Assembly (NCBI GenBank): GCA_041737355.1
Contig: JBGSRW010000006.1
Location: 83,734-147,733, forward strand
Origin: Patescibacteria group bacterium
GTDB taxonomy: Bacteria; Patescibacteriota; Patescibacteriia; XYB2-FULL-38-15
Direction of reading: 5' to 3'
Length of the DNA stretch: 64,000 bases
The notes below the pieces were generated by a model, which did no database searches, was not told where the DNA came from, and saw only the letters and a program-made list of their open reading frames with translations. Positions 1 to 64,000 of the stretch are shown here, in pieces; within the stretch, counting starts at the first letter, position 1, and every line of letters begins with the position of its first letter. A program made the position numbers and the translations under genes.

Positions 1-295
1 GGCCATTTTTATTTCATAATCTTGATCCAGATTGGAAATAATAATGACCGGAATTCCGCGTGTCTCAGGATTTTTTTTCAGGTCGGCTAAAACCGAAAAT
101 CCCTCTTTCATGGGCAAAACTATGTCGAGAAGAATCAAATCCGGCTTCTCCTTCTCCGCCGAAATAATTCCTCCTGTCCCCGAATCGGCCGTCACAACCC
201 TATACCCCTCTTTCGCGAGTTTGGTTTTATAAATTTCCCGGATGTCCTCTTCGTCCTCCACGATTAGGACTGTCTGTTTGTTGCTCAAGGCCATA
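1..295 (-). CDS. Response regulator receiver domain protein (3' end truncated by window edge)
   Basis: Reverse-strand translation from ATG at 295-293 gives MALSNKQTVLIVEDEEDIREIYKTKLAKEGYRVVTADSG...PDLILLDIVLPMKEGFSVLADLKKNPETRGIPVIIISN, a CheY-like receiver with the phospho-acceptor Asp in LLDI; it sits directly downstream of the histidine kinase. No stop inside the window. Confidence 0.6.
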
Positions 296-320
296 TTTTT
301 AATGCTAATCTTCAAACTAT

Positions 321-2039
321 TTAGGCGACAGGCAGAGTAAAATAAAACGCTGTTCCTTTGTTTTCCTCGGATTCAAACCAGATTGCCCCGCCATGAATTT
401 TAATAATTTCAAAGGTGATAAACATTCCTAAACCGGTTCCCTCGATATTCGCCCGCTTAACATTAGAGCCGCGGAAAAATCTGCTGAAAATCTTTTCTTG
501 TTCGCCTTCGGGAATGCCAAGACCTTCATCGGCTATCTTAACCTGAATATATTTTCCGCCCTTCCCGGTAAAGCCGTAGCGGGGAATTATCTCCTCGGGA
601 GCGACCCGGTTCGCCGCCGAAACGGTTATTTCTATTTTTTTGCCCGATGGAGTAAATTTTACCGCATTGCTCAAAAGGTTCAAAACAACTTGGAGAATCC
701 TGTCTTTATCGGCTAAAACTTTTGGCATGGCCGGCGAAGGTTTATTCCAGACAAAATCAATATCTTGACTTTTTATACTGACGGCTGAATTTCCCGCCGC
801 CTCGTCAACAATATCCTCAATCTGACAGGGCGCCGGCTGAACCTTCAATCTCGCCTCATCAAGCCTTGAAACATCGAGCAGATCATTTACGAGAGAAAGC
901 AGGCGGTCGTTCGAGGTATAAAGTTGTTCGACAATTTCTCTTTGTTTCAGATTAATTTTACCCAGATCCTCATTCCTTAACATTTCAAGCGACCAGCGGA
1001 AAACATTAAGCGGATTTTTCAGCTCATGAGCGGTGTAGCTCACAAAATTTTTCCTCATCTGGTTAAGTTCTTGAAGTTTAAGGTTATTTTTGCTCAACTC
1101 CTTGTTGGCTGTATTCAGATCCTTGGTCCTCTTGGCTATCTGAATTTCTAGTCCCCGGTGCGAAGCGGCTACCTCGCCTGCCATTTCATTAAATTGATTG
1201 GCGATTTTCTCAAATTCATCGCCCGTTTCAAGCTCGACCCGGGAATCGAGGTCTTTGGAAAAATTTTCTATTCCTTTTTCCAGCACCAGCAAAGGTTCGA
1301 TAAAAAATATTTTGACGAGCATGAAGATAAATACGATGAGGAGAACAAAAAATAATAAAATAACCGGCATCAGATCCTTCAGTTCCCTTTCTACGTCTGT
1401 AACGCTTTCGGCCGACATATCTACCCCGACTATCCCGACAATTTGCCCCTGGATATTCTTTAGCGGAGCGTAAGCGGAAAGAAAACATCCCCATTTATCG
1501 CAGGCAATATCCTCGTCCGCCCCGACCGTTCCGGAAAAAGCCGCGAGCATGGCGGGATATTCGGACAAAATATATTCTTCACCAACGTGCGCCCTGTCTT
1601 CTTCGGGATCGATTACCCCGTTTCTGTTTGAATCCTCGGGAATTGTGCTATCGAGAACAAAAATTCCGACCCCCCCCTGCCCGGAAAGCCGCAGGGTATA
1701 AATACTATTGACTAGAAGGGTAGCCGCCTGGATTTTATGTAACGGCGCGACTAATCTCTCGTATATCGCGGACGACTCGTCGGCCGGAGAAACGATTGTT
1801 TCGTGGCTGGCTACGTCAATACTGGCGGAAGACACTTGGGCTAAAGTTATGAGCTCCCTTTTCAAGCTACCGCGAACGTCTTTCATGATCTCCCGGTAGA
1901 TAAAATACCCTCCAAAGATAAAAACTGTCAGGGCAATTATCCCCAAAGATAAACCAAATTTAAAGGATAGGTTGATTTTTTTTAAAAACTTCTTTTCCCC
2001 CATAGATTTAAATATCCTCTTGAATCTATTATACCACAA
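321..2039 (-). CDS. Sensor histidine kinase (TM, extracellular sensor domain, HAMP, HisKA, HATPase_c)
   Basis: 572-aa ORF with an N-terminal TM segment, a second TM (LLFFVLLIVFIFMLV), an H-box YTAHELKNPL and a C-terminal GTGLGM...GGAIWFESEENKGTAFYFTLP ATPase G-boxes. Confidence 0.85.
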   Translation of the reverse strand: MWYNRFKRIFKSMGEKKFLKKINLSFKFGLSLGIIALTVFIFGGYFIYREIMKDVRGSLKRELITLAQVSSASIDVASHETIVSPADESSAIYERLVAPLHKIQAATLLVNSIYTLRLSGQGGVGIFVLDSTIPEDSNRNGVIDPEEDRAHVGEEYILSEYPAMLAAFSGTVGADEDIACDKWGCFLSAYAPLKNIQGQIVGIVGVDMSAESVTDVERELKDLMPVILLFFVLLIVFIFMLVKIFFIEPLLVLEKGIENFSKDLDSRVELETGDEFEKIANQFNEMAGEVAASHRGLEIQIAKRTKDLNTANKELSKNNLKLQELNQMRKNFVSYTAHELKNPLNVFRWSLEMLRNEDLGKINLKQREIVEQLYTSNDRLLSLVNDLLDVSRLDEARLKVQPAPCQIEDIVDEAAGNSAVSIKSQDIDFVWNKPSPAMPKVLADKDRILQVVLNLLSNAVKFTPSGKKIEITVSAANRVAPEEIIPRYGFTGKGGKYIQVKIADEGLGIPEGEQEKIFSRFFRGSNVKRANIEGTGLGMFITFEIIKIHGGAIWFESEENKGTAFYFTLPVA

Positions 2040-2084
2040 AATCGGACATTTTTCACTTTTTATCAGTTTTTCCGATAACTAAAA

Positions 2085-2157
2085 TGCGCCCAGAAGGATT
2101 CGAACCTTCGACCGTTCGCTTAAGAGGCGACTGCTCTGCCAACTGAGCTATGGGCGC
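2085..2157 (-). tRNA. tRNA-Lys (anticodon CTT)
   Basis: The reverse complement folds as a cloverleaf with GCGCCCA/TGGGCGC acceptor, GCTCAGTTGGCAGAGC D-arm, anticodon loop CTCTTAA and GGTTCGAATCC T-arm. Confidence 0.8.
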
Positions 2158-2189
2158 ATATTTATTTTTTTGTATAAAAAACGGCTTTT

Positions 2190-2261
2190 TGCGCCCGGCA
2201 GGAATCGAACCCACATTACTGGTTCCGAAGACCAGTGCTCTGTCCATTGAGCTACGGGCGC
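2190..2261 (-). tRNA. tRNA-Arg (anticodon TCG)
   Basis: The reverse complement GCGCCCGTAGCTCAATGGACAGAGCACTGGTCTTCGGAACCAG...GGGTTCGATTCC...CGGGCGCA has a 7-bp acceptor and anticodon loop CTTCGGA. Confidence 0.8.
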
Positions 2262-2318
2262 CAATCAAACCATAACTTACCATATCCTAAAAAATTTATC
2301 AAAGCCCGGAGGTTCATT

Positions 2319-3143
2319 CTACGGAGTACCCGACGTTCCCCTGTCTTCCGGCCTAATCTTAACCTCTATCGCAACCTGGTTGGCTTCCGCCACGGACAAT
2401 TCCCCGCCTTGCGTTTCCGCCCCGCTAAACGAAGCGCTTGCCAAACTGATAATCCTGAAATCGGTTATCTCCCACGCCGCCACTTCCGAGAAAGGCTTAA
2501 GATTGATTGTAAAATCTATTTTTCCCTCTTCCCCCGGCAAAAGTTTAGCGAGCCGGCTGATTTCCCGGCTGGTCCAGGTAATAGTCCCGCGTCGCAGTTC
2601 CGGAGAAAGCTGAACTCCGACAATTTTTCCGCCGTTTTGATCGACAAGAGTCGTCCAGTCCAAAAGCATCTTGTTGTTCCGCGAAGTAGAATCAAAATTT
2701 ATTTTTATTACCAGCCCTTCCAGATTTTGTTCGCTCATGTTTTTGTAAAAAATGGAATAGCCGAGCGTATCCCTGAAGCCGGCGCTCGCGAATTGTCCCT
2801 GGCCGTTTACCGCCAGACCGAGATCCAGCAAAGAATTACTTATTTCCGGAATAACCTCTTCCTCGACCCCCTTCCTTGAACCAAAAATGTCTGGAACTAC
2901 GGCCGGATCTATCTCCTTGGCGCTCGATCTCTTATCTTGGCCGGCGATTATCTTTTCGGCCGACAGGAGACGCCTCGGATAAGCGCTGGATTCTTTCTGA
3001 AACATGGCGATAAATTGGATGTCTCCCAGAGGATCAAGAAGATAAAAATAAGAAAAAACGGAAAATCCCAGCAATAAAACTAAAATGATAAAAGAAGCCA
3101 CCTTCAAAAGATTTTTCTCAAAATGACTGACCGCTTTTTCCAT
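2319..3143 (-). CDS. Hypothetical membrane-anchored protein, terminal gene of the pilus cluster
   Basis: 274-aa ORF with a single N-terminal TM (VASFIILVLLLGFSVFSYFYLL), co-directional with and immediately downstream of pilMNO. No recognizable domain. Confidence 0.45.
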   Translation of the reverse strand: MEKAVSHFEKNLLKVASFIILVLLLGFSVFSYFYLLDPLGDIQFIAMFQKESSAYPRRLLSAEKIIAGQDKRSSAKEIDPAVVPDIFGSRKGVEEEVIPEISNSLLDLGLAVNGQGQFASAGFRDTLGYSIFYKNMSEQNLEGLVIKINFDSTSRNNKMLLDWTTLVDQNGGKIVGVQLSPELRRGTITWTSREISRLAKLLPGEEGKIDFTINLKPFSEVAAWEITDFRIISLASASFSGAETQGGELSVAEANQVAIEVKIRPEDRGTSGTP

Positions 3144-3155
3144 AAACTTAAAAAT

Positions 3156-3689
3156 TTATAACCAATAAACCGCACCGCGCACTGCAGTTTCTATTCTTGA
3201 AGGCCCAGAATCCGCCGCCTCCAGATCAATGATGTCGATCGAATCAATCTCAAAAAAATAATTTAATTTTTCCAATTTCTCCAGATAACCGAGGGTTGCG
3301 GAAAAATTCCCTTCCGCGGTTATCTCGAGAGGAACCTTAAAATAATTTCCTTCTTCAACTTTCTTATTGATATCAAATTTTATTTTTTGTTTTATGTCTT
3401 TACCGGCTAAAGTTTCCAAAAATTTTACGAATTCGAATTCATCGCTTACCTCGGAAAAAAATTCTTTTGAAACTTCCCCGACTTCGGCCTCGCGCTTCTC
3501 GATATTTCTCGTAACTTCCTCGAGCGACGGCTGCCTCAGATAATCCTCGGAAATCCTTTCTGCATCAGTCCGCAGGGCGTTTCTTTGTTCCACGATGTCG
3601 GAAACCGTTATAGACAAAAGTAAAACCGTGCTGCCAAATAAAACCGCCAGGAGGGAGAGATAAGCCAAATTTGCTTTATTAAAAATCAT
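3156..3689 (-). CDS. pilO: PilO-like type IV pilus biogenesis protein
   Basis: 177 aa with an N-terminal TM (LAYLSLLAVLFGSTVLLLSI), a coiled-coil and a C-terminal alpha/beta domain, directly following pilN; size and topology are typical of PilO. Confidence 0.5.
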   Translation of the reverse strand: MIFNKANLAYLSLLAVLFGSTVLLLSITVSDIVEQRNALRTDAERISEDYLRQPSLEEVTRNIEKREAEVGEVSKEFFSEVSDEFEFVKFLETLAGKDIKQKIKFDINKKVEEGNYFKVPLEITAEGNFSATLGYLEKLEKLNYFFEIDSIDIIDLEAADSGPSRIETAVRGAVYWL

Positions 3690-3696
3690 ACGCGTC

Positions 3697-4212
3697 CTAA
3701 AGTTTGGAAAAATTAACGACGGCCGTTATTTCAAAACTCACCAGCTCTTTACTCGAAATATCTTCCATTGAAATTTCCACCTCGGAAAACCTCCCCTCCA
3801 CTTCAAGATTTTTTTTGAAATTAATCAGGTCTTCGCGGGTAGCCGCCACTCCTCTGACCGTTGCTCCCTTCCCTTCCTTTGAAAAAACCAGCTCACTTAC
3901 TTTGACTCCGACCGGAACGGTTTTGACCAAATCAGCCAAGCTGTCGGAAAAAAAGGTAAATTTGTCCTGAAGTTTGCCCATGACGGAAATTTTGTCGTTT
4001 AAAATTTTTGTCCGGTCAAGAATCTCCCCCGTTCTTCCGGCTATCCCCGCTTCGCTTATCTTTTCAGCCAAACCGACATTGGCCAAGATCATCGTGACAG
4101 CGGCCGTAAAAAGAAAAAGAGAGATGGCAGCAAAAAACACAACCACCCTCCGGCCCCGCTGGATTTCTACCTCTCTTCTTCTCTCGTATGAAAGTAGGTT
4201 AAGAGTAATCAT
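3697..4212 (-). CDS. pilN: PilN-like type IV pilus biogenesis protein
   Basis: Trimmed from the 3697..4404 ORF to the ATG at 4212 (MITLNLLSYERRREV..., the typical PilN start MI.INLLP) 3 nt after the pilM stop, followed by a TM (VVVFFAAISLFLFTAAV). Confidence 0.6.
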   Translation of the reverse strand: MITLNLLSYERRREVEIQRGRRVVVFFAAISLFLFTAAVTMILANVGLAEKISEAGIAGRTGEILDRTKILNDKISVMGKLQDKFTFFSDSLADLVKTVPVGVKVSELVFSKEGKGATVRGVAATREDLINFKKNLEVEGRFSEVEISMEDISSKELVSFEITAVVNFSKL

Positions 4213-4214
4213 AT

Positions 4215-5267
4215 TCAGTCTGTTTTCAGCCCCGCCAGGGCCAATCCGATGGCCGTAGCGAAAGCGACCGGCGATCCCGGCAATTTGATGCGTTGTTTCC
4301 TTTCCGGCCGGATATTGGCAAATGGATTGCCGAGCGAAACTGCCAATTTTGTTTTTGAGGCGAGATATTCCGGCAATTTTTTCGTCTGGGCAACTCCGCC
4401 GCAAATAAATAATTCCCTAACTTCCCCGCCGCCCCTTTGACCTTCAAATTTCAAAACTTGTTTTATTTCTTTTATAATCAACGAAAAGTTTTTCTCAATA
4501 ATTTTATATTCCTTGGATTTATTGTCTTCTAAGCCGCACTCTATTTTTCTGGTTTCGGCTTCGGCTAAAGAAATTTTTAACCCCGACGCGATCTCTTCGG
4601 CGATTCCCGAGCCGGAAACCGGGATACTTATACTAAACTGTATCGCCCCCTTATCATACAAGATAAGGCTGGAACGATTGGCCCCGAGATCAAGCACCAA
4701 TTTGGGCGCTTCTTCTGATTTTTTATCTTTTTTTTCCGGGATCAGACAATTGATGATTGCCCCCGCTTCTATTTCCAGCGTTTCGGTTTGCAGGCCGGCC
4801 GCGGCTAAAACCTCAAGGTAATCGTCAACAATTTTTCTGGGAGCTACACCGACCATTACCTCCATAAGATCGTTATCCGGTTTCTCCGGCTGAAACGGCT
4901 GCCAGTCTATATAAACTTCTTCAGCTTTGAGGGGAAAATGGTGTTGTATGCCCTCAAGAATAAAATCGTTAACTCTTTTGGCTTCCATGGTTGCCGGTAT
5001 CTCAATGACTTTGATAAAAGTTTTTAGTTCGGGCAAACAAACGGAAACTTTCTTGGTCCTGATTTTTCTTCCCTTGGCGGAGGATACCAATTTTTTGATG
5101 GCCTTGGCAGCCTTGTCCTTATCCTTGATAACCCCTTTCTCCATCAAGCCCGGCGGCAACACCAGTTCGTTCCACGACCTGATGTTTTTTTGTCCGTCAA
5201 GCCAAACCAATCTGAGCGATGTGTCGCTGATATCAAGGCCGAAAGAATTTTTTGAAAAAAAAGACAT
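4215..5267 (-). CDS. pilM: Type IV pilus assembly protein PilM (actin-like ATPase fold)
   Basis: 350 aa beginning MSFFSKNSFGLDISDTSLRLVWLDGQ, with GLDIGAN/LDLGANRSSL-type motifs of the PilM/FtsA actin-like family; located upstream of pilN/pilO. Confidence 0.8.
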   Translation of the reverse strand: MSFFSKNSFGLDISDTSLRLVWLDGQKNIRSWNELVLPPGLMEKGVIKDKDKAAKAIKKLVSSAKGRKIRTKKVSVCLPELKTFIKVIEIPATMEAKRVNDFILEGIQHHFPLKAEEVYIDWQPFQPEKPDNDLMEVMVGVAPRKIVDDYLEVLAAAGLQTETLEIEAGAIINCLIPEKKDKKSEEAPKLVLDLGANRSSLILYDKGAIQFSISIPVSGSGIAEEIASGLKISLAEAETRKIECGLEDNKSKEYKIIEKNFSLIIKEIKQVLKFEGQRGGGEVRELFICGGVAQTKKLPEYLASKTKLAVSLGNPFANIRPERKQRIKLPGSPVAFATAIGLALAGLKTD

Positions 5268-5274
5268 AAAAATT

Positions 5275-6597
5275 TTATTCGCTTCTCGTTCCCTTAACTT
5301 TTCTCCAGGTTCCGGCCGCGGTAGAAGCGACGGTCATATTGGCTGGCGTCACTCCGGCGCTGTCGTAATTAATAGTCGCGTTATTATTTAGAAAAACACG
5401 ATAACCGGCAGCGGCCATGGCATTGCCGTTGTTATTTATAGTCACACTTCCGTTCGGGGCGTAAAAAACTCCTCCGTCGACGTTGTTGGCGACATTAATC
5501 GCCGGCGACGAGTCGCTAGTTTTTGTATTTGTACTTACAAACATAATATAGCTTCCATCAATTCCGGAACGCTCCAGAACGGCATTGTTGGAAATAGTAA
5601 TCGTCCCGGAATTTGCCATGTCGCTTGGTTTGTCGGCCAGAATCAGGCCACTAGCCGGCCCGAAAGCGGTGCTAAGTTTCAAGACGGAATTATTAGTCAG
5701 GAGAACATTGCCCAAAACCCAGACTGGCCCGGTAATAGTGACTGTGGTGCTATCAATCGTCAGGTTTCCATTAATTTTTTTTGGGCCAATAGTGCTGCCG
5801 TTCGGCGCGGTATAGTTCCCGCTGATTGTTCCGCCAGCTTCGGCTGCCTGATGCCAGAAATTAAAATCGAAAGACGGAAGAGCCCGGGGCGCCGGGGTCG
5901 AACTATTCGGGTGTTTTGTGCCGGTAACCGTTGAACCGGAAATATCAGCCGGATTATTTTTATAATAAGCGTCGCGGTTAACTTGCGAATTTAAAACCCT
6001 GTCGGCATAAGCATCACGGATATTGTCGCAATTATCAATTTTCCCGCCAACCCTTGAAACATAAACATCTCTTTCCGTTTCGGCATTATTGCTGCAAGTA
6101 ACATCTGCTGCGGAATATAAAGGGCCGTTCTGCACCTCGGCATTATTGGAAAGGCCGACTCCTCCCCCCGTAGCCTGGACCGCGAAATCAAAACCTGACT
6201 GGGTAACAGTCTGGGGCGCTGTCGAGGTCTGAATTTTCACCGTCTTGGTTTCCCCTCCGGGAGTAGTCCCGACCGAAGTTACCGTTTTCAGAGTGCTTGT
6301 TCCGCTCACGGTCGTGGTAAAAGTTCCGTTGCCCATATTAATATTACTTTCCCCGACGTAGCCGGAACCGAAAGTTCCCCCGCAATTTGTCCCGACAGTC
6401 TGGTTCAGGCACCAAACCGCTTTATTGGCGCCAGCCTCGGCAAACCAAAGAGCCTGGGAATTATCGTTAATCGCCTTGTTAAGTTTTGTCGCGTGGACCG
6501 ACTTGTCAATTACCACTACCGCGTACGCCGAAACCAAGGCCATTATCATGGCGGCAATCAAGAGAACCTGCCCACGGTTGTCCGGCATTTTTTTCAT
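5275..6597 (-). CDS. PilX-like large pseudopilin with a predicted beta-helix-like C-terminal domain
   Basis: 440 aa. The N-terminus MKKMPDNRGQVLLIAAMIMALVSAYAVVV resembles the PilX N-domain (RG-xx-L-[VI], hydrophobic helix, no Glu at +5). The remainder is Gly/Asn/Thr-rich repeats (NNNATINYDSAG, GNVLLTNNSVLK). Confidence 0.5.
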   Translation of the reverse strand: MKKMPDNRGQVLLIAAMIMALVSAYAVVVIDKSVHATKLNKAINDNSQALWFAEAGANKAVWCLNQTVGTNCGGTFGSGYVGESNINMGNGTFTTTVSGTSTLKTVTSVGTTPGGETKTVKIQTSTAPQTVTQSGFDFAVQATGGGVGLSNNAEVQNGPLYSAADVTCSNNAETERDVYVSRVGGKIDNCDNIRDAYADRVLNSQVNRDAYYKNNPADISGSTVTGTKHPNSSTPAPRALPSFDFNFWHQAAEAGGTISGNYTAPNGSTIGPKKINGNLTIDSTTVTITGPVWVLGNVLLTNNSVLKLSTAFGPASGLILADKPSDMANSGTITISNNAVLERSGIDGSYIMFVSTNTKTSDSSPAINVANNVDGGVFYAPNGSVTINNNGNAMAAAGYRVFLNNNATINYDSAGVTPANMTVASTAAGTWRKVKGTRSE

Positions 6598-7184
6598 TTA
6601 TTTTTCAAGTTAAATTTCTTGTCTATAGCCAAAGTTTTTGTTTTTCCGGAAATGTTTTTTGACATTGATAATTGGACCAAAACCGAACTAACGCTGTCAT
6701 AGCTGCTATTATCATATATAAACTGAAGCCGGCTGACCGAATCGGACAAGGCCCTGGCGAGCGTTGCCCTGCTGCTCGCCGGATCGGCTTGCTGCGAAAT
6801 AAAAATTTTATTATTTGATAAATACACCGCGGCGTAATCGTATTTCCCGGATATTACCTTTCCGGCCGAATCAATTGAAGGAATTTCCAAAACCAATGTC
6901 CCGGCCGAAGCGGTGTAATTTATTGAATTGATTGTCCTTGAGGAAAGCGCCTTGTCGGCTACCCTGACTACCCGGCCGACGGCTTCCACGGCCTCGGCCC
7001 CCTGAAGCTGAAAATCCGAACCCGCTGAATTAAGATTAAAAATTCTTCCGTGCGTGATAAAAAGATCCATGATGACAATTGAAATAAGGGAAACCAGGGT
7101 AATCACGACAATCGCCTCAACAATGCTTATCCCTTTATTTTTCAAAAAAATTTTTCGGAACGGCCAAACGGAAAATTTATTCAT
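6594..7184 (-). CDS. Prepilin-type N-terminal cleavage/methylation domain pseudopilin
   Basis: 196 aa. The N-terminus NKG|ISIVEAIVVITLVSLISIV has Gly at -1 and Glu at +5, the class III signal. Confidence 0.65.
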   Translation of the reverse strand: MNKFSVWPFRKIFLKNKGISIVEAIVVITLVSLISIVIMDLFITHGRIFNLNSAGSDFQLQGAEAVEAVGRVVRVADKALSSRTINSINYTASAGTLVLEIPSIDSAGKVISGKYDYAAVYLSNNKIFISQQADPASSRATLARALSDSVSRLQFIYDNSSYDSVSSVLVQLSMSKNISGKTKTLAIDKKFNLKNK

Positions 7185-8172
7185 ATACTTTGCTTCTTAA
7201 AGTAGATAATTGGATTTCTTTAGCCGAGCCTCTTTCCTGCCAGACAACCTTGGCGGTTATTTTTTTTATTTCCGTTCCGCTGTAATTTTGGATAGTCAGT
7301 TTGCCAGCTAAACCGGCAAGTTCTCCCGGGCTGATTTTCAGAAAACCCTCGGGAAAATTGCCCACCGTCTCCGTGTCGAAAAACCAATCGTTGTTTTTTA
7401 TGGAACTTTCCAGATGGATATTATCAATGTAGTAATAGGTACTATTTTGTCCCAAAAAACCAACATAACCATTCGCAAAAGTACTGTCGCTTTGGTCAAC
7501 TTTCAAAACATCATCCAGATAAACCTTCAGGGATGTCCCGAGGGTTAATACTTTGAGTTTATACCATGTTCCCGTGTTGTGTGCCTGGCTCGCTGTCCAA
7601 AGAACGGTCGGAGTCCCTGCCAAAAATTTTACGAGCTTTATTGAGCTGCTCGTAATGCTCCAGTAATAATAATTTTCAATATCCTGATAACGGAAAACAA
7701 TTCCTGTCTGCCAGTTTGCCGCGGAAGACGGCAAAACTTTCAAATAAGCGCTAAAGGTAAAATCGCTGTAATAACTTTCCGGCATAAGGCCGGCGCTCGA
7801 AATACTGCTTCCTACCATTATTGAGGCGGGCGCCACGCTTTGTACCTGCGTCGGGCTCTGAGCCCCGGCGTCGCTTATGATTTTTTGCTCGCCGATATTG
7901 TAAGCCAATCCGACAAAATTTCCGTCAGTCCGCTCGGTCAAATTGTCAAAGGGATAATTGCTCAGGGCGGCCAGCTCCGCTTCGGCAAAACTATAAGCCA
8001 AATTTCTGTTTTGGTTGCTTTGATTAACTCTAAAACTTATTAATGAAGCGGAGAAAACGGATAAAACGAGAACGAGGATAAAAAGACTAACCACCACCTC
8101 TATCAGAGACGTTCCGGCTCCGTCTCTTTTCCTCCGGAAAATTTTGTCTTTTAATTTTTTTTTAAAAATCAT
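7177..8172 (-). CDS. Prepilin-type minor pilin with a large C-terminal beta-sandwich (lectin/LamG-like) domain
   Basis: 331 aa. The N-terminus DGAG|TSLIEVVVSLFILVLVL has Glu at +5; the C-terminal ~200 aa are rich in aromatic/Ser/Thr beta-strand patterns (YVGFLGQNSTYYYIDNIHL). Confidence 0.6.
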   Translation of the reverse strand: MIFKKKLKDKIFRRKRDGAGTSLIEVVVSLFILVLVLSVFSASLISFRVNQSNQNRNLAYSFAEAELAALSNYPFDNLTERTDGNFVGLAYNIGEQKIISDAGAQSPTQVQSVAPASIMVGSSISSAGLMPESYYSDFTFSAYLKVLPSSAANWQTGIVFRYQDIENYYYWSITSSSIKLVKFLAGTPTVLWTASQAHNTGTWYKLKVLTLGTSLKVYLDDVLKVDQSDSTFANGYVGFLGQNSTYYYIDNIHLESSIKNNDWFFDTETVGNFPEGFLKISPGELAGLAGKLTIQNYSGTEIKKITAKVVWQERGSAKEIQLSTLRSKVYE

Positions 8173-8173
8173 G

Positions 8174-9241
8174 CTAAATCTGGGCTAGCGAATAAATTGG
8201 CAACAAAATTGAAACCGCCATAAAGGCGACCCCCAAACCCAAAACTAAAATTAAAATCGGCTCAATGATGGCGGACATCGAATCAAAGGTATTCGTTACC
8301 CTCGTTTCGTAAAAAGACGATATTTCTGAAAGAACCTCGTCGAGCACCCCCGCTTCTTCTCCGACGATAATAATTTGGATAATCAGATTCGGGTAAATAT
8401 TTTTATATTTTCCGAGGGCCGTATGGACAAAGTTCCCTTTGTTGACCTCGTCTCTCGCCTCAAGAAGAGACTGTTTGTATAAAACGTTGTCCAACCCGTT
8501 CGCCGTTGCGAGGAATGCCTCGGAAATGGGAACGCCGGCCTTAAGAAGGATACCGAGATTTCTCGAAAGGCGAGCCAGATTTTGCTCTTTGATAATCCCT
8601 GAAATAACCGGGAGCTTGAGAAGGAACGCCATCCACAAAAATTTTCCGCGCCGGGTTTTTTTCCAAACGAGAAAAAAGACAACCAAAGCTACGAGCGAGG
8701 CCAAAACAAGAATGCCGTAATTTACAACTACATCGGAAATACCGATCAAAATACGCGTTGGCAAAGGTAATTTCAAATCGGCTTCTTCAAAAATTTCGGC
8801 AATGCGCGGGAAGATATAAAAAACAACGACTATTCCAAGAAGAACCATGGCGCTCGCCACGACGATCGGGTAAGCCATGGCAGATTTTAGTTTTCTCTTG
8901 AGCGCTTCTTCTTTCCGCGACAATTCAAAGAATTTTTCCAAAACCATTACCAGATCGCCTTTCATCTCGCCGATTCTTACCATACTGATCAGGGCCGCCC
9001 CAAAAACATCCTTGTGTTTAGACAAACTCTTCTCCAGGGAATTTCCCTTGATCAGATCATTTCTTATATCCCCTAGTACTTCCTTCCAATATTTATTTTT
9101 GCTTTGCTCGGAAAGAATTTCGATCGCCCTGGGCAGAGAAACTCCGGCCCGGATCATTAATGACAGATGCTGGATAAAATAAAGTTTTTCTTCCGATTTG
9201 ATGGAATGACCTTTGAAAAAAGTTGAAATCCGATCCAGCAT
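8174..9241 (-). CDS. pilC: Type IV pilus platform protein PilC (GspF family)
   Basis: 355 aa with duplicated GspF-type modules and three TM segments (ISLMIRAGVSLPRAIEIL ... NLGILLKAGVPISEAF). Confidence 0.85.
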   Translation of the reverse strand: MLDRISTFFKGHSIKSEEKLYFIQHLSLMIRAGVSLPRAIEILSEQSKNKYWKEVLGDIRNDLIKGNSLEKSLSKHKDVFGAALISMVRIGEMKGDLVMVLEKFFELSRKEEALKRKLKSAMAYPIVVASAMVLLGIVVVFYIFPRIAEIFEEADLKLPLPTRILIGISDVVVNYGILVLASLVALVVFFLVWKKTRRGKFLWMAFLLKLPVISGIIKEQNLARLSRNLGILLKAGVPISEAFLATANGLDNVLYKQSLLEARDEVNKGNFVHTALGKYKNIYPNLIIQIIIVGEEAGVLDEVLSEISSFYETRVTNTFDSMSAIIEPILILVLGLGVAFMAVSILLPIYSLAQI

Positions 9242-9279
9242 AAATATATTTATAAAAATTAAAAAATCCCCTCCCGCCC

Positions 9280-10941
9280 TTAAATAACCCTTATTAACTC
9301 CTCGAGAGTCGTATCGCCGCGGAGTACCTTCGCCACTCCGTCTTCGGCCAAAGAAAGCATCCCTTGCCCGCGGGCGGCCTTGTCTATTTCTTTCAGGGAA
9401 GCACCTTCAAGAATTTTGGAATATATCTCCGGAGTATTTCTCAAAACTTCATATAATCCTATTCTGCCGTGCAACCCCTCGGAACGGCACATTTTGCAAC
9501 CTTCGCCGCGATACAAAAAAATATTTTTTGAGGATAGGTCTAGCAGAGCGGTTATTTTTTTTAAATCAACGCCAAGCTGTTTTTCAATCAAATCTATCTC
9601 TTTCGAGCGGGCGGCAAATTTTGTCTTGCAGTGCGGGCATATTTTTCTGACCAAGCGCTGCGCTAGGACAACATTGACCGTCGAAGCTACGAGATACGAC
9701 GGGATACCCATTTCCGTAATTCTCGGCAGTGTTGTAACCGCGTCATTCGTGTGCAAAGTCGAGAGAACCAAATGCCCGGTAAGCGCCGCGTGCAGGGCGA
9801 TTTCCGCCGTTTCCTGATCCCGAATTTCTCCGACCATAATGACGTTCGGATCCTGCCTTAAAAAAGCTCTGAGACCCGCGGCAAAAGTATAACCGATTTG
9901 CGGATTAACCTGGCTCTGATTGATTCCGGTCACACTGTACTCGATCGGATCCTCAATGGTTGAAATATTAATTCCCGGCCTGTTGATCATGCCAAGCAAA
10001 GTGTAAAGAGTCGTAGTTTTTCCGCAGCCCGTCGGGCCGACCGCCAAAATCATTCCCTGAGCCCTCTTAATTTCCTCTTTTACAATTTTTGCGAAATTAG
10101 GAAGAAAACCGAGCTCTTCCAAGGACAACTGTTTTAATTCCTGGTGAAGAATACGCAGCACAACCTTCTCCCCCTCAAGGACCGGAACAATGGAAACGCG
10201 GAGAGAAACCCGGTAGTCCGGACCAGCCATGGTGAAACGGCCGTCCTGGGGCAGACGGTGCTCATCGATCTTCAGATGCGACAAAATTTTTAATCTCGAG
10301 AGAACGCCGGCGTGTAATTCCTTCGGCAAAAAAATAACCTCTCGCAAAATTCCATCAACCCTGTAACGAACCAGTGATTTTTCTTCCGTCGGTTCTATAT
10401 GGACATCTGACGCCCCTTCTTTAATCGCGTTCTCAATCAACCCCTGAACTATCTTAATAACGTTAATTTCCTTTCCTTCCTGAACTTTAATTTTTTCTAC
10501 TTCCTGCTCGATGTCCTTGCGATATTGGCCGATGACCGTTTTCAATCCGGAGGGAGCGGTAAAAAATAATTTAATCTTTACGTCTTCCTTTCTCCTGATA
10601 AATTCCACCATCTGCAGGTCGGGCGGCGCGGCCGTCGCTACCCTGACTTCATCCCCGACTTTTTCAAAAGGCGCGATTTGATATTTGATCGCCAGATTAT
10701 GAGGAATAAAATTAAGAATATCTGCCGTGACAATCTTTTTTTCGAGAGAAACAAAAGGCAAACCGTAATATTCGGCCGCCTCTTTATAAAGTTTTTCTTC
10801 GGATATTAAATTTTTCGCAAACAAAAAATCTTCAAGCGGCAAATCCGCTTTTGACGAATCCAAGACGGCCTGGTCAATCACCGTTTCTTTAATCAGATCG
10901 TCGGAAGCGATAATTTTTTTTAAATCGGCCAGCGGGATCAT
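9280..10941 (-). CDS. pilB: Type IV pilus assembly ATPase PilB (GspE family)
   Basis: 553 aa with an N-terminal GSPII_E_N-like domain, Walker A GPTGCGKTTT, Asp box, Walker B VIMVGEIRD and the tetracysteine motif CPHC...CKMC. Confidence 0.9.
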   Translation of the reverse strand: MIPLADLKKIIASDDLIKETVIDQAVLDSSKADLPLEDFLFAKNLISEEKLYKEAAEYYGLPFVSLEKKIVTADILNFIPHNLAIKYQIAPFEKVGDEVRVATAAPPDLQMVEFIRRKEDVKIKLFFTAPSGLKTVIGQYRKDIEQEVEKIKVQEGKEINVIKIVQGLIENAIKEGASDVHIEPTEEKSLVRYRVDGILREVIFLPKELHAGVLSRLKILSHLKIDEHRLPQDGRFTMAGPDYRVSLRVSIVPVLEGEKVVLRILHQELKQLSLEELGFLPNFAKIVKEEIKRAQGMILAVGPTGCGKTTTLYTLLGMINRPGINISTIEDPIEYSVTGINQSQVNPQIGYTFAAGLRAFLRQDPNVIMVGEIRDQETAEIALHAALTGHLVLSTLHTNDAVTTLPRITEMGIPSYLVASTVNVVLAQRLVRKICPHCKTKFAARSKEIDLIEKQLGVDLKKITALLDLSSKNIFLYRGEGCKMCRSEGLHGRIGLYEVLRNTPEIYSKILEGASLKEIDKAARGQGMLSLAEDGVAKVLRGDTTLEELIRVI

Positions 10942-10980
10942 CGGACGAAAAATTATATAATATTTTTTATTGTTTCCCCC

Positions 10981-11997
10981 TTATAGATAGGCTTCGGCGA
11001 CTTCTTCGGTAATCAACCCTTCTTTAACCATACGCCTCAAATCCTGAGCCAAGGTGAACATCCCGAGCCCCGCGCTTGTCTGAATAACGGTATTGATCTG
11101 GGCTGACTTGTTTTCTCTGATAAGGTTGGCAACCGCCGAATTATTAATCATTATCTCTTTGGCGGAAATCCGACCACCTCCGGCTTTAGGAAGAAGGCGC
11201 TGGGAAATAACCCCGGCCAAGGTCATGGATAATTGAAGGCGGATTTGATTCTGCTGATGCGGCGGAAAAACGTCGATAATGCGGTCAACCGTCTGAGCCG
11301 CGCTGTAGGTATGCAGGGTTGCCAAAACCAAATGTCCTGTTTCCGCGAGAGTCAGAGTCGATGCGATCGTCTCGAGATCACGCATTTCGCCGACCATGAT
11401 AACGTTCGGATCCTGACGCAAAACGTGTTTTAGTCCTTCGGCAAAAGAGTTTATGTCAAAACCGAGCTCTCTCTGTTTAATAATACTGCGGTCGGCGGAA
11501 AACAAAAATTCTATTGGATCTTCCAGGGTAACAATATTGCAAAGTCTTTCCTCATTTATCTGGTTGATCATCGCCGCGAGAGTTGTAGATTTTCCGTGTC
11601 CGGTCGGGCCGGTCACGAGAATCAATCCTTGCGGAAGTTTAACGAGATCAAAAACAACCTGGGGTAAATCTAGCTCGGTCATGGTCGGAATTTCGGAAGG
11701 AATAACGCGGGCGACCATTCCGATGTTTCCTTTTTCCCAGTGTAGGTTCACCCTAAATCGGGTGCCTTTCACTTCGTGGGAAAAATCCAACTCCCGCCGG
11801 CTTATAAATTTTTCCTTCTCTACTTCTGAAAGAATTTCAAAAATTATTTTTTCCAGTTCTTTCGGTTTTAAAACAGCCTCGTCTTCCATCTCCGTCAACT
11901 GCCCGTCGATCCGGAGAAACGGCCGGCGGCCGGAAGCCAAATGCAAGTCGGAAGCTTTTCTTTCAGCGGCAGCTTGAAAAAGAGAATTCAAAACCAT
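10981..11997 (-). CDS. pilT: Twitching motility retraction ATPase PilT
   Basis: 338 aa with Walker A GPTGHGKSTT and VIMVGEMRD, and no N-terminal extension; PilT-size hexameric ATPase. Confidence 0.9.
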   Translation of the reverse strand: MVLNSLFQAAAERKASDLHLASGRRPFLRIDGQLTEMEDEAVLKPKELEKIIFEILSEVEKEKFISRRELDFSHEVKGTRFRVNLHWEKGNIGMVARVIPSEIPTMTELDLPQVVFDLVKLPQGLILVTGPTGHGKSTTLAAMINQINEERLCNIVTLEDPIEFLFSADRSIIKQRELGFDINSFAEGLKHVLRQDPNVIMVGEMRDLETIASTLTLAETGHLVLATLHTYSAAQTVDRIIDVFPPHQQNQIRLQLSMTLAGVISQRLLPKAGGGRISAKEIMINNSAVANLIRENKSAQINTVIQTSAGLGMFTLAQDLRRMVKEGLITEEVAEAYL

Positions 11998-12016
11998 ATT
12001 TTTTTTAAATTAAAAT

Positions 12017-12730
12017 TTATACCCATTTTTTAGCTTTTAACCCGGCCAAAGCCGCCTCTACCTGTGCTTCCTGCTTACTCCCCCCTTCTCCTGAGGCAAC
12101 CAATTCTTTTTCAAGATAAATCCCTACCTTGAAACGTTTGGCATGATCCGGACCGACCTCTTCCAAAACTTTGTAAGTCGGAGTAACGCCGTTTTTTTCC
12201 TGGGCCATCTCCTGAAATCTGCTTTTGGGGTCGAGATACAATTCGTTCTCAAGAATGTAGGGCAATTTAACAATCAAAAAATTCCTGGTAAAATCTCTTG
12301 CTACAATATACCCCTGGTCCAAATAAATTGCCCCGGCCAAGGCCTCGAAGGCGTTGGCCAAAATATATTGCCTGGCCTTAGAATCGGAAGACTCCTTCGC
12401 TTCCCCTTTGCTCAAATAAAGATACTTGTCCAAATCCAGTTCTTTGGCGATCTCGGAAAGCATCTTGGCATTAACCAGACTCGCCCGCCAGTTTGTAAGC
12501 TCTCCCTCGGGATTGGGATAATTTTGATAGAGATATTCGGTGACAATCAGTTCCAAAACCGCGTCTCCTAAAAATTCCAGCCTTTCGTTGTGCGCCAGTT
12601 TAAAGCCGGGATTTTCATTCAGATAAGACCGGTGGACCACCGATTGGGCGAGGAGATCGCGATTTTTAAATTTTATGCCTATTTTTTCCTCCAGAGTGGC
12701 GAGATCCTTCATTGTTCTCGTGCGGAGCAC
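12017..12730 (-). CDS. rnc: Ribonuclease III
   Basis: Carries the RNase III signature ERLEFLGDAVLELIVTEYLY and a C-terminal dsRBD (GEGGSKQEAQVEAALAGL). Start ambiguous: GTG at 12730 or ATG at 12712 (MKDLATLEE). Confidence 0.9.
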   Translation of the reverse strand: MLRTRTMKDLATLEEKIGIKFKNRDLLAQSVVHRSYLNENPGFKLAHNERLEFLGDAVLELIVTEYLYQNYPNPEGELTNWRASLVNAKMLSEIAKELDLDKYLYLSKGEAKESSDSKARQYILANAFEALAGAIYLDQGYIVARDFTRNFLIVKLPYILENELYLDPKSRFQEMAQEKNGVTPTYKVLEEVGPDHAKRFKVGIYLEKELVASGEGGSKQEAQVEAALAGLKAKKWV

Positions 12731-12790
12731 GAATGAGTACGAATAACACTAATGATTTACGTCAATTCGTGCTATTCGTAAAGATTCGTA
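12726..12790 (-). promoter_or_regulatory. Interleaved inverted repeats (pseudoknot-capable) overlapping the rnc start/5' leader
   Basis: AGCACGAAT (12726-34) pairs with ATTCGTGCT (12765-73); TACGAATA (12738-45) pairs with TATTCGTA (12773-80); a third ATTCGTA lies at 12784-90. The order A,B,A',B' gives two mutually interleaved helices. Confidence 0.3.
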
Positions 12791-12800
12791 GCCCGCAAAA

Positions 12801-13277
12801 TTATTTTTCTTTATCCTTGTCTTTTTTTTCATCTTTAATTTCTCCGGCAGCAATCATATCCTTGTAAATCGCCCCGAGTACCCCGTTTATAAATTTTCCG
12901 GAAGAACCGCTGCCGAAAGTTTTGGCCAGTTCTATCGCCTCGTTGATAACGACGCGCGGAGGAACCGGTTTTTCCCCTTTCGCTCCGGAAAATTTCAATT
13001 CAAAAATTCCCAGACGTAAAACGTTGCGGTCAACCAGGGTAATTTTTTCGATCGGCCATTCCGGGGCGTATTTTTTTATATATTTGTCTATTTCTTTTTT
13101 ATTTTCGGAAACGCCCCCGACCAATTCCACGACAAAATCGCTCTCGTCAAGCTTGGGAGCGAATTCTTTGATATTTTTGCTGGCGGCAGAAAGAACTTCC
13201 TCCTCCTTCTGGCCCATAAAATCCCACTGGTACAAGGTCTGCAGGGCAATTGTTCTCGCGAGATGCCGGCTAGCCAT
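12801..13277 (-). CDS. nusB: Transcription antitermination factor NusB
   Basis: 158 aa starting [20 protein letters not shown]; NusB-family helical protein with a Lys/Glu-rich C-terminal tail. Confidence 0.8.
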
Positions 13278-13290
13278 GGCTAAACCTTAA

Positions 13291-13488
13291 TTATTTTTTC
13301 TTTTTCTTCGGCGCGCTGATTTTAAGCGCTACCCGGCCCGAGTATGTGCCGCAAAATTTGCAGGCATGATGCGACAGGACGGGTTTTTTGCACTTGGAGC
13401 AAATCGAATATTGCACTTTTTTCAAGGCAAAATGAGAAGCCCTTCTTCTCTTGTGCGAACTTGTCCTTCTGTGTCCTGGTAAACCCAT
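13291..13488 (-). CDS. rpmF: 50S ribosomal protein L32
   Basis: 65 aa: GHRRTSSHKRRRASHFAL...CSKCKKPVLSHHACKFCGTY matches the L32 basic N-terminus plus CxxC...CxxC zinc ribbon. Confidence 0.75.
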   Translation of the reverse strand: MGLPGHRRTSSHKRRRASHFALKKVQYSICSKCKKPVLSHHACKFCGTYSGRVALKISAPKKKKK

Positions 13489-13513
13489 AGTTTTAATTTA
13501 TATTTTATATTTT

Positions 13514-16027
13514 TTAAACAAACGTTACGCTGGCAGCCCGGTCTTCGGTTTCTTTGAACCTCATTAATCTCACTCCTTGCGTCGCCCGGCCCAGAGTGGA
13601 AATGCTCTTGAAAGGCATTCTGATAACCTGGCCGAATTTGGAAATAATAATCAGATCCCTTTCATCCTTGCTCGAGGCGACTTGAGCGGAGATAATTTTT
13701 CCCGTCTTTGGGGTAACCTTGGCTGTTTTAATGCCGGAACCGCCGCGGCCCTGGACTTTATAATTTTTGAGATTGGTTCTTTTGCCAAAACCGTTTTCCA
13801 TTACCACCAGAAGTTCAAGCAAATTTTTGGAAATAAGGTTAGGATCGATCACGTCCATGCCGACGACCGAATCTTTTCCCTTGATTCTTACGCCGCGGAC
13901 TCCGCTTGCCGCCCGACCCATCGGCCTGACGTTTTTTTCTTTGAATCTGATGGCCTGACCCTGGGCGGTGATCAAAATTATTTCGTCGTTGCCGGTTGAA
14001 GGTTTAACCCATTCCAAACGGTCGCCGTCGTGGAGCTTTATGGAAATAAGGCCGGAACGGCGGACGTTTTCAAAATCTTTAAGTTCAACTTTCTTGATGA
14101 CGCCTTCTCTTGTAACCATGACGAGGTACTTGAAATCTCCCTCGCCAAGTTCTTTGGCGGAGAGAATGGCGGAAATTTTTTCCTCCGGCGCGAGTTGCAG
14201 GAAATTCACGATCGCCTGACCCTTCGAGGTGCGGGAGGCCGCGGGAACATCGTAGGCTTTGAGCTGGAAGACGCGGCCGCGGGTTGTGAAGAAAAGCAGG
14301 TCGAGATGGGTTGTCGTGGAAATCAGATGTTCAACGGTATCCTCTTCTTTGGTAGTAAGACCCATCACTCCTTTGCCGCCTCTGCTTTGGGTCCGGAAAG
14401 TTTCCGGGGAAAGACGTTTGATATATCCGTCAGCGGTCACGACGATAATAGTCGCTTCGTCGGGAATCAAATCTTCAACTGAAAAATCCTTGACCGCGTG
14501 GGCAATAATCTGGGTTTTTCTTTCGTCTCCGTACTTCTCTTTCAGCCCGTCTATATCTTTTTTGATCAAACCCAAAATTCTTTTCGGCGAAGCGAGAATC
14601 GTTTCGAGTTCCTTTATCAGGGCCATTTTTTCTTTGAGCTCCTCTTCAATTCTCATCCGCTCGAGGTTGGCGAGCTGTTGCAATTTCATTTCGAGGATTG
14701 CCACTGCCTGAACCTCGGTCAATTTGAACCGCTGCATCAAGTTGACCCTGGCTTCGTCCTTGTCTTTGGACTTCTTTATCAATTTTATGACCGCGTCGAT
14801 ATTGTCGACGGCAATCTTCAATCCTTTCAAAATATGCGCCCGCTCCTTGGCTTTTTTCAATTCGAATTCTGTCCGCCGGCGGATGACTTCCTTACGGTGA
14901 GCCAAATAATATTCCAAAATCATTTTCAGATTCAAAACTTTCGGCTGGATACCGTCGACCAAAGCCAGCATGTTCACGTGGAAAGAATCTTGAAGCTGAG
15001 TAAGATCAAAAAGCTGGTTTAAAATCTTTTTAGGGTAGGAATCTTTTTTAAGTTCAATAACAATCCGGACGCCTTCCTTGTTTGACTCGTCGCGGAGATC
15101 TTTAATGCCTTCGATTTTTTTATCCTTGACCAGAAGAGCAATCTTCTCGAGCAAGGTGGCTTTATTAACCTGGAAAGGTATTTCCGAAACGATAATTTTG
15201 AAATGTCCGGCTTTATCCTCCATAATTTCCGTTTTGCCGCGCATGACGATTGAGCCTTTGCCGGTCGCGTATGTCTGCTTGATGGCGTTTATATCATATA
15301 TAATCCCGCCGGTCGGAAAATCCGGACCTTTAACGAATTGAACAAGTTCCTCGACGTCGCAATCGGGATGCTCAATAAGATGGCTAATCCCGTCGCAAAT
15401 TTCCGAAAGATTGTGGGGAGGAATACTGGTCGCCATACCCACGGCGATACCCATGGTCCCGTTCAAAAGCAAGTTCGGAAGACGGGCCGGCATTACCTGG
15501 GGTTCCTTGTGAGAACCGTCGTAGTTGGGAATAAAATTAACCGTTTCTTTTTCTATATCCAAAATCATTTCCTCGGCGATGTGCGCCAATTTCGCTTCGG
15601 TATAACGCATGGCTGCCGGAGAATCTCCGTCCATCGAACCGAAGTTTCCCTGACCCCAGACCAAGGGGTAGCGCATGGCAAAATCCTGAGCCATTCTGAC
15701 CATCGAATCGTAAACCGCCACGTCGCCGTGCGGATGATATTTGCCCAAAACTTCGCCGACCACGGTCGCCGACTTCCTGAATTTGGCTCCCGGTTTCAAA
15801 CCGACATCCCACATGGCGTAAAGAATCCGGCGATGGACCGGCTTCAAACCGTCCCGGACGTCCGGAAGGGCGCGGGCAATAATAACCGACATGGCATAAT
15901 CCAAATAAGACTCCTGCGCTTCTTTTTCAATAAGGCAGGGCTCTATTTTACCCATGTAATCCTTCTTCGGTTGTTCTCCTTCGGCCTCGGGCTTTGCCTG
16001 ACCGAAAGGTTTTTTCGCTTTAGCCAT
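13514..16027 (-). CDS. gyrA: DNA gyrase subunit A
   Basis: 837 aa with [22 protein letters not shown], the active-site Tyr region, the GyrA-box-like motif and C-terminal beta-pinwheel repeats. Confidence 0.95.
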
Positions 16028-16053
16028 TTTGTCTTTTATCTTTATATCGGAAA

Positions 16054-16680
16054 TTATTTATTTTCTATTTTATTTTTCATTTCCTCAACCAAAATTTTTT
16101 CTTTAAGTTTTTCCAATGTTTCGGCGTCGGCTCCTTCCGCGGCCTTGCCCGCCAGATATTCTTCGAGATTGGTCCATTCCGTCTGTAAATTTTGGAAAGA
16201 ATTCTCAAGTTCGGGATTGGAAACCGCCTCCCTGAAATATGTATAACTGTTCGATCCGAGATTTAGGGAAAGGTTTTTTCCAAAAACCGCGAGCCAAACA
16301 AAAAATATTATTGCGGTAACCGCCGCCACGCTCGCCCACATCACGGTTTTCTTTTTTCCCGGAGACCAGGATTTCCCGACGTCTTGGACAACATTTTTTT
16401 TCGGAGGAATGGGCGCCGTTTTCTCTTCCGGCCCGCTATCCCGCTCGGCCGGTTCTGCCATGACCGGAGAAATATTTTCTAAAACAGGCAGACCGCTTTC
16501 GTCTTTAACTATTTGCGGAAAAACTTTCTTGTTTTCCTCGGTCGCGGGAGCGGTTTCCGCAACAACCGGCGCAGGTTTTTCCTTTTTCCGCCGGCTGACG
16601 ACGTAAACCGGTATTTCAACTTCTTTTTTCAGAGATCGCCTCCTGGTTATTTTTTTATTACCAACGGCTTTTGGAGCCAT
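16054..16680 (-). CDS. Hypothetical single-pass membrane protein
   Basis: 208 aa with a Pro/Lys-rich N-terminal half and one TM ([19 protein letters not shown]); 4 nt after the MBL gene stop, in the same operon. Confidence 0.5.
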
Positions 16681-16684
16681 ATTC

Positions 16685-17335
16685 TTAGTCTTTATCTAAA
16701 ATAATAACTTTTGTTTCTTCCTGGGGCAAATCCTTTTTCAAAATTTTCAGCTTAGGGAGATGTTCTGCCTTTCCGGCGCCCATCTCTTTAAGAAATTTAT
16801 CCACCGGATCAATATCCATTTTAAGCCCGGGAATTTTATAATGCATCGGGATAACTATCCTCGGTTCTATCTCGTTGATTATTTCCGCCGCCTCGCGGGC
16901 CCCGATTGTCCATTTATCTCCGACCGGGATAAGAAGAATATCAACGCCGTCGAGTTTGGCGACCTGCTCCTCGTTCAAGGTATGCCCTAAATCGCCAAGG
17001 TGGGCGATGGAAATCCCTTCCATTTCTATTCTGTAGGCAACGCTTTGCCCCCGTTCTTTTCCTTCGCTCTTGTCATGCCAGAAGGGAATACCGTAAACAA
17101 AAACCCCTTTTACTTCGTATTCGCCCGGGCTGCTGATTAAAAACGGTGTTTCTCCCTTTTCTCCGCGGACCGCATCGACATTATTATGGTCGTCGTGGTC
17201 GTGGCTCACGGTAACAATATCGGCGCTAAGACGCGATAACTTTAAACCGACCTCTCCTCCGTATGGATCGGTTACAAAAGCCACGTCTTTTCCCTGAATT
17301 TTGAAACACGATTGTCCAAGCCACGATATCGTCAT
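16685..17335 (-). CDS. Metallo-beta-lactamase fold metal-dependent hydrolase (UPF0173-like)
   Basis: 216 aa starting MTISWLGQSCFKIQGKDVAFVTDPY with an HDHDDHNN metal-binding motif. Confidence 0.8.
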   Translation of the reverse strand: MTISWLGQSCFKIQGKDVAFVTDPYGGEVGLKLSRLSADIVTVSHDHDDHNNVDAVRGEKGETPFLISSPGEYEVKGVFVYGIPFWHDKSEGKERGQSVAYRIEMEGISIAHLGDLGHTLNEEQVAKLDGVDILLIPVGDKWTIGAREAAEIINEIEPRIVIPMHYKIPGLKMDIDPVDKFLKEMGAGKAEHLPKLKILKKDLPQEETKVIILDKD

Positions 17336-17591
17336 AAATTTAAAATTATTTTCTAATACGCTCCGTGATTTCCGACCGCTCCTCCATAAAAAGAGTCGGA
17401 ACCAAAGACTGCTCGCCTTCGGCGGAAAATTAAAAAATCATTAACTTATCATAACATAATTTTATAAAAAGGCAAACCCCCAAGCCGGGGCTATTTTGAC
17501 TTAATCCTATATACATTATATATGCTTGACATTTTGGGCGGTTTTGCCAAGATAGAATATCTGGCCCGAATGGATTTGGGCGAGAAAAGGG

Positions 17592-17620
17592 GTCCCGCGG
17601 TATTGCGGGACGGAGGAGGA
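17592..17620 (+). promoter_or_regulatory. Perfect 7-bp hairpin (GTCCCGC-GGTATT-GCGGGAC) directly abutting the GGAGGAGGA ribosome-binding site of the islet gene
   Basis: The hairpin at 17592-17611 and SD at 17612-17620 sit 5 nt before the ATG at 17626; a possible translational control element. Confidence 0.35.
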
Positions 17621-17625
17621 TCAAA

Positions 17626-18303
17626 ATGGGAGACGGACAAACAAAGCCGCACCTTGTCGTGCCGGAACCGAAGAAATGGATGGCACGGGTCATGAAGCAG
17701 CTTTCCGGGGGCGAAGTAACGGGCGGATCCGTCATCGGAGTACGGGAAGCATCTTGCCTGAACGGCAGGCTCGCCTTCACTCTTCTCCGGCAGGGCGGCT
17801 CGTGCGTCGTTGTTTACGGCGACATGAGCGATCCGCTCGAGAGACTGACGAAGAGCGAACCTTTCCGCCAAGTCCTCGGCCTCCGGCTCGCGAACGGCCG
17901 GCCGCTCTACGTCGCCTGGCCGGATGATCCCAAGGACAACCGGCCCTGCGTCTTCTGGGGCAAAACCAAAGAAGGACCGCCCTGCGACGCCATTGACCAC
18001 GAGAGGCTCTCGGTGTGGGACAACGCGCTCCCGCTCTACCCCGGCTGGAGAGACGGCAAGGTTTGCATCTTCCGCGGTAGGGACTATGGCAAACCCTACG
18101 ATGATATCGTAGGCCCGATCTCCATCGTGGGTAACCGCGAACTCTACCGCGCCCGGCTCGGCAAGGAAATGCTTCTTGTCTGGAGCAAACAAGAAAGCGA
18201 GACCTACGAGCACGTTTCGCCGCCCGAGTTCGACGGCAAAGAAGTCACCGCCTGGGCGACAAGATCCGTCAGGTTCTACAAGCTGGCGATCAAGGTCGCC
18301 TAG
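17626..18303 (+). CDS. Hypothetical protein, GC-rich islet gene A
   Basis: 225 aa with the strong SD GGAGGAGGA. Codon third positions are strongly G/C-biased, unlike neighbours; no recognizable domain. The overlapping antisense ORF 17491..18405 is judged spurious. Confidence 0.6.
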   Translation: MGDGQTKPHLVVPEPKKWMARVMKQLSGGEVTGGSVIGVREASCLNGRLAFTLLRQGGSCVVVYGDMSDPLERLTKSEPFRQVLGLRLANGRPLYVAWPDDPKDNRPCVFWGKTKEGPPCDAIDHERLSVWDNALPLYPGWRDGKVCIFRGRDYGKPYDDIVGPISIVGNRELYRARLGKEMLLVWSKQESETYEHVSPPEFDGKEVTAWATRSVRFYKLAIKVA

Positions 18304-18313
18304 GAGACAAGCC

Positions 18314-18847
18314 ATGACGGACGAAAATGAGAAGATGGCTTGTCCGAACTGCGGCTCGGAAGACGTCAAATGCTTCCACCAGCCGAAAAACGGCTTCGTC
18401 ACCATCTGGGACGAGTACGTCTTGCTCTGCCCGAAGTGCCGTCACCACGAAACGCGGCAGGAGCAGGCCGGCTTTTTCTTCTTCCTGCTCTTCTGGTCCC
18501 GCGACACGGTCTGCCCTTTCTGCGGCAAACCGCCCGCGAAACATCAGAAGGGACGGCTTCTCACGGAGATGGCTTCCTTTCTCGATGAAACCGGGGACAA
18601 GGCGAAGGAACTCGATCCGGCCGCCGAGATCTGCCCGGAGTGCGGCAAGGGTGAAATCGTCTGCACTTATCTTGGCGAGAGCGGCACGCCGAGAAATTAC
18701 AACTACGTCTGGGAGCATACCTGCACCCGCTGCGGTTACAACCGCAACTTCACCGAATTCAGCGAGTGCGATGATCCCGATCACGCCGAATTCGTTGACC
18801 GGCACGGTCCCGGCAAAGACGGCGGCTGTCCCGGCCCGCACAAGTAG
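18314..18847 (+). CDS. Cys-rich multi-zinc-ribbon protein, GC-rich islet gene B
   Basis: ATG at 18314 with AGGAG 8 nt upstream, 11 nt after the gene A stop. 177 aa with CPNCGSE, CPKCRHHE, CPFCGK, CPECGKGE, CTRCGY motifs (five CxxC pairs). Confidence 0.6.
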   Translation: MTDENEKMACPNCGSEDVKCFHQPKNGFVTIWDEYVLLCPKCRHHETRQEQAGFFFFLLFWSRDTVCPFCGKPPAKHQKGRLLTEMASFLDETGDKAKELDPAAEICPECGKGEIVCTYLGESGTPRNYNYVWEHTCTRCGYNRNFTEFSECDDPDHAEFVDRHGPGKDGGCPGPHK

Positions 18848-18868
18848 CAGTCAAGGAGGAAATCAACC

Positions 18869-18902
18869 CACCGCAAGGTCCACACTTTGCGGTTTTTTTT
18901 GT
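18869..18902 (+). terminator. Rho-independent terminator after the islet operon
   Basis: CCGCAAGGTCCACACTTTGCGG stem followed by TTTTTTTT. Confidence 0.6.
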
Positions 18903-18908
18903 TTAAAT

Positions 18909-18934
18909 ATAAAAATCCGCCATCAAAGCGGATT
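18909..18934 (-). terminator. Rho-independent terminator of the convergent minus-strand operon
   Basis: ATCCGC-catcaaa-GCGGAT hairpin with a U-run on the minus strand (plus-strand ATAAAAA). Confidence 0.5.
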
Positions 18935-18955
18935 CTATTATACTATTTTAAATTA

Positions 18956-19477
18956 TTAATCAATCGCTAAGTCAATTGCCTGCGGTTTTTCTTCGGCGGC
19001 CGGCTTTCCCGCCGAATTGCCGTTCGTGCTCCGCAGGGCCGAAGTTGTCGCCCGCGGACCGGTAACTTTTTTCGGAGTGAGCGCCGAAGTTTTTGCCGTC
19101 GTCTTTAGCGCCGCGGTTGTCGCGTTCTCCGGTTTTCCGGCCGAAGTCGCTTCGCGCTCGCGCGAGTAAAGTCCGACCATCTTTTTTTGCATCGCCTCCC
19201 TTTGTTTTCTCATGTCGGCCATCGTCAGCTTTGGTTTATCCTCGTCGGCAATTTCTTTTTCCGTGCCGCGGATAACTTCGCCGGTTGATTTATGGACAAT
19301 CCCTTCGCTCCGCAGGGCGCCGACCGCTTTCCTGAATTGGTCCTTACTCACCGACTGTTGATGCAGTAAATTCCCCATCCCGGCTTTTTGTAAAGCTTTC
19401 TCAACCTTAAAAGACGGCTTGCCCGAAGCCTGATGCAAAGCGCTTTTAAATTGTCCCGAAGTAAATCGTAAAGCCAT
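18956..19477 (-). CDS. Hypothetical protein with a low-complexity Ala/Thr/Lys-rich C-terminus
   Basis: Trimmed to ATG at 19477 (MALRFTSGQFKSALHQ...), 11 nt after the kinase-like gene stop; 173 aa; no recognizable domain. Confidence 0.45.
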   Translation of the reverse strand: MALRFTSGQFKSALHQASGKPSFKVEKALQKAGMGNLLHQQSVSKDQFRKAVGALRSEGIVHKSTGEVIRGTEKEIADEDKPKLTMADMRKQREAMQKKMVGLYSREREATSAGKPENATTAALKTTAKTSALTPKKVTGPRATTSALRSTNGNSAGKPAAEEKPQAIDLAID

Positions 19478-19487
19478 AAAAAATATT

Positions 19488-20624
19488 TTAAGCCGCTTTT
19501 TCTTTTGCTTCTTCCGGAAAAAGATAAACCCCGTTGAAGGCCGCTTCAATCTCCCGGCGCGCCTCTTTCTCGTCGTAATTATCCGGCAATTTCTGCGTGG
19601 TGATCATTTCCTCAACTCTGGCCGTAAAATGCTGCCAAATAACTTCCGCGTCTTCGCCCAAAACATTAAAGCATTCGCGGAGAGCTGTTTTGGTTTTGTT
19701 GGATTGCAAAAAATCCTGTAATTTTTTCCCTATTTCCGGAGACAGCGTCGGGTCAAAAGCCTGATCCCCGAGCTTTTCCTTGTTGAACAGTTCCAGCGGC
19801 TCGGACCGCACGGCCAAAGTCGGAAATCTGTCTTTAATTCCAAAGGTGTCGTAAGTCAAACCGCGGCCGAAACTCAAACCGTTATCAATCGCGTGAGCCT
19901 TGCCGGCTTTGTCAACCATAAAATTTCCGCCATGCCGATCCTGACTCCCAATCAGGTAATCGAACAGGGCGATTTTTTGCGCTTCTTCTTCGCTAAGCCC
20001 GGCCTCCGGCCCTCCTTCGTCGTAAGTTTTGGCGTCCGGGATCCAAGCTTGGAACGAACCAACCCCCTGCTCGCCTTTTCGGACAACCGTCGGCGGGGTC
20101 ACATCCAGCCCCAAAGCCCGGTCGGCCATAAATGCCAGCCATTCTCTTTTAAAACTGCTCTTTGGCTCAATCCCCGGCCGCGGACTCAATTCTCCCTTTT
20201 CTCCCAAAACCACTTCCCCGTCAGCCGGCTTAAAAATTCCTTTTCTTTCCCCTTTTTCACCCAGACGCAAAATATATGATGCATTAATACCTTTGTGTTC
20301 GTCGCCCAACGCTTCAATCGGTTTACACGGCGGTTCGCAAGGTTTTGCTTCTTTCAATTCTTGAAGTTTATCCAGCTCTTCGGCAACCTGTTCCGCCGTC
20401 TCCGGCCCGCCCTCCATAATTTTCGCGCCGTAAAGAGCGCTCGTCAGCTGATCCATCCTTGAGAGAAGTCTGTCTTCTTCAATTCTTTTTTCCCGCTCCT
20501 TGGTTTCAGCTTCCTGCTTCCCGATATCCGAAACTTCCGGTTTTTTCTCCGGCACTTCCTTCCCTTCCGGCATTTTCATTTCTTCTATAAAAGCTTCAGG
20601 ATAGCTTGATTCTCTGTCAGCCAT
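19488..20624 (-). CDS. PI3/PI4-kinase-like atypical protein/lipid kinase domain protein
   Basis: 378 aa. An acidic coiled-coil N-terminus, then GIFKPADGE (beta3 Lys region), catalytic loop DRHGGNFMV (PI3/4K DRHxxN) and an IDNGLSF DFG-like activation segment. Confidence 0.55.
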   Translation of the reverse strand: MADRESSYPEAFIEEMKMPEGKEVPEKKPEVSDIGKQEAETKEREKRIEEDRLLSRMDQLTSALYGAKIMEGGPETAEQVAEELDKLQELKEAKPCEPPCKPIEALGDEHKGINASYILRLGEKGERKGIFKPADGEVVLGEKGELSPRPGIEPKSSFKREWLAFMADRALGLDVTPPTVVRKGEQGVGSFQAWIPDAKTYDEGGPEAGLSEEEAQKIALFDYLIGSQDRHGGNFMVDKAGKAHAIDNGLSFGRGLTYDTFGIKDRFPTLAVRSEPLELFNKEKLGDQAFDPTLSPEIGKKLQDFLQSNKTKTALRECFNVLGEDAEVIWQHFTARVEEMITTQKLPDNYDEKEARREIEAAFNGVYLFPEEAKEKAA

Positions 20625-20629
20625 ATGAT

Positions 20630-20965
20630 TTATTCTTTATTTTTTTCGCGGGCGTAGCAATAAGGCGTCCGGAAATTCAAACGAAGAGCCTCAAAAAATT
20701 TCTGCCCGTCTTTTGGAAAAACCGTTTTGTTGTCGAGCCCGGTAATCCCCTCTTCGGAAATTTTCTTCGCCAAAATTTTCCCATCCTCCGCGGTTTCAAC
20801 TATTACCACCCCGCCCCGTAATTCGCAGCGGACCAAAACCTTGAATCCTTCTTCGTCTGAAACAAAACGCCCGATCTCAATTGCCTTGGGTTCGTTTTCC
20901 TTCCCTTCTTCCGGCATTTCCGCGCCGCCGTGGGGAAATTCTATGATTTTTCCTGATTCTCCCAT
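20630..20965 (-). CDS. Hypothetical small acidic protein, first gene of the kinase-like operon
   Basis: 111 aa; stop 5 nt before the kinase-like start; no recognizable domain. Confidence 0.45.
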   Translation of the reverse strand: MGESGKIIEFPHGGAEMPEEGKENEPKAIEIGRFVSDEEGFKVLVRCELRGGVVIVETAEDGKILAKKISEEGITGLDNKTVFPKDGQKFFEALRLNFRTPYCYAREKNKE

Positions 20966-21146
20966 ATATTTTTATATATTAAACAGGCCTCCTTCCCCCA
21001 ATTTTACCTCCTCTTGCCAAAAATTTCAAGATGGGGTAAGATTGATTTTGCCCTTCGTCTTCGAAAGAAAATGGAGGGATATCTTAAAAAAGAAAGGAGT
21101 CTGGAATTGCCGCCTAAAACGGAGGCCATTCCGCTAATTATTAACT

Positions 21147-22370
21147 ATGGATCTAACTAATCTAACCGAAAACAAAAACAAAGACGAAAAACAGACGATG
21201 GAATCCCTGCTTGCCGATGCGACTTTTTTGAAAATTCCGAAAGTCGGCGATGTTATTAAGGGAAAAGTTTTGACCGCGAGCAAAAATGAGGTTCATCTCG
21301 ATGTTGAGGGTTTTAAAACCGGAGTTGTCCGGGGCCGCGAGCTCTGCGACGAGTCAAGCGATTATTCTGATCTGAAACCGGGCGACGAAATCGAGGCGAC
21401 TGTCATGGAACTGGAAAACGAAAAAGGCGAAGTTGAACTTTCCTTCCGTTTTGCCGGCCATAAAAAGGTCTGGGACAAGCTCTCAGAAATGCAGAAAGTC
21501 GGAGAAATTATTATTGCCACGGTTGTTGACGCGAACAAAGGCGGCCTGATGATGAACGTGAATAAAATTATCGGATTTCTGCCTGTCTCGCAATTGGCGC
21601 CCGAACATTATCCGCGCGTTCCCGGCGGCGAGAAAACCAAAATTTTGGAAAAATTAAAAACATACGTCGGCATACAGATGGAAGTTAAAATCATCGATGT
21701 CGGCGAACAGGACGACAAACTGATCGTTTCGGAAAAAGCGGCCTGGGAAGAAAAGCAGAAAAATATTATTTCCGCCTACAAAGTCGGGGATATTGTTGAG
21801 GGAACTGTTTCCGCCCTGGCCGATTTCGGGATTTTCGTGAAATTCGACAATCTTGAAGGTCTGGTCCATATTTCCGAACTCGCCTGGCAGAGAATCGACC
21901 ATCCCCAAGATGTCGTCAAAGCCGGAGAGAAGATAAAAGCGGAAATCATCGGAGTTGAGGGTTCGAAGATTTTCCTCTCCATGAAAAAACTGATTGAAGA
22001 TCCCTGGAAAAAAATCAACGATAAATACAATATCGGACAAATTGTCGAAGGCAAGGTTTTGAAAATCAATCCTTTCGGCCTCTTCGTAGAACTTGATCCG
22101 GAAATCCACGGCCTGGCCCACATTTCCGAACTCTCCAGCAAACAAATCCAGTCCCCGACCGAAGTTGCCAATATCGGCGACACCTTGAAATTCAAAATCA
22201 TTTCCATCGAACCGGTTGACCACAGATTAGGTTTAAGTTTGAAAGGGGCCAAGGAAAAATCTCCGGAAAAAACCGAGGAAAAACCGTCCGAGGAAAAAAC
22301 CGAAGCGCCGAAAGAGGAAGTAAAAGAAGAAAAAGCTGAAGAGAAAAAAGAAGAAGCAAAAAAAGAGTAA
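21147..22370 (+). CDS. rpsA: 30S ribosomal protein S1 (four S1 repeats, Lys/Glu-rich tail)
   Basis: 407 aa with repeated S1 OB-fold motifs (GDVIKGKV, GDIVEGTV, GQIVEGKV) and a C-terminal EEKKEEAKKE tail. Confidence 0.9.
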   Translation: MDLTNLTENKNKDEKQTMESLLADATFLKIPKVGDVIKGKVLTASKNEVHLDVEGFKTGVVRGRELCDESSDYSDLKPGDEIEATVMELENEKGEVELSFRFAGHKKVWDKLSEMQKVGEIIIATVVDANKGGLMMNVNKIIGFLPVSQLAPEHYPRVPGGEKTKILEKLKTYVGIQMEVKIIDVGEQDDKLIVSEKAAWEEKQKNIISAYKVGDIVEGTVSALADFGIFVKFDNLEGLVHISELAWQRIDHPQDVVKAGEKIKAEIIGVEGSKIFLSMKKLIEDPWKKINDKYNIGQIVEGKVLKINPFGLFVELDPEIHGLAHISELSSKQIQSPTEVANIGDTLKFKIISIEPVDHRLGLSLKGAKEKSPEKTEEKPSEEKTEAPKEEVKEEKAEEKKEEAKKE

Positions 22371-22385
22371 GCAGCATCAAATACA

Positions 22386-22410
22386 AAAACGGGCTTGCGC
22401 CCGTTTTTGG
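22386..22410 (+). terminator. Rho-independent terminator after rpsA
   Basis: AACGGGC-ttgc-GCCCGTT followed by TTTTGG. Confidence 0.8.
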
Positions 22411-22518
22411 TTTTAAAAATACAACCCCATTAGAAGCCCAACCTAACCCGTTTGTCATTAATTATAAGTTATGATATATTTTATCTAACAAATACAAATT
22501 AAATTTCTACTGCCCGGT

Positions 22519-24333
22519 ATGAAAAATCTCACAAAAAATTTTATTATCTTTTTACTCATCTTCCTCGTCGTCTCGGCGCTTTTTGGCATGTTTAATCTTT
22601 CCGCGGAAAAGGTGGAAACCATAACTCTGCAAAAATTCACCGAACAGGTTGAGGCCGAAGCGATAAAAAAAATCACGGTTGAGGGCGACAAGCTTTCCAT
22701 TACCCTGAACGACGGAACACTTGAGAGCCTGAAGAAAGAACCGGCGGAAACTTTGGGCGAATTGCTAAAAAACTACAACGCCTCTCCGGAAAAAATTAAA
22801 AAAATAGATATTGAAGTCAAGGAAGATACCGGCTGGAGTTTCTGGCTGAATACTTTACTGCCGTTTTTGATTCCTTTCGTTCTGGTCGTTGTCGTAATTT
22901 ATTTTATGATGCGCCAGGTCCAGGGAGCGAACAGCCGGGCAATGATGTTCGGACAGTCGGGTGCCCGCGAAGCGCCAAAAAACGCCAAACATAAAATTAC
23001 TTTCAAAGATGTTGCCGGAGTCAAAGAAGCCAAAGAAGAACTTTGGGAAGTGGTTGAATTTTTGAAAAGCCCGAAAAAATTTACGACCCTCGGGGCGAAA
23101 ATCCCCAAAGGCGTATTGCTGATGGGCTCTCCGGGCACCGGTAAGACACTTTTGGCCAAAGCGGTGGCCGGCGAAGCCAATGTTCCCTTCTTTTCCATTT
23201 CCGGTTCGGAATTCGTGGAAATGTTTGTCGGGGTCGGGGCGGCCCGCGTCCGCGATCTTTTCCAGAAAGCAAAAAAGAGCGCTCCCTGCATAATTTTTGT
23301 CGATGAATTGGACGCCGTCGGCCGCCAGCGCGGAACGGGCTTGGGCGGATCCCACGACGAGCGCGAACAAACTTTAAACCAAATTTTGGTTGAGATGGAC
23401 GGCTTTGATCCGAACTCCGGAGTAATAGTTTTGGCGGCAACCAACCGGCCCGATGTTTTGGATCCTGCGTTGCTTCGCCCCGGACGCTTTGACCGGCGGG
23501 TAATTTTGGACGAGCCTGACATGCGCGACCGCGAGGCGATTTTGAAAATTCATTCAAAGGGAAAACCGTTAGCCGAAGGCGTTGATTTGAAAAAAATTGC
23601 CGAACGGACCCCGGGTTTTTCCGGCGCCGATTTAGCCAATCTCCTGAACGAAGCGGCGATCTTTACCGCCCGGCGCAACAAACAAAAAATCGGGATGGAA
23701 GAAATCCGCGAATCGGTGGAAAAAGTTCTCTTGGGCCCCGAACGGAAAAGCCATATCCTTTCCGACCACGAGAAAAAAATTACCGCCTACCACGAAGCGG
23801 CCCATGCCCTGGTTTCCCATGAACTGCCGCACGCCGATCCGGTCCATAAAGTTTCCATCGTCTCCCGCGGCCGGGCTGCCGGATATACTCTGAAATTACC
23901 GACCGAAGACAAATATCTCCACACTAAGTCGGAATTCATCGACGATCTGGCCGTATTTCTTGCCGGGCATACCGCGGAAAAAGAAATTTTCGGCGAAGTA
24001 ACGACTGGCGCCTCAAACGATCTCCGCCAGGCGACCGGCTTGGCCAAAAGACTGATTACCGAATTCGGGATGAGTGAAAAACTTGGTGCCCGGACTTTCG
24101 GCGAAAAAGAAGAAATGATTTTCTTGGGTAAGGAAATCCACGGACAGCGCGACTATAGCGAAAAAGTCGCCGAAATTATCGATCAGGAAGTAAGCCGCCT
24201 GATTGCCGAAGGGGCCAAGACCGCCCTTGATATTATCCGGCATAAAAAAGACAAAATGGAAGAAATCGTAAAAATGCTTTTGGAAAAAGAAACCATCGAG
24301 AAAGAAGAATTCGATTCGTTATTTACAAAATAA
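22519..24333 (+). CDS. ftsH: ATP-dependent zinc metalloprotease FtsH
   Basis: 604 aa with two TMs, AAA Walker [18 protein letters not shown], an SRH region and the zinc motif HEAAHAL. Confidence 0.95.
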
Positions 24334-24370
24334 CATAAACTCCGCTTCGGCGGAGACATAAGGGGGAAAT

Positions 24371-25375
24371 ATGTTAAAAAAACACGGGCCGTTTTACCGG
24401 CCAATGTTGAAAAAGGCTTGGGAAATAACCAGCAAAAATCGGTTTCTCTGGGTCTTCGGACTTTTTGCCGCGCTGGCCGGCAACGGAGGTATTTATGAAA
24501 TTTTAGTAAAAGGATTCAACCGCGTCGTCTCGCAGGGAGAAATCCTGTCTCCGCTTTCGGGCGGAATATACGGCTGGGGAATGTTTGCCCTCCCCCGCCT
24601 CGAGGATATCTACGCGGCCTCTCCTCTTTTTGTAAATTTTTTCTGGCTGATTGTTTTTATCGCCATGATCGCGCTCGGCATTCTGATCTGCCTTAACATC
24701 GTCGGGAGAGGCGCCCTGATAAGCTCCGTCAAAAAAATAACCGGCCGGCGGAAAACAAATCTGAAAGACGGCTGGGAGACGGGGAAAAAATATTTTTGGC
24801 CGGTTCTTGGCCTGAACGCCCTGGCCAAAGCCGCGATATTCAGCCTCTTGGTTTTAATCACCGTCCCGGTAATGTTTTTTATCACCGGAGGAAGCGGCGG
24901 TTTCGGATGGAATATCCTCCTCTATATCGGCTCGTTCGTTGTTTTCACCCTGCTCGCCCTCTTTGTTTCCTTTATGGCAATTTACGCTTCGTGTTTCGCC
25001 GTACTTGAAAATCTTCCCTTTGTCGAAGCAATCCGCGCCAGCTGGAATTTGTTTATAAAAAACTGGCTTGTCTCGCTCGAGATGTCTTTGATTCTTTTCG
25101 GAACGGTAATCCTGGCCGGTCTTGCCCTGATTCTCTTCTCCGTCTTTTATCTGATCCCTGTTTCCCTCCTTCTTCTCGCTTTCGCCTATCTCCAGCTCGA
25201 GGTCGGCTTCTGGATTATTATCTTTCTGGCTTTTCTCGGATGGCTTGTCCTTGTCGGGTTCCTCGGTTCGGTTCTTTCCGCTTTCCAATTTTCCGCCTGG
25301 ACCCTGCTTTTCTCCGAAATAAATAAAAAAAGAATTTGGAGCAAACTTTTAAGATTTGTCGGGATAACAAGATAA
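24371..25375 (+). CDS. Polytopic integral membrane protein, unknown function
   Basis: 334 aa with about 7-8 hydrophobic helices; RBS AAGGGGGAAAT; immediately upstream of the second GspE ATPase. Confidence 0.55.
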   Translation: MLKKHGPFYRPMLKKAWEITSKNRFLWVFGLFAALAGNGGIYEILVKGFNRVVSQGEILSPLSGGIYGWGMFALPRLEDIYAASPLFVNFFWLIVFIAMIALGILICLNIVGRGALISSVKKITGRRKTNLKDGWETGKKYFWPVLGLNALAKAAIFSLLVLITVPVMFFITGGSGGFGWNILLYIGSFVVFTLLALFVSFMAIYASCFAVLENLPFVEAIRASWNLFIKNWLVSLEMSLILFGTVILAGLALILFSVFYLIPVSLLLLAFAYLQLEVGFWIIIFLAFLGWLVLVGFLGSVLSAFQFSAWTLLFSEINKKRIWSKLLRFVGITR

Positions 25376-25393
25376 AAAAATAAATTTAGGCGT

Positions 25394-27121
25394 ATGGCCA
25401 ACCAATCGATTGAAGATCTCCTCAAGGGCTACACCAACAATAAATCTTCTTCGCCTGAAATCGCCTCCGAAGGTACCAAGGAAAAATTCGAGGAAAAAAT
25501 GGAGACGATCGCCTTGAAAGAAAAAGAAAAAATAGCCGCCGGCAGGGCGGCGGATATTGGTTTTCCCTATATCAATCTCAAGGGTTTTCCGATCAGTCCG
25601 GAAACCCTGACTTCAATCCCCAAAGAAATTTCCGAAACGCTCAAGGTCATTTGTTTTCTGAATACCGGAACGGAAATAAGAATCGGAGCGGTTGACCCGG
25701 CTCAGGATCAAATTAAGGAAATGCTTTTAAGCCTGGAAGATAAATTCCATTCCCACGGAGTTCTCTATCTTATCTCTGAAAATAGTTTCAGCTCGGCTTT
25801 CAAGCTTTACGCTTCCCTGCCGACCATAAAAAAAATAGTGAGCGGCGTGGAAATTACCGAAAAGGATCTGACAAAATATTCCGAGGAAATAAAAAATTTC
25901 AAACAGCTGAACGAGAAAATCCAGAAAGCCAACATCACCGACATTGTTACCATGGTTATTGCCGCCTCGATTACCGGCCGCTCCTCCGATATCCATATTG
26001 AGGCCGAAGAAAAAGATATCAAAATAAGGTTCAGGATCGACGGCATTCTCCAAGATGCCGCTTCGTTGCCAAAAGATCTCTGGTCAAAAGTTATTTCCCG
26101 TATCAAACTTATTTCCGGCCTGAAAATAAATGTCACCAATATCCCCCAGGACGGCCGTTTCACTATTTTCGTGAAAAGCGGAAAAATCGACGTCCGCGTT
26201 TCCTGTCTGCCGACCTCTTACGGCGAATCGGTAGTTATGCGCTTGCTCATGCCTTCCGCCGCCGGGCTTGGTTTCGACGGACTTGGTCTCTGGGAACCGG
26301 CTTATTCGCAACTTAAAGTCCAAACCGAACGGCCGAACGGAATGATTATCACGACCGGCCCGACCGGTTCAGGTAAAACCACGACACTTTATTCCATTTT
26401 AAACAAACTTAACGAACCGGGCGTAAAAATTATTACTCTTGAAGACCCGGTCGAGTACAAATTGGCCGGCATCAACCAAAGCCAGGTTGATTATTCCCGC
26501 GACTATACTTTTGCCAAAGGCCTGCGCTCGATTCTGCGCCAAGATCCCGATGTCGTCATGGTCGGCGAAATCCGCGATCTGGAAACGGCCGATATTGCCA
26601 TCCAGGCGGCCTTAACCGGACATTTGGTTATTTCGACCATTCATACGAACAGTGCCTCGGGCGCGATTCCCCGCTTTATGTCCATGGGTGTAAAACCGTT
26701 TTTGCTTGCCCCGGCCCTGAACGCCGTAATCGGCCAACGCTTGGTCCGCCGGATTTGCGAAGAATGCAAGGTCGAAGACAAAATGGATGCGGAAACCACG
26801 GAACGGGTTAAAAAAATTCTTGACGAACTGCCTCCCGCGGTCAAGGAAAAATACCAAAAAGATCTGGCCAATCTGAAATTTCATAAAGGCGCCGGCTGCG
26901 AGGCCTGCAATGGGATAGGCTACAAAGGCCGGCTCGGCATTTACGAAGTAATGGCTATGAACGCCGACATTGAAAAAATAATCTTATCCGAGCAGGTTTC
27001 CGAATATCAAATGCAGGATATCGCCACCAAGGCCGGGATGGTAACCATGGTTCAGGACGGATTATTAAAAGCCCTCTCCGGCGTCACCTCCGTTTCCGAA
27101 GTCTTCTCCGCGGCGGAATAA
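25394..27121 (+). CDS. Second GspE/PilB-family secretion ATPase
   Basis: 575 aa with an N-terminal GSPII_E_N-like domain, Walker A GPTGSGKTTT, VVMVGEIRD and CEECK...CEACNG tetracysteine. Confidence 0.85.
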   Translation: MANQSIEDLLKGYTNNKSSSPEIASEGTKEKFEEKMETIALKEKEKIAAGRAADIGFPYINLKGFPISPETLTSIPKEISETLKVICFLNTGTEIRIGAVDPAQDQIKEMLLSLEDKFHSHGVLYLISENSFSSAFKLYASLPTIKKIVSGVEITEKDLTKYSEEIKNFKQLNEKIQKANITDIVTMVIAASITGRSSDIHIEAEEKDIKIRFRIDGILQDAASLPKDLWSKVISRIKLISGLKINVTNIPQDGRFTIFVKSGKIDVRVSCLPTSYGESVVMRLLMPSAAGLGFDGLGLWEPAYSQLKVQTERPNGMIITTGPTGSGKTTTLYSILNKLNEPGVKIITLEDPVEYKLAGINQSQVDYSRDYTFAKGLRSILRQDPDVVMVGEIRDLETADIAIQAALTGHLVISTIHTNSASGAIPRFMSMGVKPFLLAPALNAVIGQRLVRRICEECKVEDKMDAETTERVKKILDELPPAVKEKYQKDLANLKFHKGAGCEACNGIGYKGRLGIYEVMAMNADIEKIILSEQVSEYQMQDIATKAGMVTMVQDGLLKALSGVTSVSEVFSAAE

Positions 27122-27184
27122 ATATTTGCTTTTTAAAAAAATAAAAGACAGCCGTATAGGCTGCTCTTTTTTATTAAAATAAAT

Positions 27185-27625
27185 TTAAATGCTGGAAATT
27201 TCTGCCGTCCTCTCTTCTTCTTTTTCTCCCAACTCCATTTTTATTTTTATTACCTTTCTCCCGCTATAAAGTTCCGGAACTTTATCCGCCCATTCTATAA
27301 CCGTTACCGTATCCGCCCGGCCGAGCCAGTCGAGCAAGCCAATATCCTCCAGCTCCCCCGCTCCACTTAACCGGTATGCGTCAACATGAACCAGATTTCG
27401 TATCTTATGTTTTGTACCTGATATTTTGTATATTTTCATCAATAAAAACGTCGGGCTTTGGACCCGGTTTTTTATTCCAAGCCCGCGCGCCAGACCTTTC
27501 GTAAAAACCGTTTTCCCGGCGCCAAGTTCTCCGATAAGGGCAATCGCTTCTCCACCGCGAAGTCCGCTGGAAAATTTTTCCGCAAAGGCCAAGGTTTCTT
27601 TTTCATTTTTAAAAAATTTTTTCAT
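27185..27625 (-). CDS. tsaE: tRNA threonylcarbamoyladenosine biosynthesis ATPase TsaE
   Basis: 146 aa with the P-loop LIGELGAGKTVFTKGLARGLGI, characteristic of YjeE/TsaE. Confidence 0.8.
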   Translation of the reverse strand: MKKFFKNEKETLAFAEKFSSGLRGGEAIALIGELGAGKTVFTKGLARGLGIKNRVQSPTFLLMKIYKISGTKHKIRNLVHVDAYRLSGAGELEDIGLLDWLGRADTVTVIEWADKVPELYSGRKVIKIKMELGEKEEERTAEISSI

Positions 27626-27699
27626 ATATCTTTATATAATCTAACCATAAATCTACAAAAAAATAAAACCCGCCGCGTCCGACGGGTAATCCCTCTTTG

Positions 27700-28494
27700 T
27701 TATTTTCCTCCGTCTTCTTTGGCTAGCCTTTGCAATTTTCTAATGGCCCTCCCCGCAATTTCCTTCACGCCAGACGAACTGAGACCGTAAGCTTGCTTAA
27801 CGGCGCTTATCTCTGGCTGGCCGTAAAACAGACTCCGCAGAACATCTTGCTCTCGAGAAGAAAGCCGGCCGAGCAAGCGCTCAGCCAAATTGACTGTTTC
27901 CCTGCCTGAAAGTTGGGCTGAGGGATCCCACTCTCTTCCTTTTGCGGGAACAGCCGATTCGCTGATTTCCCCTCTTTTCTCTTCGCGCTTGACCGCCAAC
28001 CTCAGAGCTTCTCTCGTCGGAAAATCAAGAAAATCACGTAACCTGTCTTTCTTGATCTCCGTGATTTCTTCCAATTCTTTCTCTGTTGGCTCTCGGTCTT
28101 CTTTCGAGCGGAAAACATCTCTCGCGTGGCAAATTTCCCGATAAAGTCTCGCTGCTCCGGGTGGAACATTGAGCCTGTTTGCCCACGCTTCGAGAATTGC
28201 CAGAGACATTTCTTTCTTTATCCACCAAACGCTGTAGGTGCTGAACCTGGCTCCCCTTGTCCAGTCAAAACGCCTAATGGCTTTGAGTAAGCCGATTTGC
28301 CCCTCCTGAATCAGGTCTTTCACCGAAAGACCTTTACCAAAATACGGCCTAGCCCAAAAATTGACCAGCCCGAGATTGGCTTCGAATATAATCGCCTCAG
28401 CCGCTCTGTCTCCTACCCTGGCTTTCTGGAAAAGACTAACTTGATCCTTTCTGGAAAGCACCTTGCTTTTAAAGATCTTCTTTTCTTCCGCCAC
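27700..28494 (-). CDS. RNA polymerase sigma-70 family factor (compact)
   Basis: 264 aa. Region 2 is FSTYSVWWIKKEMSLAILE; the region 4 HTH is AYGLSSSGVKEIAGRAIRKLQ. Confidence 0.85.
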   Translation of the reverse strand: MAEEKKIFKSKVLSRKDQVSLFQKARVGDRAAEAIIFEANLGLVNFWARPYFGKGLSVKDLIQEGQIGLLKAIRRFDWTRGARFSTYSVWWIKKEMSLAILEAWANRLNVPPGAARLYREICHARDVFRSKEDREPTEKELEEITEIKKDRLRDFLDFPTREALRLAVKREEKRGEISESAVPAKGREWDPSAQLSGRETVNLAERLLGRLSSREQDVLRSLFYGQPEISAVKQAYGLSSSGVKEIAGRAIRKLQRLAKEDGGK

Positions 28495-28530
28495 TTTCCA
28501 CCTCTCTTGATTTATATTATGCCTCGATCT

Positions 28531-29559
28531 TTACAACTCCCAGTTCGGATCAACCCTTAATTTTTGCCATGGGGTGAAATCTTTTTTTATCGCATGAAAA
28601 TATCCGGCCGCGGCTATCATCGCCGCGTTGTCGGTGCAATATTCAAACGGCGGAATGTTCCATCCCACCTCAGGCAATTCTTTTTTCATCACATCGACGA
28701 AGCATTCCCGCAATCTCTTGTTCGCGGATACCCCGCCGGCCAGCATCACGGTTTTTACTTTATATTTTTTGGCCGCCCGGAGAGTTTTCGCGATAAGTAC
28801 GTCAACAATCGCCTCCTGGATTTCATAGGCCATTGCCGGCCTGATTTTTTCTATTTTATATTTATTTTTTAAATCTCGGACGGCATAAAGCACGGCTGTC
28901 TTCAGCCCTGAAAAAGAAAAATCAAAATTTGGCGAATCAATCATCGGCCGCGGCAGTTTATCCATGGAGCATGAACTGCCAACCGAAAACCTCGCCGCCT
29001 CTGTTGCAATCGCCGGACCGCCCGGGTATCCCAATCCCAGAATCTTGGCCGCCTTGTCAAAGCATTCCCCGGCCGCGTCGTCGCGCGTCTCTCCGATTAT
29101 TTTATATTTTCCGTGGCCGCGCATCAAAATCAATGCCGTATGCCCTCCGCTCACCACAAGACAGAGAGCGGGAAATTCTATTTTTTCATCCGTAAGCCAA
29201 TTGGCGTAAATATGCGCCTCAATATGATTAATCCGCACCAACGGTTTTTTGGAGAGATAAGACAAAATCCTCGCCATTTCATTGCCGACCAAAAGCGAGG
29301 TTATAAGACCCGGGCCCGAGGCGATAGCAATGGCATCAATTTCCTTCCAGCTATCTTTTCCGACCGCCTCCTGAAACACCGGCAAAATCGCCTCAAGATG
29401 TTTCCGGGCTGCCACTTCGGGAACGACTCCGCCGTATTTGGCATGAATTTTTATTTGCGAGGAAACAATATTGCTTTTGATATTAAAACTCCGACCGTCG
29501 CCGATAACGACTGCCGCGCTTGTCTCGTCGCAAGATGTTTCGATGCCTAAAATTTTCAT
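28531..29559 (-). CDS. tsaD: tRNA N6-adenosine threonylcarbamoyltransferase TsaD
   Basis: 342 aa starting MKILGIETSCDETSAAVV; Kae1/Gcp family with metal-binding His/Tyr motifs. Confidence 0.9.
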   Translation of the reverse strand: MKILGIETSCDETSAAVVIGDGRSFNIKSNIVSSQIKIHAKYGGVVPEVAARKHLEAILPVFQEAVGKDSWKEIDAIAIASGPGLITSLLVGNEMARILSYLSKKPLVRINHIEAHIYANWLTDEKIEFPALCLVVSGGHTALILMRGHGKYKIIGETRDDAAGECFDKAAKILGLGYPGGPAIATEAARFSVGSSCSMDKLPRPMIDSPNFDFSFSGLKTAVLYAVRDLKNKYKIEKIRPAMAYEIQEAIVDVLIAKTLRAAKKYKVKTVMLAGGVSANKRLRECFVDVMKKELPEVGWNIPPFEYCTDNAAMIAAAGYFHAIKKDFTPWQKLRVDPNWEL

Positions 29560-29772
29560 AAATAAACTTCGTATCGTTAATCTAATATATCCTATCTTTG
29601 TTATCTTGACCTCGCACTTTCTTTTAAAGAAACTGTATTCTTATCTTACCATCATATCAAATTAAAAGACAAGAAAGTACGGGGTTGACAAAGAAAAGCT
29701 CTCGTGTTAAGCTCCAACGTTGCTACCATCCGGGTCTTTTGACCTCGGAGGGGAAGGCAAGGGAGGAACATA

Positions 29773-30234
29773 ATGGAAGGAACGAGCGGGAGCGGCCCGA
29801 AGCCGCAAAGAACCCGAGAAGATGTTATTCGTTCCCGTGGCGTAGCCATTCTGATGCAGATTGCCATGCCTGTGCTTCACGACCGGGGAAGCGACGACGA
29901 TCGTGGCCGGGCCACGAGATGCAAGCTCTTCGACGTCTACGCTGATCCCGAAGGCCGGATGGTCTTCGTTCTGGATATCGCCGACGACGACGAACGGGAT
30001 AGGATCATCGGCGGGGAACACCGACTTCATCTCTCGGCTCTCCAGATTCTCTTTTCCGTGTCGGTCCGTGACACTTTTCCGGTCGAAGAAAGGCAAAACG
30101 TTAACGTAATTGCCGGCATCCGCAATCCCGGCGACGGCTTGATCGTTTTCCCCCAGGAACTCGTCCCGGAGAGCGAGCTCGATCCGCTCGATCCGGAAGA
30201 CGAAGATGACGGGGAGGAAGACGGCGACGCGTAG
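29773..30234 (+). CDS. Hypothetical protein with an acidic C-terminal tail, GC-rich islet 2
   Basis: 153 aa with RBS GGGAGG and a candidate promoter TTGACA-17-TAAGCT at 29686. It is GC-rich unlike the flanks, and ends with EDEDDGEEDGDA. The antisense ORF 29707..30240 is judged spurious. Confidence 0.5.
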   Translation: MEGTSGSGPKPQRTREDVIRSRGVAILMQIAMPVLHDRGSDDDRGRATRCKLFDVYADPEGRMVFVLDIADDDERDRIIGGEHRLHLSALQILFSVSVRDTFPVEERQNVNVIAGIRNPGDGLIVFPQELVPESELDPLDPEDEDDGEEDGDA

Positions 30235-30243
30235 CAACAACGA

Positions 30244-30294
30244 CCCCTCGGTTTGCGCTTCACCACATGTGAACGCCGCGAACCGGGGTTTTTA
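30244..30294 (+). terminator. Candidate terminator: imperfect long hairpin plus U-run
   Basis: CCCCTCGGTTTGCG ... CGCGAACCGGGG followed by TTTTT. Confidence 0.4.
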
Positions 30295-30368
30295 TTATCA
30301 AGCGAGCAAGAGAAATGAAATAAGTTTCATTTCCGAGCGAGCGCGGATAACACGGAGTATTTTAAACC

Positions 30369-30397
30369 TTGACCAAATTTTAAATTAAGGATAAAAT
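30369..30397 (+). promoter_or_regulatory. Sigma-70-like promoter for tRNA-Glu
   Basis: TTGACC-17 nt-TAAAAT, about 20 nt upstream of the tRNA 5' end; preceded by a 9-bp perfect palindrome GAAATGAAA-taag-TTTCATTTC (30312-30337). Confidence 0.4.
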
Positions 30398-30418
30398 ATT
30401 TTCAAGCGACGTTTTTAT

Positions 30419-30494
30419 GGCCCTATCGTCTAGTCCGGTCTAGGACACCACGCTTTCAATGTGGTAACCCGGGTTCGAATCCCGGTGGGGCTAC
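30419..30494 (+). tRNA. tRNA-Glu (anticodon TTC), CCA encoded
   Basis: Aligns position-by-position with canonical bacterial tRNA-Glu: GGCCCTA TC GTCTAG ... ACCAC GCTTTCAAT GTGGT AAC CCGGGTTCGAATCCCGG TGGGGCT A CCA. Confidence 0.85.
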
Positions 30495-30557
30495 CAAAAT
30501 AGTGCATTACTTCTTTAAAAGAGATATAATAGAGTAATAACTTGTAATCTCTTAATA

Positions 30558-30986
30558 ATGTTCAACCTCTTCCCTGCTAAGAATCAAAAATCCGAAGAGG
30601 AAAATTTCTTTCCGGTTCAGGCTGGTCAGGAAGATAAAAGTTGGCTGTCCAAAGACTATGAGGGCCAGCTCTCCGTTGATGTTTACCATACAGAAAAAGA
30701 TATTGTCGTAAAATCAACCATCGCCGGCGTCAGGCCCGAGGACTTGAATATTGTCGTAAACAACGATCTCTTAACTATCCGCGGCAAACGCGAAGCCTCG
30801 CCGGATATCAACCCTTCGGATTACCTTTACCGCGAATGCTATTGGGGCGGTTTTTCGAGAACTATTGTTCTGCCTCAGGACGTAAAAGCCGACAAGATAA
30901 AAGCTATTTTAAAAAACGGCTTGCTGACGGTTATTCTACCCAAGGCGAGCTCCAACGCGGAGGTTAAAGTCAGGGAGGAATTTTAA
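30558..30986 (+). CDS. Hsp20/alpha-crystallin family small heat shock protein
   Basis: 142 aa with an alpha-crystallin domain (LSVDVYHTEKDIVVKSTIAGVRPEDLNIVVNNDLLTIRGKRE ... GLLTVILPK). Confidence 0.85.
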   Translation: MFNLFPAKNQKSEEENFFPVQAGQEDKSWLSKDYEGQLSVDVYHTEKDIVVKSTIAGVRPEDLNIVVNNDLLTIRGKREASPDINPSDYLYRECYWGGFSRTIVLPQDVKADKIKAILKNGLLTVILPKASSNAEVKVREEF

Positions 30987-30988
30987 AT

Positions 30989-31225
30989 ATGAATTTCCTC
31001 AAAGCAATCATTGACCGGCTCGAAGGAGAATCGGCGGTTATCAAAACCGAAAATGGCCAGGAAATAATCTGGCCCAAAAACAATCTTCCGGAAGACGCCA
31101 AGGAAGGCACAGCTATCCGCTTAAACTTATCAACCAGCAAAACCGACGAAGAGGAACGGGCCAAGCTGGCCAAGACTCTCCTCAACGAAATTTTGCAGAC
31201 CAAAAAAGAAGATGGGCAAAAATAA
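30989..31225 (+). CDS. DUF3006-like small protein
   Basis: 78 aa: MNFLKAIIDRLEGESAVIKTENGQEIIWPKNNLPEDAKEGTAIRLNL matches the DUF3006 pattern (AIIDRFEG..AV.E......IP...LPEGAKEGDVL). Confidence 0.5.
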   Translation: MNFLKAIIDRLEGESAVIKTENGQEIIWPKNNLPEDAKEGTAIRLNLSTSKTDEEERAKLAKTLLNEILQTKKEDGQK

Positions 31226-33209
31226 ATCAAAGCAAACACCCGAACTACTTCAAGAACAACAGGCAACGAATGCTGCGCCTGCGGTTGCCGACCTAAAAAA
31301 TAAAAAGCTAAAAAAATGGCACAAAACAGTGATTGCCATTTTTTTGTTGATTTTTATACCGGCTGGGGCGGTTTTTGCCTTCGAAGAAATTTTTTCCCGC
31401 AGAATTTATCCGGGGATTGAAGTCGGCGGAATCGACCTCGGAGGAAAAACAAAAGCCAAAGCCCTGGAGGAGCTCAACCGGGCTACCAAAGATTTTTTGG
31501 AGAAAGGACTTGTATTTACCTACCAAAATAAAACCGCGGCGGTCATGCCTATAGTTACCGCGGCAAACGACCCCGATCTTTCCCGGACCGCTTTTAGTTT
31601 GGAAAATGAGAAAACGGTTGAATCGGCTTTTTCCCTCGGACGCGGCGGAGATTTATTCGATAATTTGAAAAGCCAGTTTACGATTGCCTTCTGGGGAACG
31701 AAAATAAACCTCTTGTCCCAGTCCAACCCGGAAGAAATAAAAAAAATTCTTCAGGAAAATTTCGGAGATCTCGAGAAGCCGGCTCTCGATGCGAAGCTTG
31801 GCATCACGGCTAATAACGGCATCGTTGACGTCGAAGTTTATCCGGAAAAATCCGGCCAAGTCTTCAACTATGACAATGCCATTACCAATGCCTTTGCCAA
31901 AGTCGCCGATCTCCAGATGGAACCGACCGTCCTTGATCTTGTATTTGCCGAACCTAAAATAACTAAATCGGAAGCTTCCCTAGCCTTGGAACGGGCAAAA
32001 AAGATTACTCAGCTTTGTCCTGTTGTTGTAAGCGAAGGAAGAAAAACTTGGACGATTTCCCAAAACCAGATAAGGGAATGGCTTGAATTTCAGCAAACCT
32101 CGTCCGGAGTCGGGATCGGCTTGAACCAGGAAAAAATAGAAAGTTATCTGCAAAATTTCGCGAAAGAAATAAATGTCCCGCCGCAAAACGCCAAATTTAA
32201 AATTGAAAACGGCATCGTCAAGGAATTCCAGTTGCACCAGGGCGGAAAAGAACTCAATCTCGAGGCCAGCTACCAGGCAATAAATAATTATGTTTTAAAT
32301 TTTGATACGGCAAAAATTTCTTCAAAATGTCCCGCGAGTCCTCCGTCCGAAGAAGTTATCCAGCTTGTCGTAACAATTACCGCACCTCAAATTCCGATAG
32401 GCAGCCTGAATAATCTCGGTATTAAGGAATTGGTCGGAGTCGGAGAATCTGATTTTTCCGGAAGCCCGGTAAACCGCCGGCATAATATCAAAACCGGAGC
32501 GGCGAAACTGAACGGTACCCTTATTTCCCCCGGAGAAGAATTTTCCATTAATAAAGCTCTGGGCGAAGTTAACGGCGCGACCGGCTATTTGCAGGAGCTT
32601 GTCATTAAAGGCGACAAAACAATTCCCGAATACGGCGGCGGTCTTTGCCAAATCGGAACAACCATGTTCCGAGTCGCCCTTTACGCCGGGCTGCCAATAA
32701 CCGAACGCCGGCCCCATTCTTACCGGGTGGTTTATTATGAACCGGCCGGGATGGATGCGACAATTTACAGCCCCAAACCTGATTTAAAGTTTATTAACGA
32801 TACCCCTTCTTACCTGCTCCTCCAAACAAAAATCGACGGTAATATTCTGACTTTTGAACTTTGGGGGACATCCGACGGAAGAAAAATCGAAATAAGCAAA
32901 CCGAAAGTTTATAATTTCAGAAGCCCCGGTCCGACCAAAATTGTGGAAACCGAAGAACTGAAACCGGGAGAAAAAAAGTGCACTGAACGGGCTCATACAG
33001 GAGCCGACGCCGAATTTGACCGAACTATTACCAACGCGGCGGGCGAAGTTAAAACCGAAACCTGGACAAGCCATTATGTTCCTTGGAGCGCAGTTTGCCT
33101 GATTGGCAAAACCCCCGGCACGACTCCCTCGCCCGATTCCGGAACGCCTCCGGCCGATGGTGTACCCGCCGCTCCCTCCGATCCCGCGCTGCAAAATACT
33201 TCTTTTTAA
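31212..33209 (+). CDS. VanW-family protein with N-terminal TM and repeat/linker domains, Pro/Thr-rich C-terminus
   Basis: 665 aa. The VanW core is IPEYGGGLCQIGTTMFRVALYAGLPITERRPHSYRVVYYEP; one TM (VIAIFLLIFIPAGAVFAF); the C-terminus is GTTPSPDSGTPPADGVPAAPSDP. It overlaps the preceding ORF by 14 nt. Confidence 0.8.
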   Translation: MGKNKSKQTPELLQEQQATNAAPAVADLKNKKLKKWHKTVIAIFLLIFIPAGAVFAFEEIFSRRIYPGIEVGGIDLGGKTKAKALEELNRATKDFLEKGLVFTYQNKTAAVMPIVTAANDPDLSRTAFSLENEKTVESAFSLGRGGDLFDNLKSQFTIAFWGTKINLLSQSNPEEIKKILQENFGDLEKPALDAKLGITANNGIVDVEVYPEKSGQVFNYDNAITNAFAKVADLQMEPTVLDLVFAEPKITKSEASLALERAKKITQLCPVVVSEGRKTWTISQNQIREWLEFQQTSSGVGIGLNQEKIESYLQNFAKEINVPPQNAKFKIENGIVKEFQLHQGGKELNLEASYQAINNYVLNFDTAKISSKCPASPPSEEVIQLVVTITAPQIPIGSLNNLGIKELVGVGESDFSGSPVNRRHNIKTGAAKLNGTLISPGEEFSINKALGEVNGATGYLQELVIKGDKTIPEYGGGLCQIGTTMFRVALYAGLPITERRPHSYRVVYYEPAGMDATIYSPKPDLKFINDTPSYLLLQTKIDGNILTFELWGTSDGRKIEISKPKVYNFRSPGPTKIVETEELKPGEKKCTERAHTGADAEFDRTITNAAGEVKTETWTSHYVPWSAVCLIGKTPGTTPSPDSGTPPADGVPAAPSDPALQNTSF

Positions 33210-33211
33210 AT

Positions 33212-33336
33212 AAAAAAACTGCCAGGAATCTGCAGACAAGAGAGTTAGTTCCGCGACTTTGCCGAGCCAAGGCCAGGCAGGCGCAGAATTAACCCCCGTG
33301 CTTGTCGTGTCTGCAGGTTTCTGGCAGTTTTTTTTA
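33212..33336. terminator. Large (~22-bp arm) inverted repeat flanked by A-run and U-run: bidirectional terminator
   Basis: CTGCCAGGAATCTGCAGACAAG (33219-40) pairs with CTTGTCGTGTCTGCAGGTTTCTGGCAG (33301-27); A7 upstream, T9 downstream. Confidence 0.55.
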
Positions 33337-33509
33337 CTAACAGGTTATCATATCATACGGGATAAATTTGTCAAGAGAACAAAAACCCCTTTTAAAATTT
33401 ACCGAATAGACACAAGACTAAGGGAACTCAAAAGTCTCTTTTTTTATCCTGATCTGTTTTGGTTAAAAATAAAACCCCGTACATTTTGGCACGAGGTTCT
33501 TCTCCACTT

Positions 33510-33929
33510 TTAAAGCAGAGAATCGAGACAACGCAGGTAAATCATCCTAATCTCCTGACGCGAGATAAGCTGGTTCGCGGTCATTCCCGGACCGATGGCG
33601 TGATACCAGCGCAATTCCAAATCACCGCATTTGAAATTGGGCCGTTTGATGGCGCACAATCCGTGGTGCAGGCCGGTCCCCACGCCGCAGGTGCATTTGC
33701 CCCAATGGTAAGGGCGCATTTCGAAAACGCCGTTCTCAAAGTCAATACCTCCGGTGACTCCGCTTTCTTCGTCGGGAATGCCCTTTCCGAGTTCGGCAAG
33801 AAGAAAAGCAATATCCTTAATAGTAGCGCTCGCGAACTCGCCAGCCTCGTCGCCAAATTCCCATTCGCCGTGGAAATTCCGGGCCATCTCGGTGGGCCAT
33901 TCGCTTGATCGGATGCCCCTGCCCTCCAT
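33510..33929 (-). CDS. Hypothetical Cys/His-containing protein, GC-rich islet 3 gene D
   Basis: 139 aa with RBS GGGAGG 7 nt before the ATG; contains HWGKCTCGVGTGLHHGLC; GC-rich. The antisense ORF 33459..33908 is judged spurious. Confidence 0.55.
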   Translation of the reverse strand: MEGRGIRSSEWPTEMARNFHGEWEFGDEAGEFASATIKDIAFLLAELGKGIPDEESGVTGGIDFENGVFEMRPYHWGKCTCGVGTGLHHGLCAIKRPNFKCGDLELRWYHAIGPGMTANQLISRQEIRMIYLRCLDSLL

Positions 33930-34063
33930 AATTCTACCTCCCTTTCCCGGATATCTTACAAAAAATTAGTAACAAATTCAAGAGTAAAAAAAGAGGGCAA
34001 GCTGCCGAAGCAACTTACCCGAAGAACATCAGGAGATTTTTTCTATCTCTCGGCTCTTACCCC

Positions 34064-34690
34064 CTATCGCCGCGGCGCAACCGGGGGAACCCGGATACCG
34101 CGCCGGTCGCGCTGACTCAGGCCGCCGATCTCCTCGTCATCGGCCCGATTTCCTCCGCGCATCATCCATTCGAGGCCCCGCATGGCCATCACTTCTTCGA
34201 CCGAAACCTTCTTGTGCTCGGGACATCCACGTCTAGAGCAGACTTGGATCATCCCGGAAGAGCCGTCCCGGACGTAGAGCGACTTGATACCGACCATCTT
34301 GGCGTTGCAGGTACAGTACGCCACGGTCGGCAGACTTGCACCGCACCACGGACAGAAGAGATCGAGCACTTCACCTTCCCTGATCTCGGGCTCGGAGCGA
34401 ACCGTGCGGCCGCCCCAAGCGGCCGAAACGTGGAGAACGTGATCGCCATCCCGCAGCGCCTCGTTCATGTAACGCCAGCCGATCTTGATTGCCGGATGGC
34501 CGTCGATCTCGCGGACCGGATCGACTAGCCCAATCCCGCAGGCCGGCAAGGGGCAGGCGGCAATGATAATGTTGCCCTGCTGTCCCAAGCGCGCGCACTC
34601 CTTGCAGTGAAGGCCGTCCGGACGAAGTTCCAGAAGACCGCCATGCAAGACGCAAACCCTCGTCTCCTCCCTTTTTCCCTGCATTTCCAC
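34064..34690 (-). CDS. Cys-rich (multi-CxxC) protein, GC-rich islet 3 gene C
   Basis: 208 aa with the perfect SD AAGGAGGTG 5 nt before the ATG; motifs CKECARLG, CPLPACG, CPWCGAS, CTCNAKM, CSRRGCPEH; Arg-rich C-terminus. Confidence 0.6.
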   Translation of the reverse strand: MEMQGKREETRVCVLHGGLLELRPDGLHCKECARLGQQGNIIIAACPLPACGIGLVDPVREIDGHPAIKIGWRYMNEALRDGDHVLHVSAAWGGRTVRSEPEIREGEVLDLFCPWCGASLPTVAYCTCNAKMVGIKSLYVRDGSSGMIQVCSRRGCPEHKKVSVEEVMAMRGLEWMMRGGNRADDEEIGGLSQRDRRGIRVPPVAPRR

Positions 34691-34770
34691 CTCCTTGGCG
34701 ACTCTGCGCCCTTTTCCCTCCCCAAAATAACCGTAAATTTTTTTACAGATATTCCGGAAAGATAAACACC

Positions 34771-34812
34771 GAAAAAAATTAACTACCGCCGGCGGTTGGC
34801 CGGCGGTAGTTA
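34771..34812 (-). terminator. Rho-independent terminator of hppA (13-bp perfect palindrome)
   Basis: AACTACCGCCGGC-ggttg-GCCGGCGGTAGTT, followed on the minus strand by a U7 run. Confidence 0.7.
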
Positions 34813-34822
34813 ATTTGTAAAA

Positions 34823-36859
34823 CTAAATTAACAGACCAATAATTAATAAAGCCACAATATTCAATACCTTAATCATCGGGTTAATCGCCGGACCGGCCGT
34901 ATCTTTGTAAGGATCACCGACCGTGTCGCCGGTGACTGCCGCCTGATGGGCAAACGAGCCCTTGCCGCCAAAATTTCCTTCCTCAATGAATTTCTTGGCG
35001 TTGTCCCAGGCCGCCCCGCCCGAAGTCATGGAAATACCAACGAATATTCCAGTAACGATTGAGCCAACAAGCAAACCGCCGAGCGCCTTTGGCCCCAAAA
35101 GCAAACCAACCGCAATCGGCGCGACAACCGGTAAAAGAGCTGGAATTATCATCTGCCTAATCGCCGACTTGGTAACAATATCAACGCAGGCTGCGTAATC
35201 GGCTTTGGCTGTACCTTCCATCAAGCCAGGAATTTCTTTCCACTGGCGACGGACCTCGTCAACCACTTTTCCGCCGGCTTTACCGACCGCACGCATGGCC
35301 ATTGAACCGAACAAATACGGAAGTAAACCGCCGATAAACAAACCGGCAATAATTTTTGGGTCCGACAAATCAAAAACGCTGTCTTCAAAACCGAGCGCCG
35401 TAATTTCGTGGACGTAAGAAGCAAAAAGCACCAATGCCGCGAGTCCCGCCGAAGCAATAGCATAGGCCTTGGTTACCGCTTTCGTGGTATTTCCGACCGC
35501 ATCCAAGGGGTCGGTAACATCGCGGACTTCTTTCGGGAGTCCGGCCATTTCGGCAATTCCTCCGGCATTATCGGTAATCGGCCCGAAAGCATCAATCGCC
35601 ACAATAATTCCGGTCATTGATAACATGGACATGACGGCAATCGCTACGCCGTAAATTCCCGCCAGCCAAAAAGAAAGTAAAATTCCCCCGACGATCAGAA
35701 GAACCGGCATGGCGGTTGACTCCATGGACATGGCGAGCCCTGTAATAATGTTTGTCCCGTGCCCAGTAGTTGAGGCCTTGGCAATTTCTTTTACCGGCCG
35801 GAATTTTTTTGAAGTGTAGTACTCGGTAATCGCCATCATGCCAAAAGTTATCGCAATACCGACGAGCGAAACAAGATATAATTTCCAGATCGGATAGACG
35901 CCGTTGTCTTTCATGAGCCAGGCAGTTAAGGGATAAAAAGCTCCGGCCGATAAAACCGCCGCAACCGCTAAACCTTTGTAAAGAGCGGCCATAATTCCCT
36001 GCTTTTTTCCCAAACGGACAAAAAATGTTCCGATAATTGAGGTGATAACCGCTACGCCGCCAAGCGCCAAAGGATAAATAATCGAACCGGTGAAACCCGG
36101 TAAAAGCAAAACGCCGAGCAACATTGCGGCGATGGCCGAGACGGCATAAGTCTCAAACAAGTCCGCGGCCATGCCGGCGCAGTCGCCGACGTTATCGCCG
36201 ACATTGTCGGCGATTACCGCCGGATTTCTCGGATCGTCTTCCGGAATCCCGGCTTCAACTTTTCCAACAAGATCCGCTCCGACATCGGCGCCTTTGGTAT
36301 AGATTCCTCCGCCCAAACGGGCAAAAACCGAAATCAAACTGCCGCCGAATCCCAAACCGACCAAAGCCTTAACCGCCGAAGTCGGGTCAAGTTTGAAAAC
36401 GTAAACCAAAATCATGAAAAATCCGGTTACGGAAAAAAGGGCGAGACCAACGACAAGCAGGCCTGTCACCGTTCCCCCGCGGAAAGCCACGGCCAGAGCT
36501 TTTTTCAAACCGCTCTTGGCCGCTTCGGTAGTTCTGACATTAGCCCGCACGGAAATGTACATGCCGATATAGCCGGCTAAAGCCGAGGCCGCCGCCCCGA
36601 CCAAAAATCCGAGCGAGGCGTAAATTCCCAGGAAGAGAAGCAGGCCGAACAATATCACCGCGACAATTGCCACGGTTTTGTACTGCCGGTTCAAGTACGC
36701 CTTGGCTCCTTCCTGAATAGCCTTGGCAATCGATTGCATTTTTTCGTCTCCGGCCGGCAGCTTCAGAATCCATCTGGCGAGAATAAAGCCAAAAACAATG
36801 GCCAAAAGCGCGGTGCAGAGAGCGAAAAGCAGAGAATAAAACATAGTTTCTCTTTTCAA
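34823..36859 (-). CDS. hppA: Membrane-bound proton/sodium-translocating pyrophosphatase
   Basis: 678 aa with about 15 TMs and the signature motifs [41 protein letters not shown]. Confidence 0.9.
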
Positions 36860-37032
36860 TTATTAAGATTTAATTAAAAAACCTCTCGGCTTTTAATTTA
36901 CCTCAAAATCATTAGATTGTAAAGGGTATAAAAAGACTCCTACCCAGGTTGTAATACCATAGATAGGAGTCAGCTAGTCCGTTCCACCCGACGCTCTCAG
37001 CTTACGCCGAAAGCATCAGGATGAAGTTCGAA

Positions 37033-37527
37033 CTACGCAGCGTCCTTGCGGACGGCAAGGATTCTCTCGGGCCGAGGGCCTAGGTCGACCCCAGAGAAAT
37101 CTGGCGGATCGATCCCGCCGCCGGTGAAATCATCACCGTTGAGGATCCGCTCGCCTTCGTGGTATGAGAGAAAAGGGAAGACGTGTCCGCCGTCAGGATC
37201 CGCCCAACGCGAGCCGATAACCACGATTTGGAACTCTCGCTGAAGTCCGGGATAGCGAGCACCAAGAGCTAGAAGATCTTCGATCTTGGCAGGTCGGAGG
37301 CCGTGGCGGTCAAGTTCGGCAATGACCTCACTAGCCGAACGGGGAGAGTACTTGGGGTCATCGGGAACGCGGGCAAGGAGGAGCTCACGCTCCACCTTGC
37401 CCTCACCCGTGATGGGGAAGCGGTCGGAGGAGACGCTGGGGAACACGTCATCGTAATTGCCAGCAGCGACCATCGCTTCGAACGTCTGGCCGTAGTCCAC
37501 CGTGACCTTGTAGGTCCTCTTCTTCAT
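37033..37527 (-). CDS. Hypothetical protein, GC-rich islet 4
   Basis: Trimmed to ATG at 37527 (MKKRTYKVTVDYGQTF...) with RBS GGGAAGG; 164 aa; GC-rich versus flanks; no recognizable domain. Confidence 0.5.
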   Translation of the reverse strand: MKKRTYKVTVDYGQTFEAMVAAGNYDDVFPSVSSDRFPITGEGKVERELLLARVPDDPKYSPRSASEVIAELDRHGLRPAKIEDLLALGARYPGLQREFQIVVIGSRWADPDGGHVFPFLSYHEGERILNGDDFTGGGIDPPDFSGVDLGPRPERILAVRKDAA

Positions 37528-37684
37528 CCTTCCCTTTCTAACCAAAGGTTTTCGATCGCTCGCCAATAGGCAGGACCATTCCTGGCCTTATTTTGAGGGT
37601 TATAAAACCGCCAAAATAAAGGCAGGAACGATAAATCAGCTTATCATGGCTTTAATATTTTGTCAAGATCTTATAACATCTTTA

Positions 37685-37713
37685 TTGACGCCCGGCCGCC
37701 TTTCTGGTATGAT
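37685..37713 (+). promoter_or_regulatory. Sigma-70-like promoter upstream of the LysM-M23 peptidase gene
   Basis: TTGACG-17 nt-TATGAT; the predicted TSS is near 37720, so the ATG at 37731 would be nearly leaderless. Confidence 0.4.
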
Positions 37714-37730
37714 AAGTATTGAGTTTTTAT

Positions 37731-39080
37731 ATGGCTCAAAACCTTTTATTCAACCTAAAAAAGCTGGGTATCAAGATTTTGGTTGCGGTTTTGGACGGGC
37801 TCGTGTACTTCAAAAAAATATCAATCATTGTCTTGACTTGGACAGTCTGGAAGCCGCTATGCTGGCTTGGCAAAACTGTCCTTTTTTCATTTATAATAAA
37901 ATTCTACCGGCTTGGCCTTTTCGCGAAAATTCAGTGGTGGGACAAAATCTATGCACCGGTTAAGGTCAAAATAATTCATCCCCTGACCCGCCGCTATGTA
38001 ACCCATATTGTTATTGCCCTGATAACCATTTTTTCCATTACCTCAAACATTAGTGCCAAGGAAGCCTCGCTTGAAAATGCCGAAGAGGTCGGCCGAAAGA
38101 GCATCCTCTTTTCTTTGGCTTACCGCGATGGGATGGAAGACTTTGTCCAGGAAACATCGGAGCTTACGGGAGTAAAGGTGGCAACAACTTATCTATCCTC
38201 CGATATCGGAGGGACTTTCTTGGGAGGTGGAACGAGCAACGAAACCGAAGAAAATCTGCCGATTATCGACGACAGTACTCTTTGGAACCCCAACCTGCCA
38301 TCAACTTCTCTGAACATGAATGCCAGGTCTAAATCCGTAGATTATATTGTTGCCGAAGGAGACGCTATAAGCACCATTGCCGAAAAATTTGGACTCAAGG
38401 TCAACACGATTCTCTGGGCCAATAATCTTTCCTCCGGCAGTACCATCCGCCCGGGCGATAAACTAACCATTCTCCCGACCGACGGAGTTTTGCATAAAGT
38501 AAAAACTAATGACACCCTGGATAAAATCGCCAAATATTACAATACGACAAGCGACAAAATTACCGAATTTAACGCCTTAGCCGATGCCAACGACCTCATA
38601 GTCGGAGAATTTCTGATTGTCCCCGACGGAAAAGTTCCGCCGCCCCCGCCTCCGACCCCAAAGCCAGTTTCCCGCCTTGCTTCAAAAAATGTTTTCAAAA
38701 TTCCCTCTTCGAGTTCTTCCTCCAGCAAGGGCATGATTTGGCCGACTTCAGGACATGTTATTACCCAATATTTCGGCTGGCGCCACACGGGACTTGATAT
38801 TGATGGCGACCTGACTTCTCCGATCTATGCGGCGGAATCAGGAACGGTTATTCTTGCCGGCTGGGGAACCGGCTATGGCTTACATGCAAGAATTTCTCAT
38901 GGCAACGGCGTGGAGACCGTTTATGGACACCTCAGCAAACTTTTTGTTGAAAAAGGAGAAACGGTAGAAAAAGGCCAGACTATCGGGATGATGGGTTCAA
39001 CCGGCTGGTCAACCGGATCGCACCTCCACTTCGAAGTCCGTTTGGGCAGCAAACGCGTCAATCCTCTCGACTATCTATAA
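37731..39080 (+). CDS. LysM domain-containing M23 family metallopeptidase (peptidoglycan endopeptidase)
   Basis: The ORF track starts at TTG 37719; the first ATG is at 37731. An N-terminal TM, two LysM repeats (DYIVAEGDAISTIAEKFGLKVNTILWANNL; HKVKTNDTLDKIAKYYNT), a Pro-rich linker PPPPPTPKP, and an M23 core (HTGLDIDG ... YGHLS ... GSTGWSTGSHLHFEV). Confidence 0.85.
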   Translation: MAQNLLFNLKKLGIKILVAVLDGLVYFKKISIIVLTWTVWKPLCWLGKTVLFSFIIKFYRLGLFAKIQWWDKIYAPVKVKIIHPLTRRYVTHIVIALITIFSITSNISAKEASLENAEEVGRKSILFSLAYRDGMEDFVQETSELTGVKVATTYLSSDIGGTFLGGGTSNETEENLPIIDDSTLWNPNLPSTSLNMNARSKSVDYIVAEGDAISTIAEKFGLKVNTILWANNLSSGSTIRPGDKLTILPTDGVLHKVKTNDTLDKIAKYYNTTSDKITEFNALADANDLIVGEFLIVPDGKVPPPPPPTPKPVSRLASKNVFKIPSSSSSSSKGMIWPTSGHVITQYFGWRHTGLDIDGDLTSPIYAAESGTVILAGWGTGYGLHARISHGNGVETVYGHLSKLFVEKGETVEKGQTIGMMGSTGWSTGSHLHFEVRLGSKRVNPLDYL

Positions 39081-39095
39081 AAAATAAAAGAGATT

Positions 39096-39130
39096 CAAAA
39101 ACGAGCCGATAATTTCCGGCTCGTTTTTTG
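39096..39130. terminator. Bidirectional rho-independent terminator between the M23 peptidase and comM
   Basis: AAAACGAGCCG-ataatttc-CGGCTCGTTTTTTG with an A-run on the other side. Confidence 0.7.
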
Positions 39131-39135
39131 TTTGA

Positions 39136-40737
39136 TTATTCGGAGGCTTTTGCCCGATATTGCAACGCCTCGGCAACATGAGGCAAAGAAATTCTTTCTT
39201 CGCCGCCGAGATCGGCAATCGTCCGGGAAATCTTGAGCAGCCGGTAATAGGCGCGGGCCGACAAATGCATTTGGGTTACGGCATTTTTCAAAAACTCCTG
39301 ACTCGCTTCGTCAATCCGGCAAAACTCCTTGATTAACTTAGAGGGAATCTCGGCGTTGGTCATCACTTTTAATTTTTTATATCGCTCGCGCTGGAGTTTT
39401 CTCGCCCCCTCGACTCTTTTTTTAATATTTTCCGAACTTTCCGCCACCTGCGTTTCGGCCAATTTTTCAAATTTCACCCGCGGTACTTCGATGTGAAGGT
39501 CTATTCTGTCCAGGAGCGGGCCGGAAATTTTTTTCTGATAACGCAAAATCGCCTGGGGCGAGCAGGTGCAAAATTTTTCCGGATCGGTATGATATCCGCA
39601 AGGACAAGGATTTCTCGCCGCTACCAAAATAAATTTTGCCGGAAACTGCAAACTCCCGGAAGCCCGGGAAATTGTAACCAGTCCGTCCTCGAGCGGCTGG
39701 CGCAAGCTTTCAAGCACGGCCCGGCTGAATTCGGGAAGTTCGTCCAAAAATAGAACGCCGCGATGCGCCAAGCTAACTTCCCCCGGCCGCGGCCAGGTCC
39801 CGCCGCCGACCAAGGAAACGTTTGAAGCGGTATGATGCGGACTGCGGAAGGGCCGGCGGATAACAAGCGGCTGACCCGAGGGTAAAACTCCGGCAACGCT
39901 GTAAATCCGCGTTACTTCAAGCGCTTCATCGATCGAAAGAGCCGGCAAAATAGAGGGCAATGTTTTTGAGAGCAAAGTCTTCCCAGAACCCGGCGGACCG
40001 GACATGAGGAGGTTGTGCCCGCCGGCCGCGACAATCTCCAGGGCGCGCTTGGCGTACTCTTGACCGCGGACATAAGCCATATCGTAATTTTCCTCATCGG
40101 ATGTTTCTCCCTGATTAAAGTCAAAGGGTTCGGTCCGGGAAAACGGCGCTATCTGATTTTTCCCGGCAAGATGCCCGACCAGTTCGAAAAGATTTTTTAC
40201 CGAGATAATTTCCACTCCCTCGATCAGGCTTGCTTCCGGTGCGTTGGCCTCCGGAACATAAATATTTTTGATTCCCCTCGCCCTGGCCGCCGAAGCGATG
40301 GCCAGCATCCCGTTCACCGGACGGAGCATCCCGTCCAGGGCAAGCTCCCCGACAAAAAGAGAATCGGGACAAAATAAATTGGCCACCGGTTTGGCCTCCG
40401 GCAAAATTTCCATATTAACTCCGGCCGGCGCCGCTTCCACTTGCGGTAATTTTAAAAAACCCGAAGCCAAAAGAATACTTATGGCAATCGGCAAATCGTA
40501 AGAAGGCCCTTCTTTTTTCAAATCTGCCGGAGCGAGATTGACCGTTACTCTGGTTCTCGGAAAGGGAAGATTGCTGTTTTTTATGGCGGCCCGCACTCGT
40601 TCGCGCGATTCCTGAACGGCCATGTCCGGAAGGCCGACCACGGTAAAATGGCTTAATCCCCCGGAAATATCGGCTTCCACCTCAACCAATTCGGCATCCA
40701 GGCCGACGATTGCCGCGGATAATATTTTTGAGGACAT
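39136..40737 (-). CDS. comM: Mg-chelatase-like AAA+ ATPase ComM/YifB
   Basis: 533 aa starting MSSKILSAAIVGLDAELVEVEADIS (Lon-like N-domain), Walker A GPPGSGKTLL, and the C-terminal Mg_chelatase_C region. Confidence 0.9.
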   Translation of the reverse strand: MSSKILSAAIVGLDAELVEVEADISGGLSHFTVVGLPDMAVQESRERVRAAIKNSNLPFPRTRVTVNLAPADLKKEGPSYDLPIAISILLASGFLKLPQVEAAPAGVNMEILPEAKPVANLFCPDSLFVGELALDGMLRPVNGMLAIASAARARGIKNIYVPEANAPEASLIEGVEIISVKNLFELVGHLAGKNQIAPFSRTEPFDFNQGETSDEENYDMAYVRGQEYAKRALEIVAAGGHNLLMSGPPGSGKTLLSKTLPSILPALSIDEALEVTRIYSVAGVLPSGQPLVIRRPFRSPHHTASNVSLVGGGTWPRPGEVSLAHRGVLFLDELPEFSRAVLESLRQPLEDGLVTISRASGSLQFPAKFILVAARNPCPCGYHTDPEKFCTCSPQAILRYQKKISGPLLDRIDLHIEVPRVKFEKLAETQVAESSENIKKRVEGARKLQRERYKKLKVMTNAEIPSKLIKEFCRIDEASQEFLKNAVTQMHLSARAYYRLLKISRTIADLGGEERISLPHVAEALQYRAKASE

Positions 40738-40757
40738 ATTTTGAAAACTTAAAAATG

Positions 40758-41234
40758 CTAATTTCCAGTGCCTAAACTTTTTTGCTTGGAATAAAAAATT
40801 TCAAAAATTAAAGTCAGGCCGACTCCGGCCACGATATAAACATCCGCCAGATTAAAAATGGAATAATCAAAAAAACTTATAAAATCGACAACATAGCCGA
40901 AAAATAGCCGGTCAATCAAATTGCTGATTGCCCCAACAACGATCAGACTAAGGCAGGCAACCAAAAAATAATTTTTCTTCCGGTAATTTTTGAAAAGAAG
41001 CCAAATAATTACCGCCAAAACCGCCCCTATCAGGCCGTAAAGCAGACCGGCGGAAAGTTCAAGATTGAAAATCATATTAAAATTTCTGTAAAAAAGCAAA
41101 CCGCAAAATTTTTTTGACCATAAAAAAATCCCTTCTTCGGGAATTTTCAAGGCCAGCCATTTAGTCAACCGGTCGACCAAAAACAAAATGCTTATCAAAA
41201 AATTGATAAGCATTGTTTTCCGAATAAAAGACAT
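40758..41234 (-). CDS. lspA: Lipoprotein signal peptidase II
   Basis: 158 aa with 4 TMs and the conserved GAISNLIDR and FNLADVYI motifs. Confidence 0.8.
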   Translation of the reverse strand: MSFIRKTMLINFLISILFLVDRLTKWLALKIPEEGIFLWSKKFCGLLFYRNFNMIFNLELSAGLLYGLIGAVLAVIIWLLFKNYRKKNYFLVACLSLIVVGAISNLIDRLFFGYVVDFISFFDYSIFNLADVYIVAGVGLTLIFEIFYSKQKSLGTGN

Positions 41235-41235
41235 T

Positions 41236-41622
41236 TTATTTACCGCTTAGCTTCTTTTTACAATCCATACAGGCGGAAGAAACCGGACGAGCCTCGAGCC
41301 GTTTCGGGTCAATCGGCTTGCCACAGTAACGGCAAATCCCGTAAGTTCCTTCTTCTACCCTCTTTAGGGCATCATTAACGTCGCGCAGGGAGGATTCGAG
41401 GGTTCTCTCAAGAGTAAGATTATCGCTGTAAGCCGCAACTTCAGCCGCATTCTCGTCTTCGGCATCACCGAGAGACGGAAAGTCGGCATCGTAATCCGAG
41501 GCGTTATGCGGATTTTTTTTGGTAAATTGGGCCAATTCCGTTTCCAGCTTTTTCTTTTCTTCCAAAAGCTGATCCTCGATTTTCTTCAAAAAGTCTTTAT
41601 CAAGAGTGTTTTTTACTACCAT
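41236..41622 (-). CDS. DksA/TraR-family C4 zinc-finger transcription factor
   Basis: 128 aa with a coiled-coil N-terminus and a C-terminal CRYCGKPI...CMDCKK finger. Confidence 0.8.
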   Translation of the reverse strand: MVVKNTLDKDFLKKIEDQLLEEKKKLETELAQFTKKNPHNASDYDADFPSLGDAEDENAAEVAAYSDNLTLERTLESSLRDVNDALKRVEEGTYGICRYCGKPIDPKRLEARPVSSACMDCKKKLSGK

Positions 41623-41724
41623 ATAATTATCAATTTATGGCTTTTCGCATTTATTTAATAATAACCTCTTAGAATTAAGTATATATTAAGAACGGTTTTC
41701 CATCAACCCCCGGCCAAAAGACAA

Positions 41725-42084
41725 ACTTAAAAGGGCGCAACTGCGCCCTTATATAATATAATTAATAAATGGCCGTTGCGCCCTTATGACCCCGCGACAC
41801 ACCCTTTTGTCCTCCGGAGAGGATTAAAGAGATACCGGTCTTGGGGTAAGGAACGCTTCTTGCTGACTTCTAAAGCGAAGCTCCTCTACCGTTCTTATGG
41901 TGAGTCCAAAGGTGAACCCACCGAAAAGTCATTTTTGTTTTTGTTTTTGGTTCAGGTCCTGCCAGCTAAAGACCTTGACGAAGAGTAGAGAAGAGAGAAA
42001 TTTTGCCGAAACTTCCACCGGTGTCCGTTTGCCTCCGTGCTTTTACCGGGGTTTTCACCAAAACGTCTCCGATTTCAATGTTCT
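41725..42084 (-). ncRNA. Candidate ~350-nt non-coding RNA or long structured leader of dksA (identity unresolved)
   Basis: No ORF of at least 60 aa on the minus strand. A near-consensus promoter is immediately upstream (next feature). A 3' hairpin AAGGGCGCA-gt-TGCGCCCTT (41731-52) plus UUUU lies about 100 nt before dksA, and a GCGCCCTTAT motif repeats twice. Confidence 0.3.
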
Positions 42085-42090
42085 ATAAAT

Positions 42091-42120
42091 ATTATACCAC
42101 GAAAAAGCGGTTCTTGTCAA
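42091..42120 (-). promoter_or_regulatory. Near-consensus sigma-70 promoter (TTGACA-18 nt-TATAAT) firing toward lower coordinates
   Basis: Minus strand: TTGACA (42120-42115) + AGAACCGCTTTTTCGTGG + TATAAT (42096-42091). Confidence 0.5.
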
Positions 42121-42292
42121 TCCTCAAACTTTGGCTTATTTGAGAGAAAAAGGTTTTTATATCCACTCCGAGCCACGAGTTATCCCCAGAATAGACAACT
42201 TTATGTTCACAACTTATCCACATTTACTCATTTTTATTAACTTTTCCCGAAAAATATCAGCCGCTGCTCCGAATATTGAAAAAAACAGCCCC

Positions 42293-43381
42293 TTATTTCT
42301 TAGCGGCGGGTAAACTTATCCCAAAAATCGCTCCTTCAAAGTCGGAAGTCAGCCACTTGGCCCCTTTTTTAGCCAGATCTATAATATTTTCCCCATAATA
42401 ATCGGGCTGCCGTCCCAGGCGAACTAAAAAATTTGCCAACAAATCCTTGGATGTGGACAAAATCGTCTGCTTGCCCGAGGACGACAGAAAAAACTCCCGT
42501 TTCAGGTCCGGTACAGAGAGATACTCAACCTCTCGCCCGGATATTTTGGTCTTTCCGAAGACAAAGGCATCGGGGTTAGCGACAATTTCCCTGACTATAA
42601 CTCCGTCGGGCAATTTTTTTTCTCTGGTTTCCGGCAAGATGACGGCCAAAACGTTTTTGAGATAATCGCCGGCCTTTTTGGACAAGTAGCCGTTATCTGT
42701 CGCCAGAAGATACAGATATCCTGTTTCGTTTTTGGTTATTTTAAGCTGGTTTATTTCCCAAAAATCAGCTTTAAGTCCCGGAGCGGACAAATTTTCCCAT
42801 TTAAAACCGTTTCCGAGATAAAGCTGGACCGGAAAACGGCGGGAAGCCCGGTTCCAGGCAGCCAGTCTCCCTTTTTGGTCGGCCAAAGAAAAATTTTTCT
42901 GACTTAAGGCCGCCAAAACCTCTTTCAAGGCAAACTTGGTGTTGGTAATCGCAACTTTTCCCTCGTCTTCGACAATATAGTTGAAATTCTCTTCTTCCAG
43001 CTGGCCCTTCAATGTGTTGAAATCGGCCGGACTGAGCTTCCCCCAAAAAATAAAATCCTCAAAACCGGGCAAAACGGCAAAAGAAGTTTCAGAAGACTTC
43101 GGCGCGACGCTCCTGAAAAGCGTTTCGGCCTGTCCGGACGCCTCTTTGGAAAGCATCCTCTCGGAGATATCACGGAGCCAGGTTTCGTCAACCGATCCGC
43201 CGGCCGAACGGTGCCAAAAAATAACCGCTTGGGCCGGTGCCATATCCAAAAAATCATCATGGCTCACGAGAAAGCTGAAATAAACCCAGGCGGTTGCCGC
43301 CGCAACCGAACCGACAACCAAAAACCCTGCTGCAATTAGCAAGGTTTTTGTTTTATGTTTTTTGAAAAAGTCTAAAAGCAT
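42293..43381 (-). CDS. Hypothetical N-terminally membrane-anchored protein
   Basis: Trimmed to ATG 43381 (MLLDFFKKHKTKTLLIAAGFLVVGSVAAATAWVYFSFLV) with RBS AGGAGGAG; the longer ORF would overlap the pnp 3' end; 362 aa; no recognizable domain. Confidence 0.55.
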   Translation of the reverse strand: MLLDFFKKHKTKTLLIAAGFLVVGSVAAATAWVYFSFLVSHDDFLDMAPAQAVIFWHRSAGGSVDETWLRDISERMLSKEASGQAETLFRSVAPKSSETSFAVLPGFEDFIFWGKLSPADFNTLKGQLEEENFNYIVEDEGKVAITNTKFALKEVLAALSQKNFSLADQKGRLAAWNRASRRFPVQLYLGNGFKWENLSAPGLKADFWEINQLKITKNETGYLYLLATDNGYLSKKAGDYLKNVLAVILPETREKKLPDGVIVREIVANPDAFVFGKTKISGREVEYLSVPDLKREFFLSSSGKQTILSTSKDLLANFLVRLGRQPDYYGENIIDLAKKGAKWLTSDFEGAIFGISLPAAKK

Positions 43382-43397
43382 TTTTTGACTCCTCCTC

Positions 43398-45614
43398 TTA
43401 TCTTCTCGGCCTGTCGTGGTGCGGCCTGTCTGATCTTGGCCGGTCAAAACGCCTTTCTCCCCTGTCGCCGCCGTTGTCACCTTCAATCAGGCGTCTGATA
43501 GAAAGATCGACCCTGCCTTGTTCGTCCACCTTAATAACTTTTACTTTGACGACGTCGCCGATATTCACAATGTCGGTTACTTTGCCGACGCGGTAAGGCG
43601 CCAGTTCGGAAATATGGACCAATCCTTCTTTATGCGGCAAAATCTCAACAAACGCCCCGAAATCAAGGATGCGCGTTACCGGACCCTGGAAAATTTCCCC
43701 GACCTCGGCTTCCTGGACCAAGCTTTTTATCCAAGCAACGGCTTTCTCAAGCGCCGTAGGAACAGCGGAACATACCGTAACCATACCGTCGTTGGCTATA
43801 TCAATCGTCACGCCGGTATTATCAATAATTTCGTTGATAATTTTGCCGCCGGGACCGATGACATCGCGGATTTTATCGGGATTAATCTTGAAAGTAATAA
43901 TGCGCGGAGCATAAGGAGAAAGTTCCGGACGCGGCACGGCGATAGCCTGTCCCATGACGCCCAAAATCTCCATCCTCGCCTCTTTCCCCTGTATTAGGGT
44001 TTTTTCCACTATCTCAAAAGTCAGCCCGGATGTTTTTGTATCCATTTGAATGGCGGTAATGCCATTTTTTGTTCCAGCGATCTTGAAATCCATCCCACCC
44101 TTGCTGTCTTCCAAATCCTGAAGGTCGGTTAAAATTTTATATTTTCCCTTTTCGTCCGAAGCCAAGCCCATAGCAATCCCGGCAACCGGCTCTTTAATCG
44201 GCACACCGGCATCCATCAGGGCCAAAGTCGAAGCGCAGGTTGAAGCCATTGAAGACGAGCCGTTGGAACTCAAAACTTCGGAAACAACCCGGATGGTGTA
44301 AGGAAACAAATCTGTCTTCGGCAAAACCGCCAAGAGAGCGCGTTCCGCCAAGGCACCGTGTCCGATTTCCCGCCGGCCCGGACCGCGCAGAGGCCCTGCC
44401 TCGCCGACCGAGAAAGGAGGAAAATTATAATGATGCATGAATCTCTTCTTGCCGCTTACTTCCATTCCGTCCAAAGTCTGCTCATCGGCCGGAGAGCCGA
44501 GTGTCACGGCGGAAAGAACGTGCGTATCGCCGCGGGTAAAATATCCCGAACCATGAGTTCTCGGCAGCAAAGCCACTTCCGAGGAAAGAGGCCTTATTTC
44601 GGTTAGAGACCGCCCGTCAACCCTGATTCCTTTTTCCAAAATAGCCCGGCTGACTTCCTCTTCAACCAAACCATAGAAAAACTCCAGGGCATCTTTTCTC
44701 TTATCCTTGCCAATGCTCTCGGATTTTAAATACTCTTCGAGATCTTTCTCTATTTTATTTAGAACTTCCTGCCGCGAAGCCTTGGTTGATTTTTTTCCTT
44801 CAAAAAACTTTTCTGCCAATTCTTTCTGTATAAAATCTTTTACTTTTTTCTTCAGCCCGGCTTTTTCCGCGGCTTCTTCCGGATCTTCCTCGGCAATAGC
44901 CATTTTTTCCTTACCAACTTCGTCGCGGATAGTTTCAATCAACTTTATAATCGGTTTAAGATGTTTTTGCCCAAAAGCTATCGCCTCAAGAACGGTGGTT
45001 TCCAAAACCTCGCTCGCCCCGGCTTCAAGCATACAAACTTTTTCCGGAGTTCCGGCTACAACTACGTCCAGCAAACTTTTTACTCTCGCTTCATAGCTCG
45101 GATTAATGACCCATTCCCCGCCGACTTGTCCGATTCTGATACCGGCAATCGGCCCGTTCCAGGGAATATCGGAAATCGAAAGAGCGACCGAAGCGGCAAC
45201 CATGGCCGGAATATCCGAATCATTCTCCTGGTCCCAAGACAAGGTAGAGGTAACAACCTGAATATCGTTTCTGATTCGCTCATCAAAAAGCGGCCTAATC
45301 GCACGATCAATCAGGCGCGCAGTTAAAATTGCCTCGTCCGTCGGACGACCTTCGCGTTTGATAAAACGCGAACCTTTAATTTTTCCGGCGGCATAAAGTT
45401 TTTCTTCGTAGTCAACCATCAAAGGAAAGTAATCAATGCCTTCCCTGATGTTTCCCGACATGACGGCCGTGCCCAAAACCAAGGTGTCTCCGTAACGGAC
45501 CGTACAGCTGCCGTTGGCTTGGCCGGCAAATTTCCCCGTTTCCACAATTAAATTCTTGCCTCCCCACTCGATCTCAAATTTTTTTACCATAAAATACCTT
45601 TCTACGCTGACCAT
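43398..45614 (-). CDS. pnp: Polynucleotide phosphorylase
   Basis: 738 aa with two RNase PH domains, KH (IRDVIGPGGKIINEI), S1 (GEIFQGPVTRILDFGAFVEI) and an extra Arg/Asp-rich C-terminal tail (GDRGERRFDRPRSDRPHHDRPRR). Confidence 0.95.
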   Translation of the reverse strand: MVSVERYFMVKKFEIEWGGKNLIVETGKFAGQANGSCTVRYGDTLVLGTAVMSGNIREGIDYFPLMVDYEEKLYAAGKIKGSRFIKREGRPTDEAILTARLIDRAIRPLFDERIRNDIQVVTSTLSWDQENDSDIPAMVAASVALSISDIPWNGPIAGIRIGQVGGEWVINPSYEARVKSLLDVVVAGTPEKVCMLEAGASEVLETTVLEAIAFGQKHLKPIIKLIETIRDEVGKEKMAIAEEDPEEAAEKAGLKKKVKDFIQKELAEKFFEGKKSTKASRQEVLNKIEKDLEEYLKSESIGKDKRKDALEFFYGLVEEEVSRAILEKGIRVDGRSLTEIRPLSSEVALLPRTHGSGYFTRGDTHVLSAVTLGSPADEQTLDGMEVSGKKRFMHHYNFPPFSVGEAGPLRGPGRREIGHGALAERALLAVLPKTDLFPYTIRVVSEVLSSNGSSSMASTCASTLALMDAGVPIKEPVAGIAMGLASDEKGKYKILTDLQDLEDSKGGMDFKIAGTKNGITAIQMDTKTSGLTFEIVEKTLIQGKEARMEILGVMGQAIAVPRPELSPYAPRIITFKINPDKIRDVIGPGGKIINEIIDNTGVTIDIANDGMVTVCSAVPTALEKAVAWIKSLVQEAEVGEIFQGPVTRILDFGAFVEILPHKEGLVHISELAPYRVGKVTDIVNIGDVVKVKVIKVDEQGRVDLSIRRLIEGDNGGDRGERRFDRPRSDRPHHDRPRR

Positions 45615-45694
45615 CAGATTTTAGACTAGGTAGAATTAACTTAGCCTACCTATCCGACGGCCAAACTTTAGTTAGTTATTATTTATTTTTTATA

Positions 45695-46216
45695 TTATAT
45701 AATTGTTCTTTTTGTCCGCTGACTGATAAGATATTTTCTCTTATCACCAGAAAGATCGATAAAATTATCGACTGTTTCGGTCAATTTTGTCGAAGTCGTT
45801 TCGCGGAAAGCCATTGACTCGACCCGGCAACCTTTATTCATTTTTAAATACTGAACAAGCGGAATAAAATCCCCATCGCCGGAAACAAGAACGATTACGT
45901 CAAGCCTCTCGGCCAAAGCAATCGCGTCAATACAAATACCGACATCCCAGTCGGCTTTTTTCGCTCCGTCGTAAACCATCAGTTCTTTTTCTCTTGTTTC
46001 AAGCCCCAATTTTTCCAACGCATCAAAGAAAACTTTCTCTTCTCCGGTTTTTGTTTTAACAACGTAGGCAACGGCCCTGATTAATTTCCGATTTCCGACC
46101 GCCGTTTCCAGGATATTTCCGAAATTTACTTTTGCATTATACAAATTCTTGGCGGAGTAATACATGTTTTGCACGTCAATAAAAACTCCGACCCTTTGTT
46201 CTTTGTAGGTAACCAT
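45695..46216 (-). CDS. NYN-domain (LabA-like, PIN-related) protein
   Basis: 173 aa: GVFIDVQNMYYSAK ... IVLVSGDGDFIPL matches the NYN nuclease fold motifs. Confidence 0.75.
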   Translation of the reverse strand: MVTYKEQRVGVFIDVQNMYYSAKNLYNAKVNFGNILETAVGNRKLIRAVAYVVKTKTGEEKVFFDALEKLGLETREKELMVYDGAKKADWDVGICIDAIALAERLDVIVLVSGDGDFIPLVQYLKMNKGCRVESMAFRETTSTKLTETVDNFIDLSGDKRKYLISQRTKRTII

Positions 46217-46250
46217 TTTAAATGTTCAAAAAAATTAAAAAATACTTTGT

Positions 46251-46520
46251 TTAAATTTTGAGCTTTTCCAGAAGTTCGGTATGCGCTTTTTTGTCCTCGC
46301 GCTCGAGGTATTTCAGGAGTTTTCTGCGCTCACCGACTTTTTTTAAGAGACCGCGGCGTGAAGAAAAATCTTTTTTGTGCTCTTTCAGATGCTCAACGAG
46401 CTCTTTGATTTCCGCAGTCAAAATAGCGACCTGCACCTGGGGTGAACCGGTGTCGGTCGGATGAATCCGGAACTTCTCAATAATTTTGTCTTTTGCTTTT
46501 TTGTCTAACATACTTGTCAC
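46251..46520 (-). CDS. rpsO: 30S ribosomal protein S15
   Basis: 89 aa: TGSPQVQVAILTAEIKELVEHLKEHKKDFSSRRGLLKKVGERRKLLKYL is the S15 signature; conserved pnp-rpsO adjacency. Confidence 0.9.
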   Translation of the reverse strand: MTSMLDKKAKDKIIEKFRIHPTDTGSPQVQVAILTAEIKELVEHLKEHKKDFSSRRGLLKKVGERRKLLKYLEREDKKAHTELLEKLKI

Positions 46521-46667
46521 GGGTTGCCGAGTCCATCCTCCTTGGCCCAGCCAACCGTCAAATTAACAGGGCTTAATGCCCTTAAATGTAATAACATATT
46601 AGCATGCCCTTTCTAATTTGGCAAGCCTGCCCTATAATATAATTGTACGACGCTAATTAACCAGCCT

Positions 46668-47585
46668 ATGCCAGATTTGAATACTTTAACCACCGAATTC
46701 CTCGAATACCTGGAAATAGAGAAAAACCGATCCAACCAGACCGTGCGGAATTATAATTTCTATCTGAAACGCTTTGCCCAATGGGCCGGAAACGTCTCGG
46801 CCGCCGGGATTACCCAGGACATGGTCCGCCAATACCGCCTCTGGCTGAACCGTTTTGCCGACGACAAGGGCCGAACGCTCAAAAAAAACACCCAAAACTA
46901 TCATCTGATCGCCCTGCGCGCCTTCTTGAAATATCTTGCCAAGCGCGACATCAAAACCTTATCGGCGGAAAAGATAGAATTAGGCAAAATGCCGGAAAGA
47001 ATCGTTGATTTTTTGGAAGGGCCCGACCTTGAACGGCTGCTTGAAACCCCGACCCTTGCCGACTCCCCGGAAATTATCAAAAAAAGAGACAAGGCAATCC
47101 TCGAAATGCTGTTTTCCACCGGATTACGCGTTTCGGAACTGGCCAATTTGAAAAAAGAACAGGTAAATTTGAAAAAAGAAGAATTTACGGTCCGCGGCAA
47201 AGGTGACAAACCCCGGGTTGTCTTCCTCTCAAACCAATCAAAATACTGGCTCGGACAATATCTGGCCGCCCGACGCGACATGTCACCGTATTTATTCGTT
47301 TCCCACGACCGGGCACACGAAAGCGAGGGGGCCCTCACTCCCAGAAGCGTGGAACGGCTCGTCAAAAAATACTCCAAGGCCGCCGGCATCACCAAAAAAG
47401 TTACGCCGCATACCATGAGGCATTCTTATGCCACTGATTTACTGATGAACGGCGCCGATATCCGCTCGGTCCAGGCAATGCTTGGTCACTCTTCAATTAC
47501 TACCACTCAAATTTACACCCATATTACCAATCAGCAGCTTCGCGATGTCCACAAAGCCTTTCACGGACGGAAACGAAACAAATAA
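46668..47585 (+). CDS. Tyrosine recombinase, XerC/XerD family
   Basis: 305 aa with an N-terminal SAM-like core-binding domain (FLEYLEIEKNRSNQTVRNYNFYLKRF) and a catalytic domain with the R...HxxR...Y motifs (HTMRHSYATDLLMNGADIRSVQAMLGHSSITTTQIYTH). Confidence 0.85.
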   Translation: MPDLNTLTTEFLEYLEIEKNRSNQTVRNYNFYLKRFAQWAGNVSAAGITQDMVRQYRLWLNRFADDKGRTLKKNTQNYHLIALRAFLKYLAKRDIKTLSAEKIELGKMPERIVDFLEGPDLERLLETPTLADSPEIIKKRDKAILEMLFSTGLRVSELANLKKEQVNLKKEEFTVRGKGDKPRVVFLSNQSKYWLGQYLAARRDMSPYLFVSHDRAHESEGALTPRSVERLVKKYSKAAGITKKVTPHTMRHSYATDLLMNGADIRSVQAMLGHSSITTTQIYTHITNQQLRDVHKAFHGRKRNK

Positions 47586-47590
47586 CCGGG

Positions 47591-47619
47591 TTGACAATTA
47601 AAAATTTCCTTGGTAAACT
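47591..47619 (+). promoter_or_regulatory. Sigma-70-like promoter for the tRNA-Arg/tRNA-His operon
   Basis: TTGACA-17 nt-TAAACT, about 15 nt upstream of tRNA-Arg. Confidence 0.4.
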
Positions 47620-47633
47620 GAAAAATACTTTTC

Positions 47634-47708
47634 GGCCCCGTAGTTTAATGGATAGAACACTAGCCTTCTAAGCTGGATATCGAGGTTCGATTCCTCGCGG
47701 GGTCACCA
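47634..47708 (+). tRNA. tRNA-Arg (anticodon TCT), CCA encoded
   Basis: GGCCCCG TA GTTTAATGGATAGAAC A CTAGC CTTCTAA GCTGG ... GAGGTTCGATTCCTC GCGGGGTC A CCA. Confidence 0.85.
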
Positions 47709-47709
47709 T

Positions 47710-47781
47710 GGTGGCTATAGTTTAACGGTAGAACAGTGGGTTGTGGTCCCACTAGCCTGGGTTCAACTCCCAGTAGCCACC
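47710..47781 (+). tRNA. tRNA-His (anticodon GTG) with encoded G-1 and C73 discriminator
   Basis: G(-1)GTGGCTA ... anticodon stem GTGGG/CCCAC with loop TTGTGGT ... T-arm GGGTTCAACTCCC ... TAGCCAC C. It starts 2 nt after the CCA of tRNA-Arg; no CCA encoded. Confidence 0.85.
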
Positions 47782-47789
47782 CCTCAAAG

Positions 47790-47818
47790 CACTCTGCCCA
47801 TCGGCAGGGTGTTTTGTA
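47790..47818 (+). terminator. Candidate terminator after the tRNA pair
   Basis: CTGCC-catc-GGCAG(GG) hairpin followed by GTTTTG. Confidence 0.4.
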
Positions 47819-47905
47819 TTATAGGAAAATAATATATCAAAAAATGAACTATAAAATCCGCTCGGCTGAGCGGATTTTTAATATATTAGCACTGAGTTCT
47901 TCGGC

Positions 47906-50338
47906 TTATCCAGCCACGGGCAGCTCAAACCAGAACGTGCTTCCCTTACCCTCTTCCGAGGTGAGGCCTATTTTGCCGCCGTGAGTCTCGATGATACTCT
48001 TAGACAGGTACAGGCCAAGGCCGACTCCGTTAGGCTTCATGGCCACGGCGTTCGAGCCGCGAGAGAAGCGACTAAAAATATGCGCCTGCTCGGCCTTCGG
48101 TACGCCGACGCCGTTATCACTAACCTCATAGCGCACCCTGCCGTCGGTCTTGAATATCCTGGCGGTAATCCACCCACCCTCTTTAGTATATGCGATGGCA
48201 TTATCGAGCAGACGGACAATTACTTCTCTGATGCGGGCTACGTCAATGTTCACCATTGTCCTTTGGTCACCGGGGAAATCATGGTTATGTTTCAGTTTCT
48301 TGATTTTGTAGCGCGGTTCGAGCGACAAGCAGGCGGAGCGGGCAATATCCTCAAAAACGGCCGGCCCTTTTTCCAATCGCATTTGGCCCTCTTCAATATC
48401 CATGGCCGTGAGTAAGTCGTCGATGCTTGTCACAACCTCGATATTCGCCTCATAAGCCATCCGAAGCATGTCTTGTTGCGCCTTTGTCAGTTTGCCAACC
48501 TTCTTACCCAACAACTCGTCTATGCTCCAACGAATCGCGCTCAAAGGCGTTCTTAATTGATGAGAAACGGTTTGGATAAACTTATTTTTGAGTACGTCCA
48601 GAGCCCGGACTTGTTCCTCGGCCTTTTGACGCCGAGAAATGTCACGAAAAACCCCGAGGAGATATTGCTTGCCGGCTGACATGAATTGCGCGGCATTGAC
48701 CTCCACAGGGACCCTCGATCCGTTCTTGGATAATACTTCCGTATTGAAGATGCCGATCTCTTTTTTAACCTGACTTTCGAAGCCCCTCATAGTATCTTCA
48801 ACACGGTCTTTCGGATGCAGCTCGTCGGCGGTCATTGTGAGAATCTTTTCCTTGGAAAATCCGATCAATTTAACGGCATTTCTGTTGCAATCGACCAATT
48901 TGCGCGTTTCAGAGTCGGCGACGAACACCGCGTCGGGAACATTCTCAAACAATTGTTCAAACCTTACCAATGCCTCTATTTTCTTCTCTTTCTGCTCTTC
49001 AACCAGCGCCTCATTCCTCCTGAGTTCGGTAATATTGCGCAGAGACGCGAGAAGGACCTTTCTGCCTCCCCAGTCCAAGGGAGTAAACATAACCGTGGTG
49101 AAGATGTCCGAACCGTCAACATGCCGGCACGTCCAATCAAAGTACGCCCCGCCCTCTCTTCGGACTTTAGCCACAAACTCTTTCAGGGCCTTCTCTGATG
49201 GCCGGCCGTCCAGTTGGATCGGGGCGGAAAAATCGAGGGGGTTCTTGCCGATAAGGTCTTCTTTTTTAGGATAACCAATCCTCCTCCATGCGGCGCCGTT
49301 GCTTTCAAGGATTTGCAGACTCGACGCGTCAAGTATCACTATGGAATCGTTCGATCCCTCAAAAAGAGACTTAAAATTCTCCTTTTCTTTTTCCAGATCA
49401 GCGGTCCTGACTTTGACGAGCGAATCAAGCCGTCGCCGGATGCCTCGCAAAACAAGGATATAGATTAAAACGACCGCGAAAAAGATAAATGATCCAGAAA
49501 TGAGATATCTCAACCAGCTCGGGAAAACCTCAACTCGCTCAACCAGACCGCCGAGGTGCCGCACAATAGCATTGTGATAAGCGCTGTTGCTGTCGTTTTT
49601 CATCTGCCGTAAATCGGCGTCGATGCGGCCGATCAAAATATCGTTCTTCTGGGCGCCCTTCGTAAACGCAAACCTGAGCTCCGCGGGATCAAAAATTATA
49701 TTCGAACGCTTGACGGCGTAATTCTTTTCGCTCGAAATACCGAACACCATGTTGACAACGCCGATATCCGCCTCCTTCTTATCCAATAGATCGAACACCT
49801 CGGCATATTCCTTGACACCAATAATCTCCGCCTTTATGCCAAAGGTGTCGATCAGGTTCTTGACCCCCAAGGGACCGTTGTAATGAATCCCGCTCTTCAG
49901 TATGGCGATACGCTTTCCCTCCAAGTCCGTCATGGACGCGATACTGATACCTTGCCGGGTATAGACCATCCCCCAATTAACCAATACCGTTTCTGAGTTG
50001 AAGTCGTATTTTTGCTTGCGCTCGTCGGACAAGGCAACGTCGGGCATGATATCTATCTCGTTCGCTTCAAGCCGCTTCAACCCCTCGTCCCAGGTACCTT
50101 GAACATATTCTAGTTTCCATCCTTCCGTGGCGGCAATCGCGTTCAAAATATCCGGAAAAAGTCCCTGGGCCACGCCGTTTCCGTCCATCCAAATTTTGGG
50201 GCTGTTGTCATAGGAGCCGACCCGTATCGTCAACTGTTCCCTGACTACCTGCGCGAACATTTTTGACGGCATAAAAAATCCTCCCAACAATAAAAGGAGG
50301 AACAATAAAATCCCGCTCTTTCTAAACAAATTAGACAT
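47906..50338 (-). CDS. Sensor histidine kinase with periplasmic solute-binding (SBP_bac_3-like) domain, PAS domains, HisKA and HATPase_c
   Basis: 810 aa with a signal/TM, an SBP-like domain (TIRVGSYDNSPKIWMDGNGVAQGLFPDILNAIAATEGWKLEYVQGTWDE), a TM, at least 2 PAS-like segments, the H-box VSHQLRTPL and G-boxes GVGLGLYLSKSIIETHGGKIGLTSEEGKGSTFWFELP; no adjacent response regulator. Confidence 0.85.
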   Translation of the reverse strand: MSNLFRKSGILLFLLLLLGGFFMPSKMFAQVVREQLTIRVGSYDNSPKIWMDGNGVAQGLFPDILNAIAATEGWKLEYVQGTWDEGLKRLEANEIDIMPDVALSDERKQKYDFNSETVLVNWGMVYTRQGISIASMTDLEGKRIAILKSGIHYNGPLGVKNLIDTFGIKAEIIGVKEYAEVFDLLDKKEADIGVVNMVFGISSEKNYAVKRSNIIFDPAELRFAFTKGAQKNDILIGRIDADLRQMKNDSNSAYHNAIVRHLGGLVERVEVFPSWLRYLISGSFIFFAVVLIYILVLRGIRRRLDSLVKVRTADLEKEKENFKSLFEGSNDSIVILDASSLQILESNGAAWRRIGYPKKEDLIGKNPLDFSAPIQLDGRPSEKALKEFVAKVRREGGAYFDWTCRHVDGSDIFTTVMFTPLDWGGRKVLLASLRNITELRRNEALVEEQKEKKIEALVRFEQLFENVPDAVFVADSETRKLVDCNRNAVKLIGFSKEKILTMTADELHPKDRVEDTMRGFESQVKKEIGIFNTEVLSKNGSRVPVEVNAAQFMSAGKQYLLGVFRDISRRQKAEEQVRALDVLKNKFIQTVSHQLRTPLSAIRWSIDELLGKKVGKLTKAQQDMLRMAYEANIEVVTSIDDLLTAMDIEEGQMRLEKGPAVFEDIARSACLSLEPRYKIKKLKHNHDFPGDQRTMVNIDVARIREVIVRLLDNAIAYTKEGGWITARIFKTDGRVRYEVSDNGVGVPKAEQAHIFSRFSRGSNAVAMKPNGVGLGLYLSKSIIETHGGKIGLTSEEGKGSTFWFELPVAG

Positions 50339-50426
50339 ATTACAATCTATTTTTTATTACAATAATTATATCATATTTCCTAATTTTATTTAAATAGGGT
50401 TATGCCATAACTCACAAGCCGACTCA

Positions 50427-50464
50427 TAAAAAATACCCCGCTTTTCCAGCGGGGTATTTTTTGT
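50427..50464. terminator. Bidirectional rho-independent terminator
   Basis: AAAAAATACCCCGC-ttttccag-GCGGGGTATTTTTTG. Confidence 0.7.
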
Positions 50465-50478
50465 TCTTCAAAAATATT

Positions 50479-51258
50479 TTATTGCTGCTCTTTATCTTTG
50501 TCTTTTCTCCCCAATCTTTCAAAAGCTCTTAAGACTTCGAGCGGGATGGCAAAAACAATCGTGTTGGACTGGTCTGAACTGACATCGTTAATCGTACTCA
50601 AGGTGCGCAGATGAAGAGCGCCGTCAGAAGAAGACAAAGTATTCGCGGCCTTGGCTAAATTTTCCGCGGCAATAACTTCGCCTTCCGCCTTGATAATGAC
50701 TGATCTCTTTTCCCGTTCTGCCTCAGCCTGCTTGCCGATTACGCGCTTCATCTCTTCCGGTAAAGTTACGTCCTTCAACTCAACTGAACTGACTTCAATC
50801 CCCCAAGGGTCGGACGCCTTGTCAACGATTGCCCTGATTTTATTGGCGACCGCTTCGCGGCTGGAAAGAAGTTCATCCAGATTGACTTCGCCGACCGCGT
50901 TTCTCATGGTTGTCTGGGCAAGCTGAGAAACGGCATAATAAAAATTTTCTACTTCAATAATCACCTTGTCCGCTTCCCTGACTTTGTAATAAATCACCGC
51001 ATTTACTTTGACGGAAATGTTGTCTTTGGTAATCGCTTCCTGGTCGGGAACATCAACCGCCTTGATTCTCATATCGACTTTTTTGGCGGTTTGGAAAATC
51101 GGGATAACCAAACGCCAGCCCGGCATCATGATTTTGGTAAAACGTCCCATCGTGAACTTTACCCCCCGCTGGTATTGATTGATCTGGCGGATTGAGGCCA
51201 AAACAAGGGCCACGATGATGGACGCAACGGTAATAAGCGTGTTTACGTAAACTTCCAT
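50479..51258 (-). CDS. SPFH/band-7 (stomatin/prohibitin-like) membrane protein
   Basis: 259 aa with an N-terminal TM (LITVASIIVALVLASI), then QYQRGVKFTMGRF and an SPFH core with a coiled-coil C-terminus. Confidence 0.85.
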   Translation of the reverse strand: MEVYVNTLITVASIIVALVLASIRQINQYQRGVKFTMGRFTKIMMPGWRLVIPIFQTAKKVDMRIKAVDVPDQEAITKDNISVKVNAVIYYKVREADKVIIEVENFYYAVSQLAQTTMRNAVGEVNLDELLSSREAVANKIRAIVDKASDPWGIEVSSVELKDVTLPEEMKRVIGKQAEAEREKRSVIIKAEGEVIAAENLAKAANTLSSSDGALHLRTLSTINDVSSDQSNTIVFAIPLEVLRAFERLGRKDKDKEQQ

Positions 51259-51326
51259 AATTTTTTTGGTTAATGATTAGCAAAAGAATTGTAGCTTATT
51301 TATCCAAATAAATCAAGATAAAAAAG

Positions 51327-51360
51327 CCCCGGCAACGCGTGGCGCGGCCGGGACGGATTC
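51327..51360 (-). terminator. Candidate terminator downstream of the HD-domain gene
   Basis: Minus strand: GTCCCGGCCGCGCCACGCGTTGCCGGGGC followed by TTTTTTAT. Confidence 0.45.
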
Positions 51361-51367
51361 ATTCCTC

Positions 51368-52183
51368 CTACGCTTCGATCGCTTTCTTGATCTTCCTCGC
51401 GAACTCGCGCCGAACCGCCGCCGGATCGGAACTCCGGGAGGCCAGCTTACCAACAGCGCTCCGCAAGGCGCGGACCATGGCTTCGAGATCGGTTTCGGAG
51501 AGATGCCGGATCTTGCCTTCGGAAGCTTCCAGCGCCCAGGAATTGACCTTGAGCGTTCCCTCGATCCAGCTTTGAAGCTCGGCGTTGTAGATTTCTCCGA
51601 CCGAAGGGAATTCCCCGGCGTACTTCACGAGCGTCTCGTGGTGCCGGGCGAAAACCGAGATGAATTTCTCGTTACCGTGCCCGACGAACTCGAATAGGGC
51701 GTAAAGCACGTAATCGAGCTTTTCCATCGCGTCGAAAAATTTCGCCTCGACGCTTTCCGCCGGCAGGCAGTAGACCCGCCGCAGGAAGGATGCAAGGAAA
51801 CCGAGCCGGTCCATCTGGATCAGGGTTTCCTCGTGCTCGATCTGCTCGTAGACCTCCTCGATCCGCGGATCATGCTTGAAGACGTAGCGGATGTCACCGA
51901 TCGCCCCTTCCGAGAACTCGTGAATCACTGCGTGCGTCATGACCAAGAGCTCGTCGATCTTGTTCTTGCCGGCCTTCCGCTCAAGCTCAAGACAATAGGC
52001 CGCAAGCAGGGCAATGGAAAGCGAATGGTGTGCCGAGGTCTGCCGCTGGTGGCGGTTCGGGTAGCCCTCCCACCTTCCGCAGCGCAGCAGACGGTCGAAG
52101 ACGTCGAAGACGCCGCCGACGAACTTGGCCATCTCAAGACGCCTCTCCAGGGCGGGGTCTTTGTTCTTGCCGCAATCATCCAT
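51368..52183 (-). CDS. HD-superfamily phosphohydrolase, YfbR-like (5'-deoxynucleotidase-like); GC-rich
   Basis: 271 aa: YPNRHQRQTSAHHSLSIALLAAY and VMTHAVIHEFSEGAIGDI align with the YfbR His...HD motifs, but the usual HD reads HE here; GC-rich codon usage. Confidence 0.55.
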   Translation of the reverse strand: MDDCGKNKDPALERRLEMAKFVGGVFDVFDRLLRCGRWEGYPNRHQRQTSAHHSLSIALLAAYCLELERKAGKNKIDELLVMTHAVIHEFSEGAIGDIRYVFKHDPRIEEVYEQIEHEETLIQMDRLGFLASFLRRVYCLPAESVEAKFFDAMEKLDYVLYALFEFVGHGNEKFISVFARHHETLVKYAGEFPSVGEIYNAELQSWIEGTLKVNSWALEASEGKIRHLSETDLEAMVRALRSAVGKLASRSSDPAAVRREFARKIKKAIEA

Positions 52184-52286
52184 CTTTCTCCTCCCTTTCC
52201 TGGTTTTGTTTTTCCCAATATCTCTTTCGGGTTTGGATAAGTTTAGGAAATAAAGAAACTAATGTCAAACAAAGTCATCCACACCT

Positions 52287-52315
52287 TTGACATGGCTAAA
52301 AATCTTTGGTATATT
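52287..52315 (+). promoter_or_regulatory. Near-consensus sigma-70 promoter TTGACA-17 nt-TATATT
   Basis: TTGACA at 52287-92, a 17-nt spacer, TATATT at 52310-15. Confidence 0.45.
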
Positions 52316-52347
52316 TAAAATACTTTAATCACTAATCCAATAAAAAT

Positions 52348-52464
52348 ATGGGACAAAATAGCGCGGCGAAAGCCAGAACAAAACACGCTCTCAAAAATAC
52401 CAAAAAGGGCAAACAATTGCGCAAACACACCAAGAGATTAAAGCCTTGTACCTGCTGTTCTTAA
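52348..52464 (+). CDS. Candidate 38-aa highly basic small protein (MGQNSAAKARTKHALKNTKKGKQLRKHTKRLKPCTCCS)
   Basis: A small ORF between the strong promoter (52287-315) and a strong terminator (52481-509); no SD; ends in CTCC; below the ORF-track length cutoff. Confidence 0.25.
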   Translation: MGQNSAAKARTKHALKNTKKGKQLRKHTKRLKPCTCCS

Positions 52465-52480
52465 TAAAAAATAGCTCAAG

Positions 52481-52509
52481 AAAAAAAGAGGCCGCTTGGC
52501 CTCTTTTTG
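52481..52509 (+). terminator. Rho-independent terminator
   Basis: A7-AGAGGCC-gctt-GGCCTCT-TTTTT. Confidence 0.65.
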
Positions 52510-52605
52510 TTTCTGCTCTACTCCCAGGCACTTGACGGACGGCCTGATTTTATTTAAACTTAATTTTCGTTCTGATAAAATATAGGTGAGGAAGGGAGGA
52601 CCGGA

Positions 52606-53364
52606 ATGAAGACAAAAATGACGTACCTGGCCATTTTTGCCGTGCTTTGCGGCTGCCGCAACGAATTCATTGACCTGACTCGGGAGGAATACGGGGTCGT
52701 TACCCAAATCATGATCCGTCCCGACTTCCCCGAGGGAGACGGCTCAATCGCCGTCCCCAAGGGGGACCAATCAAACACGGCGAATTACAAACTGAGGGCG
52801 TACGTCTACAACCACGACGGCATGCCCTTGTACCGGCCGATCGATTGGCGGGTTTCCGACCCGGCCCTGGTCGAACTCATGCCGGAAACCGACGACCCTC
52901 CGACCCACGAAGCCAGAGCCGCCATCCGGACTCTCCAAGACGTCTTCGACGCGGAAGGCGAAACCGAACCGGAAGCCACGATCACGGCCTGCGTCACGAA
53001 CGACTGCGAAGGATACGGCGGAGAAGTCGTCTGCGAACCGGAAATTTGCAGCGCGCCGATTACCGTGAAAGGCGTCGTGAATGCCGAAGGGGCTTGGGAA
53101 CTCTCGGGCGCGACTTTCCCCTTCACGGTGGCAATCTACACCAGCCAGACCGGACGGACGCTCGACGCAATCTCGAGCTATTACGAGCCGGAAATCCACG
53201 GCAACCAGATCAATTTCTCGGCTGGCAGCACAAGCTACGTCGGCCACTTCACCGACCGGACGCGCGTCACGGGCGAAGCGATTGTCTCCCCGAGCGGCGA
53301 CAATCTCGGAACCTGGACAGCGGTAAAGTGTCCGGACACCGGCTGCACCGGCGCCGGGCCATAG
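52606..53364 (+). CDS. Predicted lipoprotein, GC-rich
   Basis: 252 aa with the lipobox FAVLCGC at residues 12-18 and RBS GGAAGGGAGG; many Cys in the mature part (CVTNDCEGYGGEVVCEPEICS, CPDTGCTG). The overlapping ORFs 52771..53400(-) and 52845..53441(+) are judged spurious GC-driven frames. Confidence 0.55.
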   Translation: MKTKMTYLAIFAVLCGCRNEFIDLTREEYGVVTQIMIRPDFPEGDGSIAVPKGDQSNTANYKLRAYVYNHDGMPLYRPIDWRVSDPALVELMPETDDPPTHEARAAIRTLQDVFDAEGETEPEATITACVTNDCEGYGGEVVCEPEICSAPITVKGVVNAEGAWELSGATFPFTVAIYTSQTGRTLDAISSYYEPEIHGNQINFSAGSTSYVGHFTDRTRVTGEAIVSPSGDNLGTWTAVKCPDTGCTGAGP

Positions 53365-53411
53365 CTGACTTCCATCGTGCCGGAACATCGGTTCCGGCAA
53401 CCCACATCACG

Positions 53412-53445
53412 CTTTGGTGTGGGTATTTTTTTATAAAATAAAAAA
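53412..53445 (+). terminator. Candidate terminator after the lipoprotein gene
   Basis: CCCACA-tcacgctttgg-TGTGGG followed by TATTTTTTT; preceded by an 8-bp perfect hairpin GCCGGAAC-atcg-GTTCCGGC (53378-97). Confidence 0.45.
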
Positions 53446-53479
53446 AGCCGGGCACGCAAGGTGTCCGGCGAACTGAAAA

Positions 53480-54343
53480 CTACAAAGGCTTCAAGCTGAC
53501 CACGGTGTTCTCACGCCGCGTCACGGCATCCTCCAGCCGTTTCTTGAAAGCCATCAACTCCCCGTTTTTCTCGAGAGCCGGATTTTTCTGGATGATCTGG
53601 CGAAACTCGTCGAGCATCGCCGCCAGTTCCTTATCTCGCCGCTCCATCAGGCGTACGAGCGACTGGTTGCTCGAACGTTCGGTCTGAAGCCTAGCCCTCA
53701 AATCTACTGGATCCAGGACGGGCGCCACGCCTTTCCGCAAAGGCGGCGGCGGAGCCGCGGCGGGACGCGGCGGAAATTTGGACAGCAGTTCTTTAGCTGC
53801 CAGTTCTTCCTGCGTCTCTCGCAGCGCCCGGCGCAGTTGGTTGGTAGTTGTATCAACCCGATCAATCTCCATCTTGGTACGCTTGAGCGCTTCCGAAGTC
53901 TGTTTGGCCACTCTGGCCTGAAGGCGCAAAAACCCTGTCAGGCTCCCTCGCCCCATGATGGAAATTAGCCCGTCTTCGTCGAGCCAGACAAGATTGGTCG
54001 GCTCAACGACTCTGGCGGCCTTTGTGTAGATGGGATGCTCTCTACGCAGAAGCAGCTCGTCTACGCCCAAGAGTTCCTGGGATATCGCCGTGGCAACCAC
54101 CTCGCCGGCAACGATAATTTCTACCTTGCCGAGAACGATATAGCAGCAACGATTGACTTCCTCGCCCTCCTGGAAAATCCAAGTCCCTGGCTGCTTTTCC
54201 ACGACAACGAGATGCTGATCGAGGAGCTTTATGAGATGCGGCCGGCCTTTGGTCAAATCTTCCAAAGTGTCGCGGCCGTCCTCGCTTCCCCCTCCGTTCT
54301 CCCCGGCACTTTCGCCGCAATCTTTGGTTTCCTCTCCCATCAC
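53480..54343 (-). CDS. Cyclic-nucleotide-binding (cNMP/CAP-like) domain protein with C-terminal coiled-coil and Pro-rich segment; GC-rich
   Basis: Trimmed to ATG at 54343 (MGEETKDCGES...) with RBS GAGGAGGG 6 nt upstream. The cNMP-binding beta-roll is WIFQEGEEVNRCCYIVLGKVEIIVAGEVVATAISQELLGVDELLL; then a long coiled-coil and PPRPAAAPPPPL. Confidence 0.6.
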   Translation of the reverse strand: MMGEETKDCGESAGENGGGSEDGRDTLEDLTKGRPHLIKLLDQHLVVVEKQPGTWIFQEGEEVNRCCYIVLGKVEIIVAGEVVATAISQELLGVDELLLRREHPIYTKAARVVEPTNLVWLDEDGLISIMGRGSLTGFLRLQARVAKQTSEALKRTKMEIDRVDTTTNQLRRALRETQEELAAKELLSKFPPRPAAAPPPPLRKGVAPVLDPVDLRARLQTERSSNQSLVRLMERRDKELAAMLDEFRQIIQKNPALEKNGELMAFKKRLEDAVTRRENTVVSLKPL

Positions 54344-54419
54344 CAACCCTCCTCGAAAAGACGATTTACTATTTTGTAGCAAAAAACCTTTTTTGTCAAG
54401 CGTCTTTATCTTACTACCG

Positions 54420-54448
54420 TTGACAAAAATAAAATTTTTTGTTATATT
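54420..54448 (+). promoter_or_regulatory. Sigma-70-like promoter upstream of uvrB
   Basis: TTGACA-17 nt-TATATT, about 85 nt before the uvrB ATG. Confidence 0.35.
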
Positions 54449-54534
54449 AACTCTACAATAAGTAACGGTCAAATCACCATTACTCTACATATCTGCCCCA
54501 CTCCCGCCTAAGCGGGACGGCTTTTGGGGGCTTT

Positions 54535-56547
54535 TTGGCATATATGGATAAATTTAAACTCAAGGCAAAATTCAAAACGGCCGGCGACCAGCCTAAAGCA
54601 GTGGCCGAGCTTGTTAATGGTTTGGAAAAAAATTATAAACACCAGACTCTTTTAGGCGTAACCGGTTCGGGCAAAACTTTTACCGTGGCAAATGTTATTG
54701 AAAAAATCAACAAACCGACTCTGGTGATCGCCCACAACAAAACTCTGGCTGCCCAGCTTTGCAACGAGTTCCGCGAATTTTTCCCGGACAATGCCGTGGA
54801 ATATTTTGTTTCCTATTATGATTATTACCAACCGGAAGCATATCTCCCTCGCACCGATACCTACATTGAAAAAGAAGCAATGATCAACGACGAGATCGAC
54901 CGCCTGCGCCATGCCGCGACACAGGCCCTCTTAACCCGCCGCGACGTGATTATTGTCGCCTCCGTTTCCTGCATCTACGGTTTGGGCGCGCCGGAAACCT
55001 ACGAAAAAATTGTTTTGCATCTGGCTAAAGGGCAAACCATCACCCGTTCGGATCTTTTAGAGCAACTTGTAACCATGCAATTTAACCGGACCAATTCCAG
55101 TCTGAAACGCGGCGAGTTCCGCTTACGCGGAGAAACTTTGGAAATAATGCCAGTGAGCCAAGAAACGATTTACCGGATCGAGATGGCAAACCAAAAAGTT
55201 AAAAAAATTATTGAACTTGATCCGGTGACAAGAAAAATTAAAAAAGAGATGAATGACGTCTGGGTTTACCCGGCCAAACATTTTGTCACTCTGGGTCCGG
55301 AACGGGAACGGGCTTTCAAATCAATCAAAGCCGAACTTAAAGACCGCCTGGAATATTTTAATAAAAACGGAAAACTGCTTGAAGCCGAGCGCTTGGAACG
55401 CCGAACCAATTATGATTTGGAAATGATAAAAGAAGTCGGCTACTGCCATGGGATTGAAAATTATTCGCGGCATCTTTCCGGCCGGGCCGCCGGCGAGCCG
55501 CCTGAAACCCTGCTCGATTATTTTGGAAAGGGCAAGGATTGGCTAATGGTGATAGACGAATCGCATGTTACCGTTCCGCAACTTTCCGGCATGTACGAAG
55601 GCGACGCCTCCCGAAAACGCGCGCTGATTGAATTTGGCTTCAGATTACCAAGCGCCGCCGACAACCGGCCGCTGAAATTCCCCGAGTTTGAAACGCGGAT
55701 GCCCCAGACAATTTATACCTCGGCCACTCCAAGCCAGTACGAGTTCGGTAAAAGCCAACAGGTTGTTGAGCAAATTATCCGCCCGACCGGCCTGATTGAT
55801 CCGGAAATTATCGTCCAACCGATTACCCCGAAAAATAAAAACGAAAAATCTCAGGTTGACGATCTGATGGAAAGAATTGACGATCGGGTGGAACGCGGCG
55901 AACGAGTGCTTGTCACAACTCTAACCAAAAAAATGGCTGAAGATCTGTCCGATTATCTTGAAGAAAAAAAATTCAAAGTTAAATATCTCCATAGCGAAGT
56001 GGAAACCCTGGACCGCATTAAAATTTTAACCGAGTTCAGGCAGGGAAAATTCGATATTTTGGTCGGTGTCAACCTCCTGCGCGAAGGATTGGATTTGCCC
56101 GAAGTGACGCTCGTCGCGATTTTGGACGCCGACAAAGAGGGATTTTTGCGCAGTGAAACGTCGCTCATACAAACAATTGGACGAGCAGCCCGCAACGTCC
56201 GCGGCCAGGTTGTTCTTTATGCCGACCAGATGACCGGCTCAATGGACCGGGCAATAAACGAAACTTTACGCCGGCGCAAATTACAAATTGAATATAATGA
56301 AAAACACGGCATTACTCCGAAAACAATCAAAAAAGCAATTAAGGATATTATCGGCCAATTGACTAAAAAACAAGATGCCAAGGAAAAAAGAATTTTGGAA
56401 CTGGATTTACTCGGAGAAAAAGGAAAAAGCACCGAAGAAATTATTGCTGAAAAAGAAAAAGAAATGAAAGCCGCGGCCAAGGATTTACAGTTCGAACTGG
56501 CCGCGCTTCTTCGCGACGAAATCCGGGAATTAAAAAATAAAAAATAA
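54535..56547 (+). CDS. uvrB: Excinuclease ABC subunit B
   Basis: 670 aa: [24 protein letters not shown], Walker [11 protein letters not shown], helicase motifs and a C-terminal UVR domain ([17 protein letters not shown]). Confidence 0.95.
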
Positions 56548-56551
56548 AGAT

Positions 56552-59149
56552 ATGCAAGATAAAATAATTATAAAAGGCGCTCGGGAACATAATCTGAAAA
56601 ATGTTTCTTTGGAAATTCCAAGAAACAAATTAACCGTTTTTACCGGACTTTCCGGCTCGGGAAAATCGAGCCTGGCTTTTGATACCATTTTTGCCGAAGG
56701 CCAACGACGTTATGTTGAATCCCTTTCAGCTTATGCCCGGCAATTTTTGGGCCAGATGGATAAACCCGACGTCGACGAAATCGAAGGATTGTCGCCGGCC
56801 ATTTCCATTGACCAGAAAGCCCACAGCGCCAATCCCCGCTCCACGGTTGCAACTATTACGGAAATTTATGATTACCTCCGCGTTCTTTTTGCGAGAATTG
56901 GAAAACCACACTGCCCAATCTGTGGCAAGGAAATAAGAAAAATGACTGTTGAAGAAATGGTTGATTTAATTTTGAGAAAAACTACAGAGATTCATAATTC
57001 AAAAAAGAGCCATCTTTCCGTTACAAATGCTTCCGACCATATCACAATCCTGGCTCCGGTTGTCCGGGGAAGAAAAGGCGAATATTACCAGATGCTCTAC
57101 GATTTTTATAACAATGGTTTTTCCGAAGTCCGGGTCAACGGAAAATTCCGGGAATTAAAAAATAAAATCGTTCTCCCCCGCTACCAGCAGCACAACATCG
57201 ATCTTGTCGTCGACAAAGTTACTCTTGGCTGGCCGCTCGAAAATAATAAAGGTTTAAGGGCCCGTCTCGCCGAAGCGGTTGAGGCCGCCCTGAAATACGG
57301 GCAGGATGTCGTAACAGTTATTTTGGACAACGGCCAGGAAATGGTCATGTCTTCCAAGTTTTCCTGCCCGGAAGATGAATTTTCCTTCCCTGAAATCGAA
57401 CCGCGCCTTTTCTCTTTCAATAGTCCGTATGGCGCCTGCCAGACCTGCCACGGCTTGGGCACGGAATTTTTATTCTCCGAAACTCCCTGCCCGGACTGCC
57501 ACGGCGACCGTTTGCGCAAAGAAAGCTTGCATGTCTTCGTCGCCGGAAAAAATATCGTCGAAGTAACGAAAATGCCGGTTGAAAACGCGCAAAAATTTTT
57601 CGACCTCATCTCTTCTCCAACAAACAAAAAAAATTCTCTGAGTAAAGTCGATCTGGAAATTGCGAGTACCGTCTTAAAAGAAATAAAAAGTCGGCTTCAG
57701 TTTATGCTTGATGTCGGTTTAGGATATCTTACTTTGAACCGAACGGCTGGGACTCTTTCCGGCGGCGAAGCGCAAAGAATCCGCCTCGCTTCGCAAGTTG
57801 GCTCAAGACTGGTCGGCGCAACTTATATTTTGGACGAGCCGACAATCGGCCTGCATCCGAAAGATAATGAAAAATTATTGGCTACTTTGAAAAACATCAA
57901 AGACATCGGCAATACCGTCATTGTCGTTGAGCACGACCCAGAGACAATCTGGATGGCCGACTATTTGGTTGATCTTGGACCCGGAGCCGGCACCCACGGC
58001 GGAGAAATTGTCGCGGCTGGTCCGATGCCCGACGTCCTGGAAAATAAAAAATCCCTGACCGCAGCTTATTTACGTGGCGACAAAGAAATTGCCATACCGG
58101 AAAAACGCCGCCATGTCGACGGGAAAAGTAAATCCTTCCCTTCCGGCCAGATGAAAATCGTCGGCGCTACGGAAAATAATTTAAAAAATATTGATGTCAA
58201 AATTCCGCTCAAGAGATTTGTTTGCGTGACTGGCGTTTCCGGATCGGGAAAAAGTACTTTGGTAAATGATATTCTCTGGAAAGCCCTTTCCAACAAACTT
58301 AACCACACAAATTATCAGGTCGGGAAACACGCCCGGGTTGAGGGGCTGGATTATTTGGATAAAGTTATTGTTATTGACCAGTCACCCATCGGCCGAACAC
58401 CAAGGTCAAATCCGGTTACCTATACCGGTGCCTGGACGCATATCCGCGAGCTCTTTACCGCGCTTCCCGAATCGCGGGCCCGTGGCTACCAACCCGGCCG
58501 TTTCAGTTTTAATGTTCCAAACCAACGTGGTGGCGGACGCTGTGAAAATTGCGAAGGCGGCGGCATGATTAAAATTGAAATGCATTTTCTCCCGGCCGTT
58601 TATGTTACCTGCCCGGTTTGCAAAGGCACGAGATTCGACCGCGAAACTCTAGCGATTCAATATAAAGGAAAAAATATCCATGATGTCCTGGCGATGACTA
58701 TTGAGGAGGCGGAAGAATTTTTCAAAAATATTCCTCCTGTCAACGACCGGCTGAAAATTTTACGCGAAGTCGGCTTGCAATATTTGACTCTTGGCCAAAG
58801 CGCTACAACATTGTCCGGCGGCGAGGCACAGCGCATTAAACTGGGCGCCGAACTGGCCCGCCGTTCCACGGGACGGACAATTTATATTTTGGATGAGCCG
58901 ACCGTAGGTTTACATTACGCCGATGTGGAAAAACTGCTTGAGGTTCTGCACCGCCTGGTAAGTTTGGGTAATACCGTCATTGTCATTGAGCACAATCTTG
59001 ATTTTATAAAAACGGCCGACTGGATTATCGATCTCGGGCCGGACGGCGGAGACGCCGGCGGGCAGCTGATTGCGGCTGGCACCCCGGAAGATTTGGCAAA
59101 AAATCAAAAATCTTACACCGGGCAATACCTGAAGAAAACTTTGAAATAA
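56552..59149 (+). CDS. uvrA: Excinuclease ABC subunit A (compact, 865 aa)
   Basis: Two ABC ATPase modules ([12 protein letters not shown]; [12 protein letters not shown]), zinc fingers (CPICGKE; CQTCHGLG...CPDCHG; CENCEGGG...CPVCKG) and LSGGEAQRI signatures twice. Confidence 0.95.
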
Positions 59150-59186
59150 AATAAATATATAAAAAGAGCCCGAAAAATTTCCGAGC

Positions 59187-59459
59187 TCATTTCCTGGTCT
59201 GGTAGGAATTCCATCCCGCCGGCAAGGAGATGCCACACTGGGTAAAAATAGCCGCTACTTCGTCGGTTACGCCAGCGCACTGTTTCGAGGAAAAATACTT
59301 GATCGCCGCCTGGATTCTCGCAGCCGCTGCCTGTTTGTTATCTGAAGCATGGACGATCCATTCGACATCAGGAACGAAGCAACCGGCCGCCGCGTCCCAA
59401 ACCACCAGGAAAAACCTGGTCGGGTTGAAAAGTGCCTCTTTGAGGCAGACAATTCTCAC
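59187..59459 (-). CDS. Hypothetical small protein, GC-rich islet 5
   Basis: 90 aa with a GTG start and RBS GGAGGTGA 5 nt upstream; GC-rich, inserted between uvrA and uvrC; no recognizable domain. Confidence 0.45.
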   Translation of the reverse strand: MRIVCLKEALFNPTRFFLVVWDAAAGCFVPDVEWIVHASDNKQAAAARIQAAIKYFSSKQCAGVTDEVAAIFTQCGISLPAGWNSYQTRK

Positions 59460-59516
59460 CTCTCACCTCCTTTCGTGGCTTTATCTTAAAACAAAAACAA
59501 ACCAATTGTCAATCGT

Positions 59517-60767
59517 ATGGAAAATGTAAAAGAAAAAATTAAAAAATTTCCTAAAACCCCCGGCGTATATTTGATGAAAAACGCCGAGGGGAAGATTGTT
59601 TATGTCGGAAAAGCTACTTCTCTCCGCGACCGGGTAGCGAGTTATTTTGCCAGACCGCACGAACGACGGATGGAAAACCTAGTCCGGGAAATTGCTAATA
59701 TTGAATACCAGAAAACCCCGACGGTTATTGAAGCACTGGTTTTGGAAGCCAACTTAATCAAAAAATATTCTCCAAAATACAACGTCAAAGAAAAGGATGA
59801 CAAATCATTTCTCTATGTCGCGTTCAGCAAGGATAAATTCCCGAAAATATTTTTGATCCGCGGTCTGGAGATAAAAAGATTATCCCCACAATCCAAAAAA
59901 CAAATTACCAAGCTTTTCGGGCCGTATACAAGCGCCGCTTCGCTCCGGGCCGCCCTGGATATTTTAAGAAAAATTTTTCCTTACCGCGACTGCCAAACTT
60001 TTCCCAAACGGCCCTGCCTGCAGTATCACTTAAAACGCTGTAGTGCTCCGTGCACCGGCCTGATCACCGGGCCGGACTACCGAAAAAATATTAAAAATAT
60101 AATTTTATTTTTTGAAGGCAGAAAAGAAAAAATTTTAAAAAACCTGAGGAAAGAAATGAACGGAGCGAGCCGTCAAGAAAACTTCGAACTAGCCGGAAAA
60201 CTACGGAATAAAATTTTCTCTCTCGAACACATCCAAGATGTTGCCGTCATCAAAAGCGATATCTCCCGCGATCTGGGCGACCGCGCCGGTATAAATATTT
60301 TCGGCCGGATTGAGGGTTATGACATTTCCAACATCAGCGGCACATCGGCAACCGGCAGTATGGTCGTTTTTGGAGACGGCAAACCGAATAAAAAAGAATA
60401 CCGCAAATTTAAAATTAAAACTGTCACCGGGGCAAACGATGTCGGGATGATAAGGGAGGTAATCAGCCGGCGGCTGAAACACGCCGAGTGGCCATTGCCT
60501 GATTTAATTTTAGTTGATGGAGGATGGGGACAGATTAACGCCGTCAGAGAAATTCTAACCGAACATAAAATAGAAATCTCCGTAATTGGCATTGCCAAGG
60601 GTTTTGACCGCAAGCAGGACCGCCTGCTCTATGGAGAAGAAAATCCGGAACTCGGCCGTCTGGCCGGACAATACAAAGATATTCTCCTCCGCGTCCGCGA
60701 CGAAGCCCACCGTTTTGCCATTGGCTACCACAAAATTTTACGAAAAAATAAATTGTTAAATAAATAA
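59517..60767 (+). CDS. uvrC: Excinuclease ABC subunit C, short form (GIY-YIG + Cys motif + RNase H-like endonuclease domain; no C-terminal HhH)
   Basis: 416 aa with GIY-YIG (PGVYLMKNAEGKIVYVGKATSLRDRVASYF), a Cys cluster (CQTFPKRPCLQYHLKRCSAPC), and a C-terminal RIEGYDISNISGTSATGSMVVF RNase H-like domain. It ends without the (HhH)2 seen in canonical ~600-aa UvrC. Confidence 0.8.
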   Translation: MENVKEKIKKFPKTPGVYLMKNAEGKIVYVGKATSLRDRVASYFARPHERRMENLVREIANIEYQKTPTVIEALVLEANLIKKYSPKYNVKEKDDKSFLYVAFSKDKFPKIFLIRGLEIKRLSPQSKKQITKLFGPYTSAASLRAALDILRKIFPYRDCQTFPKRPCLQYHLKRCSAPCTGLITGPDYRKNIKNIILFFEGRKEKILKNLRKEMNGASRQENFELAGKLRNKIFSLEHIQDVAVIKSDISRDLGDRAGINIFGRIEGYDISNISGTSATGSMVVFGDGKPNKKEYRKFKIKTVTGANDVGMIREVISRRLKHAEWPLPDLILVDGGWGQINAVREILTEHKIEISVIGIAKGFDRKQDRLLYGEENPELGRLAGQYKDILLRVRDEAHRFAIGYHKILRKNKLLNK

Positions 60768-60849
60768 TTAAAATTTTATTTTTCGGCCCGGCCTAACGGA
60801 TGGGCTTTTTTATTTGGCTTAAAGATGGTAAAATAAGGAAATAAAAACA

Positions 60850-61896
60850 ATGACATTAACAAACATGATCACCCCTCAACTAATCAAAAAATTAGACAAA
60901 TCAAACCTGCTCGGATCGATTGAGCTTTTAGGCCGGCAGTGCGAGCAAACATGGAAAGAAATTAAAAAAATAAAAATTCCGGCCAATTACCGCCAAGCGG
61001 AAAATGTTGTCATTTCCGGAATGGGCGGCTCTGCCTTGGGCGGACATATTATACAAACGCTTTTCGCCGCCGAACTCAAGGTGTCGATTGAAGTTGTCCG
61101 CGGCTATACGCTTCCGGCTTATGTCGGACCAAAAACCCTTTTGATTCTTTCAAGCTATTCCGGCAATACGGAAGAAACTTTGGCGGCAGCTAAAGAAGGT
61201 CAAAAGAGGAAAGCTAAAATCATTGGTCTGGCAGCCGGCGGAAAACTGTCGGACTTTTTGCGCCGCAACAATTACCCGGCTTATATCTTTAAACCAAATT
61301 ATAATCCTTCCGGCCAGCCGCGCATGGGCTTGGGATATTCGGTTCTCGGCCAGCTCGGCCTCCTAAAACAATGCGGCCTCATAAAAATTGATGAAAAAGA
61401 AATCCTTGAAACAATCAGACTGCTCGACCGGAAAAATAACGCGGCAAAAAATTTAGCCGAAAAATTAAAAAATAAAACTCCGGTCATTGTTGCTTCGGAA
61501 TTTTTGCTTGGCAACGGCCATGCGATGGCAAATCAAATAAACGAAAATGCTAAGTGTTTTGCCGCATATTTCGAACTGCCGGAGTTAAACCATCATTTGA
61601 TGGAGGGGTTAAAGAACCCGATGTCCAACCGAAAAAATCTCGCCTTCATACTGCTAAACTCCTCCCTTTATCTCCCCCGCAACCAGAAAAGATACAAAAT
61701 TTTAAAAACCGTGCTCGCTAAAAATAAAATAAAATTTTTCGAATACCGGCCGGCGGCTAAAACAAGATTCCAGCAATCGTGGGAAACTCTACTTTTCGGC
61801 AGCTACATGAGTTTTTATCTGGCTATGGGTTATAATCTTGATCCCTCACCGGTTCCCTGGGTAAACTTTTTTAAAAAAGATCTTGAAAGGAATTAA
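60850..61896 (+). CDS. SIS-domain bifunctional phosphoglucose/phosphomannose isomerase-like protein
   Basis: 348 aa with the SIS motif VVISGMGGSALGGHII and a second SIS-like half. Confidence 0.7.
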   Translation: MTLTNMITPQLIKKLDKSNLLGSIELLGRQCEQTWKEIKKIKIPANYRQAENVVISGMGGSALGGHIIQTLFAAELKVSIEVVRGYTLPAYVGPKTLLILSSYSGNTEETLAAAKEGQKRKAKIIGLAAGGKLSDFLRRNNYPAYIFKPNYNPSGQPRMGLGYSVLGQLGLLKQCGLIKIDEKEILETIRLLDRKNNAAKNLAEKLKNKTPVIVASEFLLGNGHAMANQINENAKCFAAYFELPELNHHLMEGLKNPMSNRKNLAFILLNSSLYLPRNQKRYKILKTVLAKNKIKFFEYRPAAKTRFQQSWETLLFGSYMSFYLAMGYNLDPSPVPWVNFFKKDLERN

Positions 61897-61923
61897 ATCC
61901 CGGCATAAGGAGGAAAATTCCCA

Positions 61924-63540
61924 ATGAAAAATATTGCGTTTCTCAAATATTTCGGTTTGTTTATAATCGCTTTCGCGATTTTTTCTTTTTTCCAATATTC
62001 ACCGACTTTCCCGGATCCTGATTCTTTCTACCATGCCAAAATAGCTGTCCTAATCCGCGACCAGGGTGTTGTAAAAGATTTCCCCTGGCTACAATTTACC
62101 GTCTTGAAAGATTATTATATTGATCACCATTTTCTTTACCACATTTCCCTCGTTCCTTTCGTCACCTTTCTTGACCCGCTGGTCGGCATAAAATTGGCTA
62201 CGGCACTTTTCGGAGCGCTTTTGATTTTGACTTTTTATTGGTTTCTTCAAAAATTTAAAATCAGGGGCGCCTTTTTTTATTCCTTGTTTCTTCTCATCTC
62301 GGGACCGTTCATTTTCAGGATCAACCTCGCAAAGGCTTCCTCCTTGTCTCTTATTTTTCTGTTTTTCGGTTTTTACTTTATCGCGCGTCGCAAACTTTGG
62401 CCGCTTTTTTTTCTGTCTTTTTTCTATGTCTGGACCTATGGCGGCTGGCCGCTCATGCTCGTTTTAACTTCCTTTTATATTCTTGCCGAAACCATCTCTG
62501 ATTTTGTTGAAAAATTTAAAAAAGAAAATTCGGAAATAAAAAATCCTGGAGCGGCGATAAAAATTTTTTTCAGGACGCTCTTCTCAAGAGAAAATATCAA
62601 ACTTTTCTCTGCCTGCTTCGGGGGGTTGCTTGCCGGACTGGTTATCAACCTGTACTTTCCAAAAAATCTCACTTTTTACTGGCACCAAATTATCAAAATT
62701 GCGGTTATCAATTACCAAAATAAAATCGGCGTCGGCGCGGAGTGGTATCCTTACGGTTTAGGAGATTTAATTTCAAACACCTCGCTGGTTTTCGTTCTCC
62801 TGATCGTTTCGTTGGCCGTTTTCTTTGTAAATTTCATCAAAAATTTTACCAATGATAAAAAAATCCTGCCGCCGGAAAACAAAAACAGGCCAATGATTTT
62901 AGCGACAACCTTTTGCGCCGTTTTTTTTCTGCTCCTAACCTTGCGGGCTCGCCGCAATGTTGAATATTTTATCCCTTTTGCCGTCTTAATGGGGGCTTTT
63001 GCCCTGGATCAACCTTTCTCTTTTTTGGGAAAATATTGGCTGACTTTTAAAAATTGGTGGCAAAAAAGAAAAGTATTAGCCAGCCTCCTCTGCCTTTATT
63101 TTATCCTGATGGTCCCGTTTACCGCCGCGCGGAATATCCTGTCGGTCAAACAGCAATTTCTGAATGGAGGATCGACCCAAAAATACCGCGGAGTGGCCGA
63201 ATGGCTGAAAAATAACACACCGGAAGGAGCTATAATTTTCCATAATGACTGGGACGACTTTCCGGCTCTTTTCTACTACAATACTCATGACTATTACATC
63301 GCCGGGCTTGACCCAACCTTTATGTATGATTATGATAAAAATCTGCACAAACAATGGGTTGATATCACTACCGGAAAACAGGACAATATTTCCGAAATTG
63401 TTAAAAATAATTTTAGGTCAGAGTATGTATTCGTCGACAAAGATCATGTCGCCCTGGAAAATAATTTAAAGCGCGATGGCCATTTTAAAATGGTCTATAA
63501 AGACGACGAGGGTAAAATTTACGAGCTGACCGCAAAATAG
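61924..63540 (+). CDS. Polytopic membrane protein, GT-C-fold (family 39-like) glycosyltransferase candidate
   Basis: 538 aa with about 11 TMs and an N-terminal FPDPDSFYHAKIAVLIRDQG loop motif typical of PMT/ArnT-like GT-C enzymes; followed by a GT2 gene. Confidence 0.5.
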   Translation: MKNIAFLKYFGLFIIAFAIFSFFQYSPTFPDPDSFYHAKIAVLIRDQGVVKDFPWLQFTVLKDYYIDHHFLYHISLVPFVTFLDPLVGIKLATALFGALLILTFYWFLQKFKIRGAFFYSLFLLISGPFIFRINLAKASSLSLIFLFFGFYFIARRKLWPLFFLSFFYVWTYGGWPLMLVLTSFYILAETISDFVEKFKKENSEIKNPGAAIKIFFRTLFSRENIKLFSACFGGLLAGLVINLYFPKNLTFYWHQIIKIAVINYQNKIGVGAEWYPYGLGDLISNTSLVFVLLIVSLAVFFVNFIKNFTNDKKILPPENKNRPMILATTFCAVFFLLLTLRARRNVEYFIPFAVLMGAFALDQPFSFLGKYWLTFKNWWQKRKVLASLLCLYFILMVPFTAARNILSVKQQFLNGGSTQKYRGVAEWLKNNTPEGAIIFHNDWDDFPALFYYNTHDYYIAGLDPTFMYDYDKNLHKQWVDITTGKQDNISEIVKNNFRSEYVFVDKDHVALENNLKRDGHFKMVYKDDEGKIYELTAK

Positions 63541-63542
63541 TT

Positions 63543-64000
63543 ATGAAAATTACAATAGCTATACCGGCCTACAACGAAGAAATTATCCTGAAAAATAATA
63601 TTCTTATTCTTTATAATTTTCTAAAAAACAATATTTCCGATGACTGGAAAATCGTGATTACCGATAATAATTCTTCGGACAGAACTGGGGAAATCGGAAA
63701 GGATCTGGAAAAAGAATACTTAAAAATAAAATATCTGTTTGTTTCGCGGAAGGGCAAGGGGCTGGCAATCCGGACCGCCTGGGAAAACTCCGATGTTGAT
63801 GTATGTTGTTTTATGGATGCCGACTTGGCTACCGATCTCTCCGCGCTCCCGGCTCTTATTTCCGCTATAAGCAAGAATAATTACGATATCGCCGCCGGTT
63901 CACGCTTTCTGCCGGAATCAAAGGTGGAAAGATCCTTAATCAGAAAATTTGTTTCGCAAAATTACCGCCTTGCCCTGCATTGGCTTCTGGGCCTAAAAAT
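63543..64000 (+). CDS. GT2-family glycosyltransferase (polyprenol-phosphate sugar transferase-like), 3' truncated by window edge
   Basis: MKITIAIPAYNEE ... VITDNNSSDRTGEI ... CCFMDADLATDL: GT-A fold with a DxD-type motif; no stop in the window. Confidence 0.75.
   Translation, partial: MKITIAIPAYNEEIILKNNILILYNFLKNNISDDWKIVITDNNSSDRTGEIGKDLEKEYLKIKYLFVSRKGKGLAIRTAWENSDVDVCCFMDADLATDLSALPALISAISKNNYDIAAGSRFLPESKVERSLIRKFVSQNYRLALHWLLGLK

What the first reader, a model, noticed from the sequence alone, without database searches (positions are those of the whole stretch)
17520..18905. GC-rich two-gene islet encoding an unknown 225-aa protein and a five-CxxC zinc-ribbon protein, inserted convergently at the end of the gyrA operon
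The 1.3 kb block between the MBL-hydrolase gene and a bidirectional terminator differs sharply in base composition from the AT-rich flanks: G/C-dominated third positions, and long spurious antisense ORFs typical of GC-rich DNA. It carries two tightly coupled plus-strand genes with strong SDs (GGAGGAGGA; AGGAG). Gene B has five CxxC pairs arranged as consecutive zinc ribbons; gene A has no motif I can place. A compact foreign operon with a multi-zinc-ribbon partner is the pattern seen for nucleic-acid-targeting or defence/toxin modules, but the function is not identifiable from sequence.
Basis: partly seen in the sequence, partly recalled or inferred. Interest (0 to 1): 0.7.

Follow-up and report, generated by a model that had tools for sequence, protein, structure and literature searches.

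The report
Ancient GC-rich recombining two-gene cassette
The GC-rich two-gene block is real, but it is not a recent foreign insertion: it is an old operon of unknown function, specific to one lineage of Falkowbacteria-like Patescibacteria. It sits at the same chromosomal site in at least 11 genomes, stays GC-rich in all of them, and swaps gene-sized modules by recombination.

Summary
**Observation.** Confirmed in substance.
- Gene A (17626-18303, 225 aa) has GC3 0.76. Gene B (18314-18847, 177 aa, five CxxC) has GC3 0.78. Other window genes average 0.51 (z about 6.5-6.9).
- Orientation was misread. The pair is head-to-head with the MBL-gyrA operon and convergent with the next operon.
- At least four other GC-rich ORFs lie in the window.

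**Interpretation.** Partly supported.
- The pair occupies the same site in 11 distinct loci. Genome GC there is 0.41-0.50, A identity falls to about 31%, and the pair is GC-rich in every one. Flanking synonymous sites are near saturation, so the composition is maintained rather than left over from an import.
- One Falkowbacteria MAG (gyrA 91% identical) lacks it.
- A, the B N-module and a third module C reassort. One 250-bp tract is 88-98% identical beside 33-64% sequence.

**The proteins.**
- A is built from about 37-aa repeats of a Pfam-less family common in Patescibacteria. A low-confidence model matches only beta-propellers.
- Window B is a fusion of a two-zinc module with C. Relatives carry a 2-TM anchor instead.
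- Nothing reaches a curated cut-off in Pfam or NCBIfam; PADLOC, PHROGs and the PDB give only weak matches.

**Best reading.** A fast-evolving, non-enzymatic recognition complex at a recombination hotspot. Function is unproven.

The parts
17526..17558 (+). Conserved promoter-like element: TTGACA (17526-31), TTTTGCCAAGATA core, TAGAAT (17553-58).
   Evidence: CTTGACAtttt..TTTTGCCAAGATAnAAT is almost invariant in 10 loci whose flanking synonymous sites are near saturation. TTGACA-to-TAnAAT spacing is 21 nt, and 16 nt to the invariant CAAGAT, so the true -10 is uncertain. The sigma-70 scan did not call it.
17564..17581 (+). Leader stem-loop 1: GCCCGAA-tgga-TTTGGGC.
   Evidence: Seven pairs, 98.4% of cells paired in 9 loci. 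Three pairs change on both sides; the slid controls give none at five of six offsets and one pair (one cell) at +2. The segments were chosen by hand.
17592..17611 (+). Leader stem-loop 2 (GTCCCGC-ggtatt-GCGGGAC), abutting the SD.
   Evidence: Seen in the sequence. An equivalent GC-rich hairpin with a different sequence is present in L001, L002, L003, L010 and L014, and absent in L006, L008 and L015.
17612..17620 (+). Shine-Dalgarno site of gene A (GGAGGAGGA).
17626..18303 (+). Gene A: 225-aa all-beta repeat protein with about 37-aa 'PLY..VWG..YD' units and a C-terminal cap.
18302..18306 (+). Shine-Dalgarno site of gene B (AGGAG), overlapping the stop codon of A.
18314..18568 (+). Gene B, N-terminal zinc module (residues 1-85). 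Invariant C10, C13, C20, C39, C42, C67, C70, H77.
   Evidence: Alignment of 10 orthologues. Present in every locus. 88-98% DNA identity to L003 over 18315-18540 while the neighbouring sequence is 33-64% identical.
18611..18847 (+). Gene B, C-terminal module (second ribbon CPEC..CTRC plus GPGKxGGCPGPHK tail). It is homologous to a separate gene C in relatives.
   Evidence: A stand-alone 77-aa gene in L015/L016 and an unannotated ORF at L008 9337-9594 match it at E 3e-34 and 4e-18.
18870..18901 (+). Intrinsic terminator of the A-B operon: 10-bp stem followed by a T run.

Best explanation
**What it is (shown)**
- An old, lineage-specific accessory operon of Falkowbacteria-like Patescibacteria, fixed between the MBL-gyrA operon and the p197/PI3K-like operon.
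- It is inherited broadly with its flanks. Gene-conversion-like exchange between diverged alleles repeatedly reshuffles its three modules: A, the B N-terminal zinc module, and C.
- Its high GC (GC3 0.64-0.83, a strong NNC preference, and raised GC1/GC2) is a maintained state of this locus, not an un-ameliorated import.

**Why it stays GC-rich (inferred)**
The most likely cause is a locus-specific GC-favouring force tied to the frequent recombination, that is, GC-biased gene conversion. Codon selection for expression may add to it.

**How it works (inferred, low certainty)**
- A folds into a small beta-propeller-like scaffold of about five 37-aa blades with no invariant catalytic residues, so it is a binding protein.
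- The N-module of B binds two zinc ions. The proposed sites are C10/C13/C39/C42, and C20/C67/C70/H77. It probably docks on A.
- In several relatives, possibly the ancestral form, B is tail-anchored in the membrane by two C-terminal TM helices and a small zinc-ribbon protein C is encoded separately. In the window's lineage the anchor was lost and C was fused to B, which gives the 'five-CxxC' protein.
- The complex would be a membrane-proximal or cytoplasmic recognition device under diversifying pressure from phage, host or competing cells. It is not an enzyme.
For: **Fixed position**
- Same gene order in L001, L002, L008/L009, L010, L011, L015/L016 and the window. The partial flanks of L003, L004, L006 and L014 agree.

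**Maintained GC**
- A/B GC3 is 0.64-0.83, against 0.29-0.60 for neighbours, in genomes of GC 0.41-0.50.
- At 4-fold sites of identical residues, distant pairs share only 0.44-0.56 of third bases, yet those sites stay about 0.7-0.9 GC.

**Coding and fast-evolving**
- dN/dS is 0.29-0.45 for A and B, against 0.05-0.12 for MBL and the PI3K-like gene.

**Mosaicism**
- A: W-L001 69%, W-L003 41%.
- B N-module: W-L003 91%, W-L001 50%.
- L010-L006: A 85%, B 44%.
- Identity changes sharply at module borders.

**No outside donor**
- Only 15 orthologues, all unnamed. The named ones are Patescibacteria, plus one mis-binned contig.
- The repeat family occurs in other Patescibacteria and in Elusimicrobiota.

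**Fold and modules**
- Module C is a separate gene in relatives, and TM helices are visible in B of L008, L010 and L015.
- The invariant Cys/His set comes from the 10-orthologue alignment.
Against: - Function is not demonstrated by any test. No match reaches a curated Pfam or NCBIfam cut-off or is significant in PHROGs, PADLOC or the PDB.
- The A-B interaction was never tested. Free reassortment of A and B alleles argues against tight co-adaptation.
- GC-biased gene conversion of this magnitude (about +25 points of GC3) is not established in bacteria. The extreme NNC preference and the strong SDs could instead reflect translational selection.
- Other GC-rich ORFs in the window suggest a genome-wide class of such genes whose cause was not examined.
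- All relatives are metagenome contigs.
- Whether L007 lost the block or branched off before it was gained depends on an unrooted tree.
Confidence: 0.5

Rival explanations
1. Recent horizontal import. The block is a foreign islet from a GC-rich donor whose composition has not yet been ameliorated.
For: The composition is strongly deviant, including GC1 and GC2. The block is absent from one related genome, L007. It is a self-contained operon.
Against: It is present at the same site in 11 loci with A identity down to about 31%, and is GC-rich in all of them while the flanks are saturated. No homologue outside Patescibacteria was found among 5.8 billion proteins, apart from a mis-binned contig. 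There are no integrase, repeats or tRNA at the borders. The midpoint-rooted flank tree nests L007 inside the carriers.
Confidence: 0.05
2. Translational selection. A and B are very highly expressed native genes, and the GC3 excess is a preference for optimal NNC codons, with no special recombination-linked force.
For: NNC/(NNC+NNT) is 0.85 and 0.77, against 0.24-0.55 elsewhere. TTC, TAC, AAC, CAC and ATC each make up 0.82-0.90 of their families. SD sites are near-perfect, the promoter-like element is conserved, and there are 5' stem-loops and a strong terminator.
Against: GC1 and GC2 are also raised, and AAG, GAG and CAG are enriched. dN/dS of 0.3-0.45 is the opposite of what highly expressed genes show. 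The block is dispensable in L007. gyrA, S1, FtsH and PNPase show no such bias. The long-repeat homologue P0017 is not GC-deviant.
Confidence: 0.15
3. A dedicated anti-phage defence or toxin-antitoxin module. The zinc-ribbon protein would act as sensor or antitoxin and A as effector.
For: It is a small coupled operon. Its proteins evolve fast and its alleles are shuffled as modules. The first ribbon of B comes close to the Lar restriction-alleviation family in one relative (28.2 bits against a cut-off of 28.6).
Against: No significant PADLOC hit (none for A; Cas8f at E 0.059 for B) and only weak PHROG matches to unknown-function families. A has no nuclease, NTPase, pore or other toxin domain, and no invariant catalytic residues. 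It has a fixed housekeeping neighbourhood, not a defence island. The Lar score in the window protein is only 14.8 bits.
Confidence: 0.2
4. The block is not protein-coding as read. The GC-rich DNA encodes a structured RNA, or the real gene is the long antisense ORF.
For: GC-rich islands in lower-GC genomes are often structural RNAs. The antisense ORFs of 304 and 183 aa are long.
Against: Substitutions are concentrated at third codon positions and dN/dS is below 1 in the A and B frames. The antisense frame carries stops in most relatives. There is no Rfam match. Cys/His and repeat motifs are conserved at the protein level.
Confidence: 0.02

Closest known systems
Beta-propeller / beta-hairpin repeat proteins (PD40/TolB-type blades, WG-containing repeats)
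   Different: No Pfam repeat model matches A or its multi-repeat homologues. One weak PD40 hit in P0024 is the only exception. The spacing between WG and YD is shorter than in WG repeats (my own recollection, not tested). A has only about 5 units and a distinctive N-terminal 'GxxTKxYxxVVPGG' segment.
Small zinc-ribbon proteins of the Lar / FmdB (Zn_ribbon_8) / YgiT-MqsA type
   Same: The pattern is CPxCG ... about 25 residues ... CxxC ribbons. There are sub-threshold hits to Zn_ribbon_8 (29.8 bits) and Lar_restr_allev (up to 28.2 bits in L015).
   Different: All hits fall below the curated cut-offs. B has an extra invariant C20 + CPFC + H77 cluster, a variable C-terminus (2-TM anchor, second ribbon, or nothing), and no HTH or other effector domain. 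There is no PDB relative.
Recombination-associated GC enrichment (GC-biased gene conversion hypothesis for bacteria; my knowledge of Lassalle et al. 2015, not retrieved here)
   Same: Elevated GC3 coincides with demonstrable conversion-like tracts and allele mosaicism.
   Different: The size of the effect (+0.25 GC3, confined to 1.3 kb and persisting across a whole clade) is far larger than the genome-wide correlations reported. The direction of substitutions was not tested.
Hypervariable accessory cassettes at fixed chromosomal sites (defence hotspots, polymorphic toxin-immunity loci)
   Same: Conserved flanks, highly diverged alleles, module swapping, and occasional loss (L007).
   Different: Always the same gene family rather than alternating unrelated systems. 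No mobility genes, and no known defence or toxin domains.

Membership tests
Recently acquired genomic island | Deviant base composition relative to the host genome | tested here: met
   GC3 0.76/0.78 against 0.514 +/- 0.038.
Recently acquired genomic island | Absent from close relatives at the orthologous site | tested here: not met
   Present at the same site in 11 distinct loci and absent only in L007.
Recently acquired genomic island | Mobility signatures: integrase or transposase, flanking direct or inverted repeats, tRNA target | tested here: not met
   No repeats involve the block. No tRNA nearby. The neighbours are housekeeping genes.
Recently acquired genomic island | Homologues in a plausible donor lineage of matching composition | tested here: not met
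   The 15 orthologues are Patescibacteria or unnamed. The 'Gemmatimonadaceae' contig carries the CPR promoter and flanks.
Known anti-phage defence systems (PADLOC-DB 2.0) | Significant match of at least one component to a system model | tested here: not met
   A has no hit. B has only Cas8f at E 0.059.
Lar restriction-alleviation family (PF14354 / TIGR03655) | Score at or above the curated cut-off (28.6 / 39.6 bits) | tested here: not met
   Window B scores 14.8 and 21.6 bits. The best orthologue (L015) scores 28.2 bits.
FmdB / Zn_ribbon_8 (PF09723) | Score at or above the 34.4-bit cut-off | tested here: not met
   29.8 bits, covering residues 1-19 only.
Beta-propeller fold | A confident 3-D model that closes a ring of 4-stranded blades, or a match to a propeller repeat HMM | tested here: inconclusive
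Diversity-generating retroelement target | A nearby reverse transcriptase and a TR/VR repeat pair | tested here: not met
   No repeat of at least 30 nt involves 17500-18900. No RT among the neighbours.
Recombination hotspot with GC-biased gene conversion | Mosaic tracts with sharp identity breakpoints between otherwise diverged alleles | tested here: met
   W-L003: 33-64%, then 88-98%, then 63-80%. L010-L006: 80-92%, then 50-60%. The A and B identity matrices disagree.
Recombination hotspot with GC-biased gene conversion | An excess of AT->GC over GC->AT changes in polarised substitutions or polymorphisms, in non-coding tract sequence as well | not tested
   This needs population samples or a dense rooted phylogeny. 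Only single contigs per lineage are available.
Type II toxin-antitoxin pair | A recognisable toxin fold plus a DNA-binding antitoxin | tested here: not met
   No toxin, HTH, RHH or AbrB domains in A or B.

The most novel reading that the evidence does not exclude
The locus would be a previously undescribed, Patescibacteria-specific three-module system: a small beta-propeller-like protein, a membrane-tethered two-zinc adaptor, and a small zinc-ribbon protein. It would act in biological conflict, either in phage or host recognition or as a new defence system. It would also be a bacterial recombination hotspot so intense that GC-biased conversion has held a 1.3-kb tract about 15 GC points above its genome across a whole clade. 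If so, it is a natural counter-example to the rule that compositionally deviant islets are recent imports.
Probability: 0.25. Interest if true: 0.75.

Novelty: new variant of a known kind. Interest (0 to 1): 0.55.

Why it matters
**1. Method.** GC- and codon-deviant islets are routinely scored as recent horizontal transfers. Here the deviation is demonstrably old and maintained, so composition-based HGT calls and binning can mislead. One copy of this locus has in fact been binned into a Gemmatimonadaceae MAG.

**2. Evolution.** This is a compact, well-delimited locus where recombination tracts and GC enrichment coincide. It could make the disputed role of GC-biased gene conversion in bacteria directly testable.

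**3. Biology.** Patescibacteria are largely uncultured episymbionts with many 'hypothetical' genes. A fast-evolving cassette that shuffles its modules and carries a conserved regulatory leader is a reasonable candidate for a host- or phage-interaction function. It also defines two protein families that Pfam, NCBIfam, PHROGs and PADLOC do not yet contain.

Tried and rejected
**Family and structure searches**
- Pfam, PHROGs, PADLOC and NCBIfam scans of A, B and relatives gave nothing above the cut-offs.
- PDB sequence searches with the A and B profiles found nothing significant.
- The afdb50 Foldseek library was unavailable.

**Collection scans**
- The GTDB species-representative scan with the A profile returned no locus. 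The scan depends on short peptide patterns, so this is a weak negative.
- The IMG/VR scan with A returned none.

**RNA and repeats**
- Rfam, on the whole window at gathering thresholds and on 17300-19000 at E <= 1, found only tRNAs elsewhere and one chance sRNA hit.
- The window-wide repeat search found no DGR-type TR/VR and no flanking repeats.

**Paralogues and antisense gene**
- Local HMM searches for A, B or C paralogues elsewhere in the window or in L007 found none.
- The antisense-gene idea was rejected.

**Other**
- A test of whether the wider repeat family is generally GC-rich showed that it is not. P0017 has GC3 0.53 in a 0.50-GC genome.
- Two literature searches (Patescibacteria + gBGC; Falkowbacteria + hypervariable) returned nothing relevant.
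Full report
**1. What is in the window**

Two tightly coupled plus-strand genes lie between 17626 and 18847.
- Gene A (17626-18303, 225 aa) is preceded by GGAGGAGGA at 17612-17620.
- Gene B (18314-18847, 177 aa) starts 7 nt after an AGGAG that overlaps the stop codon of A.
- B contains CPNC, CPKC, CPFC, CPEC and CTRC.
- An intrinsic terminator (18870-18893 plus a T run) follows B. A second terminator on the other strand (18936-18912) ends the neighbouring minus-strand gene.

A is head-to-head with the MBL-hydrolase gene (16685-17335, minus strand), which is the first gene of the MBL-TM-gyrA operon. The pair is convergent with the p197 / PI3K-like-kinase operon.

**2. Composition**

- The window is 0.471 GC. 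300-nt windows over 17550-18899 are 0.57-0.64.
- A has GC 0.611 and GC3 0.761. B has GC 0.592 and GC3 0.775.
- 33 ordinary ORFs average GC3 0.514 with SD 0.038, which puts A and B at z = 6.5 and 6.9.
- The shift is mainly towards C-ending codons. TTC, TAC, AAC, CAC and ATC are 0.82-0.90 of their families, against 0.31-0.43 in the background. CTC, GTC and GGC also rise. AAG, GAG and CAG rise as well, and GC1 and GC2 are higher.
- NNC/(NNC+NNT) is 0.85 for A and 0.77 for B, against 0.24-0.55 in 43 other ORFs.
- Four more ORFs belong to the same GC-rich class: 34064-34690, 37033-37566, 51368-52183 and 52606-53364.

**3. The long antisense ORFs are a by-product**

They occupy the codon-aligned antisense frame. 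That frame is open only because the sense strand avoids TTA, CTA and TCA. The same frame carries one to four stops in most relatives.

In the A and B frames, substitutions concentrate at third codon positions and dN/dS is 0.29-0.45. Both genes are therefore protein-coding.

**4. Relatives and synteny**

Searches of 5.8 billion proteins found only a handful of orthologues: 3 for A and 3 for B, each including the self-match, and 15 for A with a profile. All are 'hypothetical'.

Every contig recovered shows the same neighbourhood: gyrA - TM protein - MBL - [A B] - p150/p197 - PI3K-like kinase - p105 - S1 protein.
- Full context: L001, L002, L008/L009, L010, L011, L015/L016.
- Short contigs with matching edges: L003, L004, L006, L014.
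- The window's own contig is SRR28170473_4904.

Named records are 'Patescibacteria group bacterium'.

A GTDB representative, Ca. Falkowbacteria MAG JACRNW010000012 (L007), has the same gene order.
- Its gyrA is 90.6% identical to the window's, MBL 82% and S1 80%.
- It has only 190 nt between p197 and MBL, and no trace of A or B.
- In a midpoint-rooted NJ tree of six flanking proteins, L007 nests inside the carriers. This favours loss, but the root is not secured.

**5. The GC excess is maintained, not residual**

| Locus | A / B GC3 | Neighbour GC3 |
|---|---|---|
| L001 | 0.76 / 0.74 | 0.47-0.60 (p197 homologue 0.64) |
| L002 | 0.76 / 0.81 | 0.36-0.45 |
| L008 | 0.64 / 0.70 | 0.29-0.44 |
| L010 | 0.74 / 0.69 | 0.33-0.55 |
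| L011 | 0.76 / 0.80 | 0.31-0.46 |
| L015 | 0.65 / 0.70 | 0.34-0.46 |
| L014 | 0.82 / 0.83 | not available |

- Between distant loci, 4-fold sites at identical residues share the third base in only about 0.2-0.5 of cases in flanking genes, and 0.44-0.56 in A. They are near saturation, yet those sites in A and B remain about 0.7-0.9 GC.
- A recent import from a GC-rich donor cannot explain this.
- No donor exists in the databases. The single 'Gemmatimonadaceae' record (L014) carries the same CPR promoter and flanks, so it is a mis-binned contig.

**6. Modular recombination**

Identity matrices for A and B disagree.

| Pair | A identity | B N-module identity |
|---|---|---|
| W-L001 | 69% | 50% |
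| W-L003 | 41% | 91% |
| L010-L006 | 85% | 44% |
| L003-L004 | 72% | 48% |

Sliding DNA identity shows sharp borders.
- W against L003: 33-64% across A, 88-98% over 18315-18540, then 63-80%.
- L010 against L006: 80-92% in A, dropping to 50-60% at the A/B junction.

The downstream flank of L003 is nearly identical to the window's. Because the high-identity tract is bounded on both sides by diverged sequence, and the contigs come from different samples, assembly chimeras are an unlikely cause.

At larger scale, the A tree agrees with the flank tree. Inheritance is therefore broadly vertical, with frequent allele conversion.

**7. Protein A**

- A profile search of 1.84 billion representatives gave 282 hits. 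There are about ten short orthologues, and many proteins of 400-500 aa (one of 4025 aa) matched in 3-6 stretches.
- Their sequences show a tandem unit of about 37 aa, 'dGKPLYxAxxxGKxFVVWGxxEGKpYDxVxxLxF', and a C-terminal cap 'IVFGARxGxxIYRV'.
- Named members are Patescibacteria and one Elusimicrobiota.
- One such gene, P0017, is not GC-deviant in its genome.
- Pfam recognises none of them. A weak PD40 hit in P0024 is the only exception.
- The invariant residues in 11 orthologues are the structural repeat positions. There is no catalytic-looking set.

**8. Protein B**

- Only the first 85 residues or so are conserved in all loci. The invariant residues are C10, C13, C20, C39, C42, C67, C70 and H77. 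This suggests two zinc sites, which is an inference.
- The C-terminus varies between loci:
  - a second ribbon plus a 'GPGKxGGCPGPHK' tail in W, L001, L003 and L004;
  - a linker plus two TM helices in L008, L010 and L015, and probably L006;
  - nothing in L002, L011 and L014.
- In L015/L016, and unannotated in L008, the second ribbon and tail are a separate 77-aa gene C.
- The window's 'five-CxxC protein' is therefore a B::C fusion that has lost the membrane anchor.
- Family scans give only sub-threshold zinc-ribbon hits: Zn_ribbon_8 at 29.8 bits against a cut-off of 34.4, and Lar at 14.8 bits here and 28.2 in L015 against a cut-off of 28.6.
- PADLOC gives only Cas8f at E 0.059.
- Neither a PDB sequence search nor a fold search finds a relative.

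**9. Regulation**

- Upstream of A, 'CTTGACAtttt..TTTTGCCAAGATAnAAT' is almost invariant in ten loci.
- A 7-bp stem-loop (17564-17581) follows it. It is paired in 98.4% of cells, and three pairs change on both sides. Slid controls give none at five of six offsets and a single cell at +2. The segments were chosen by hand.
- A second GC-rich hairpin abuts the SD in most loci.
- There is no Rfam match.

**10. Interpretation**

Shown:
- an old, clade-specific, fixed-site operon;
- maintained GC enrichment;
- elevated dN/dS;
- module-level recombination;
- a gene fusion in the window's lineage.

Inferred:
- The GC enrichment is caused by a recombination-linked, GC-favouring process, perhaps together with codon selection.
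- A is a small propeller-like binding scaffold. B is a two-zinc adaptor, membrane-tethered in several relatives and possibly ancestrally.
- The complex serves recognition under diversifying pressure.

The defence/toxin idea is not excluded, but it has no positive family evidence. The recent-import idea is rejected.

**11. Novelty and score**

Neither protein family is described in the libraries searched, and two literature searches found nothing relevant. The folds (repeat propeller, zinc ribbon) and the concept of a hypervariable accessory locus are known. The persistent, sharply bounded GC island coupled to conversion tracts in a CPR lineage is unusual and testable. Interest is 0.55.

Noticed in passing
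window 34064-34690 (-), 37033-37566 (-), 51368-52183 (-), 52606-53364 (+); possibly 29707-30240 (-): These are further small GC-rich ORFs (GC3 0.66-0.78, NNC fraction 0.70-0.82) with no family assignment. 34064-34690 is Cys-rich. 51368-52183 weakly resembles an HD 5'-deoxynucleotidase. 52606-53364 looks like a lipoprotein. They form a distinct compositional class together with A and B. Whether they are also old and syntenic in relatives is unknown.
   Followed up: partly
L014 (GCA_030681735.1, JAUXRV010000026.1, 1448 nt): This contig is deposited in a 'Gemmatimonadaceae bacterium' MAG. It carries the A+B pair with the Patescibacteria-type promoter, leader and terminator. It is almost certainly mis-binned because of its high GC.
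   Followed up: yes
window 17526-17558 and the equivalent sites in L001, L002, L006, L008, L010, L011, L014, L015: The promoter-like element is almost invariant, with TTGACA placed 21 nt (not 16-18) before TAnAAT. The invariant CAAGAT lies 16 nt after TTGACA. This could be an unusual promoter geometry or an operator.
   Followed up: partly
L001 1946-2596 (-); L010 6964-7671 (-): Some relatives carry an extra gene of ordinary GC (216-235 aa, no Pfam hit) between MBL and A. The window has only a 290-nt spacer there, with a minus-strand terminator-like hairpin at 17475-17492 that may be a remnant.
   Followed up: no
L002 2969-3178; L011 9252-9515: In the lineage with the short B, a small DUF1059 gene of ordinary GC follows B. 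In L002 the 'GGCPG' tail motif of module C is still visible out of frame, which indicates an internal deletion.
   Followed up: partly
window 18956-19549 (-) and 19488-20624 (-): The listed p197 ORF overlaps the PI3K/PI4K-like kinase gene by 62 nt. The L001 orthologue starts at the internal MGNLLHQQ, so the true start in the window is probably that downstream ATG. The PI3K-like kinase (PF00454, E 1.8e-8) is conserved across the whole clade and evolves fast (37-73% identity).
   Followed up: no
window 46668-47585 (+), 47634-47781 (+): A tyrosine recombinase (Phage_integrase, E 5e-41) lies directly upstream of two tRNA genes. It could be XerC/D or an integration hotspot. It is unrelated to the finding.
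   Followed up: no
B residues 52-62 (window 18467-18499): In the anchor-less fusion forms (W, L001, L003, L004), the loop after the invariant 'AG' is strongly hydrophobic (FFFFLLFW). In the TM-anchored forms it is polar (HHIGNRDFPQ). The hydrophobic loop may be a substitute for membrane association.
   Followed up: no

Follow-up and report, generated by a model that had tools for sequence, protein, structure and literature searches.

The window analysed here, a 64-kb stretch of DNA from a small Patescibacteria (CPR) genome, contains six islets with ten genes, all located at operon junctions (Table 1). As the sequence-only reading had described, the islets are GC-rich, SD-led and unlike the neighbouring genes. 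Composition and SD sites were compared across the 64 kb, with 46 genes as the core set. Against a mean GC of 0.471 for the window, the islet coding sequences range from 0.54 to 0.63, with ISL6 the lowest and ISL3b the highest. A scan for GC3 outliers, which the earlier reading had proposed and which was run within the 64-kb window, separated the islet genes (0.615-0.783) from the core (mean 0.507, sd 0.043, maximum 0.607), with z-scores from +2.5 (ISL6, a marginal GC outlier only) to +6.4. The contrast drawn with an AT-rich core holds on the islet side; the core itself, at 46-47% GC, is not strongly AT-rich. The GC excess ends at the boundaries of the coding sequences, and the spacers within or beside the islets are at 0.30-0.49 GC (0.377 for the 422-nt spacer in islet 5). 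Every codon position is GC-rich in the islet genes, which favour NNC and NNG codons, with the greatest shift in the two-fold NNY codons (TTC, 0.78 vs 0.34; TAC, 0.84 vs 0.40), and GC1, GC2 and amino-acid usage are shifted as well (K, I and N down; R, G and P up).

Table 1. Islet genes and their terminators in the 64-kb window, with gene composition and SD sites (duplex dG in brackets)
Feature	Position	Strand	Description	GC	GC3	SD (dG)
ISL1a	17626..18303	+	225 aa; first gene of two-gene unit	0.611	0.761	GGAGGAGGA (-11.8)
ISL1b	18314..18847	+	177 aa, Cys-rich, several predicted zinc ribbons	0.592	0.775	AGGAG (-7.3)
ISL1a-ISL1b terminator	18870..18901	+	intrinsic; 10-bp stem, then T8			
ISL2	29773..30234	+	153 aa, acidic; between TsaD and tRNA-Glu	0.589	0.662	GGGAGG (-11.5)
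ISL2 terminator	30242..30297	+	hairpin, dG -26.2, z -3.7, then UUUUUAUUAU			
ISL3a terminator	33461..33500	-	12-bp stem and T-run			
ISL3a	33510..33929	-	139 aa	0.548	0.629	GGGAGG (-12.8)
ISL3b terminator	33985..34020	-	11-bp stem and T-run			
ISL3b	34064..34684	-	206 aa, predicted multi-zinc-site protein	0.626	0.734	AGGAGG (-12.5)
ISL4 terminator	36927..36971	-	second of two 3' hairpins, then UCUUUUUAU			
ISL4	37033..37527	-	164 aa, C-type-lectin-fold homolog of DGR variable protein	0.602		
ISL5a terminator	51318..51354	-	GC-rich hairpin, then U6			
ISL5a	51368..52183	-	271 aa, predicted YfbR-like HD-domain hydrolase (PF12917, E=4.9e-13)	0.592	0.783	GGGAGG (-11.5)
ISL5b	52606..53364	+	252 aa, predicted lipoprotein	0.606	0.759	GGGAGG (-11.6)
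ISL5b terminator	53400..53434	+	10-bp stem and T7			
ISL5c terminator	53440..53469	-	hairpin, then U7			
ISL5c	53480..54340	-	286 aa; cNMP-binding domain, coiled coil, Pro-rich tail	0.573	0.662	AGGAGG (-12.1)
ISL6 terminator	59161..59188	-	10-bp stem and U5, z -4.6			
ISL6	59187..59459	-	90 aa; between UvrA and UvrC	0.535	0.615	AGGAGG (-13.2)

The islets are also set apart by their expression signals. A GGAGG/AGGAGG-type SD with proper spacing precedes nine of the ten islet genes (mean duplex dG -10.9), whereas core genes average -2.3, mostly lack an SD and reach -6 or stronger in 7 of 46 cases (Mann-Whitney p=8.5e-6; these statistics depend on predicted start codons), in agreement with the claim that SDs are strong in the islets and weak or missing in the core. 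An intrinsic-terminator hairpin followed by a U-run closes all nine transcription units. The private terminators claimed for each islet were thus found throughout, but consensus-like -35/-10 boxes were flagged for ISL5a (TTGACA-17-TAAACT, 52268-52240), ISL5b and ISL5c (54399-54371) only.

The encoded proteins are frequently Cys/His-rich, as had been noted (Cys 2.8% vs 0.6% in the core; His 2.4% vs 1.4%). ISL1b contains 14 Cys and five CxxC motifs and matches Zn_ribbon_8 below threshold, and the invariant columns of ISL3b comprise 11 Cys and 3 His. ISL5b begins with MKTKMTYLAIFAVLCGC, in which a putative lipobox was read off the sequence, and ISL5c scores 27.8 bits against PF00027 (cut-off 27.5). 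HMMER searches with ISL1a, the gene call of which is present in a Logan contig as well, yielded 71 relatives, the nearest seven being similar in size and 32-46% identical and the remote ones repeat proteins of 400-700 aa.

Examination of all six islets detected no transposase or integrase, again as previously stated. The sole integrase-family gene in the window (46668-47585) is a conserved Xer-like gene with 86-88% identity in relatives. When all ten islet proteins were compared with one another, no similarity was found, nor were shared direct or inverted repeats or TR/VR-like copies detected among the islets; the suggestion of a mobile family of small cassettes is therefore rejected. That the islets are not one prophage or island was correct, given that they consist of several independent single- or few-gene units.

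Comparison with relatives, as also suggested beforehand, covered islets 2-6, and every one of these is matched in close relatives by a same-junction ortholog that is likewise GC-rich and SD-led. Such orthologs were identified in L007, L008, L087, L088, L090, L092, L109, L167, L171 and L172, derived from several other samples, and retain these features in genomes of 41-51% GC. ISL3b, ISL5b, ISL5c and ISL6 are common to distant relatives. ISL3b orthologs occupy the PPase|VanW junction in L007 (45% identity), L008 (37%) and L171 (52%), all at 0.58-0.64 GC; ISL5b has seven full-length relatives at Band7|UvrB (45-81% identity; GC 0.56-0.62 vs 0.39-0.47 in the flanks), with the SD conserved; ISL5c is found in L087, L167, L089 and L090 (33-65%), and ISL6 in L087 (63%) and L090 (41%) at 0.54-0.55 GC. 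The other four genes are confined to the closest relatives: ISL2 (59% identity in L171 and L172, at the same junction, GC 0.63, with an SD) and ISL3a (72% in L171) are missing from L007 and L008, and ISL5a (about 60% in L087 and L167) is missing from L088, L090, L092 and L109, with ISL4 being the fourth. This staggered distribution fits gains at different times.

Islet proteins evolve several-fold faster than their neighbours, yet under purifying selection: dN/dS is 0.15-0.29 overall, compared with mostly 0.02-0.12 for flanking genes, at similar dS. Between the window and L087, islets range from 0.78 to 1.25 in dS (flanks 0.77-1.27) and from 0.15 to 0.23 in dN/dS (flanks 0.04-0.15), with similar results for L171. 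Between L090 and L109, ISL5b shows a dS of 1.09 (flanks 0.82-0.94) and a GC3 of 0.65-0.68 (flanks 0.38-0.44). In the comparison with L171, dS of ISL3a, ISL3b and ISL4 reaches or exceeds the highest core values, so that some allelic replacement is possible. Distances of ISL5b track those of the core weakly (r=0.44, p=0.10), and the ISL5b-to-core ratio varies from 2.7 to 7.1.

One of the units, ISL4, encodes an orphan C-type-lectin protein that is homologous to a DGR variable protein, the verified VR-bearing target P0013. The predicted fold of ISL4 is C-type-lectin/FGE-like, and the C-terminus of its family is hypervariable. Roux et al. (2021, PMC8144416) described a clade of DGRs restricted to Patescibacteria, in which the VRs lie in C-type lectin folds. 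Unlike those DGR targets, ISL4 has no TR, Avd or RT within the 64-kb window, a search for a TR-like copy of its C-terminus found none, and none of the remaining nine islet genes shows a DGR link. Alignment to the empty site delimits the gene, leader and terminator as a single inserted block, the 3' region of which, with its two hairpins, folds at -52.8 kcal/mol (z -7.7). This homology suggests that mobile elements of CPR bacteria, DGR-bearing or otherwise, were one origin of such units.

Chimeric assembly or binning, which would have joined the contig to reads of a higher-GC organism, is extremely improbable. Logan contigs 100% identical to the window each span junctions in full, accounting for 11 of the 12; they leave the junction to the right of islet 4 (37596-37639) unbridged, and L171 carries the ISL4 ortholog between M23 and PPase. 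Orthologous islets are also flanked by the same core genes in JGI Ga0315286, Ga0265297 and Ga0172380, in Logan contig L167 (SRR32929652), and in GenBank JBMORR01 and OZ246416. Because of this bridging and the same-junction orthologs from other metagenomes, assembly error is refuted for practical purposes, and mis-assembly, named beforehand as grounds for abandoning the observation, is effectively excluded. Repeated recent transfer from donors of higher GC, for instance an episymbiont's host, with GC and SD as an un-ameliorated donor signature, would account for a composition that looks foreign at all codon positions and in amino-acid usage, for the absence of ISL2, ISL3a, ISL4 and ISL5a from some relatives, and for the other GC-rich, SD-led genes at other junctions in L171 (14439-14927 and 18758-19072) and L090 (2474-2728). 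We nonetheless regard it as quite unlikely, given the same-junction orthologs with dS close to that of flanks, a GC3 offset of about 0.2-0.27 retained across lineages with near-saturated synonymous sites, and the native, AT-rich spacers within islets; for islets 3b, 5 and 6, recent high-GC import is largely refuted. The ISL3b, ISL4 and ISL5a families lack homologs in sampled high-GC taxa, and no high-GC donor was found for them among 5.8 billion proteins, where their 6, 19 and 8 relatives, respectively, are all metagenomic (one from a Microgenomates MAG) and, where the context was checkable, come from syntenic Patescibacteria genomes. The proposal that the donors were higher-GC bacteria or the host is thus unsupported, and that of repeated acquisition survives for independent units of one or a few genes staggered among relatives, but not as recent import.

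Two further explanations invoke processes within the lineage. The islets could be hypervariable loci at which homologous recombination via conserved flanks repeatedly swaps alleles among related Patescibacteria, with high GC stemming from frequent recombination (GC-biased gene conversion, gBGC) or a GC-richer allele pool. Within the L090/L109/L092 clade, ISL5b protein distances (0.38-0.49) are of between-clade size, compared with 0.05-0.07 for the core; ISL3b has 45% identity in L007 and 37% in L008, with a pS between the two of 0.74 vs 0.51 for the neighbouring PPase (VanW at 0.67 and M23 and ComM at 0.69-0.71 are nearly as high); dS of ISL3a, ISL3b and ISL4 against L171 exceeds that of most flanks; and the W>S rate is raised in islet 5. 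This explanation is a minor possibility, considering that islet-5 dS equals that of flanks between the window and L087 and is near it between L090 and L109, and that enrichment stops at coding-sequence borders, so that tract conversion would need strong selection on spacers such as the 422-nt one. An excess of 0.25 in GC3 is also far above the effect sizes reported for bacterial gBGC. The islets might instead be very highly expressed native genes, their strong SDs, near-consensus promoters and NNC codons reflecting translational selection, as the TTGACA promoter-like boxes of islet 5 and a slight NNC enrichment in core genes that are probably highly expressed (S1, HSP20, GyrA) would suggest. 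However, the S15 and S1 ribosomal-protein genes (GC3 0.50-0.51, NNC 0.44-0.49) are far from the islets, codon selection leaves the shifts in GC1, GC2 and amino-acid usage unexplained, and strongly expressed genes normally evolve slowly whereas islet dN/dS is 3-6 times that of the core; there is little chance that expression level is the answer.

On present evidence, it is somewhat more plausible than not that the islets are moron-like units, acquired at various times, and now constitute a lasting class with its own composition and translation signals. They appear from sequence comparisons to be old inherited residents, neither recent imports nor assembly errors. Nine self-contained transcription units, all led by a strong SD and closed by an intrinsic terminator of their own, three of them also with a promoter-like site, encode ten unrelated, lineage-restricted accessory proteins. 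We infer that insertions into operon junctions of a Patescibacteria lineage, made at various times in the past and some possibly derived from DGR-bearing or other CPR mobile elements, introduced these units, which were then inherited along with the flanking genes, while a GC-favouring fixation bias may hold islet genes at their own compositional state. Selection on mRNA or coding sequence tied to SD-dependent translation is one candidate for this bias, and GC-biased gene conversion at variable loci another. The GC excess is present in every relative despite synonymous divergence of about 1 or more, without having fallen to the core level, and hence does not represent the waning signature of a high-GC donor; it is a lasting property of islet genes and no marker of recent import. 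Among polarised synonymous changes, S>W and W>S number 207 and 208 in the core and 61 and 33 in islet 5, where W>S changes occur at 1.7 times the core rate per site (p=0.004) and an equilibrium GC3 of 0.68 is implied (0.51 in the core). In three other trios, in tests that are small and sensitive to outgroup composition, S>W exceeds W>S in the islets (26:5, 10:4 and 12:5; implied equilibria 0.44-0.62), so some slow GC loss is likely.

The phage 'moron' concept is reportedly due to Juhala and Hendrix. Like morons, the islets are single genes or gene pairs with an intrinsic terminator and, in three units, a promoter-like site, differ in composition from their neighbours and lack a recombinase, and ISL2, ISL3a and ISL4 sit between genes that are adjacent in relatives. 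Unlike morons, they lie between housekeeping operons of a bacterial chromosome rather than in a prophage, and appear old and vertically inherited, with a common, persistent signature of GC-rich coding sequence and strong SD. With horizontally acquired genomic islets and islands they share deviant composition, patchy distribution, accessory content and, in ISL2, proximity to a tRNA gene, but they lack an integrase, direct repeats and att sites, and their deviation is limited to coding sequences and has persisted without amelioration through a dS of about 1-2. Whereas the GC of acquired DNA generally falls below that of its host, islet GC lies above it. Integron gene cassettes are similarly small, compact and variably present, with ORFs of mostly unknown function; in contrast to them, the islets have no IntI or, as far as was found, shared attC-like imperfect inverted repeats, and are scattered singly rather than in an array, as units with their own terminator and, in three cases, promoter-like site.

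Six GC-rich islets at operon junctions of the window, comprising ten genes (ISL1a to ISL6) in nine transcription units, form a distinct compositional class among housekeeping surroundings. Against a window mean GC of 0.471, a 200-nt scan returned five of the islets as long GC-rich runs, and islet 6 as a weak run (see table). Third-position GC (GC3) of the islet genes (n = 10) is 0.615-0.783, compared with 0.507±0.043, with a maximum of 0.607, in the 46 remaining genes that served as the core comparison set, so that the six outliers proposed by the sequence-only reading are real (z = +2.5 to +6.4) and deviate from the core in composition and codon usage in the manner of islets acquired by horizontal gene transfer (HGT). 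Two-fold codons shift the most (islet vs core: TTC, 0.78 vs 0.34; TAC, 0.84 vs 0.40; ATC, 0.68 vs 0.31; AAG, 0.63 vs 0.24), and GC1, GC2, and amino acid usage are shifted as well, with K, I, and N depleted and R, G, P, C, and D enriched. The claim of strong Shine-Dalgarno (SD) sites was strongly confirmed: GGAGG/AGGAGG is located 6-10 nt upstream of the start in 9 of the 10 islet genes (mean duplex energy, -10.9 kcal/mol), whereas the core leaders are AT-rich and lack an SD in 39 of the 46 genes (mean, -2.3 kcal/mol; p = 8.5e-6). The proposal of a private promoter and terminator held for the terminator, all nine transcription units terminating at a GC-rich hairpin with a downstream U-run, and consensus-like promoter boxes were flagged for ISL5a, ISL5b, and ISL5c only. 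The proteins are indeed rich in Cys (2.8% vs 0.6% in the core) and His (2.4% vs 1.4%).

Coordinates of islets and other features in the window and in loci of related genomes (L-numbers)
Feature	Sequence	Position (nt)	Remarks
Islet 1, GC-rich run	window	17551-18900	
Islet 2, GC-rich run	window	29701-30350	
Islet 3, GC-rich run	window	34001-34750	
Islet 4, GC-rich run	window	36951-37600	
Islet 5, GC-rich run	window	51301-54200	
Islet 6, GC-rich run	window	59201-59450	weak run
ISL4 insertion	window	36952-37684	~733 nt
Unbridged islet junction	window	37596-37639	
Core genes (examples)	window	13514-16027; 34823-36859; 56552-59149	
Strong-SD core genes	window	42293-43381; 24371-25375	40% and 61% identity to L007
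Strong-SD core gene	window	61924-63540	
Strong-SD core gene, DUF3006	window		
Strong-SD core gene, sigma-70 family	window	27700-28494	SD GAGG; GC 0.494
197-aa unknown gene	window	18956-19549	GC 0.50-0.51
PI3_PI4_kinase-like gene	window	19488-20624	378 aa; GC 0.50-0.51
ComM	window	39136-40737	
GC-rich stretch of ComM	window	39601-40150	GC 0.57
Xer-S15-NYN block	window	45695-47585	
uvrB-upstream element	window	54510-54534	at called TTG start
tRNA-Glu(TTC)	window	30419-30496	
tRNA-Glu	L007	16018-16093	
tRNA-Glu	L008	15894-16160	
tRNA-Glu	L171	14242-14319	
GC-rich SD-led genes at other junctions	L171	14439-14927; 18758-19072	
GC-rich SD-led gene at other junction	L090	2474-2728	from outlier scan
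ISL5b orthologs	L090, L109, L092	~8.0-8.9 kb of each locus	
DGR cassette	L169 (JGI Ga0209172_10000228)	9555-14194	
VR within P0013 gene	L169	10423-10558	
TR	L169	10954-11088	

The GC excess stops at the CDS boundaries, and the spacers inside and beside the islets have a GC of 0.30-0.49, like native intergenic DNA (0.377 in the 422-nt spacer within islet 5). RNA genes were rejected as the source of the GC peaks, given that none of the five tRNAs of the window lies within an islet and no Rfam matches were found. The GC-rich stretch of ComM is present in relatives, too, and is thus protein-constrained rather than an islet. The few core genes with strong SDs are mostly fast-evolving or variable. 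Gene calls come from the Logan annotations and are consistent with the pattern of GC1, GC2, and GC3; the called starts differ for the MBL gene and for the 177-aa version of ISL4, so that exact-protein look-ups of these gave no match.

Logan contigs of the run SRR28170473 match the window at 100% identity. Islets 1, 3, 5, and 6 are spanned at both junctions by independent Logan contigs, as is islet 2 on either side, as far as tRNA-Glu, and islet 4 on its left side; at the sole unbridged junction, two contigs (L006 and L002) end 44 nt apart within the non-coding leader of the ISL4 insertion. An assembly artefact is ruled out by these bridging contigs and, more decisively, by orthologous islets located between the same core genes in contigs of other samples, so that assembly error is effectively excluded as the origin of the islets.

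The window carries housekeeping genes (GyrA, NusB, RNase III, a type IV pilus/T2SS set, S1, TsaD/TsaE, HSP20, VanW, H+-PPase, M23 peptidase, ComM, LspA, DksA, PNPase, S15, Xer, and UvrABC). The closest genome-level relatives are Patescibacteria MAGs, namely JBMORR01 (‘Patescibacteria group bacterium’), a Falkowbacteria MAG, and OZ246416.1 (L008), an 886-kb chromosome syntenic with the window over ~20 kb (74-94% protein identity for most shared genes) that was deposited as ‘uncultured Gammaproteobacteria bacterium’, a label that, judging from this synteny, is probably wrong. Loci of relatives were gathered with a PPase probe from genomes, with a UvrB probe from metagenomes, and by exact-protein look-ups of homologs. 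The closest loci are L171 and L172, which represent a single contig recovered from two different samples, and L087, which shares its JGI metagenome of origin with L171; their core proteins are 75-98% identical to those of the window; in the more distant relatives, including L007 and L008, the core is ~84-92% identical. Comparisons of islets with these loci cover islets 2-6.

In the closest relatives (L171/L172/L087), orthologs occupy the same junctions for ISL2 (59% identity), ISL3a (72%), ISL3b (52%), ISL4 (45%), ISL5a (60%), ISL5b (81%), ISL5c (63%), and ISL6 (63%). Among the distant relatives, ISL3b is kept in L007 (45%) and L008 (37%), ISL5b in all (45-64%), and ISL5c and ISL6 in some, whereas ISL2, ISL3a, ISL4, and ISL5a are missing. 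Absence at the same site, as expected of a recent transfer, was thus observed for ISL2, ISL3a, and ISL4 only against the L007/L008 clade, and not in close relatives. In L007, the empty M23|PPase site consists of 153 nt that align to both ends of the window spacer, delimiting an inserted block with the ISL4 leader, SD, CDS, and terminator, and TsaD|tRNA-Glu|HSP20 spans 198 nt, compared with 998 nt in the window. At junctions without an insert in the window, the relatives have additional GC-rich genes led by an SD; the automated outlier scan of their loci, which yielded the L090 gene, was too crude for use, with greedy ORF choice picking antisense frames in GC-rich DNA and an inflated MAD in short loci. 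The staggered presence of orthologs and the extra genes at other junctions indicate that gains and losses at operon junctions recur in the clade, and none of the islets of the window is recent. In every relative, the orthologous islet genes have a GC of 0.54-0.64, although the host loci have a GC of 0.41-0.51; they keep the GGAGG SD next to core genes without SD, and their GC3 is ~0.14-0.27 above that of the local core.

Substitution rates point to a shared history of the islet genes and their flanks. Between the window and L087, dS is indistinguishable (0.78-1.25 in islet genes, 0.77-1.27 in flanks), and dN/dS is 0.15-0.23 in islet genes, 0.04-0.07 in Band7 and UvrABC, and 0.15 in PGI. Between the window and L171, dS is 0.91 for ISL2, saturated for ISL3a, and 1.46 and 1.59 for ISL3b and ISL4, respectively, at the top of the values seen in the core (0.5-1.5). 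Between L090 and L109, ISL5b has a dS of 1.09 (flanks, 0.82-0.94) and a dN of 0.32 (flanks, 0.02-0.08). These patterns imply that the islet genes are real genes under relaxed purifying selection that have broadly been inherited together with their flanks; somewhat faster turnover or an exchange of alleles might have occurred in addition, and the protein distance of ISL5b does not scale with the core distance (ratio 2.7-7.1, r = 0.44). Within the L090/L109/L092 clade, this lipoprotein differs by 38-49%, compared with 5-7% for core proteins, with a dS only 1.1-1.7 times that of the flanks, which could reflect either very fast evolution of a surface lipoprotein or the maintenance of old alleles.

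If the islets were imports decaying under the core regime, a GC3 offset of +0.25 could not have outlasted synonymous turnover of this size; a two-state estimate from dS would put the GC3 of the ancestor common to the window and L090-type genomes at more than 1. In a direct test, third-position changes were polarised in a compositionally homogeneous trio consisting of the window and L087, with L167 as the outgroup. In the core, GC-to-AT (S>W) and AT-to-GC (W>S) changes are balanced (207 and 208, respectively; implied equilibrium, 0.51), compared with 61 S>W and 33 W>S changes in islet 5 (implied equilibrium, 0.68), where the per-site W>S rate is 0.217 vs 0.128 in the core (Fisher p = 0.004). 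In other trios, which are small and have outgroups of differing GC, islet equilibria are 0.44-0.62, with net S>W, and exceed the core in 3 of 4 cases; polarisation with such outgroups gave unstable core estimates and serves as a caveat only. Parsimony, as reportedly pointed out by Eyre-Walker in 1998, over-counts common-to-rare changes in biased sequences, so that the true S>W excess in the islets would be smaller. We conclude that a GC-favouring bias acts in the islet genes, possibly alongside some slow loss of GC.

The origin of this bias could lie in expression-linked codon optimisation, but S15 and S1, which are normally highly expressed, lack the islet codon bias. Gene conversion might also raise the GC of the islets; however, the sharp limit at CDS boundaries speaks against a purely tract-based process. 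Strong SDs, in turn, might be required for mRNAs that are GC-rich and structured to be translated in a genome otherwise adapted to AT-rich leaders lacking structure. A literature search for work on SD usage or GC-rich islands in Patescibacteria turned up no pertinent studies.

The sequence-only reading had further suggested repeated acquisition or a mobile family of small cassettes, probably imported from a higher-GC donor such as the host of an episymbiont. That several units rather than one island or a prophage are involved is supported; the flanks are housekeeping genes (GyrA, TsaD, PPase, UvrABC), and the stated lack of transposases and integrases agrees with our domain searches, in which no islet gene matched transposase, integrase, phage, or defence families, apart from the cNMP-binding domain, which weakly matched models of Pycsar effectors; there were no PHROG matches of note. 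A mobile family is contradicted by the all-against-all BLASTP comparison of the ten islet proteins (best E-value, 0.38), by sensitive blastn searches of the entire window with each islet, which revealed no diverged copies, and by a repeat search that found no flanking repeats and no direct or inverted repeats common to islet borders. Integron cassettes were likewise rejected, with no attC or terminal repeats at the borders, no relatedness among the islet proteins, and no IntI in the window, the sole tyrosine recombinase of which is a conserved Xer-like gene. The islets thus show none of the mobility signatures of HGT, such as an integrase or transposase, direct repeats at their flanks, or a position at the 3' end of a tRNA; ISL2 sits 5' of tRNA-Glu, and no duplicated tRNA fragment indicative of an att site is present in the window. 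Recent import from a high-GC host is at odds with the same-junction orthologs that all comparable islets have in L171 and L087. No donor lineage was identified in searches of limited sensitivity: the only relatives of ISL3b, ISL4, and ISL5a are 6, 19, and 8 unnamed metagenomic proteins, respectively, and scans of IMG/VR with the single proteins ISL1a, ISL2, ISL4, and ISL5b and with an alignment of the ISL4 family (A1) detected no relatives.

The islet proteins are diverse, including a YfbR-like HD hydrolase (ISL5a), a protein with a lipoprotein signal sequence (ISL5b), and a cNMP-binding domain followed by a coiled coil (ISL5c). ISL1b (14 Cys) and ISL3b are multi-zinc-site proteins; the latter, with 11 invariant Cys and 3 invariant His, has six relatives among 5.8 billion proteins and a structure prediction with a pLDDT of 39. 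ISL1a has 71 HMMER relatives, the distant ones being repeat proteins. ISL4 is the most informative islet gene, with the predicted C-type lectin/FGE-like fold that carries the variable region in targets of diversity-generating retroelements (DGRs), and is 46% identical to P0013, a DGR target in the locus L169, the VR of which is paired with a TR (A-specific mismatches) alongside bAvd and RVT_1. In L169, the complete cassette (HTH gene, VR-bearing target, TR, bAvd, and RT) lies beside a serine recombinase and is inserted next to an Xer-S15-NYN block syntenic with that of the window. Within the 64 kb of the window, a search for TR-like repeats of ISL4 was negative, and no RT was seen among the genes inspected there; a DGR elsewhere in the genome might act in trans. 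A Foldseek search of the ISL4 model against viral structures found nothing significant.

The pattern is real and statistically strong, and the islets are best regarded as moron-like accessory units that form a class throughout the clade, with persistently GC-rich coding sequences and strong SDs. Among established concepts, phage morons and HGT islets come closest, as do DGR targets in the case of one gene. Like morons, the islet units have one or few ORFs with their own terminator (promoter-like boxes being confined to islet 5), and the ISL4 and ISL2 insertions separate genes that are adjacent in L007, but they are flanked by housekeeping genes rather than embedded in a phage or prophage genome. 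Like HGT islets, they deviate from the core in composition, but they lack mobility signatures and an identifiable donor and have orthologs at the same sites in close relatives. ISL4 is a homolog of the DGR target P0013, but no TR or RT was seen for it in the window. What is new is that persistence, a GC above that of the host, and the SD dichotomy occur together; we do not regard the islets as a system of a new kind.

Genes of outlying composition are routinely taken for recent horizontal transfers, and acquired DNA is usually AT-richer than the host. The reverse is seen here: the fast-evolving accessory genes are GC-richer than the core and SD-led among mostly SD-less genes, and have retained both features through a synonymous divergence of ~1 or more. 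It is conceivable, though in our estimation unlikely, that the clade has two translation-initiation regimes, namely, an SD-less, AT-led core and a discrete, selectively maintained, strictly SD-dependent GC-rich accessory set, a ‘translational regulon’ whose rapidly evolving members (lipoprotein, zinc-finger, lectin, and cNMP-binding proteins) would probably serve in interaction with hosts or phages, and the composition of which would have been kept off the genomic equilibrium by selection over long times. If the pattern of GC-rich, SD-led accessory genes holds genome-wide, reliance on GC or GC3 to call recent HGT in Patescibacteria MAGs would mislead; GC-rich CDS, GGAGG SD, and a private terminator would jointly be a signature for finding lineage-specific, probably interaction-related genes of uncultivated episymbionts; and the islets would offer a clean natural case for what holds a gene subset at a separate compositional equilibrium (SD-dependent mRNA selection or biased gene conversion). 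The orphan DGR-type lectin gene ISL4 is a further example of how a DGR target family has spread beyond its retroelement.

Several further features were observed near the islets. The tRNA-Glu junction beside islet 2 is a rearrangement hot spot: the tRNA is inverted in the window, with respect to the flanking genes, relative to L007, L008, and L171; L008 has a second copy of the tRNA 3' end (CCCGTTGGGGCTA) ~170 nt downstream that looks like an att scar; and L171 has an extra GC-rich 162-aa gene. The sigma-70-family gene between TsaE and TsaD is missing from L007 and L008, in which TsaE and TsaD abut, and its place in L171 is taken by a version of 330 aa, with an identity of 51% over no more than 70 aa; the gene is another variable insertion, without the GC signature. 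The PI3_PI4_kinase-like and 197-aa genes next to islet 1, unusual for a CPR genome, may extend the variable region. Directly upstream of the uvrB start, L090, L109, and L167 share a G-run followed by a T-run, GGGG(G)A-T6-GCGTAT, with a looser version (GGGGGCTTT) in the window; it is no SD of usual spacing and could be a regulatory element.

What the first reader, a model, noticed from the sequence alone, without database searches (positions are those of the whole stretch)
29686..30295. GC-rich single-gene islet (acidic-tailed 153-aa protein) wedged between tsaD and tRNA-Glu
It has its own TTGACA-17-TAAGCT promoter, GGGAGG SD and hairpin terminator, with a composition clearly unlike tsaD or the tRNA region. 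It lies about 120 nt upstream of tRNA-Glu; tRNA genes are classical integration targets, though no integrase or direct repeats were found by eye. The protein ends in a poly-acidic tail (EDEDDGEEDGDA), which may mimic nucleic acid or act as a histone/DNA-binding-protein decoy.
Basis: partly seen in the sequence, partly recalled or inferred. Interest (0 to 1): 0.5.

Follow-up and report, generated by a model that had tools for sequence, protein, structure and literature searches.

The report
Accessory KH-fold gene beside tRNA-Glu
This is a real, self-contained gene for a small, very acidic protein with an RNA-binding-type (KH) fold, sitting in a slot next to a tRNA gene that related Candidatus Falkowbacteria fill differently; it is a modest new protein family rather than a freshly inserted mobile element.

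Summary
A 153-aa ORF (29773-30234, +) has a near-consensus promoter, a GGGAGG ribosome-binding site and a strong terminator. Its GC is 0.589 against a window mean of 0.471.

The "islet" reading is only partly right. There is no integrase and no repeat of the tRNA 3' end. Orthologues (54-63% identity) sit at the same tsaD-side position in sister Candidatus Falkowbacteria, so the insertion is not recent. However, the tsaD/tRNA-Glu interval is genuinely variable:
- empty in two species
- a distant paralogue ("gene2") in three
- both genes in another
- tRNA orientation flips between genomes

Every family member is GC-rich whatever the host GC. Codon choice adds to the amino-acid effect (GC3 0.66 against 0.544 expected, p≈0.001), and this excess is unexplained.

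Most likely it is a strongly expressed accessory KhpA-like protein that binds RNA or a protein partner, with a tail that autoinhibits or recruits. Function is inferred, not shown.

The parts
28531..29559 (-). tsaD, divergently transcribed; left boundary of the variable slot
   Evidence: 342-aa ORF. The orthologue carries PF00814 TsaD. 75-82% identical to TsaD of Candidatus Falkowbacteria MAGs.
29685..29713 (+). Promoter: -35 TTGACA (29685-29690), 17-nt spacer, extended -10 TGtTAAGCT (29705-29713)
   Evidence: Sequence read; pattern match. The -35 and TGnTAAGCT / TGnTATAAT are conserved in L001, L008, L009, L010 and L014.
29721..29772 (+). 5' UTR of about 52 nt (start inferred). Conserved 5' GUUGCUNCC, an inner hairpin, and SD GGGAGG at 29761-29766
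   Evidence: Alignment and alifold; single folds. The 5' motif pairs either with GGRAGGCAA, leaving the SD free (window, L008, L012), or with the SD itself (L001, L010, L009). Covariation is weak and the role is not established.
29773..30234 (+). CDS, 153 aa. N-terminal helix plus type II KH core (residues 15-117, nt 29815-30123). Conserved PQELVPESELDP motif and disordered acidic tail (residues 127-153, nt 30151-30231, net charge -14)
30244..30293 (+). Intrinsic terminator: long GC-rich hairpin plus TTTTT
   Evidence: -26.2 kcal/mol, z -5.3. Conserved with compensatory changes in L001, L008, L009, L010, L012 and L097.
30297..30357 (+). Conserved ~60-nt element of unknown role: ATCAAGCGAGC, a variable hairpin, then CGAGCGAGCGCGGATAACACGG
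   Evidence: Also present after the gene1 homologue in L097/L098 (45% protein identity, unrelated context). A shorter form is in L010 and it is absent in L012. Single copy in the window. No Rfam match.
30369..30397 (+). Promoter of tRNA-Glu (TTGACC, 17 nt, TAAAAT)
   Evidence: The same promoter precedes tRNA-Glu in L010, L012 and L019.
30419..30496 (+). tRNA-Glu(UUC); right boundary of the slot. Inverted relative to the empty-site genomes and L001
   Evidence: ARAGORN and Rfam. Orientation comparison.

Best explanation
The feature is an accessory gene restricted to one lineage of Candidatus Falkowbacteria (Patescibacteria/CPR).

**What it encodes (shown or modelled)**
- A small, very acidic protein whose folded part is a type II KH domain (alpha-beta-beta-alpha-alpha-beta).
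- It is distantly related to KhpA/KhpB-type KH proteins and to a second local family, 'gene2'.

**Where it sits (shown)**
- It occupies a variable slot between tsaD and tRNA-Glu.
- Different species hold nothing, gene1, gene2 or both in that slot.
- Local rearrangement also flips the tRNA.

**History (inferred)**
- The gene was probably gained once in the ancestor of a subclade and then inherited vertically, evolving faster than its neighbours.

**Expression (inferred from signals)**
- It is a monocistronic unit with a near-consensus extended -10 promoter, a structured 5' UTR, a strong SD and a strong terminator.

**Function (inferred, not shown)**
- The most conserved stretch is alpha1, the loop and alpha2: ERGRLIG-x-K-R-LHLSALQILF. 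Five arginines are invariant. I take this surface to be the working site.
- It would bind single-stranded RNA or dimerise with a KH partner such as gene2, as KhpA does with KhpB.
- The conserved PQxLVPESELEP motif and the disordered acidic tail would either fold back to compete with nucleic acid (autoinhibition, as in Hfq) or recruit a basic partner.

**Composition**
- The persistent GC-richness comes partly from amino-acid content (many D, E, R, G, P; R:K = 15:2) and partly from C-ending codons.
- It belongs to the gene family in every host, not to a recent transfer.
For: **Gene reality and strand**
-.

**Fold**
- AF2 model with pLDDT 81.1 and pTM 0.71; elements H15-31, E50-57, E63-69, H72-79, H85-99, E112-117.
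- Foldseek returns the same set, with Era at E 5e-3.

**Sequence link to KH**
- One family member hits PF13083 at E 0.005.
- Six of nine gene2 proteins hit PF13083, best E 7e-4.
- gene1 against gene2 profiles: hhalign E 1.1e-4 and probability 56% over the KH core. BLASTP gives E 0.006, and the HMMs cross-hit.
- The gene2 model has the same topology.

**Slot variability and synteny**
-.
- Flank-protein tree; flank identities.

**Signals**
- Promoter, UTR and terminator are conserved.

**Composition**
-.

**Tail and charge**
-.

**Literature**
- GXXG is needed for KhpA RNA binding. KH domains dimerise through alpha1/alpha3. KhpB proteins with degenerate motifs showed no RNA binding alone (PMC13015501).
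- KH type II definition (PMC11261784).
- The acidic C-terminal domain autoregulates Hfq (PMC5606850).
Against: - The canonical GXXG loop is not intact. The window protein has DRIIG-GEHR; the family has GRLIG-x-K-[R/C].
- The KH core of the window protein is itself acidic (net -4, pI 5.3). Across the family the core ranges from -4 to +6. Classical RNA binding is therefore uncertain.
- No Pfam or NCBIfam hit reaches threshold.
- The structure rests on a 9-sequence alignment.
- Foldseek E-values are all above 1e-3.
- Some type II KH-like folds, such as DciA and DnaA domain I, bind proteins rather than RNA.
- gene1 and gene2 each occur alone at this locus, so an obligate heterodimer is unlikely.
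- The GC3 excess has no demonstrated cause.
Confidence: 0.55

Rival explanations
1. Protein-binding KH-like adaptor or decoy. The degenerate KH domain no longer binds RNA. Instead it docks on a protein, and the acidic tail mimics nucleic acid to occupy or inhibit a basic nucleic-acid-binding partner. The reader's 'mimic' idea is a version of this.
For: - Net charge is about -18, and the tail is -14 and disordered.
- The second Gly of the GXXG loop is lost.
- KhpB proteins with degenerate GXXG showed no RNA binding alone (PMC13015501).
Against: - Five invariant arginines and the strongest conservation lie exactly in the alpha1-loop-alpha2 region, where KH domains bind RNA.
- Several family members have basic cores, pI 9-10.
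- No partner can be named.
- The acidic residues form a floppy tail rather than the rigid charge array of known DNA mimics.
Confidence: 0.25
2. Self-contained mobile cassette. Promoter, CDS, terminator and the ~60-nt downstream element would move together between genomic contexts, often landing beside tRNA-Glu, by an unknown recombination route. The GC-richness would then reflect a separate evolutionary life.
For: - The same unit appears in unrelated contexts: next to a SAM riboswitch and tRNA-Glu(CUC) in L014, next to Lon in L097, and in L009.
- The downstream element is conserved between the window and L097 although the proteins are only 45% identical.
- Members are always 0.10-0.17 GC above the host locus where the fetched locus is long enough to judge.
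- gene1 or gene2 occupies the same slot upstream of an identical tRNA promoter.
Against: - There are no terminal repeats and no recombinase.
- The element is single-copy in 64 kb.
- No relatives exist in viral contigs and there are no PHROG or PADLOC hits.
- Distribution within the Falkowbacteria subclade fits vertical descent.
- tRNA linkage is absent in L097 and L096.
Confidence: 0.12
3. Recent horizontally acquired islet integrated at tRNA-Glu.
For: - Atypical GC.
- Adjacency to a tRNA.
- The site is empty in L018 and L020, with the tRNA 3' end about 35-40 nt (L018) to about 115 nt (L020) from the tsaD start.
Against: - No integrase and no att repeat.
- The gene is on the tRNA's 5' side here.
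- Orthologues of 54-63% identity sit at the same locus in sister lineages, with saturated synonymous sites.
- The promoter-bearing intergenic region is shared with those lineages.
Confidence: 0.06
4. Not a protein gene. The GC-rich patch would be a structured RNA, or the 177-aa antisense ORF would be the real gene.
For: - GC-rich patches in AT-richer genomes can be RNA genes.
- The antisense frame is open in the window and in L001.
Against: - Third-codon-position substitutions dominate in the + frame in all pairs.
- The antisense frame carries stop codons in L008, L009, L010 and L012.
- There is no Rfam hit.
- The fold prediction is confident.
Confidence: 0.02

Closest known systems
KhpA / KhpB (EloR, Jag) KH-domain RNA-binding proteins (Pfam PF13083 KH_KhpA-B)
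   Same: - The upstream half of the extended motif (GxxIG) and the hydrophobic alpha2 pattern are retained.
- Small size, like KhpA.
- In some genomes it occurs next to a second KH paralogue, recalling the KhpA/KhpB pair.
   Different: - No Pfam hit at threshold.
- The last Gly of GXXG is replaced by R or C, and the window protein also has an extra residue there.
- It has an extra N-terminal segment, a conserved PQxLVPESELEP motif and an acidic tail.
- It lacks Jag_N and R3H domains.
- It is accessory and restricted to a few Falkowbacteria-like lineages. Only 4 clusters at 50% identity were found among 1.84 billion representatives, and none in GTDB species representatives.
KH domains of ribosome-assembly factors (Era C-terminal domain, RbfA, uS3)
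   Different: There is no GTPase domain and no sequence similarity. Presence or absence among close species argues against a core ribosome-assembly role.
DciA (DUF721) and the HP1451 KH-like protein-binding domains
   Different: No sequence relationship was detected. There is no link to dnaB or to a secretion ATPase beyond housekeeping synteny.
Hfq with an acidic C-terminal tip
   Same: A nucleic-acid-binding core followed by a disordered acidic tail. In Hfq that tail competes with RNA for the basic surface (PMC5606850). This is the analogy behind the proposed role of the tail.
   Different: Unrelated fold (Sm against KH). The core here is not uniformly basic.
tRNA-linked genomic islets or flexible hypervariable regions
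   Same: Variable gene content at a tRNA-flanked intergenic site, with atypical composition.
   Different: No integrase and no att repeats. The content is one or two tiny paralogous genes. The composition is GC-richer than the host, whereas islands are usually AT-richer.

Membership tests
Type II KH domain (KhpA/KhpB-like, PF13083) | alpha-beta-beta-alpha-alpha-beta topology | tested here: met
   AF2 model elements H15-31, E50-57, E63-69, H72-79, H85-99, E112-117; pLDDT 81.
Type II KH domain (KhpA/KhpB-like, PF13083) | Structural similarity to solved type II KH domains | tested here: met
   [not shown]
Type II KH domain (KhpA/KhpB-like, PF13083) | GXXG loop between alpha1 and alpha2 (extended GXXIGXXG in KhpA) | tested here: not met
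   The window protein has D76-R-I-I-G80-G-E-H-R84. The family consensus is G-R-L-I-G-x-K-[R/C]. The first half is kept in most members and the last Gly is lost in all.
Type II KH domain (KhpA/KhpB-like, PF13083) | Sequence match to the Pfam model at gathering score | tested here: not met
   No hit for the window protein at E ≤ 10. One family member reaches E 0.005. The paralogous gene2 family scores 17-20 bits against a 32.1 cutoff.
Type II KH domain (KhpA/KhpB-like, PF13083) | Binds single-stranded RNA or DNA | not testable with these tools
   Needs EMSA, RIP-seq or a three-hybrid assay.
Integrase-mediated tRNA-linked genomic island | Integrase or recombinase gene at the island edge | tested here: not met
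   The neighbours are FtsH, T2SSE, TsaE, a sigma-70 factor, TsaD, HSP20, DUF3006, VanW and H+-PPase.
Integrase-mediated tRNA-linked genomic island | Direct repeat of the tRNA 3' end (attL/attR) flanking the insert | tested here: not met
   The 25-nt 3' end has a single match in the window at ≤ 3 mismatches. No relevant repeat lies in 29400-30700.
Integrase-mediated tRNA-linked genomic island | Presence/absence polymorphism among related genomes | tested here: met
   Empty in L018 and L020; gene2 only in L016, L017 and L019; gene1 in the window, L008 and L010; both in L001, L003 and L004.
Integrase-mediated tRNA-linked genomic island | Insert abuts the 3' end of the tRNA | tested here: inconclusive
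   True for the L001 arrangement and consistent with the empty sites. In the window, L010 and L019 the tRNA is inverted, so the gene lies on its 5' side.
DNA/RNA-mimic acidic proteins | Rigid surface array of carboxylates imitating a nucleic-acid backbone | tested here: inconclusive
   The protein is very acidic (about -18). However, 14 of the negative charges sit in a low-confidence, disordered tail (block pLDDT 54-67) and not on the folded body.
Known cis-regulatory RNA in the 5' UTR (e.g. ROSE-type thermometer) | Match to an Rfam covariance model | tested here: not met
   Nothing relevant appears at E ≤ 1 in 29560-30560. The anti-SD-like GUUGCUCC pairing is only a prediction.

The most novel reading that the evidence does not exclude
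gene1 and gene2 are interchangeable cassettes of a private, GC-rich KH-protein family that Falkowbacteria swap in and out of a tRNA-Glu-linked slot. Each cassette would carry its own promoter, terminator and, in some cases, a conserved ~60-nt downstream element that could serve as a recombination or RNA signal. Selection would hold the GC-rich composition against host mutational bias. The proteins would act as acidic RNA-mimicking or RNA-sequestering factors in a conflict or symbiosis setting, not as housekeeping KhpA-like regulators.
Probability: 0.12. Interest if true: 0.6.

Novelty: new variant of a known kind. Interest (0 to 1): 0.35.

Why it matters
Patescibacteria (CPR) have tiny genomes full of unannotated small genes. 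This finding assigns a fold, and a plausible class of function, to two 'hypothetical' families that databases list without any domain. It also identifies a small hypervariable slot beside tRNA-Glu in Candidatus Falkowbacteria.

The persistent GC-richness of these accessory genes is the reverse of the usual pattern, in which accessory genes are AT-richer than the core. It also survives saturating synonymous divergence. That makes it a small, testable puzzle about selection on gene composition. None of this changes a major concept, so the value is incremental.

Tried and rejected
- **att repeats and integrase.** None found (neighbour annotation).
- **RNA gene or antisense ORF.** Rejected by codon-position substitution patterns and antisense stop codons, and by Rfam.
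- **Phage origin.** No relatives of gene1 or gene2 in IMG/VR, no PHROG hit and no meaningful BFVD structural match. The single viral hit to the 18-mer of the downstream element was a chance match inside GC-rich coding DNA.
- **Defence system.** No PADLOC hit. My recollection that the 331-aa L015 neighbour looked SIR2-like was not supported by Pfam.
- **Other paralogues in the window.** None found with HMMs of either family. The other GC-rich ORFs are unrelated, some being Cys-rich.
- **Translational selection as the cause of high GC3.** Unlikely. The most conserved neighbours (H+-PPase 98.6% and T2SSE 94% identical to L001) have GC3 of only about 0.55.
- **Obligatory link to tRNA-Glu.** Rejected, because L097 and L096 have none nearby.
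- **Link to the adjacent sigma factor.** L008 has gene1 without it.
- **PDB sequence search.** It returned only a low-complexity acidic match to sigma-70.
- **GTDB representative genomes.** They hold no gene1 relative.
- **afdb50 fold library.** Unavailable.

Full report

Yes. The window holds a 153-aa ORF at 29773-30234 on the + strand, ending ...PEDEDDGEEDGDA. Its signals are as follows.
- The -35 TTGACA is at 29685-29690, followed by a 17-nt spacer and TAAGCT at 29708-29713.
- TAAGCT is preceded by TG at 29705-29706, which makes it an extended -10 promoter.
- TAAGCT matches only 3 of 6 positions of TATAAT, so the generic scan missed it. The -35, the TG and the -10 are nevertheless conserved in orthologous loci.
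- GGGAGG lies 6 nt before the ATG.
- Downstream, a long hairpin (30244-30288) plus a T-run folds at -26.2 kcal/mol, z = -5.3. It is conserved with compensatory changes in seven loci.
- tRNA-Glu(UUC) follows at 30419-30496, with its own promoter at 30369-30397.

The composition is also as described.
- ORF GC is 0.589 against a window mean of 0.471 (z = 2.3, top 2.9% of same-size windows).
- Amino-acid content (21 D, 15 R, 14 E, 14 G, only 2 K) accounts for a rise to about 0.542.
- Codon choice adds the rest. GC3 is 0.66 against 0.544 ± 0.038 expected (z = 3.1, p ≈ 0.0014), and 42% of codons end in C.
- The patch is not unique. About five other ORFs in the window are as GC-rich.

The + strand is the coding strand. 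In all orthologue pairs third-position changes dominate (for example 35/21/69). The 177-aa antisense ORF carries stop codons in four of the five orthologues.

**2. Organism and family**

TsaD is 69-82% identical to that of Candidatus Falkowbacteria / Patescibacteria MAGs.

The protein family is tiny.
- Five relatives were found among 5.8 billion clustered proteins.
- Four clusters at 50% identity were found among 1.84 billion representatives with a profile search.
- None were found in 185,579 GTDB species representatives or in viral contigs.
- There is no Pfam or NCBIfam assignment. Where sources give a name, it is only 'hypothetical protein'.

**3. The locus in relatives**

In L001 (a 336-kb JGI contig) the orthologue is 60% identical. 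It sits in the same place: FtsH, T2SSE, TsaE, sigma and TsaD on one side, HSP20, DUF3006, VanW and H+-PPase on the other. Flanking proteins are 71-99% identical, apart from the sigma factor at 31%. L008 has the gene next to tsaD too.

The interval itself is variable. Orientations below are given in the window's frame.

| Locus | Arrangement |
|---|---|
| L018, L020 | Empty. tsaD(-), tRNA-Glu(-) with its 3' end about 35 nt (L018) or about 115 nt (L020) from the tsaD start, then HSP20(+) |
| L016, L017, L019 | A different GC-rich gene, 'gene2' |
| L001, L003, L004 | gene1, gene2, tRNA(-) |
| Window, L010 | gene1, tRNA(+) |
| L015 | gene2, gene1, three AT-rich genes, tRNA(-) |

A neighbour-joining tree of TsaD, TsaE and T2SSE gives (L020 empty, (((window, L001), L008), (L018 empty, (L016, L017)))). 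So gene1 is confined to one subclade, which fits a single old gain followed by vertical descent.

Outside this synteny gene1 occurs in three other contexts:
- next to a SAM riboswitch and tRNA-Glu(CUC) in L014
- next to Lon in L097, with no tRNA nearby
- in L009 and L096

There is no integrase, and no repeat of the tRNA 3' end.

All gene1 and gene2 copies are GC-rich (0.52-0.63, GC3 0.60-0.81) in host loci of 0.41-0.51 GC. Synonymous sites between orthologues are near saturation, so simple failure to ameliorate does not explain this. The most conserved neighbours have GC3 of about 0.55, so expression-linked codon bias does not explain it either. The cause is open.

**4. What the protein is**

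An AlphaFold2 model built from nine family sequences is confident over the body (mean pLDDT 81, pTM 0.71). Its order of elements is H15-31, E50-57, E63-69, H72-79, H85-99, a short H104-109, then E112-117. That is the alpha-beta-beta-alpha-alpha-beta order of a type II KH domain. Residues from about 135 onward are disordered.

The structure searches agree.
- Foldseek returns the same proteins, though with weak E-values (best 5e-3).

Sequence evidence points the same way.
- One family member hits PF13083 KH_KhpA-B at E 0.005.
- Six of nine gene2 proteins hit PF13083, best E 7e-4.
- The gene1 and gene2 profiles align over the KH core at E 1.1e-4, probability 56%. BLASTP and HMM cross-hits support this.
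- The lower-confidence gene2 model has the same topology.

The diagnostic GXXG loop is degenerate.
- KhpA has GxxIGxxG.
- The gene1 family has G-R-L-I-G-x-K-[R/C], and the window protein has D-R-I-I-G-G-E-H-R.
- Some gene2 proteins keep GILIGHRG.
- According to PMC13015501, GXXG is required for KhpA RNA binding, KH domains dimerise through alpha1/alpha3, and KhpB proteins with degenerate motifs did not bind RNA alone. PMC11261784 notes that RbfA also has a modified motif.

Conservation and charge give mixed signals.
- Conservation is highest in alpha1-loop-alpha2 (ERGRLIG..LHLSALQILF).
- Five arginines are invariant: R13, R22, R46, R75 and R107.
- The core charge ranges from -4 (window) to +6 across the family.
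- The tail is always acidic (-5 to -42) and is preceded by a conserved PQxLVPESELEP motif.

**5. Most likely mechanism**

Shown or modelled:
- It is a real, constrained, monocistronic gene.
- It has a KH type II fold with a disordered acidic tail.
- It is accessory and sits in a variable slot.

Inferred:
- It is strongly expressed, judging from the near-consensus promoter, the SD and the terminator.
- It uses the conserved KH cleft to bind single-stranded RNA or a KH partner such as gene2.
- The tail either competes with nucleic acid for the binding surface, as in Hfq (PMC5606850), or recruits a basic partner.

The main rival is a purely protein-binding decoy or adaptor, given the degenerate loop and the acidic core. 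I put about 0.55 on the overall picture and roughly even odds on RNA binding specifically.

The 5' UTR has a conserved GUUGCUCC. It can pair either just upstream of the SD or with the SD itself. This hints at translational control, but the covariation is too thin to claim it.

**6. Comparison and novelty**

The protein works like, and is distantly related to, KhpA/KhpB-type KH proteins. It fails two membership criteria, namely an intact GXXG loop and the Pfam threshold. It also adds features those proteins lack: an N-terminal segment, the PQxLVPESELEP motif and the acidic tail. I therefore file it as a new variant of a known kind.

The 'islet' label is half right. The slot is flexible, but the gene is an old resident of its subclade and shows none of the hallmarks of integrase-mediated insertion.

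**7. Verdict**

This is a sound observation with a partly correct interpretation. The interest is modest (0.35): a fold assignment for two CPR orphan families, a small tRNA-linked variable slot, and an unexplained, persistent GC excess.

Noticed in passing
window 30297-30357: A ~60-nt element lies right after the gene1 terminator: ATCAAGCGAGC, a variable hairpin, then CGAGCGAGCGCGGATAACACGG. It recurs after the 45%-identical homologue in L097/L098, where the flanks are conserved and the hairpin arms differ but stay complementary. L010 has a shorter form and L012 lacks it. It is single-copy in the window, has no Rfam match, and its role is unknown.
   Followed up: partly
window 27700-28494 (-): A sigma-70-family gene lies between tsaD and tsaE. 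It is only 31% identical to the gene at the same position in L001. No such gene lies between tsaD and tsaE in L008, L016, L017 or L018, so this is a second variable insertion in the same neighbourhood.
   Followed up: partly
window 17491-18847, 33510-33929, 34064-34690, 37033-37566, 52606-53364: Several other ORFs of GC 0.58-0.63 sit in a 0.47-GC genome; those scanned (17491-18405, 34064-34690, 37033-37566, 52606-53364, plus the + strand ORF 33459-33908 overlapping 33510-33929) gave no Pfam hit. Some have CxxC zinc-ribbon-like motifs. One (34064-34690) is syntenic with L001 but only 52% identical. The GC-rich genes seem to be the fast-evolving, lineage-specific ones, which is the reverse of the usual AT-rich accessory pattern.
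   Followed up: partly
window 37638-37666 (-): The GC-rich ORF 37033-37566 has a promoter of the same style as gene1: TTGACAAA, spacer, TGaTAAGCT. Six TTGACA-plus-extended -10 promoters occur in the window, one of them in front of tRNA-Arg/His at 47591.
   Followed up: no
L018 4884-4998; L020 4801-4997; L001 9426-9503; window 30419-30496: tRNA-Glu(UUC) orientation differs between close relatives. In the empty-site genomes it is co-oriented with tsaD and directly upstream of it, so it is probably co-transcribed. In the window, L010 and L019 it is inverted and has its own promoter.
   Followed up: partly
window 29596-29623 and 29671-29698: A 28-nt imperfect inverted repeat (71% complementary) lies in the tsaD/gene1 divergent promoter region. 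Its right arm overlaps the gene1 -35 element. The left arm is conserved in L001 and L010. It may be an operator or a duplicated promoter.
   Followed up: no
L014 1003-1149 (-): A SAM riboswitch (Rfam 54.9 bits) diverges from the gene1 homologue. That homologue is followed by tRNA-Glu(CUC) in an otherwise unrelated context.
   Followed up: no
L096 490-1035 (P0009): One family member has a 64-residue tail of net charge -42, rich in E, D and Y (EEYEEYEEYDEYEEEEE...). This shows that tail length is free to vary while the acidity is kept.
   Followed up: no
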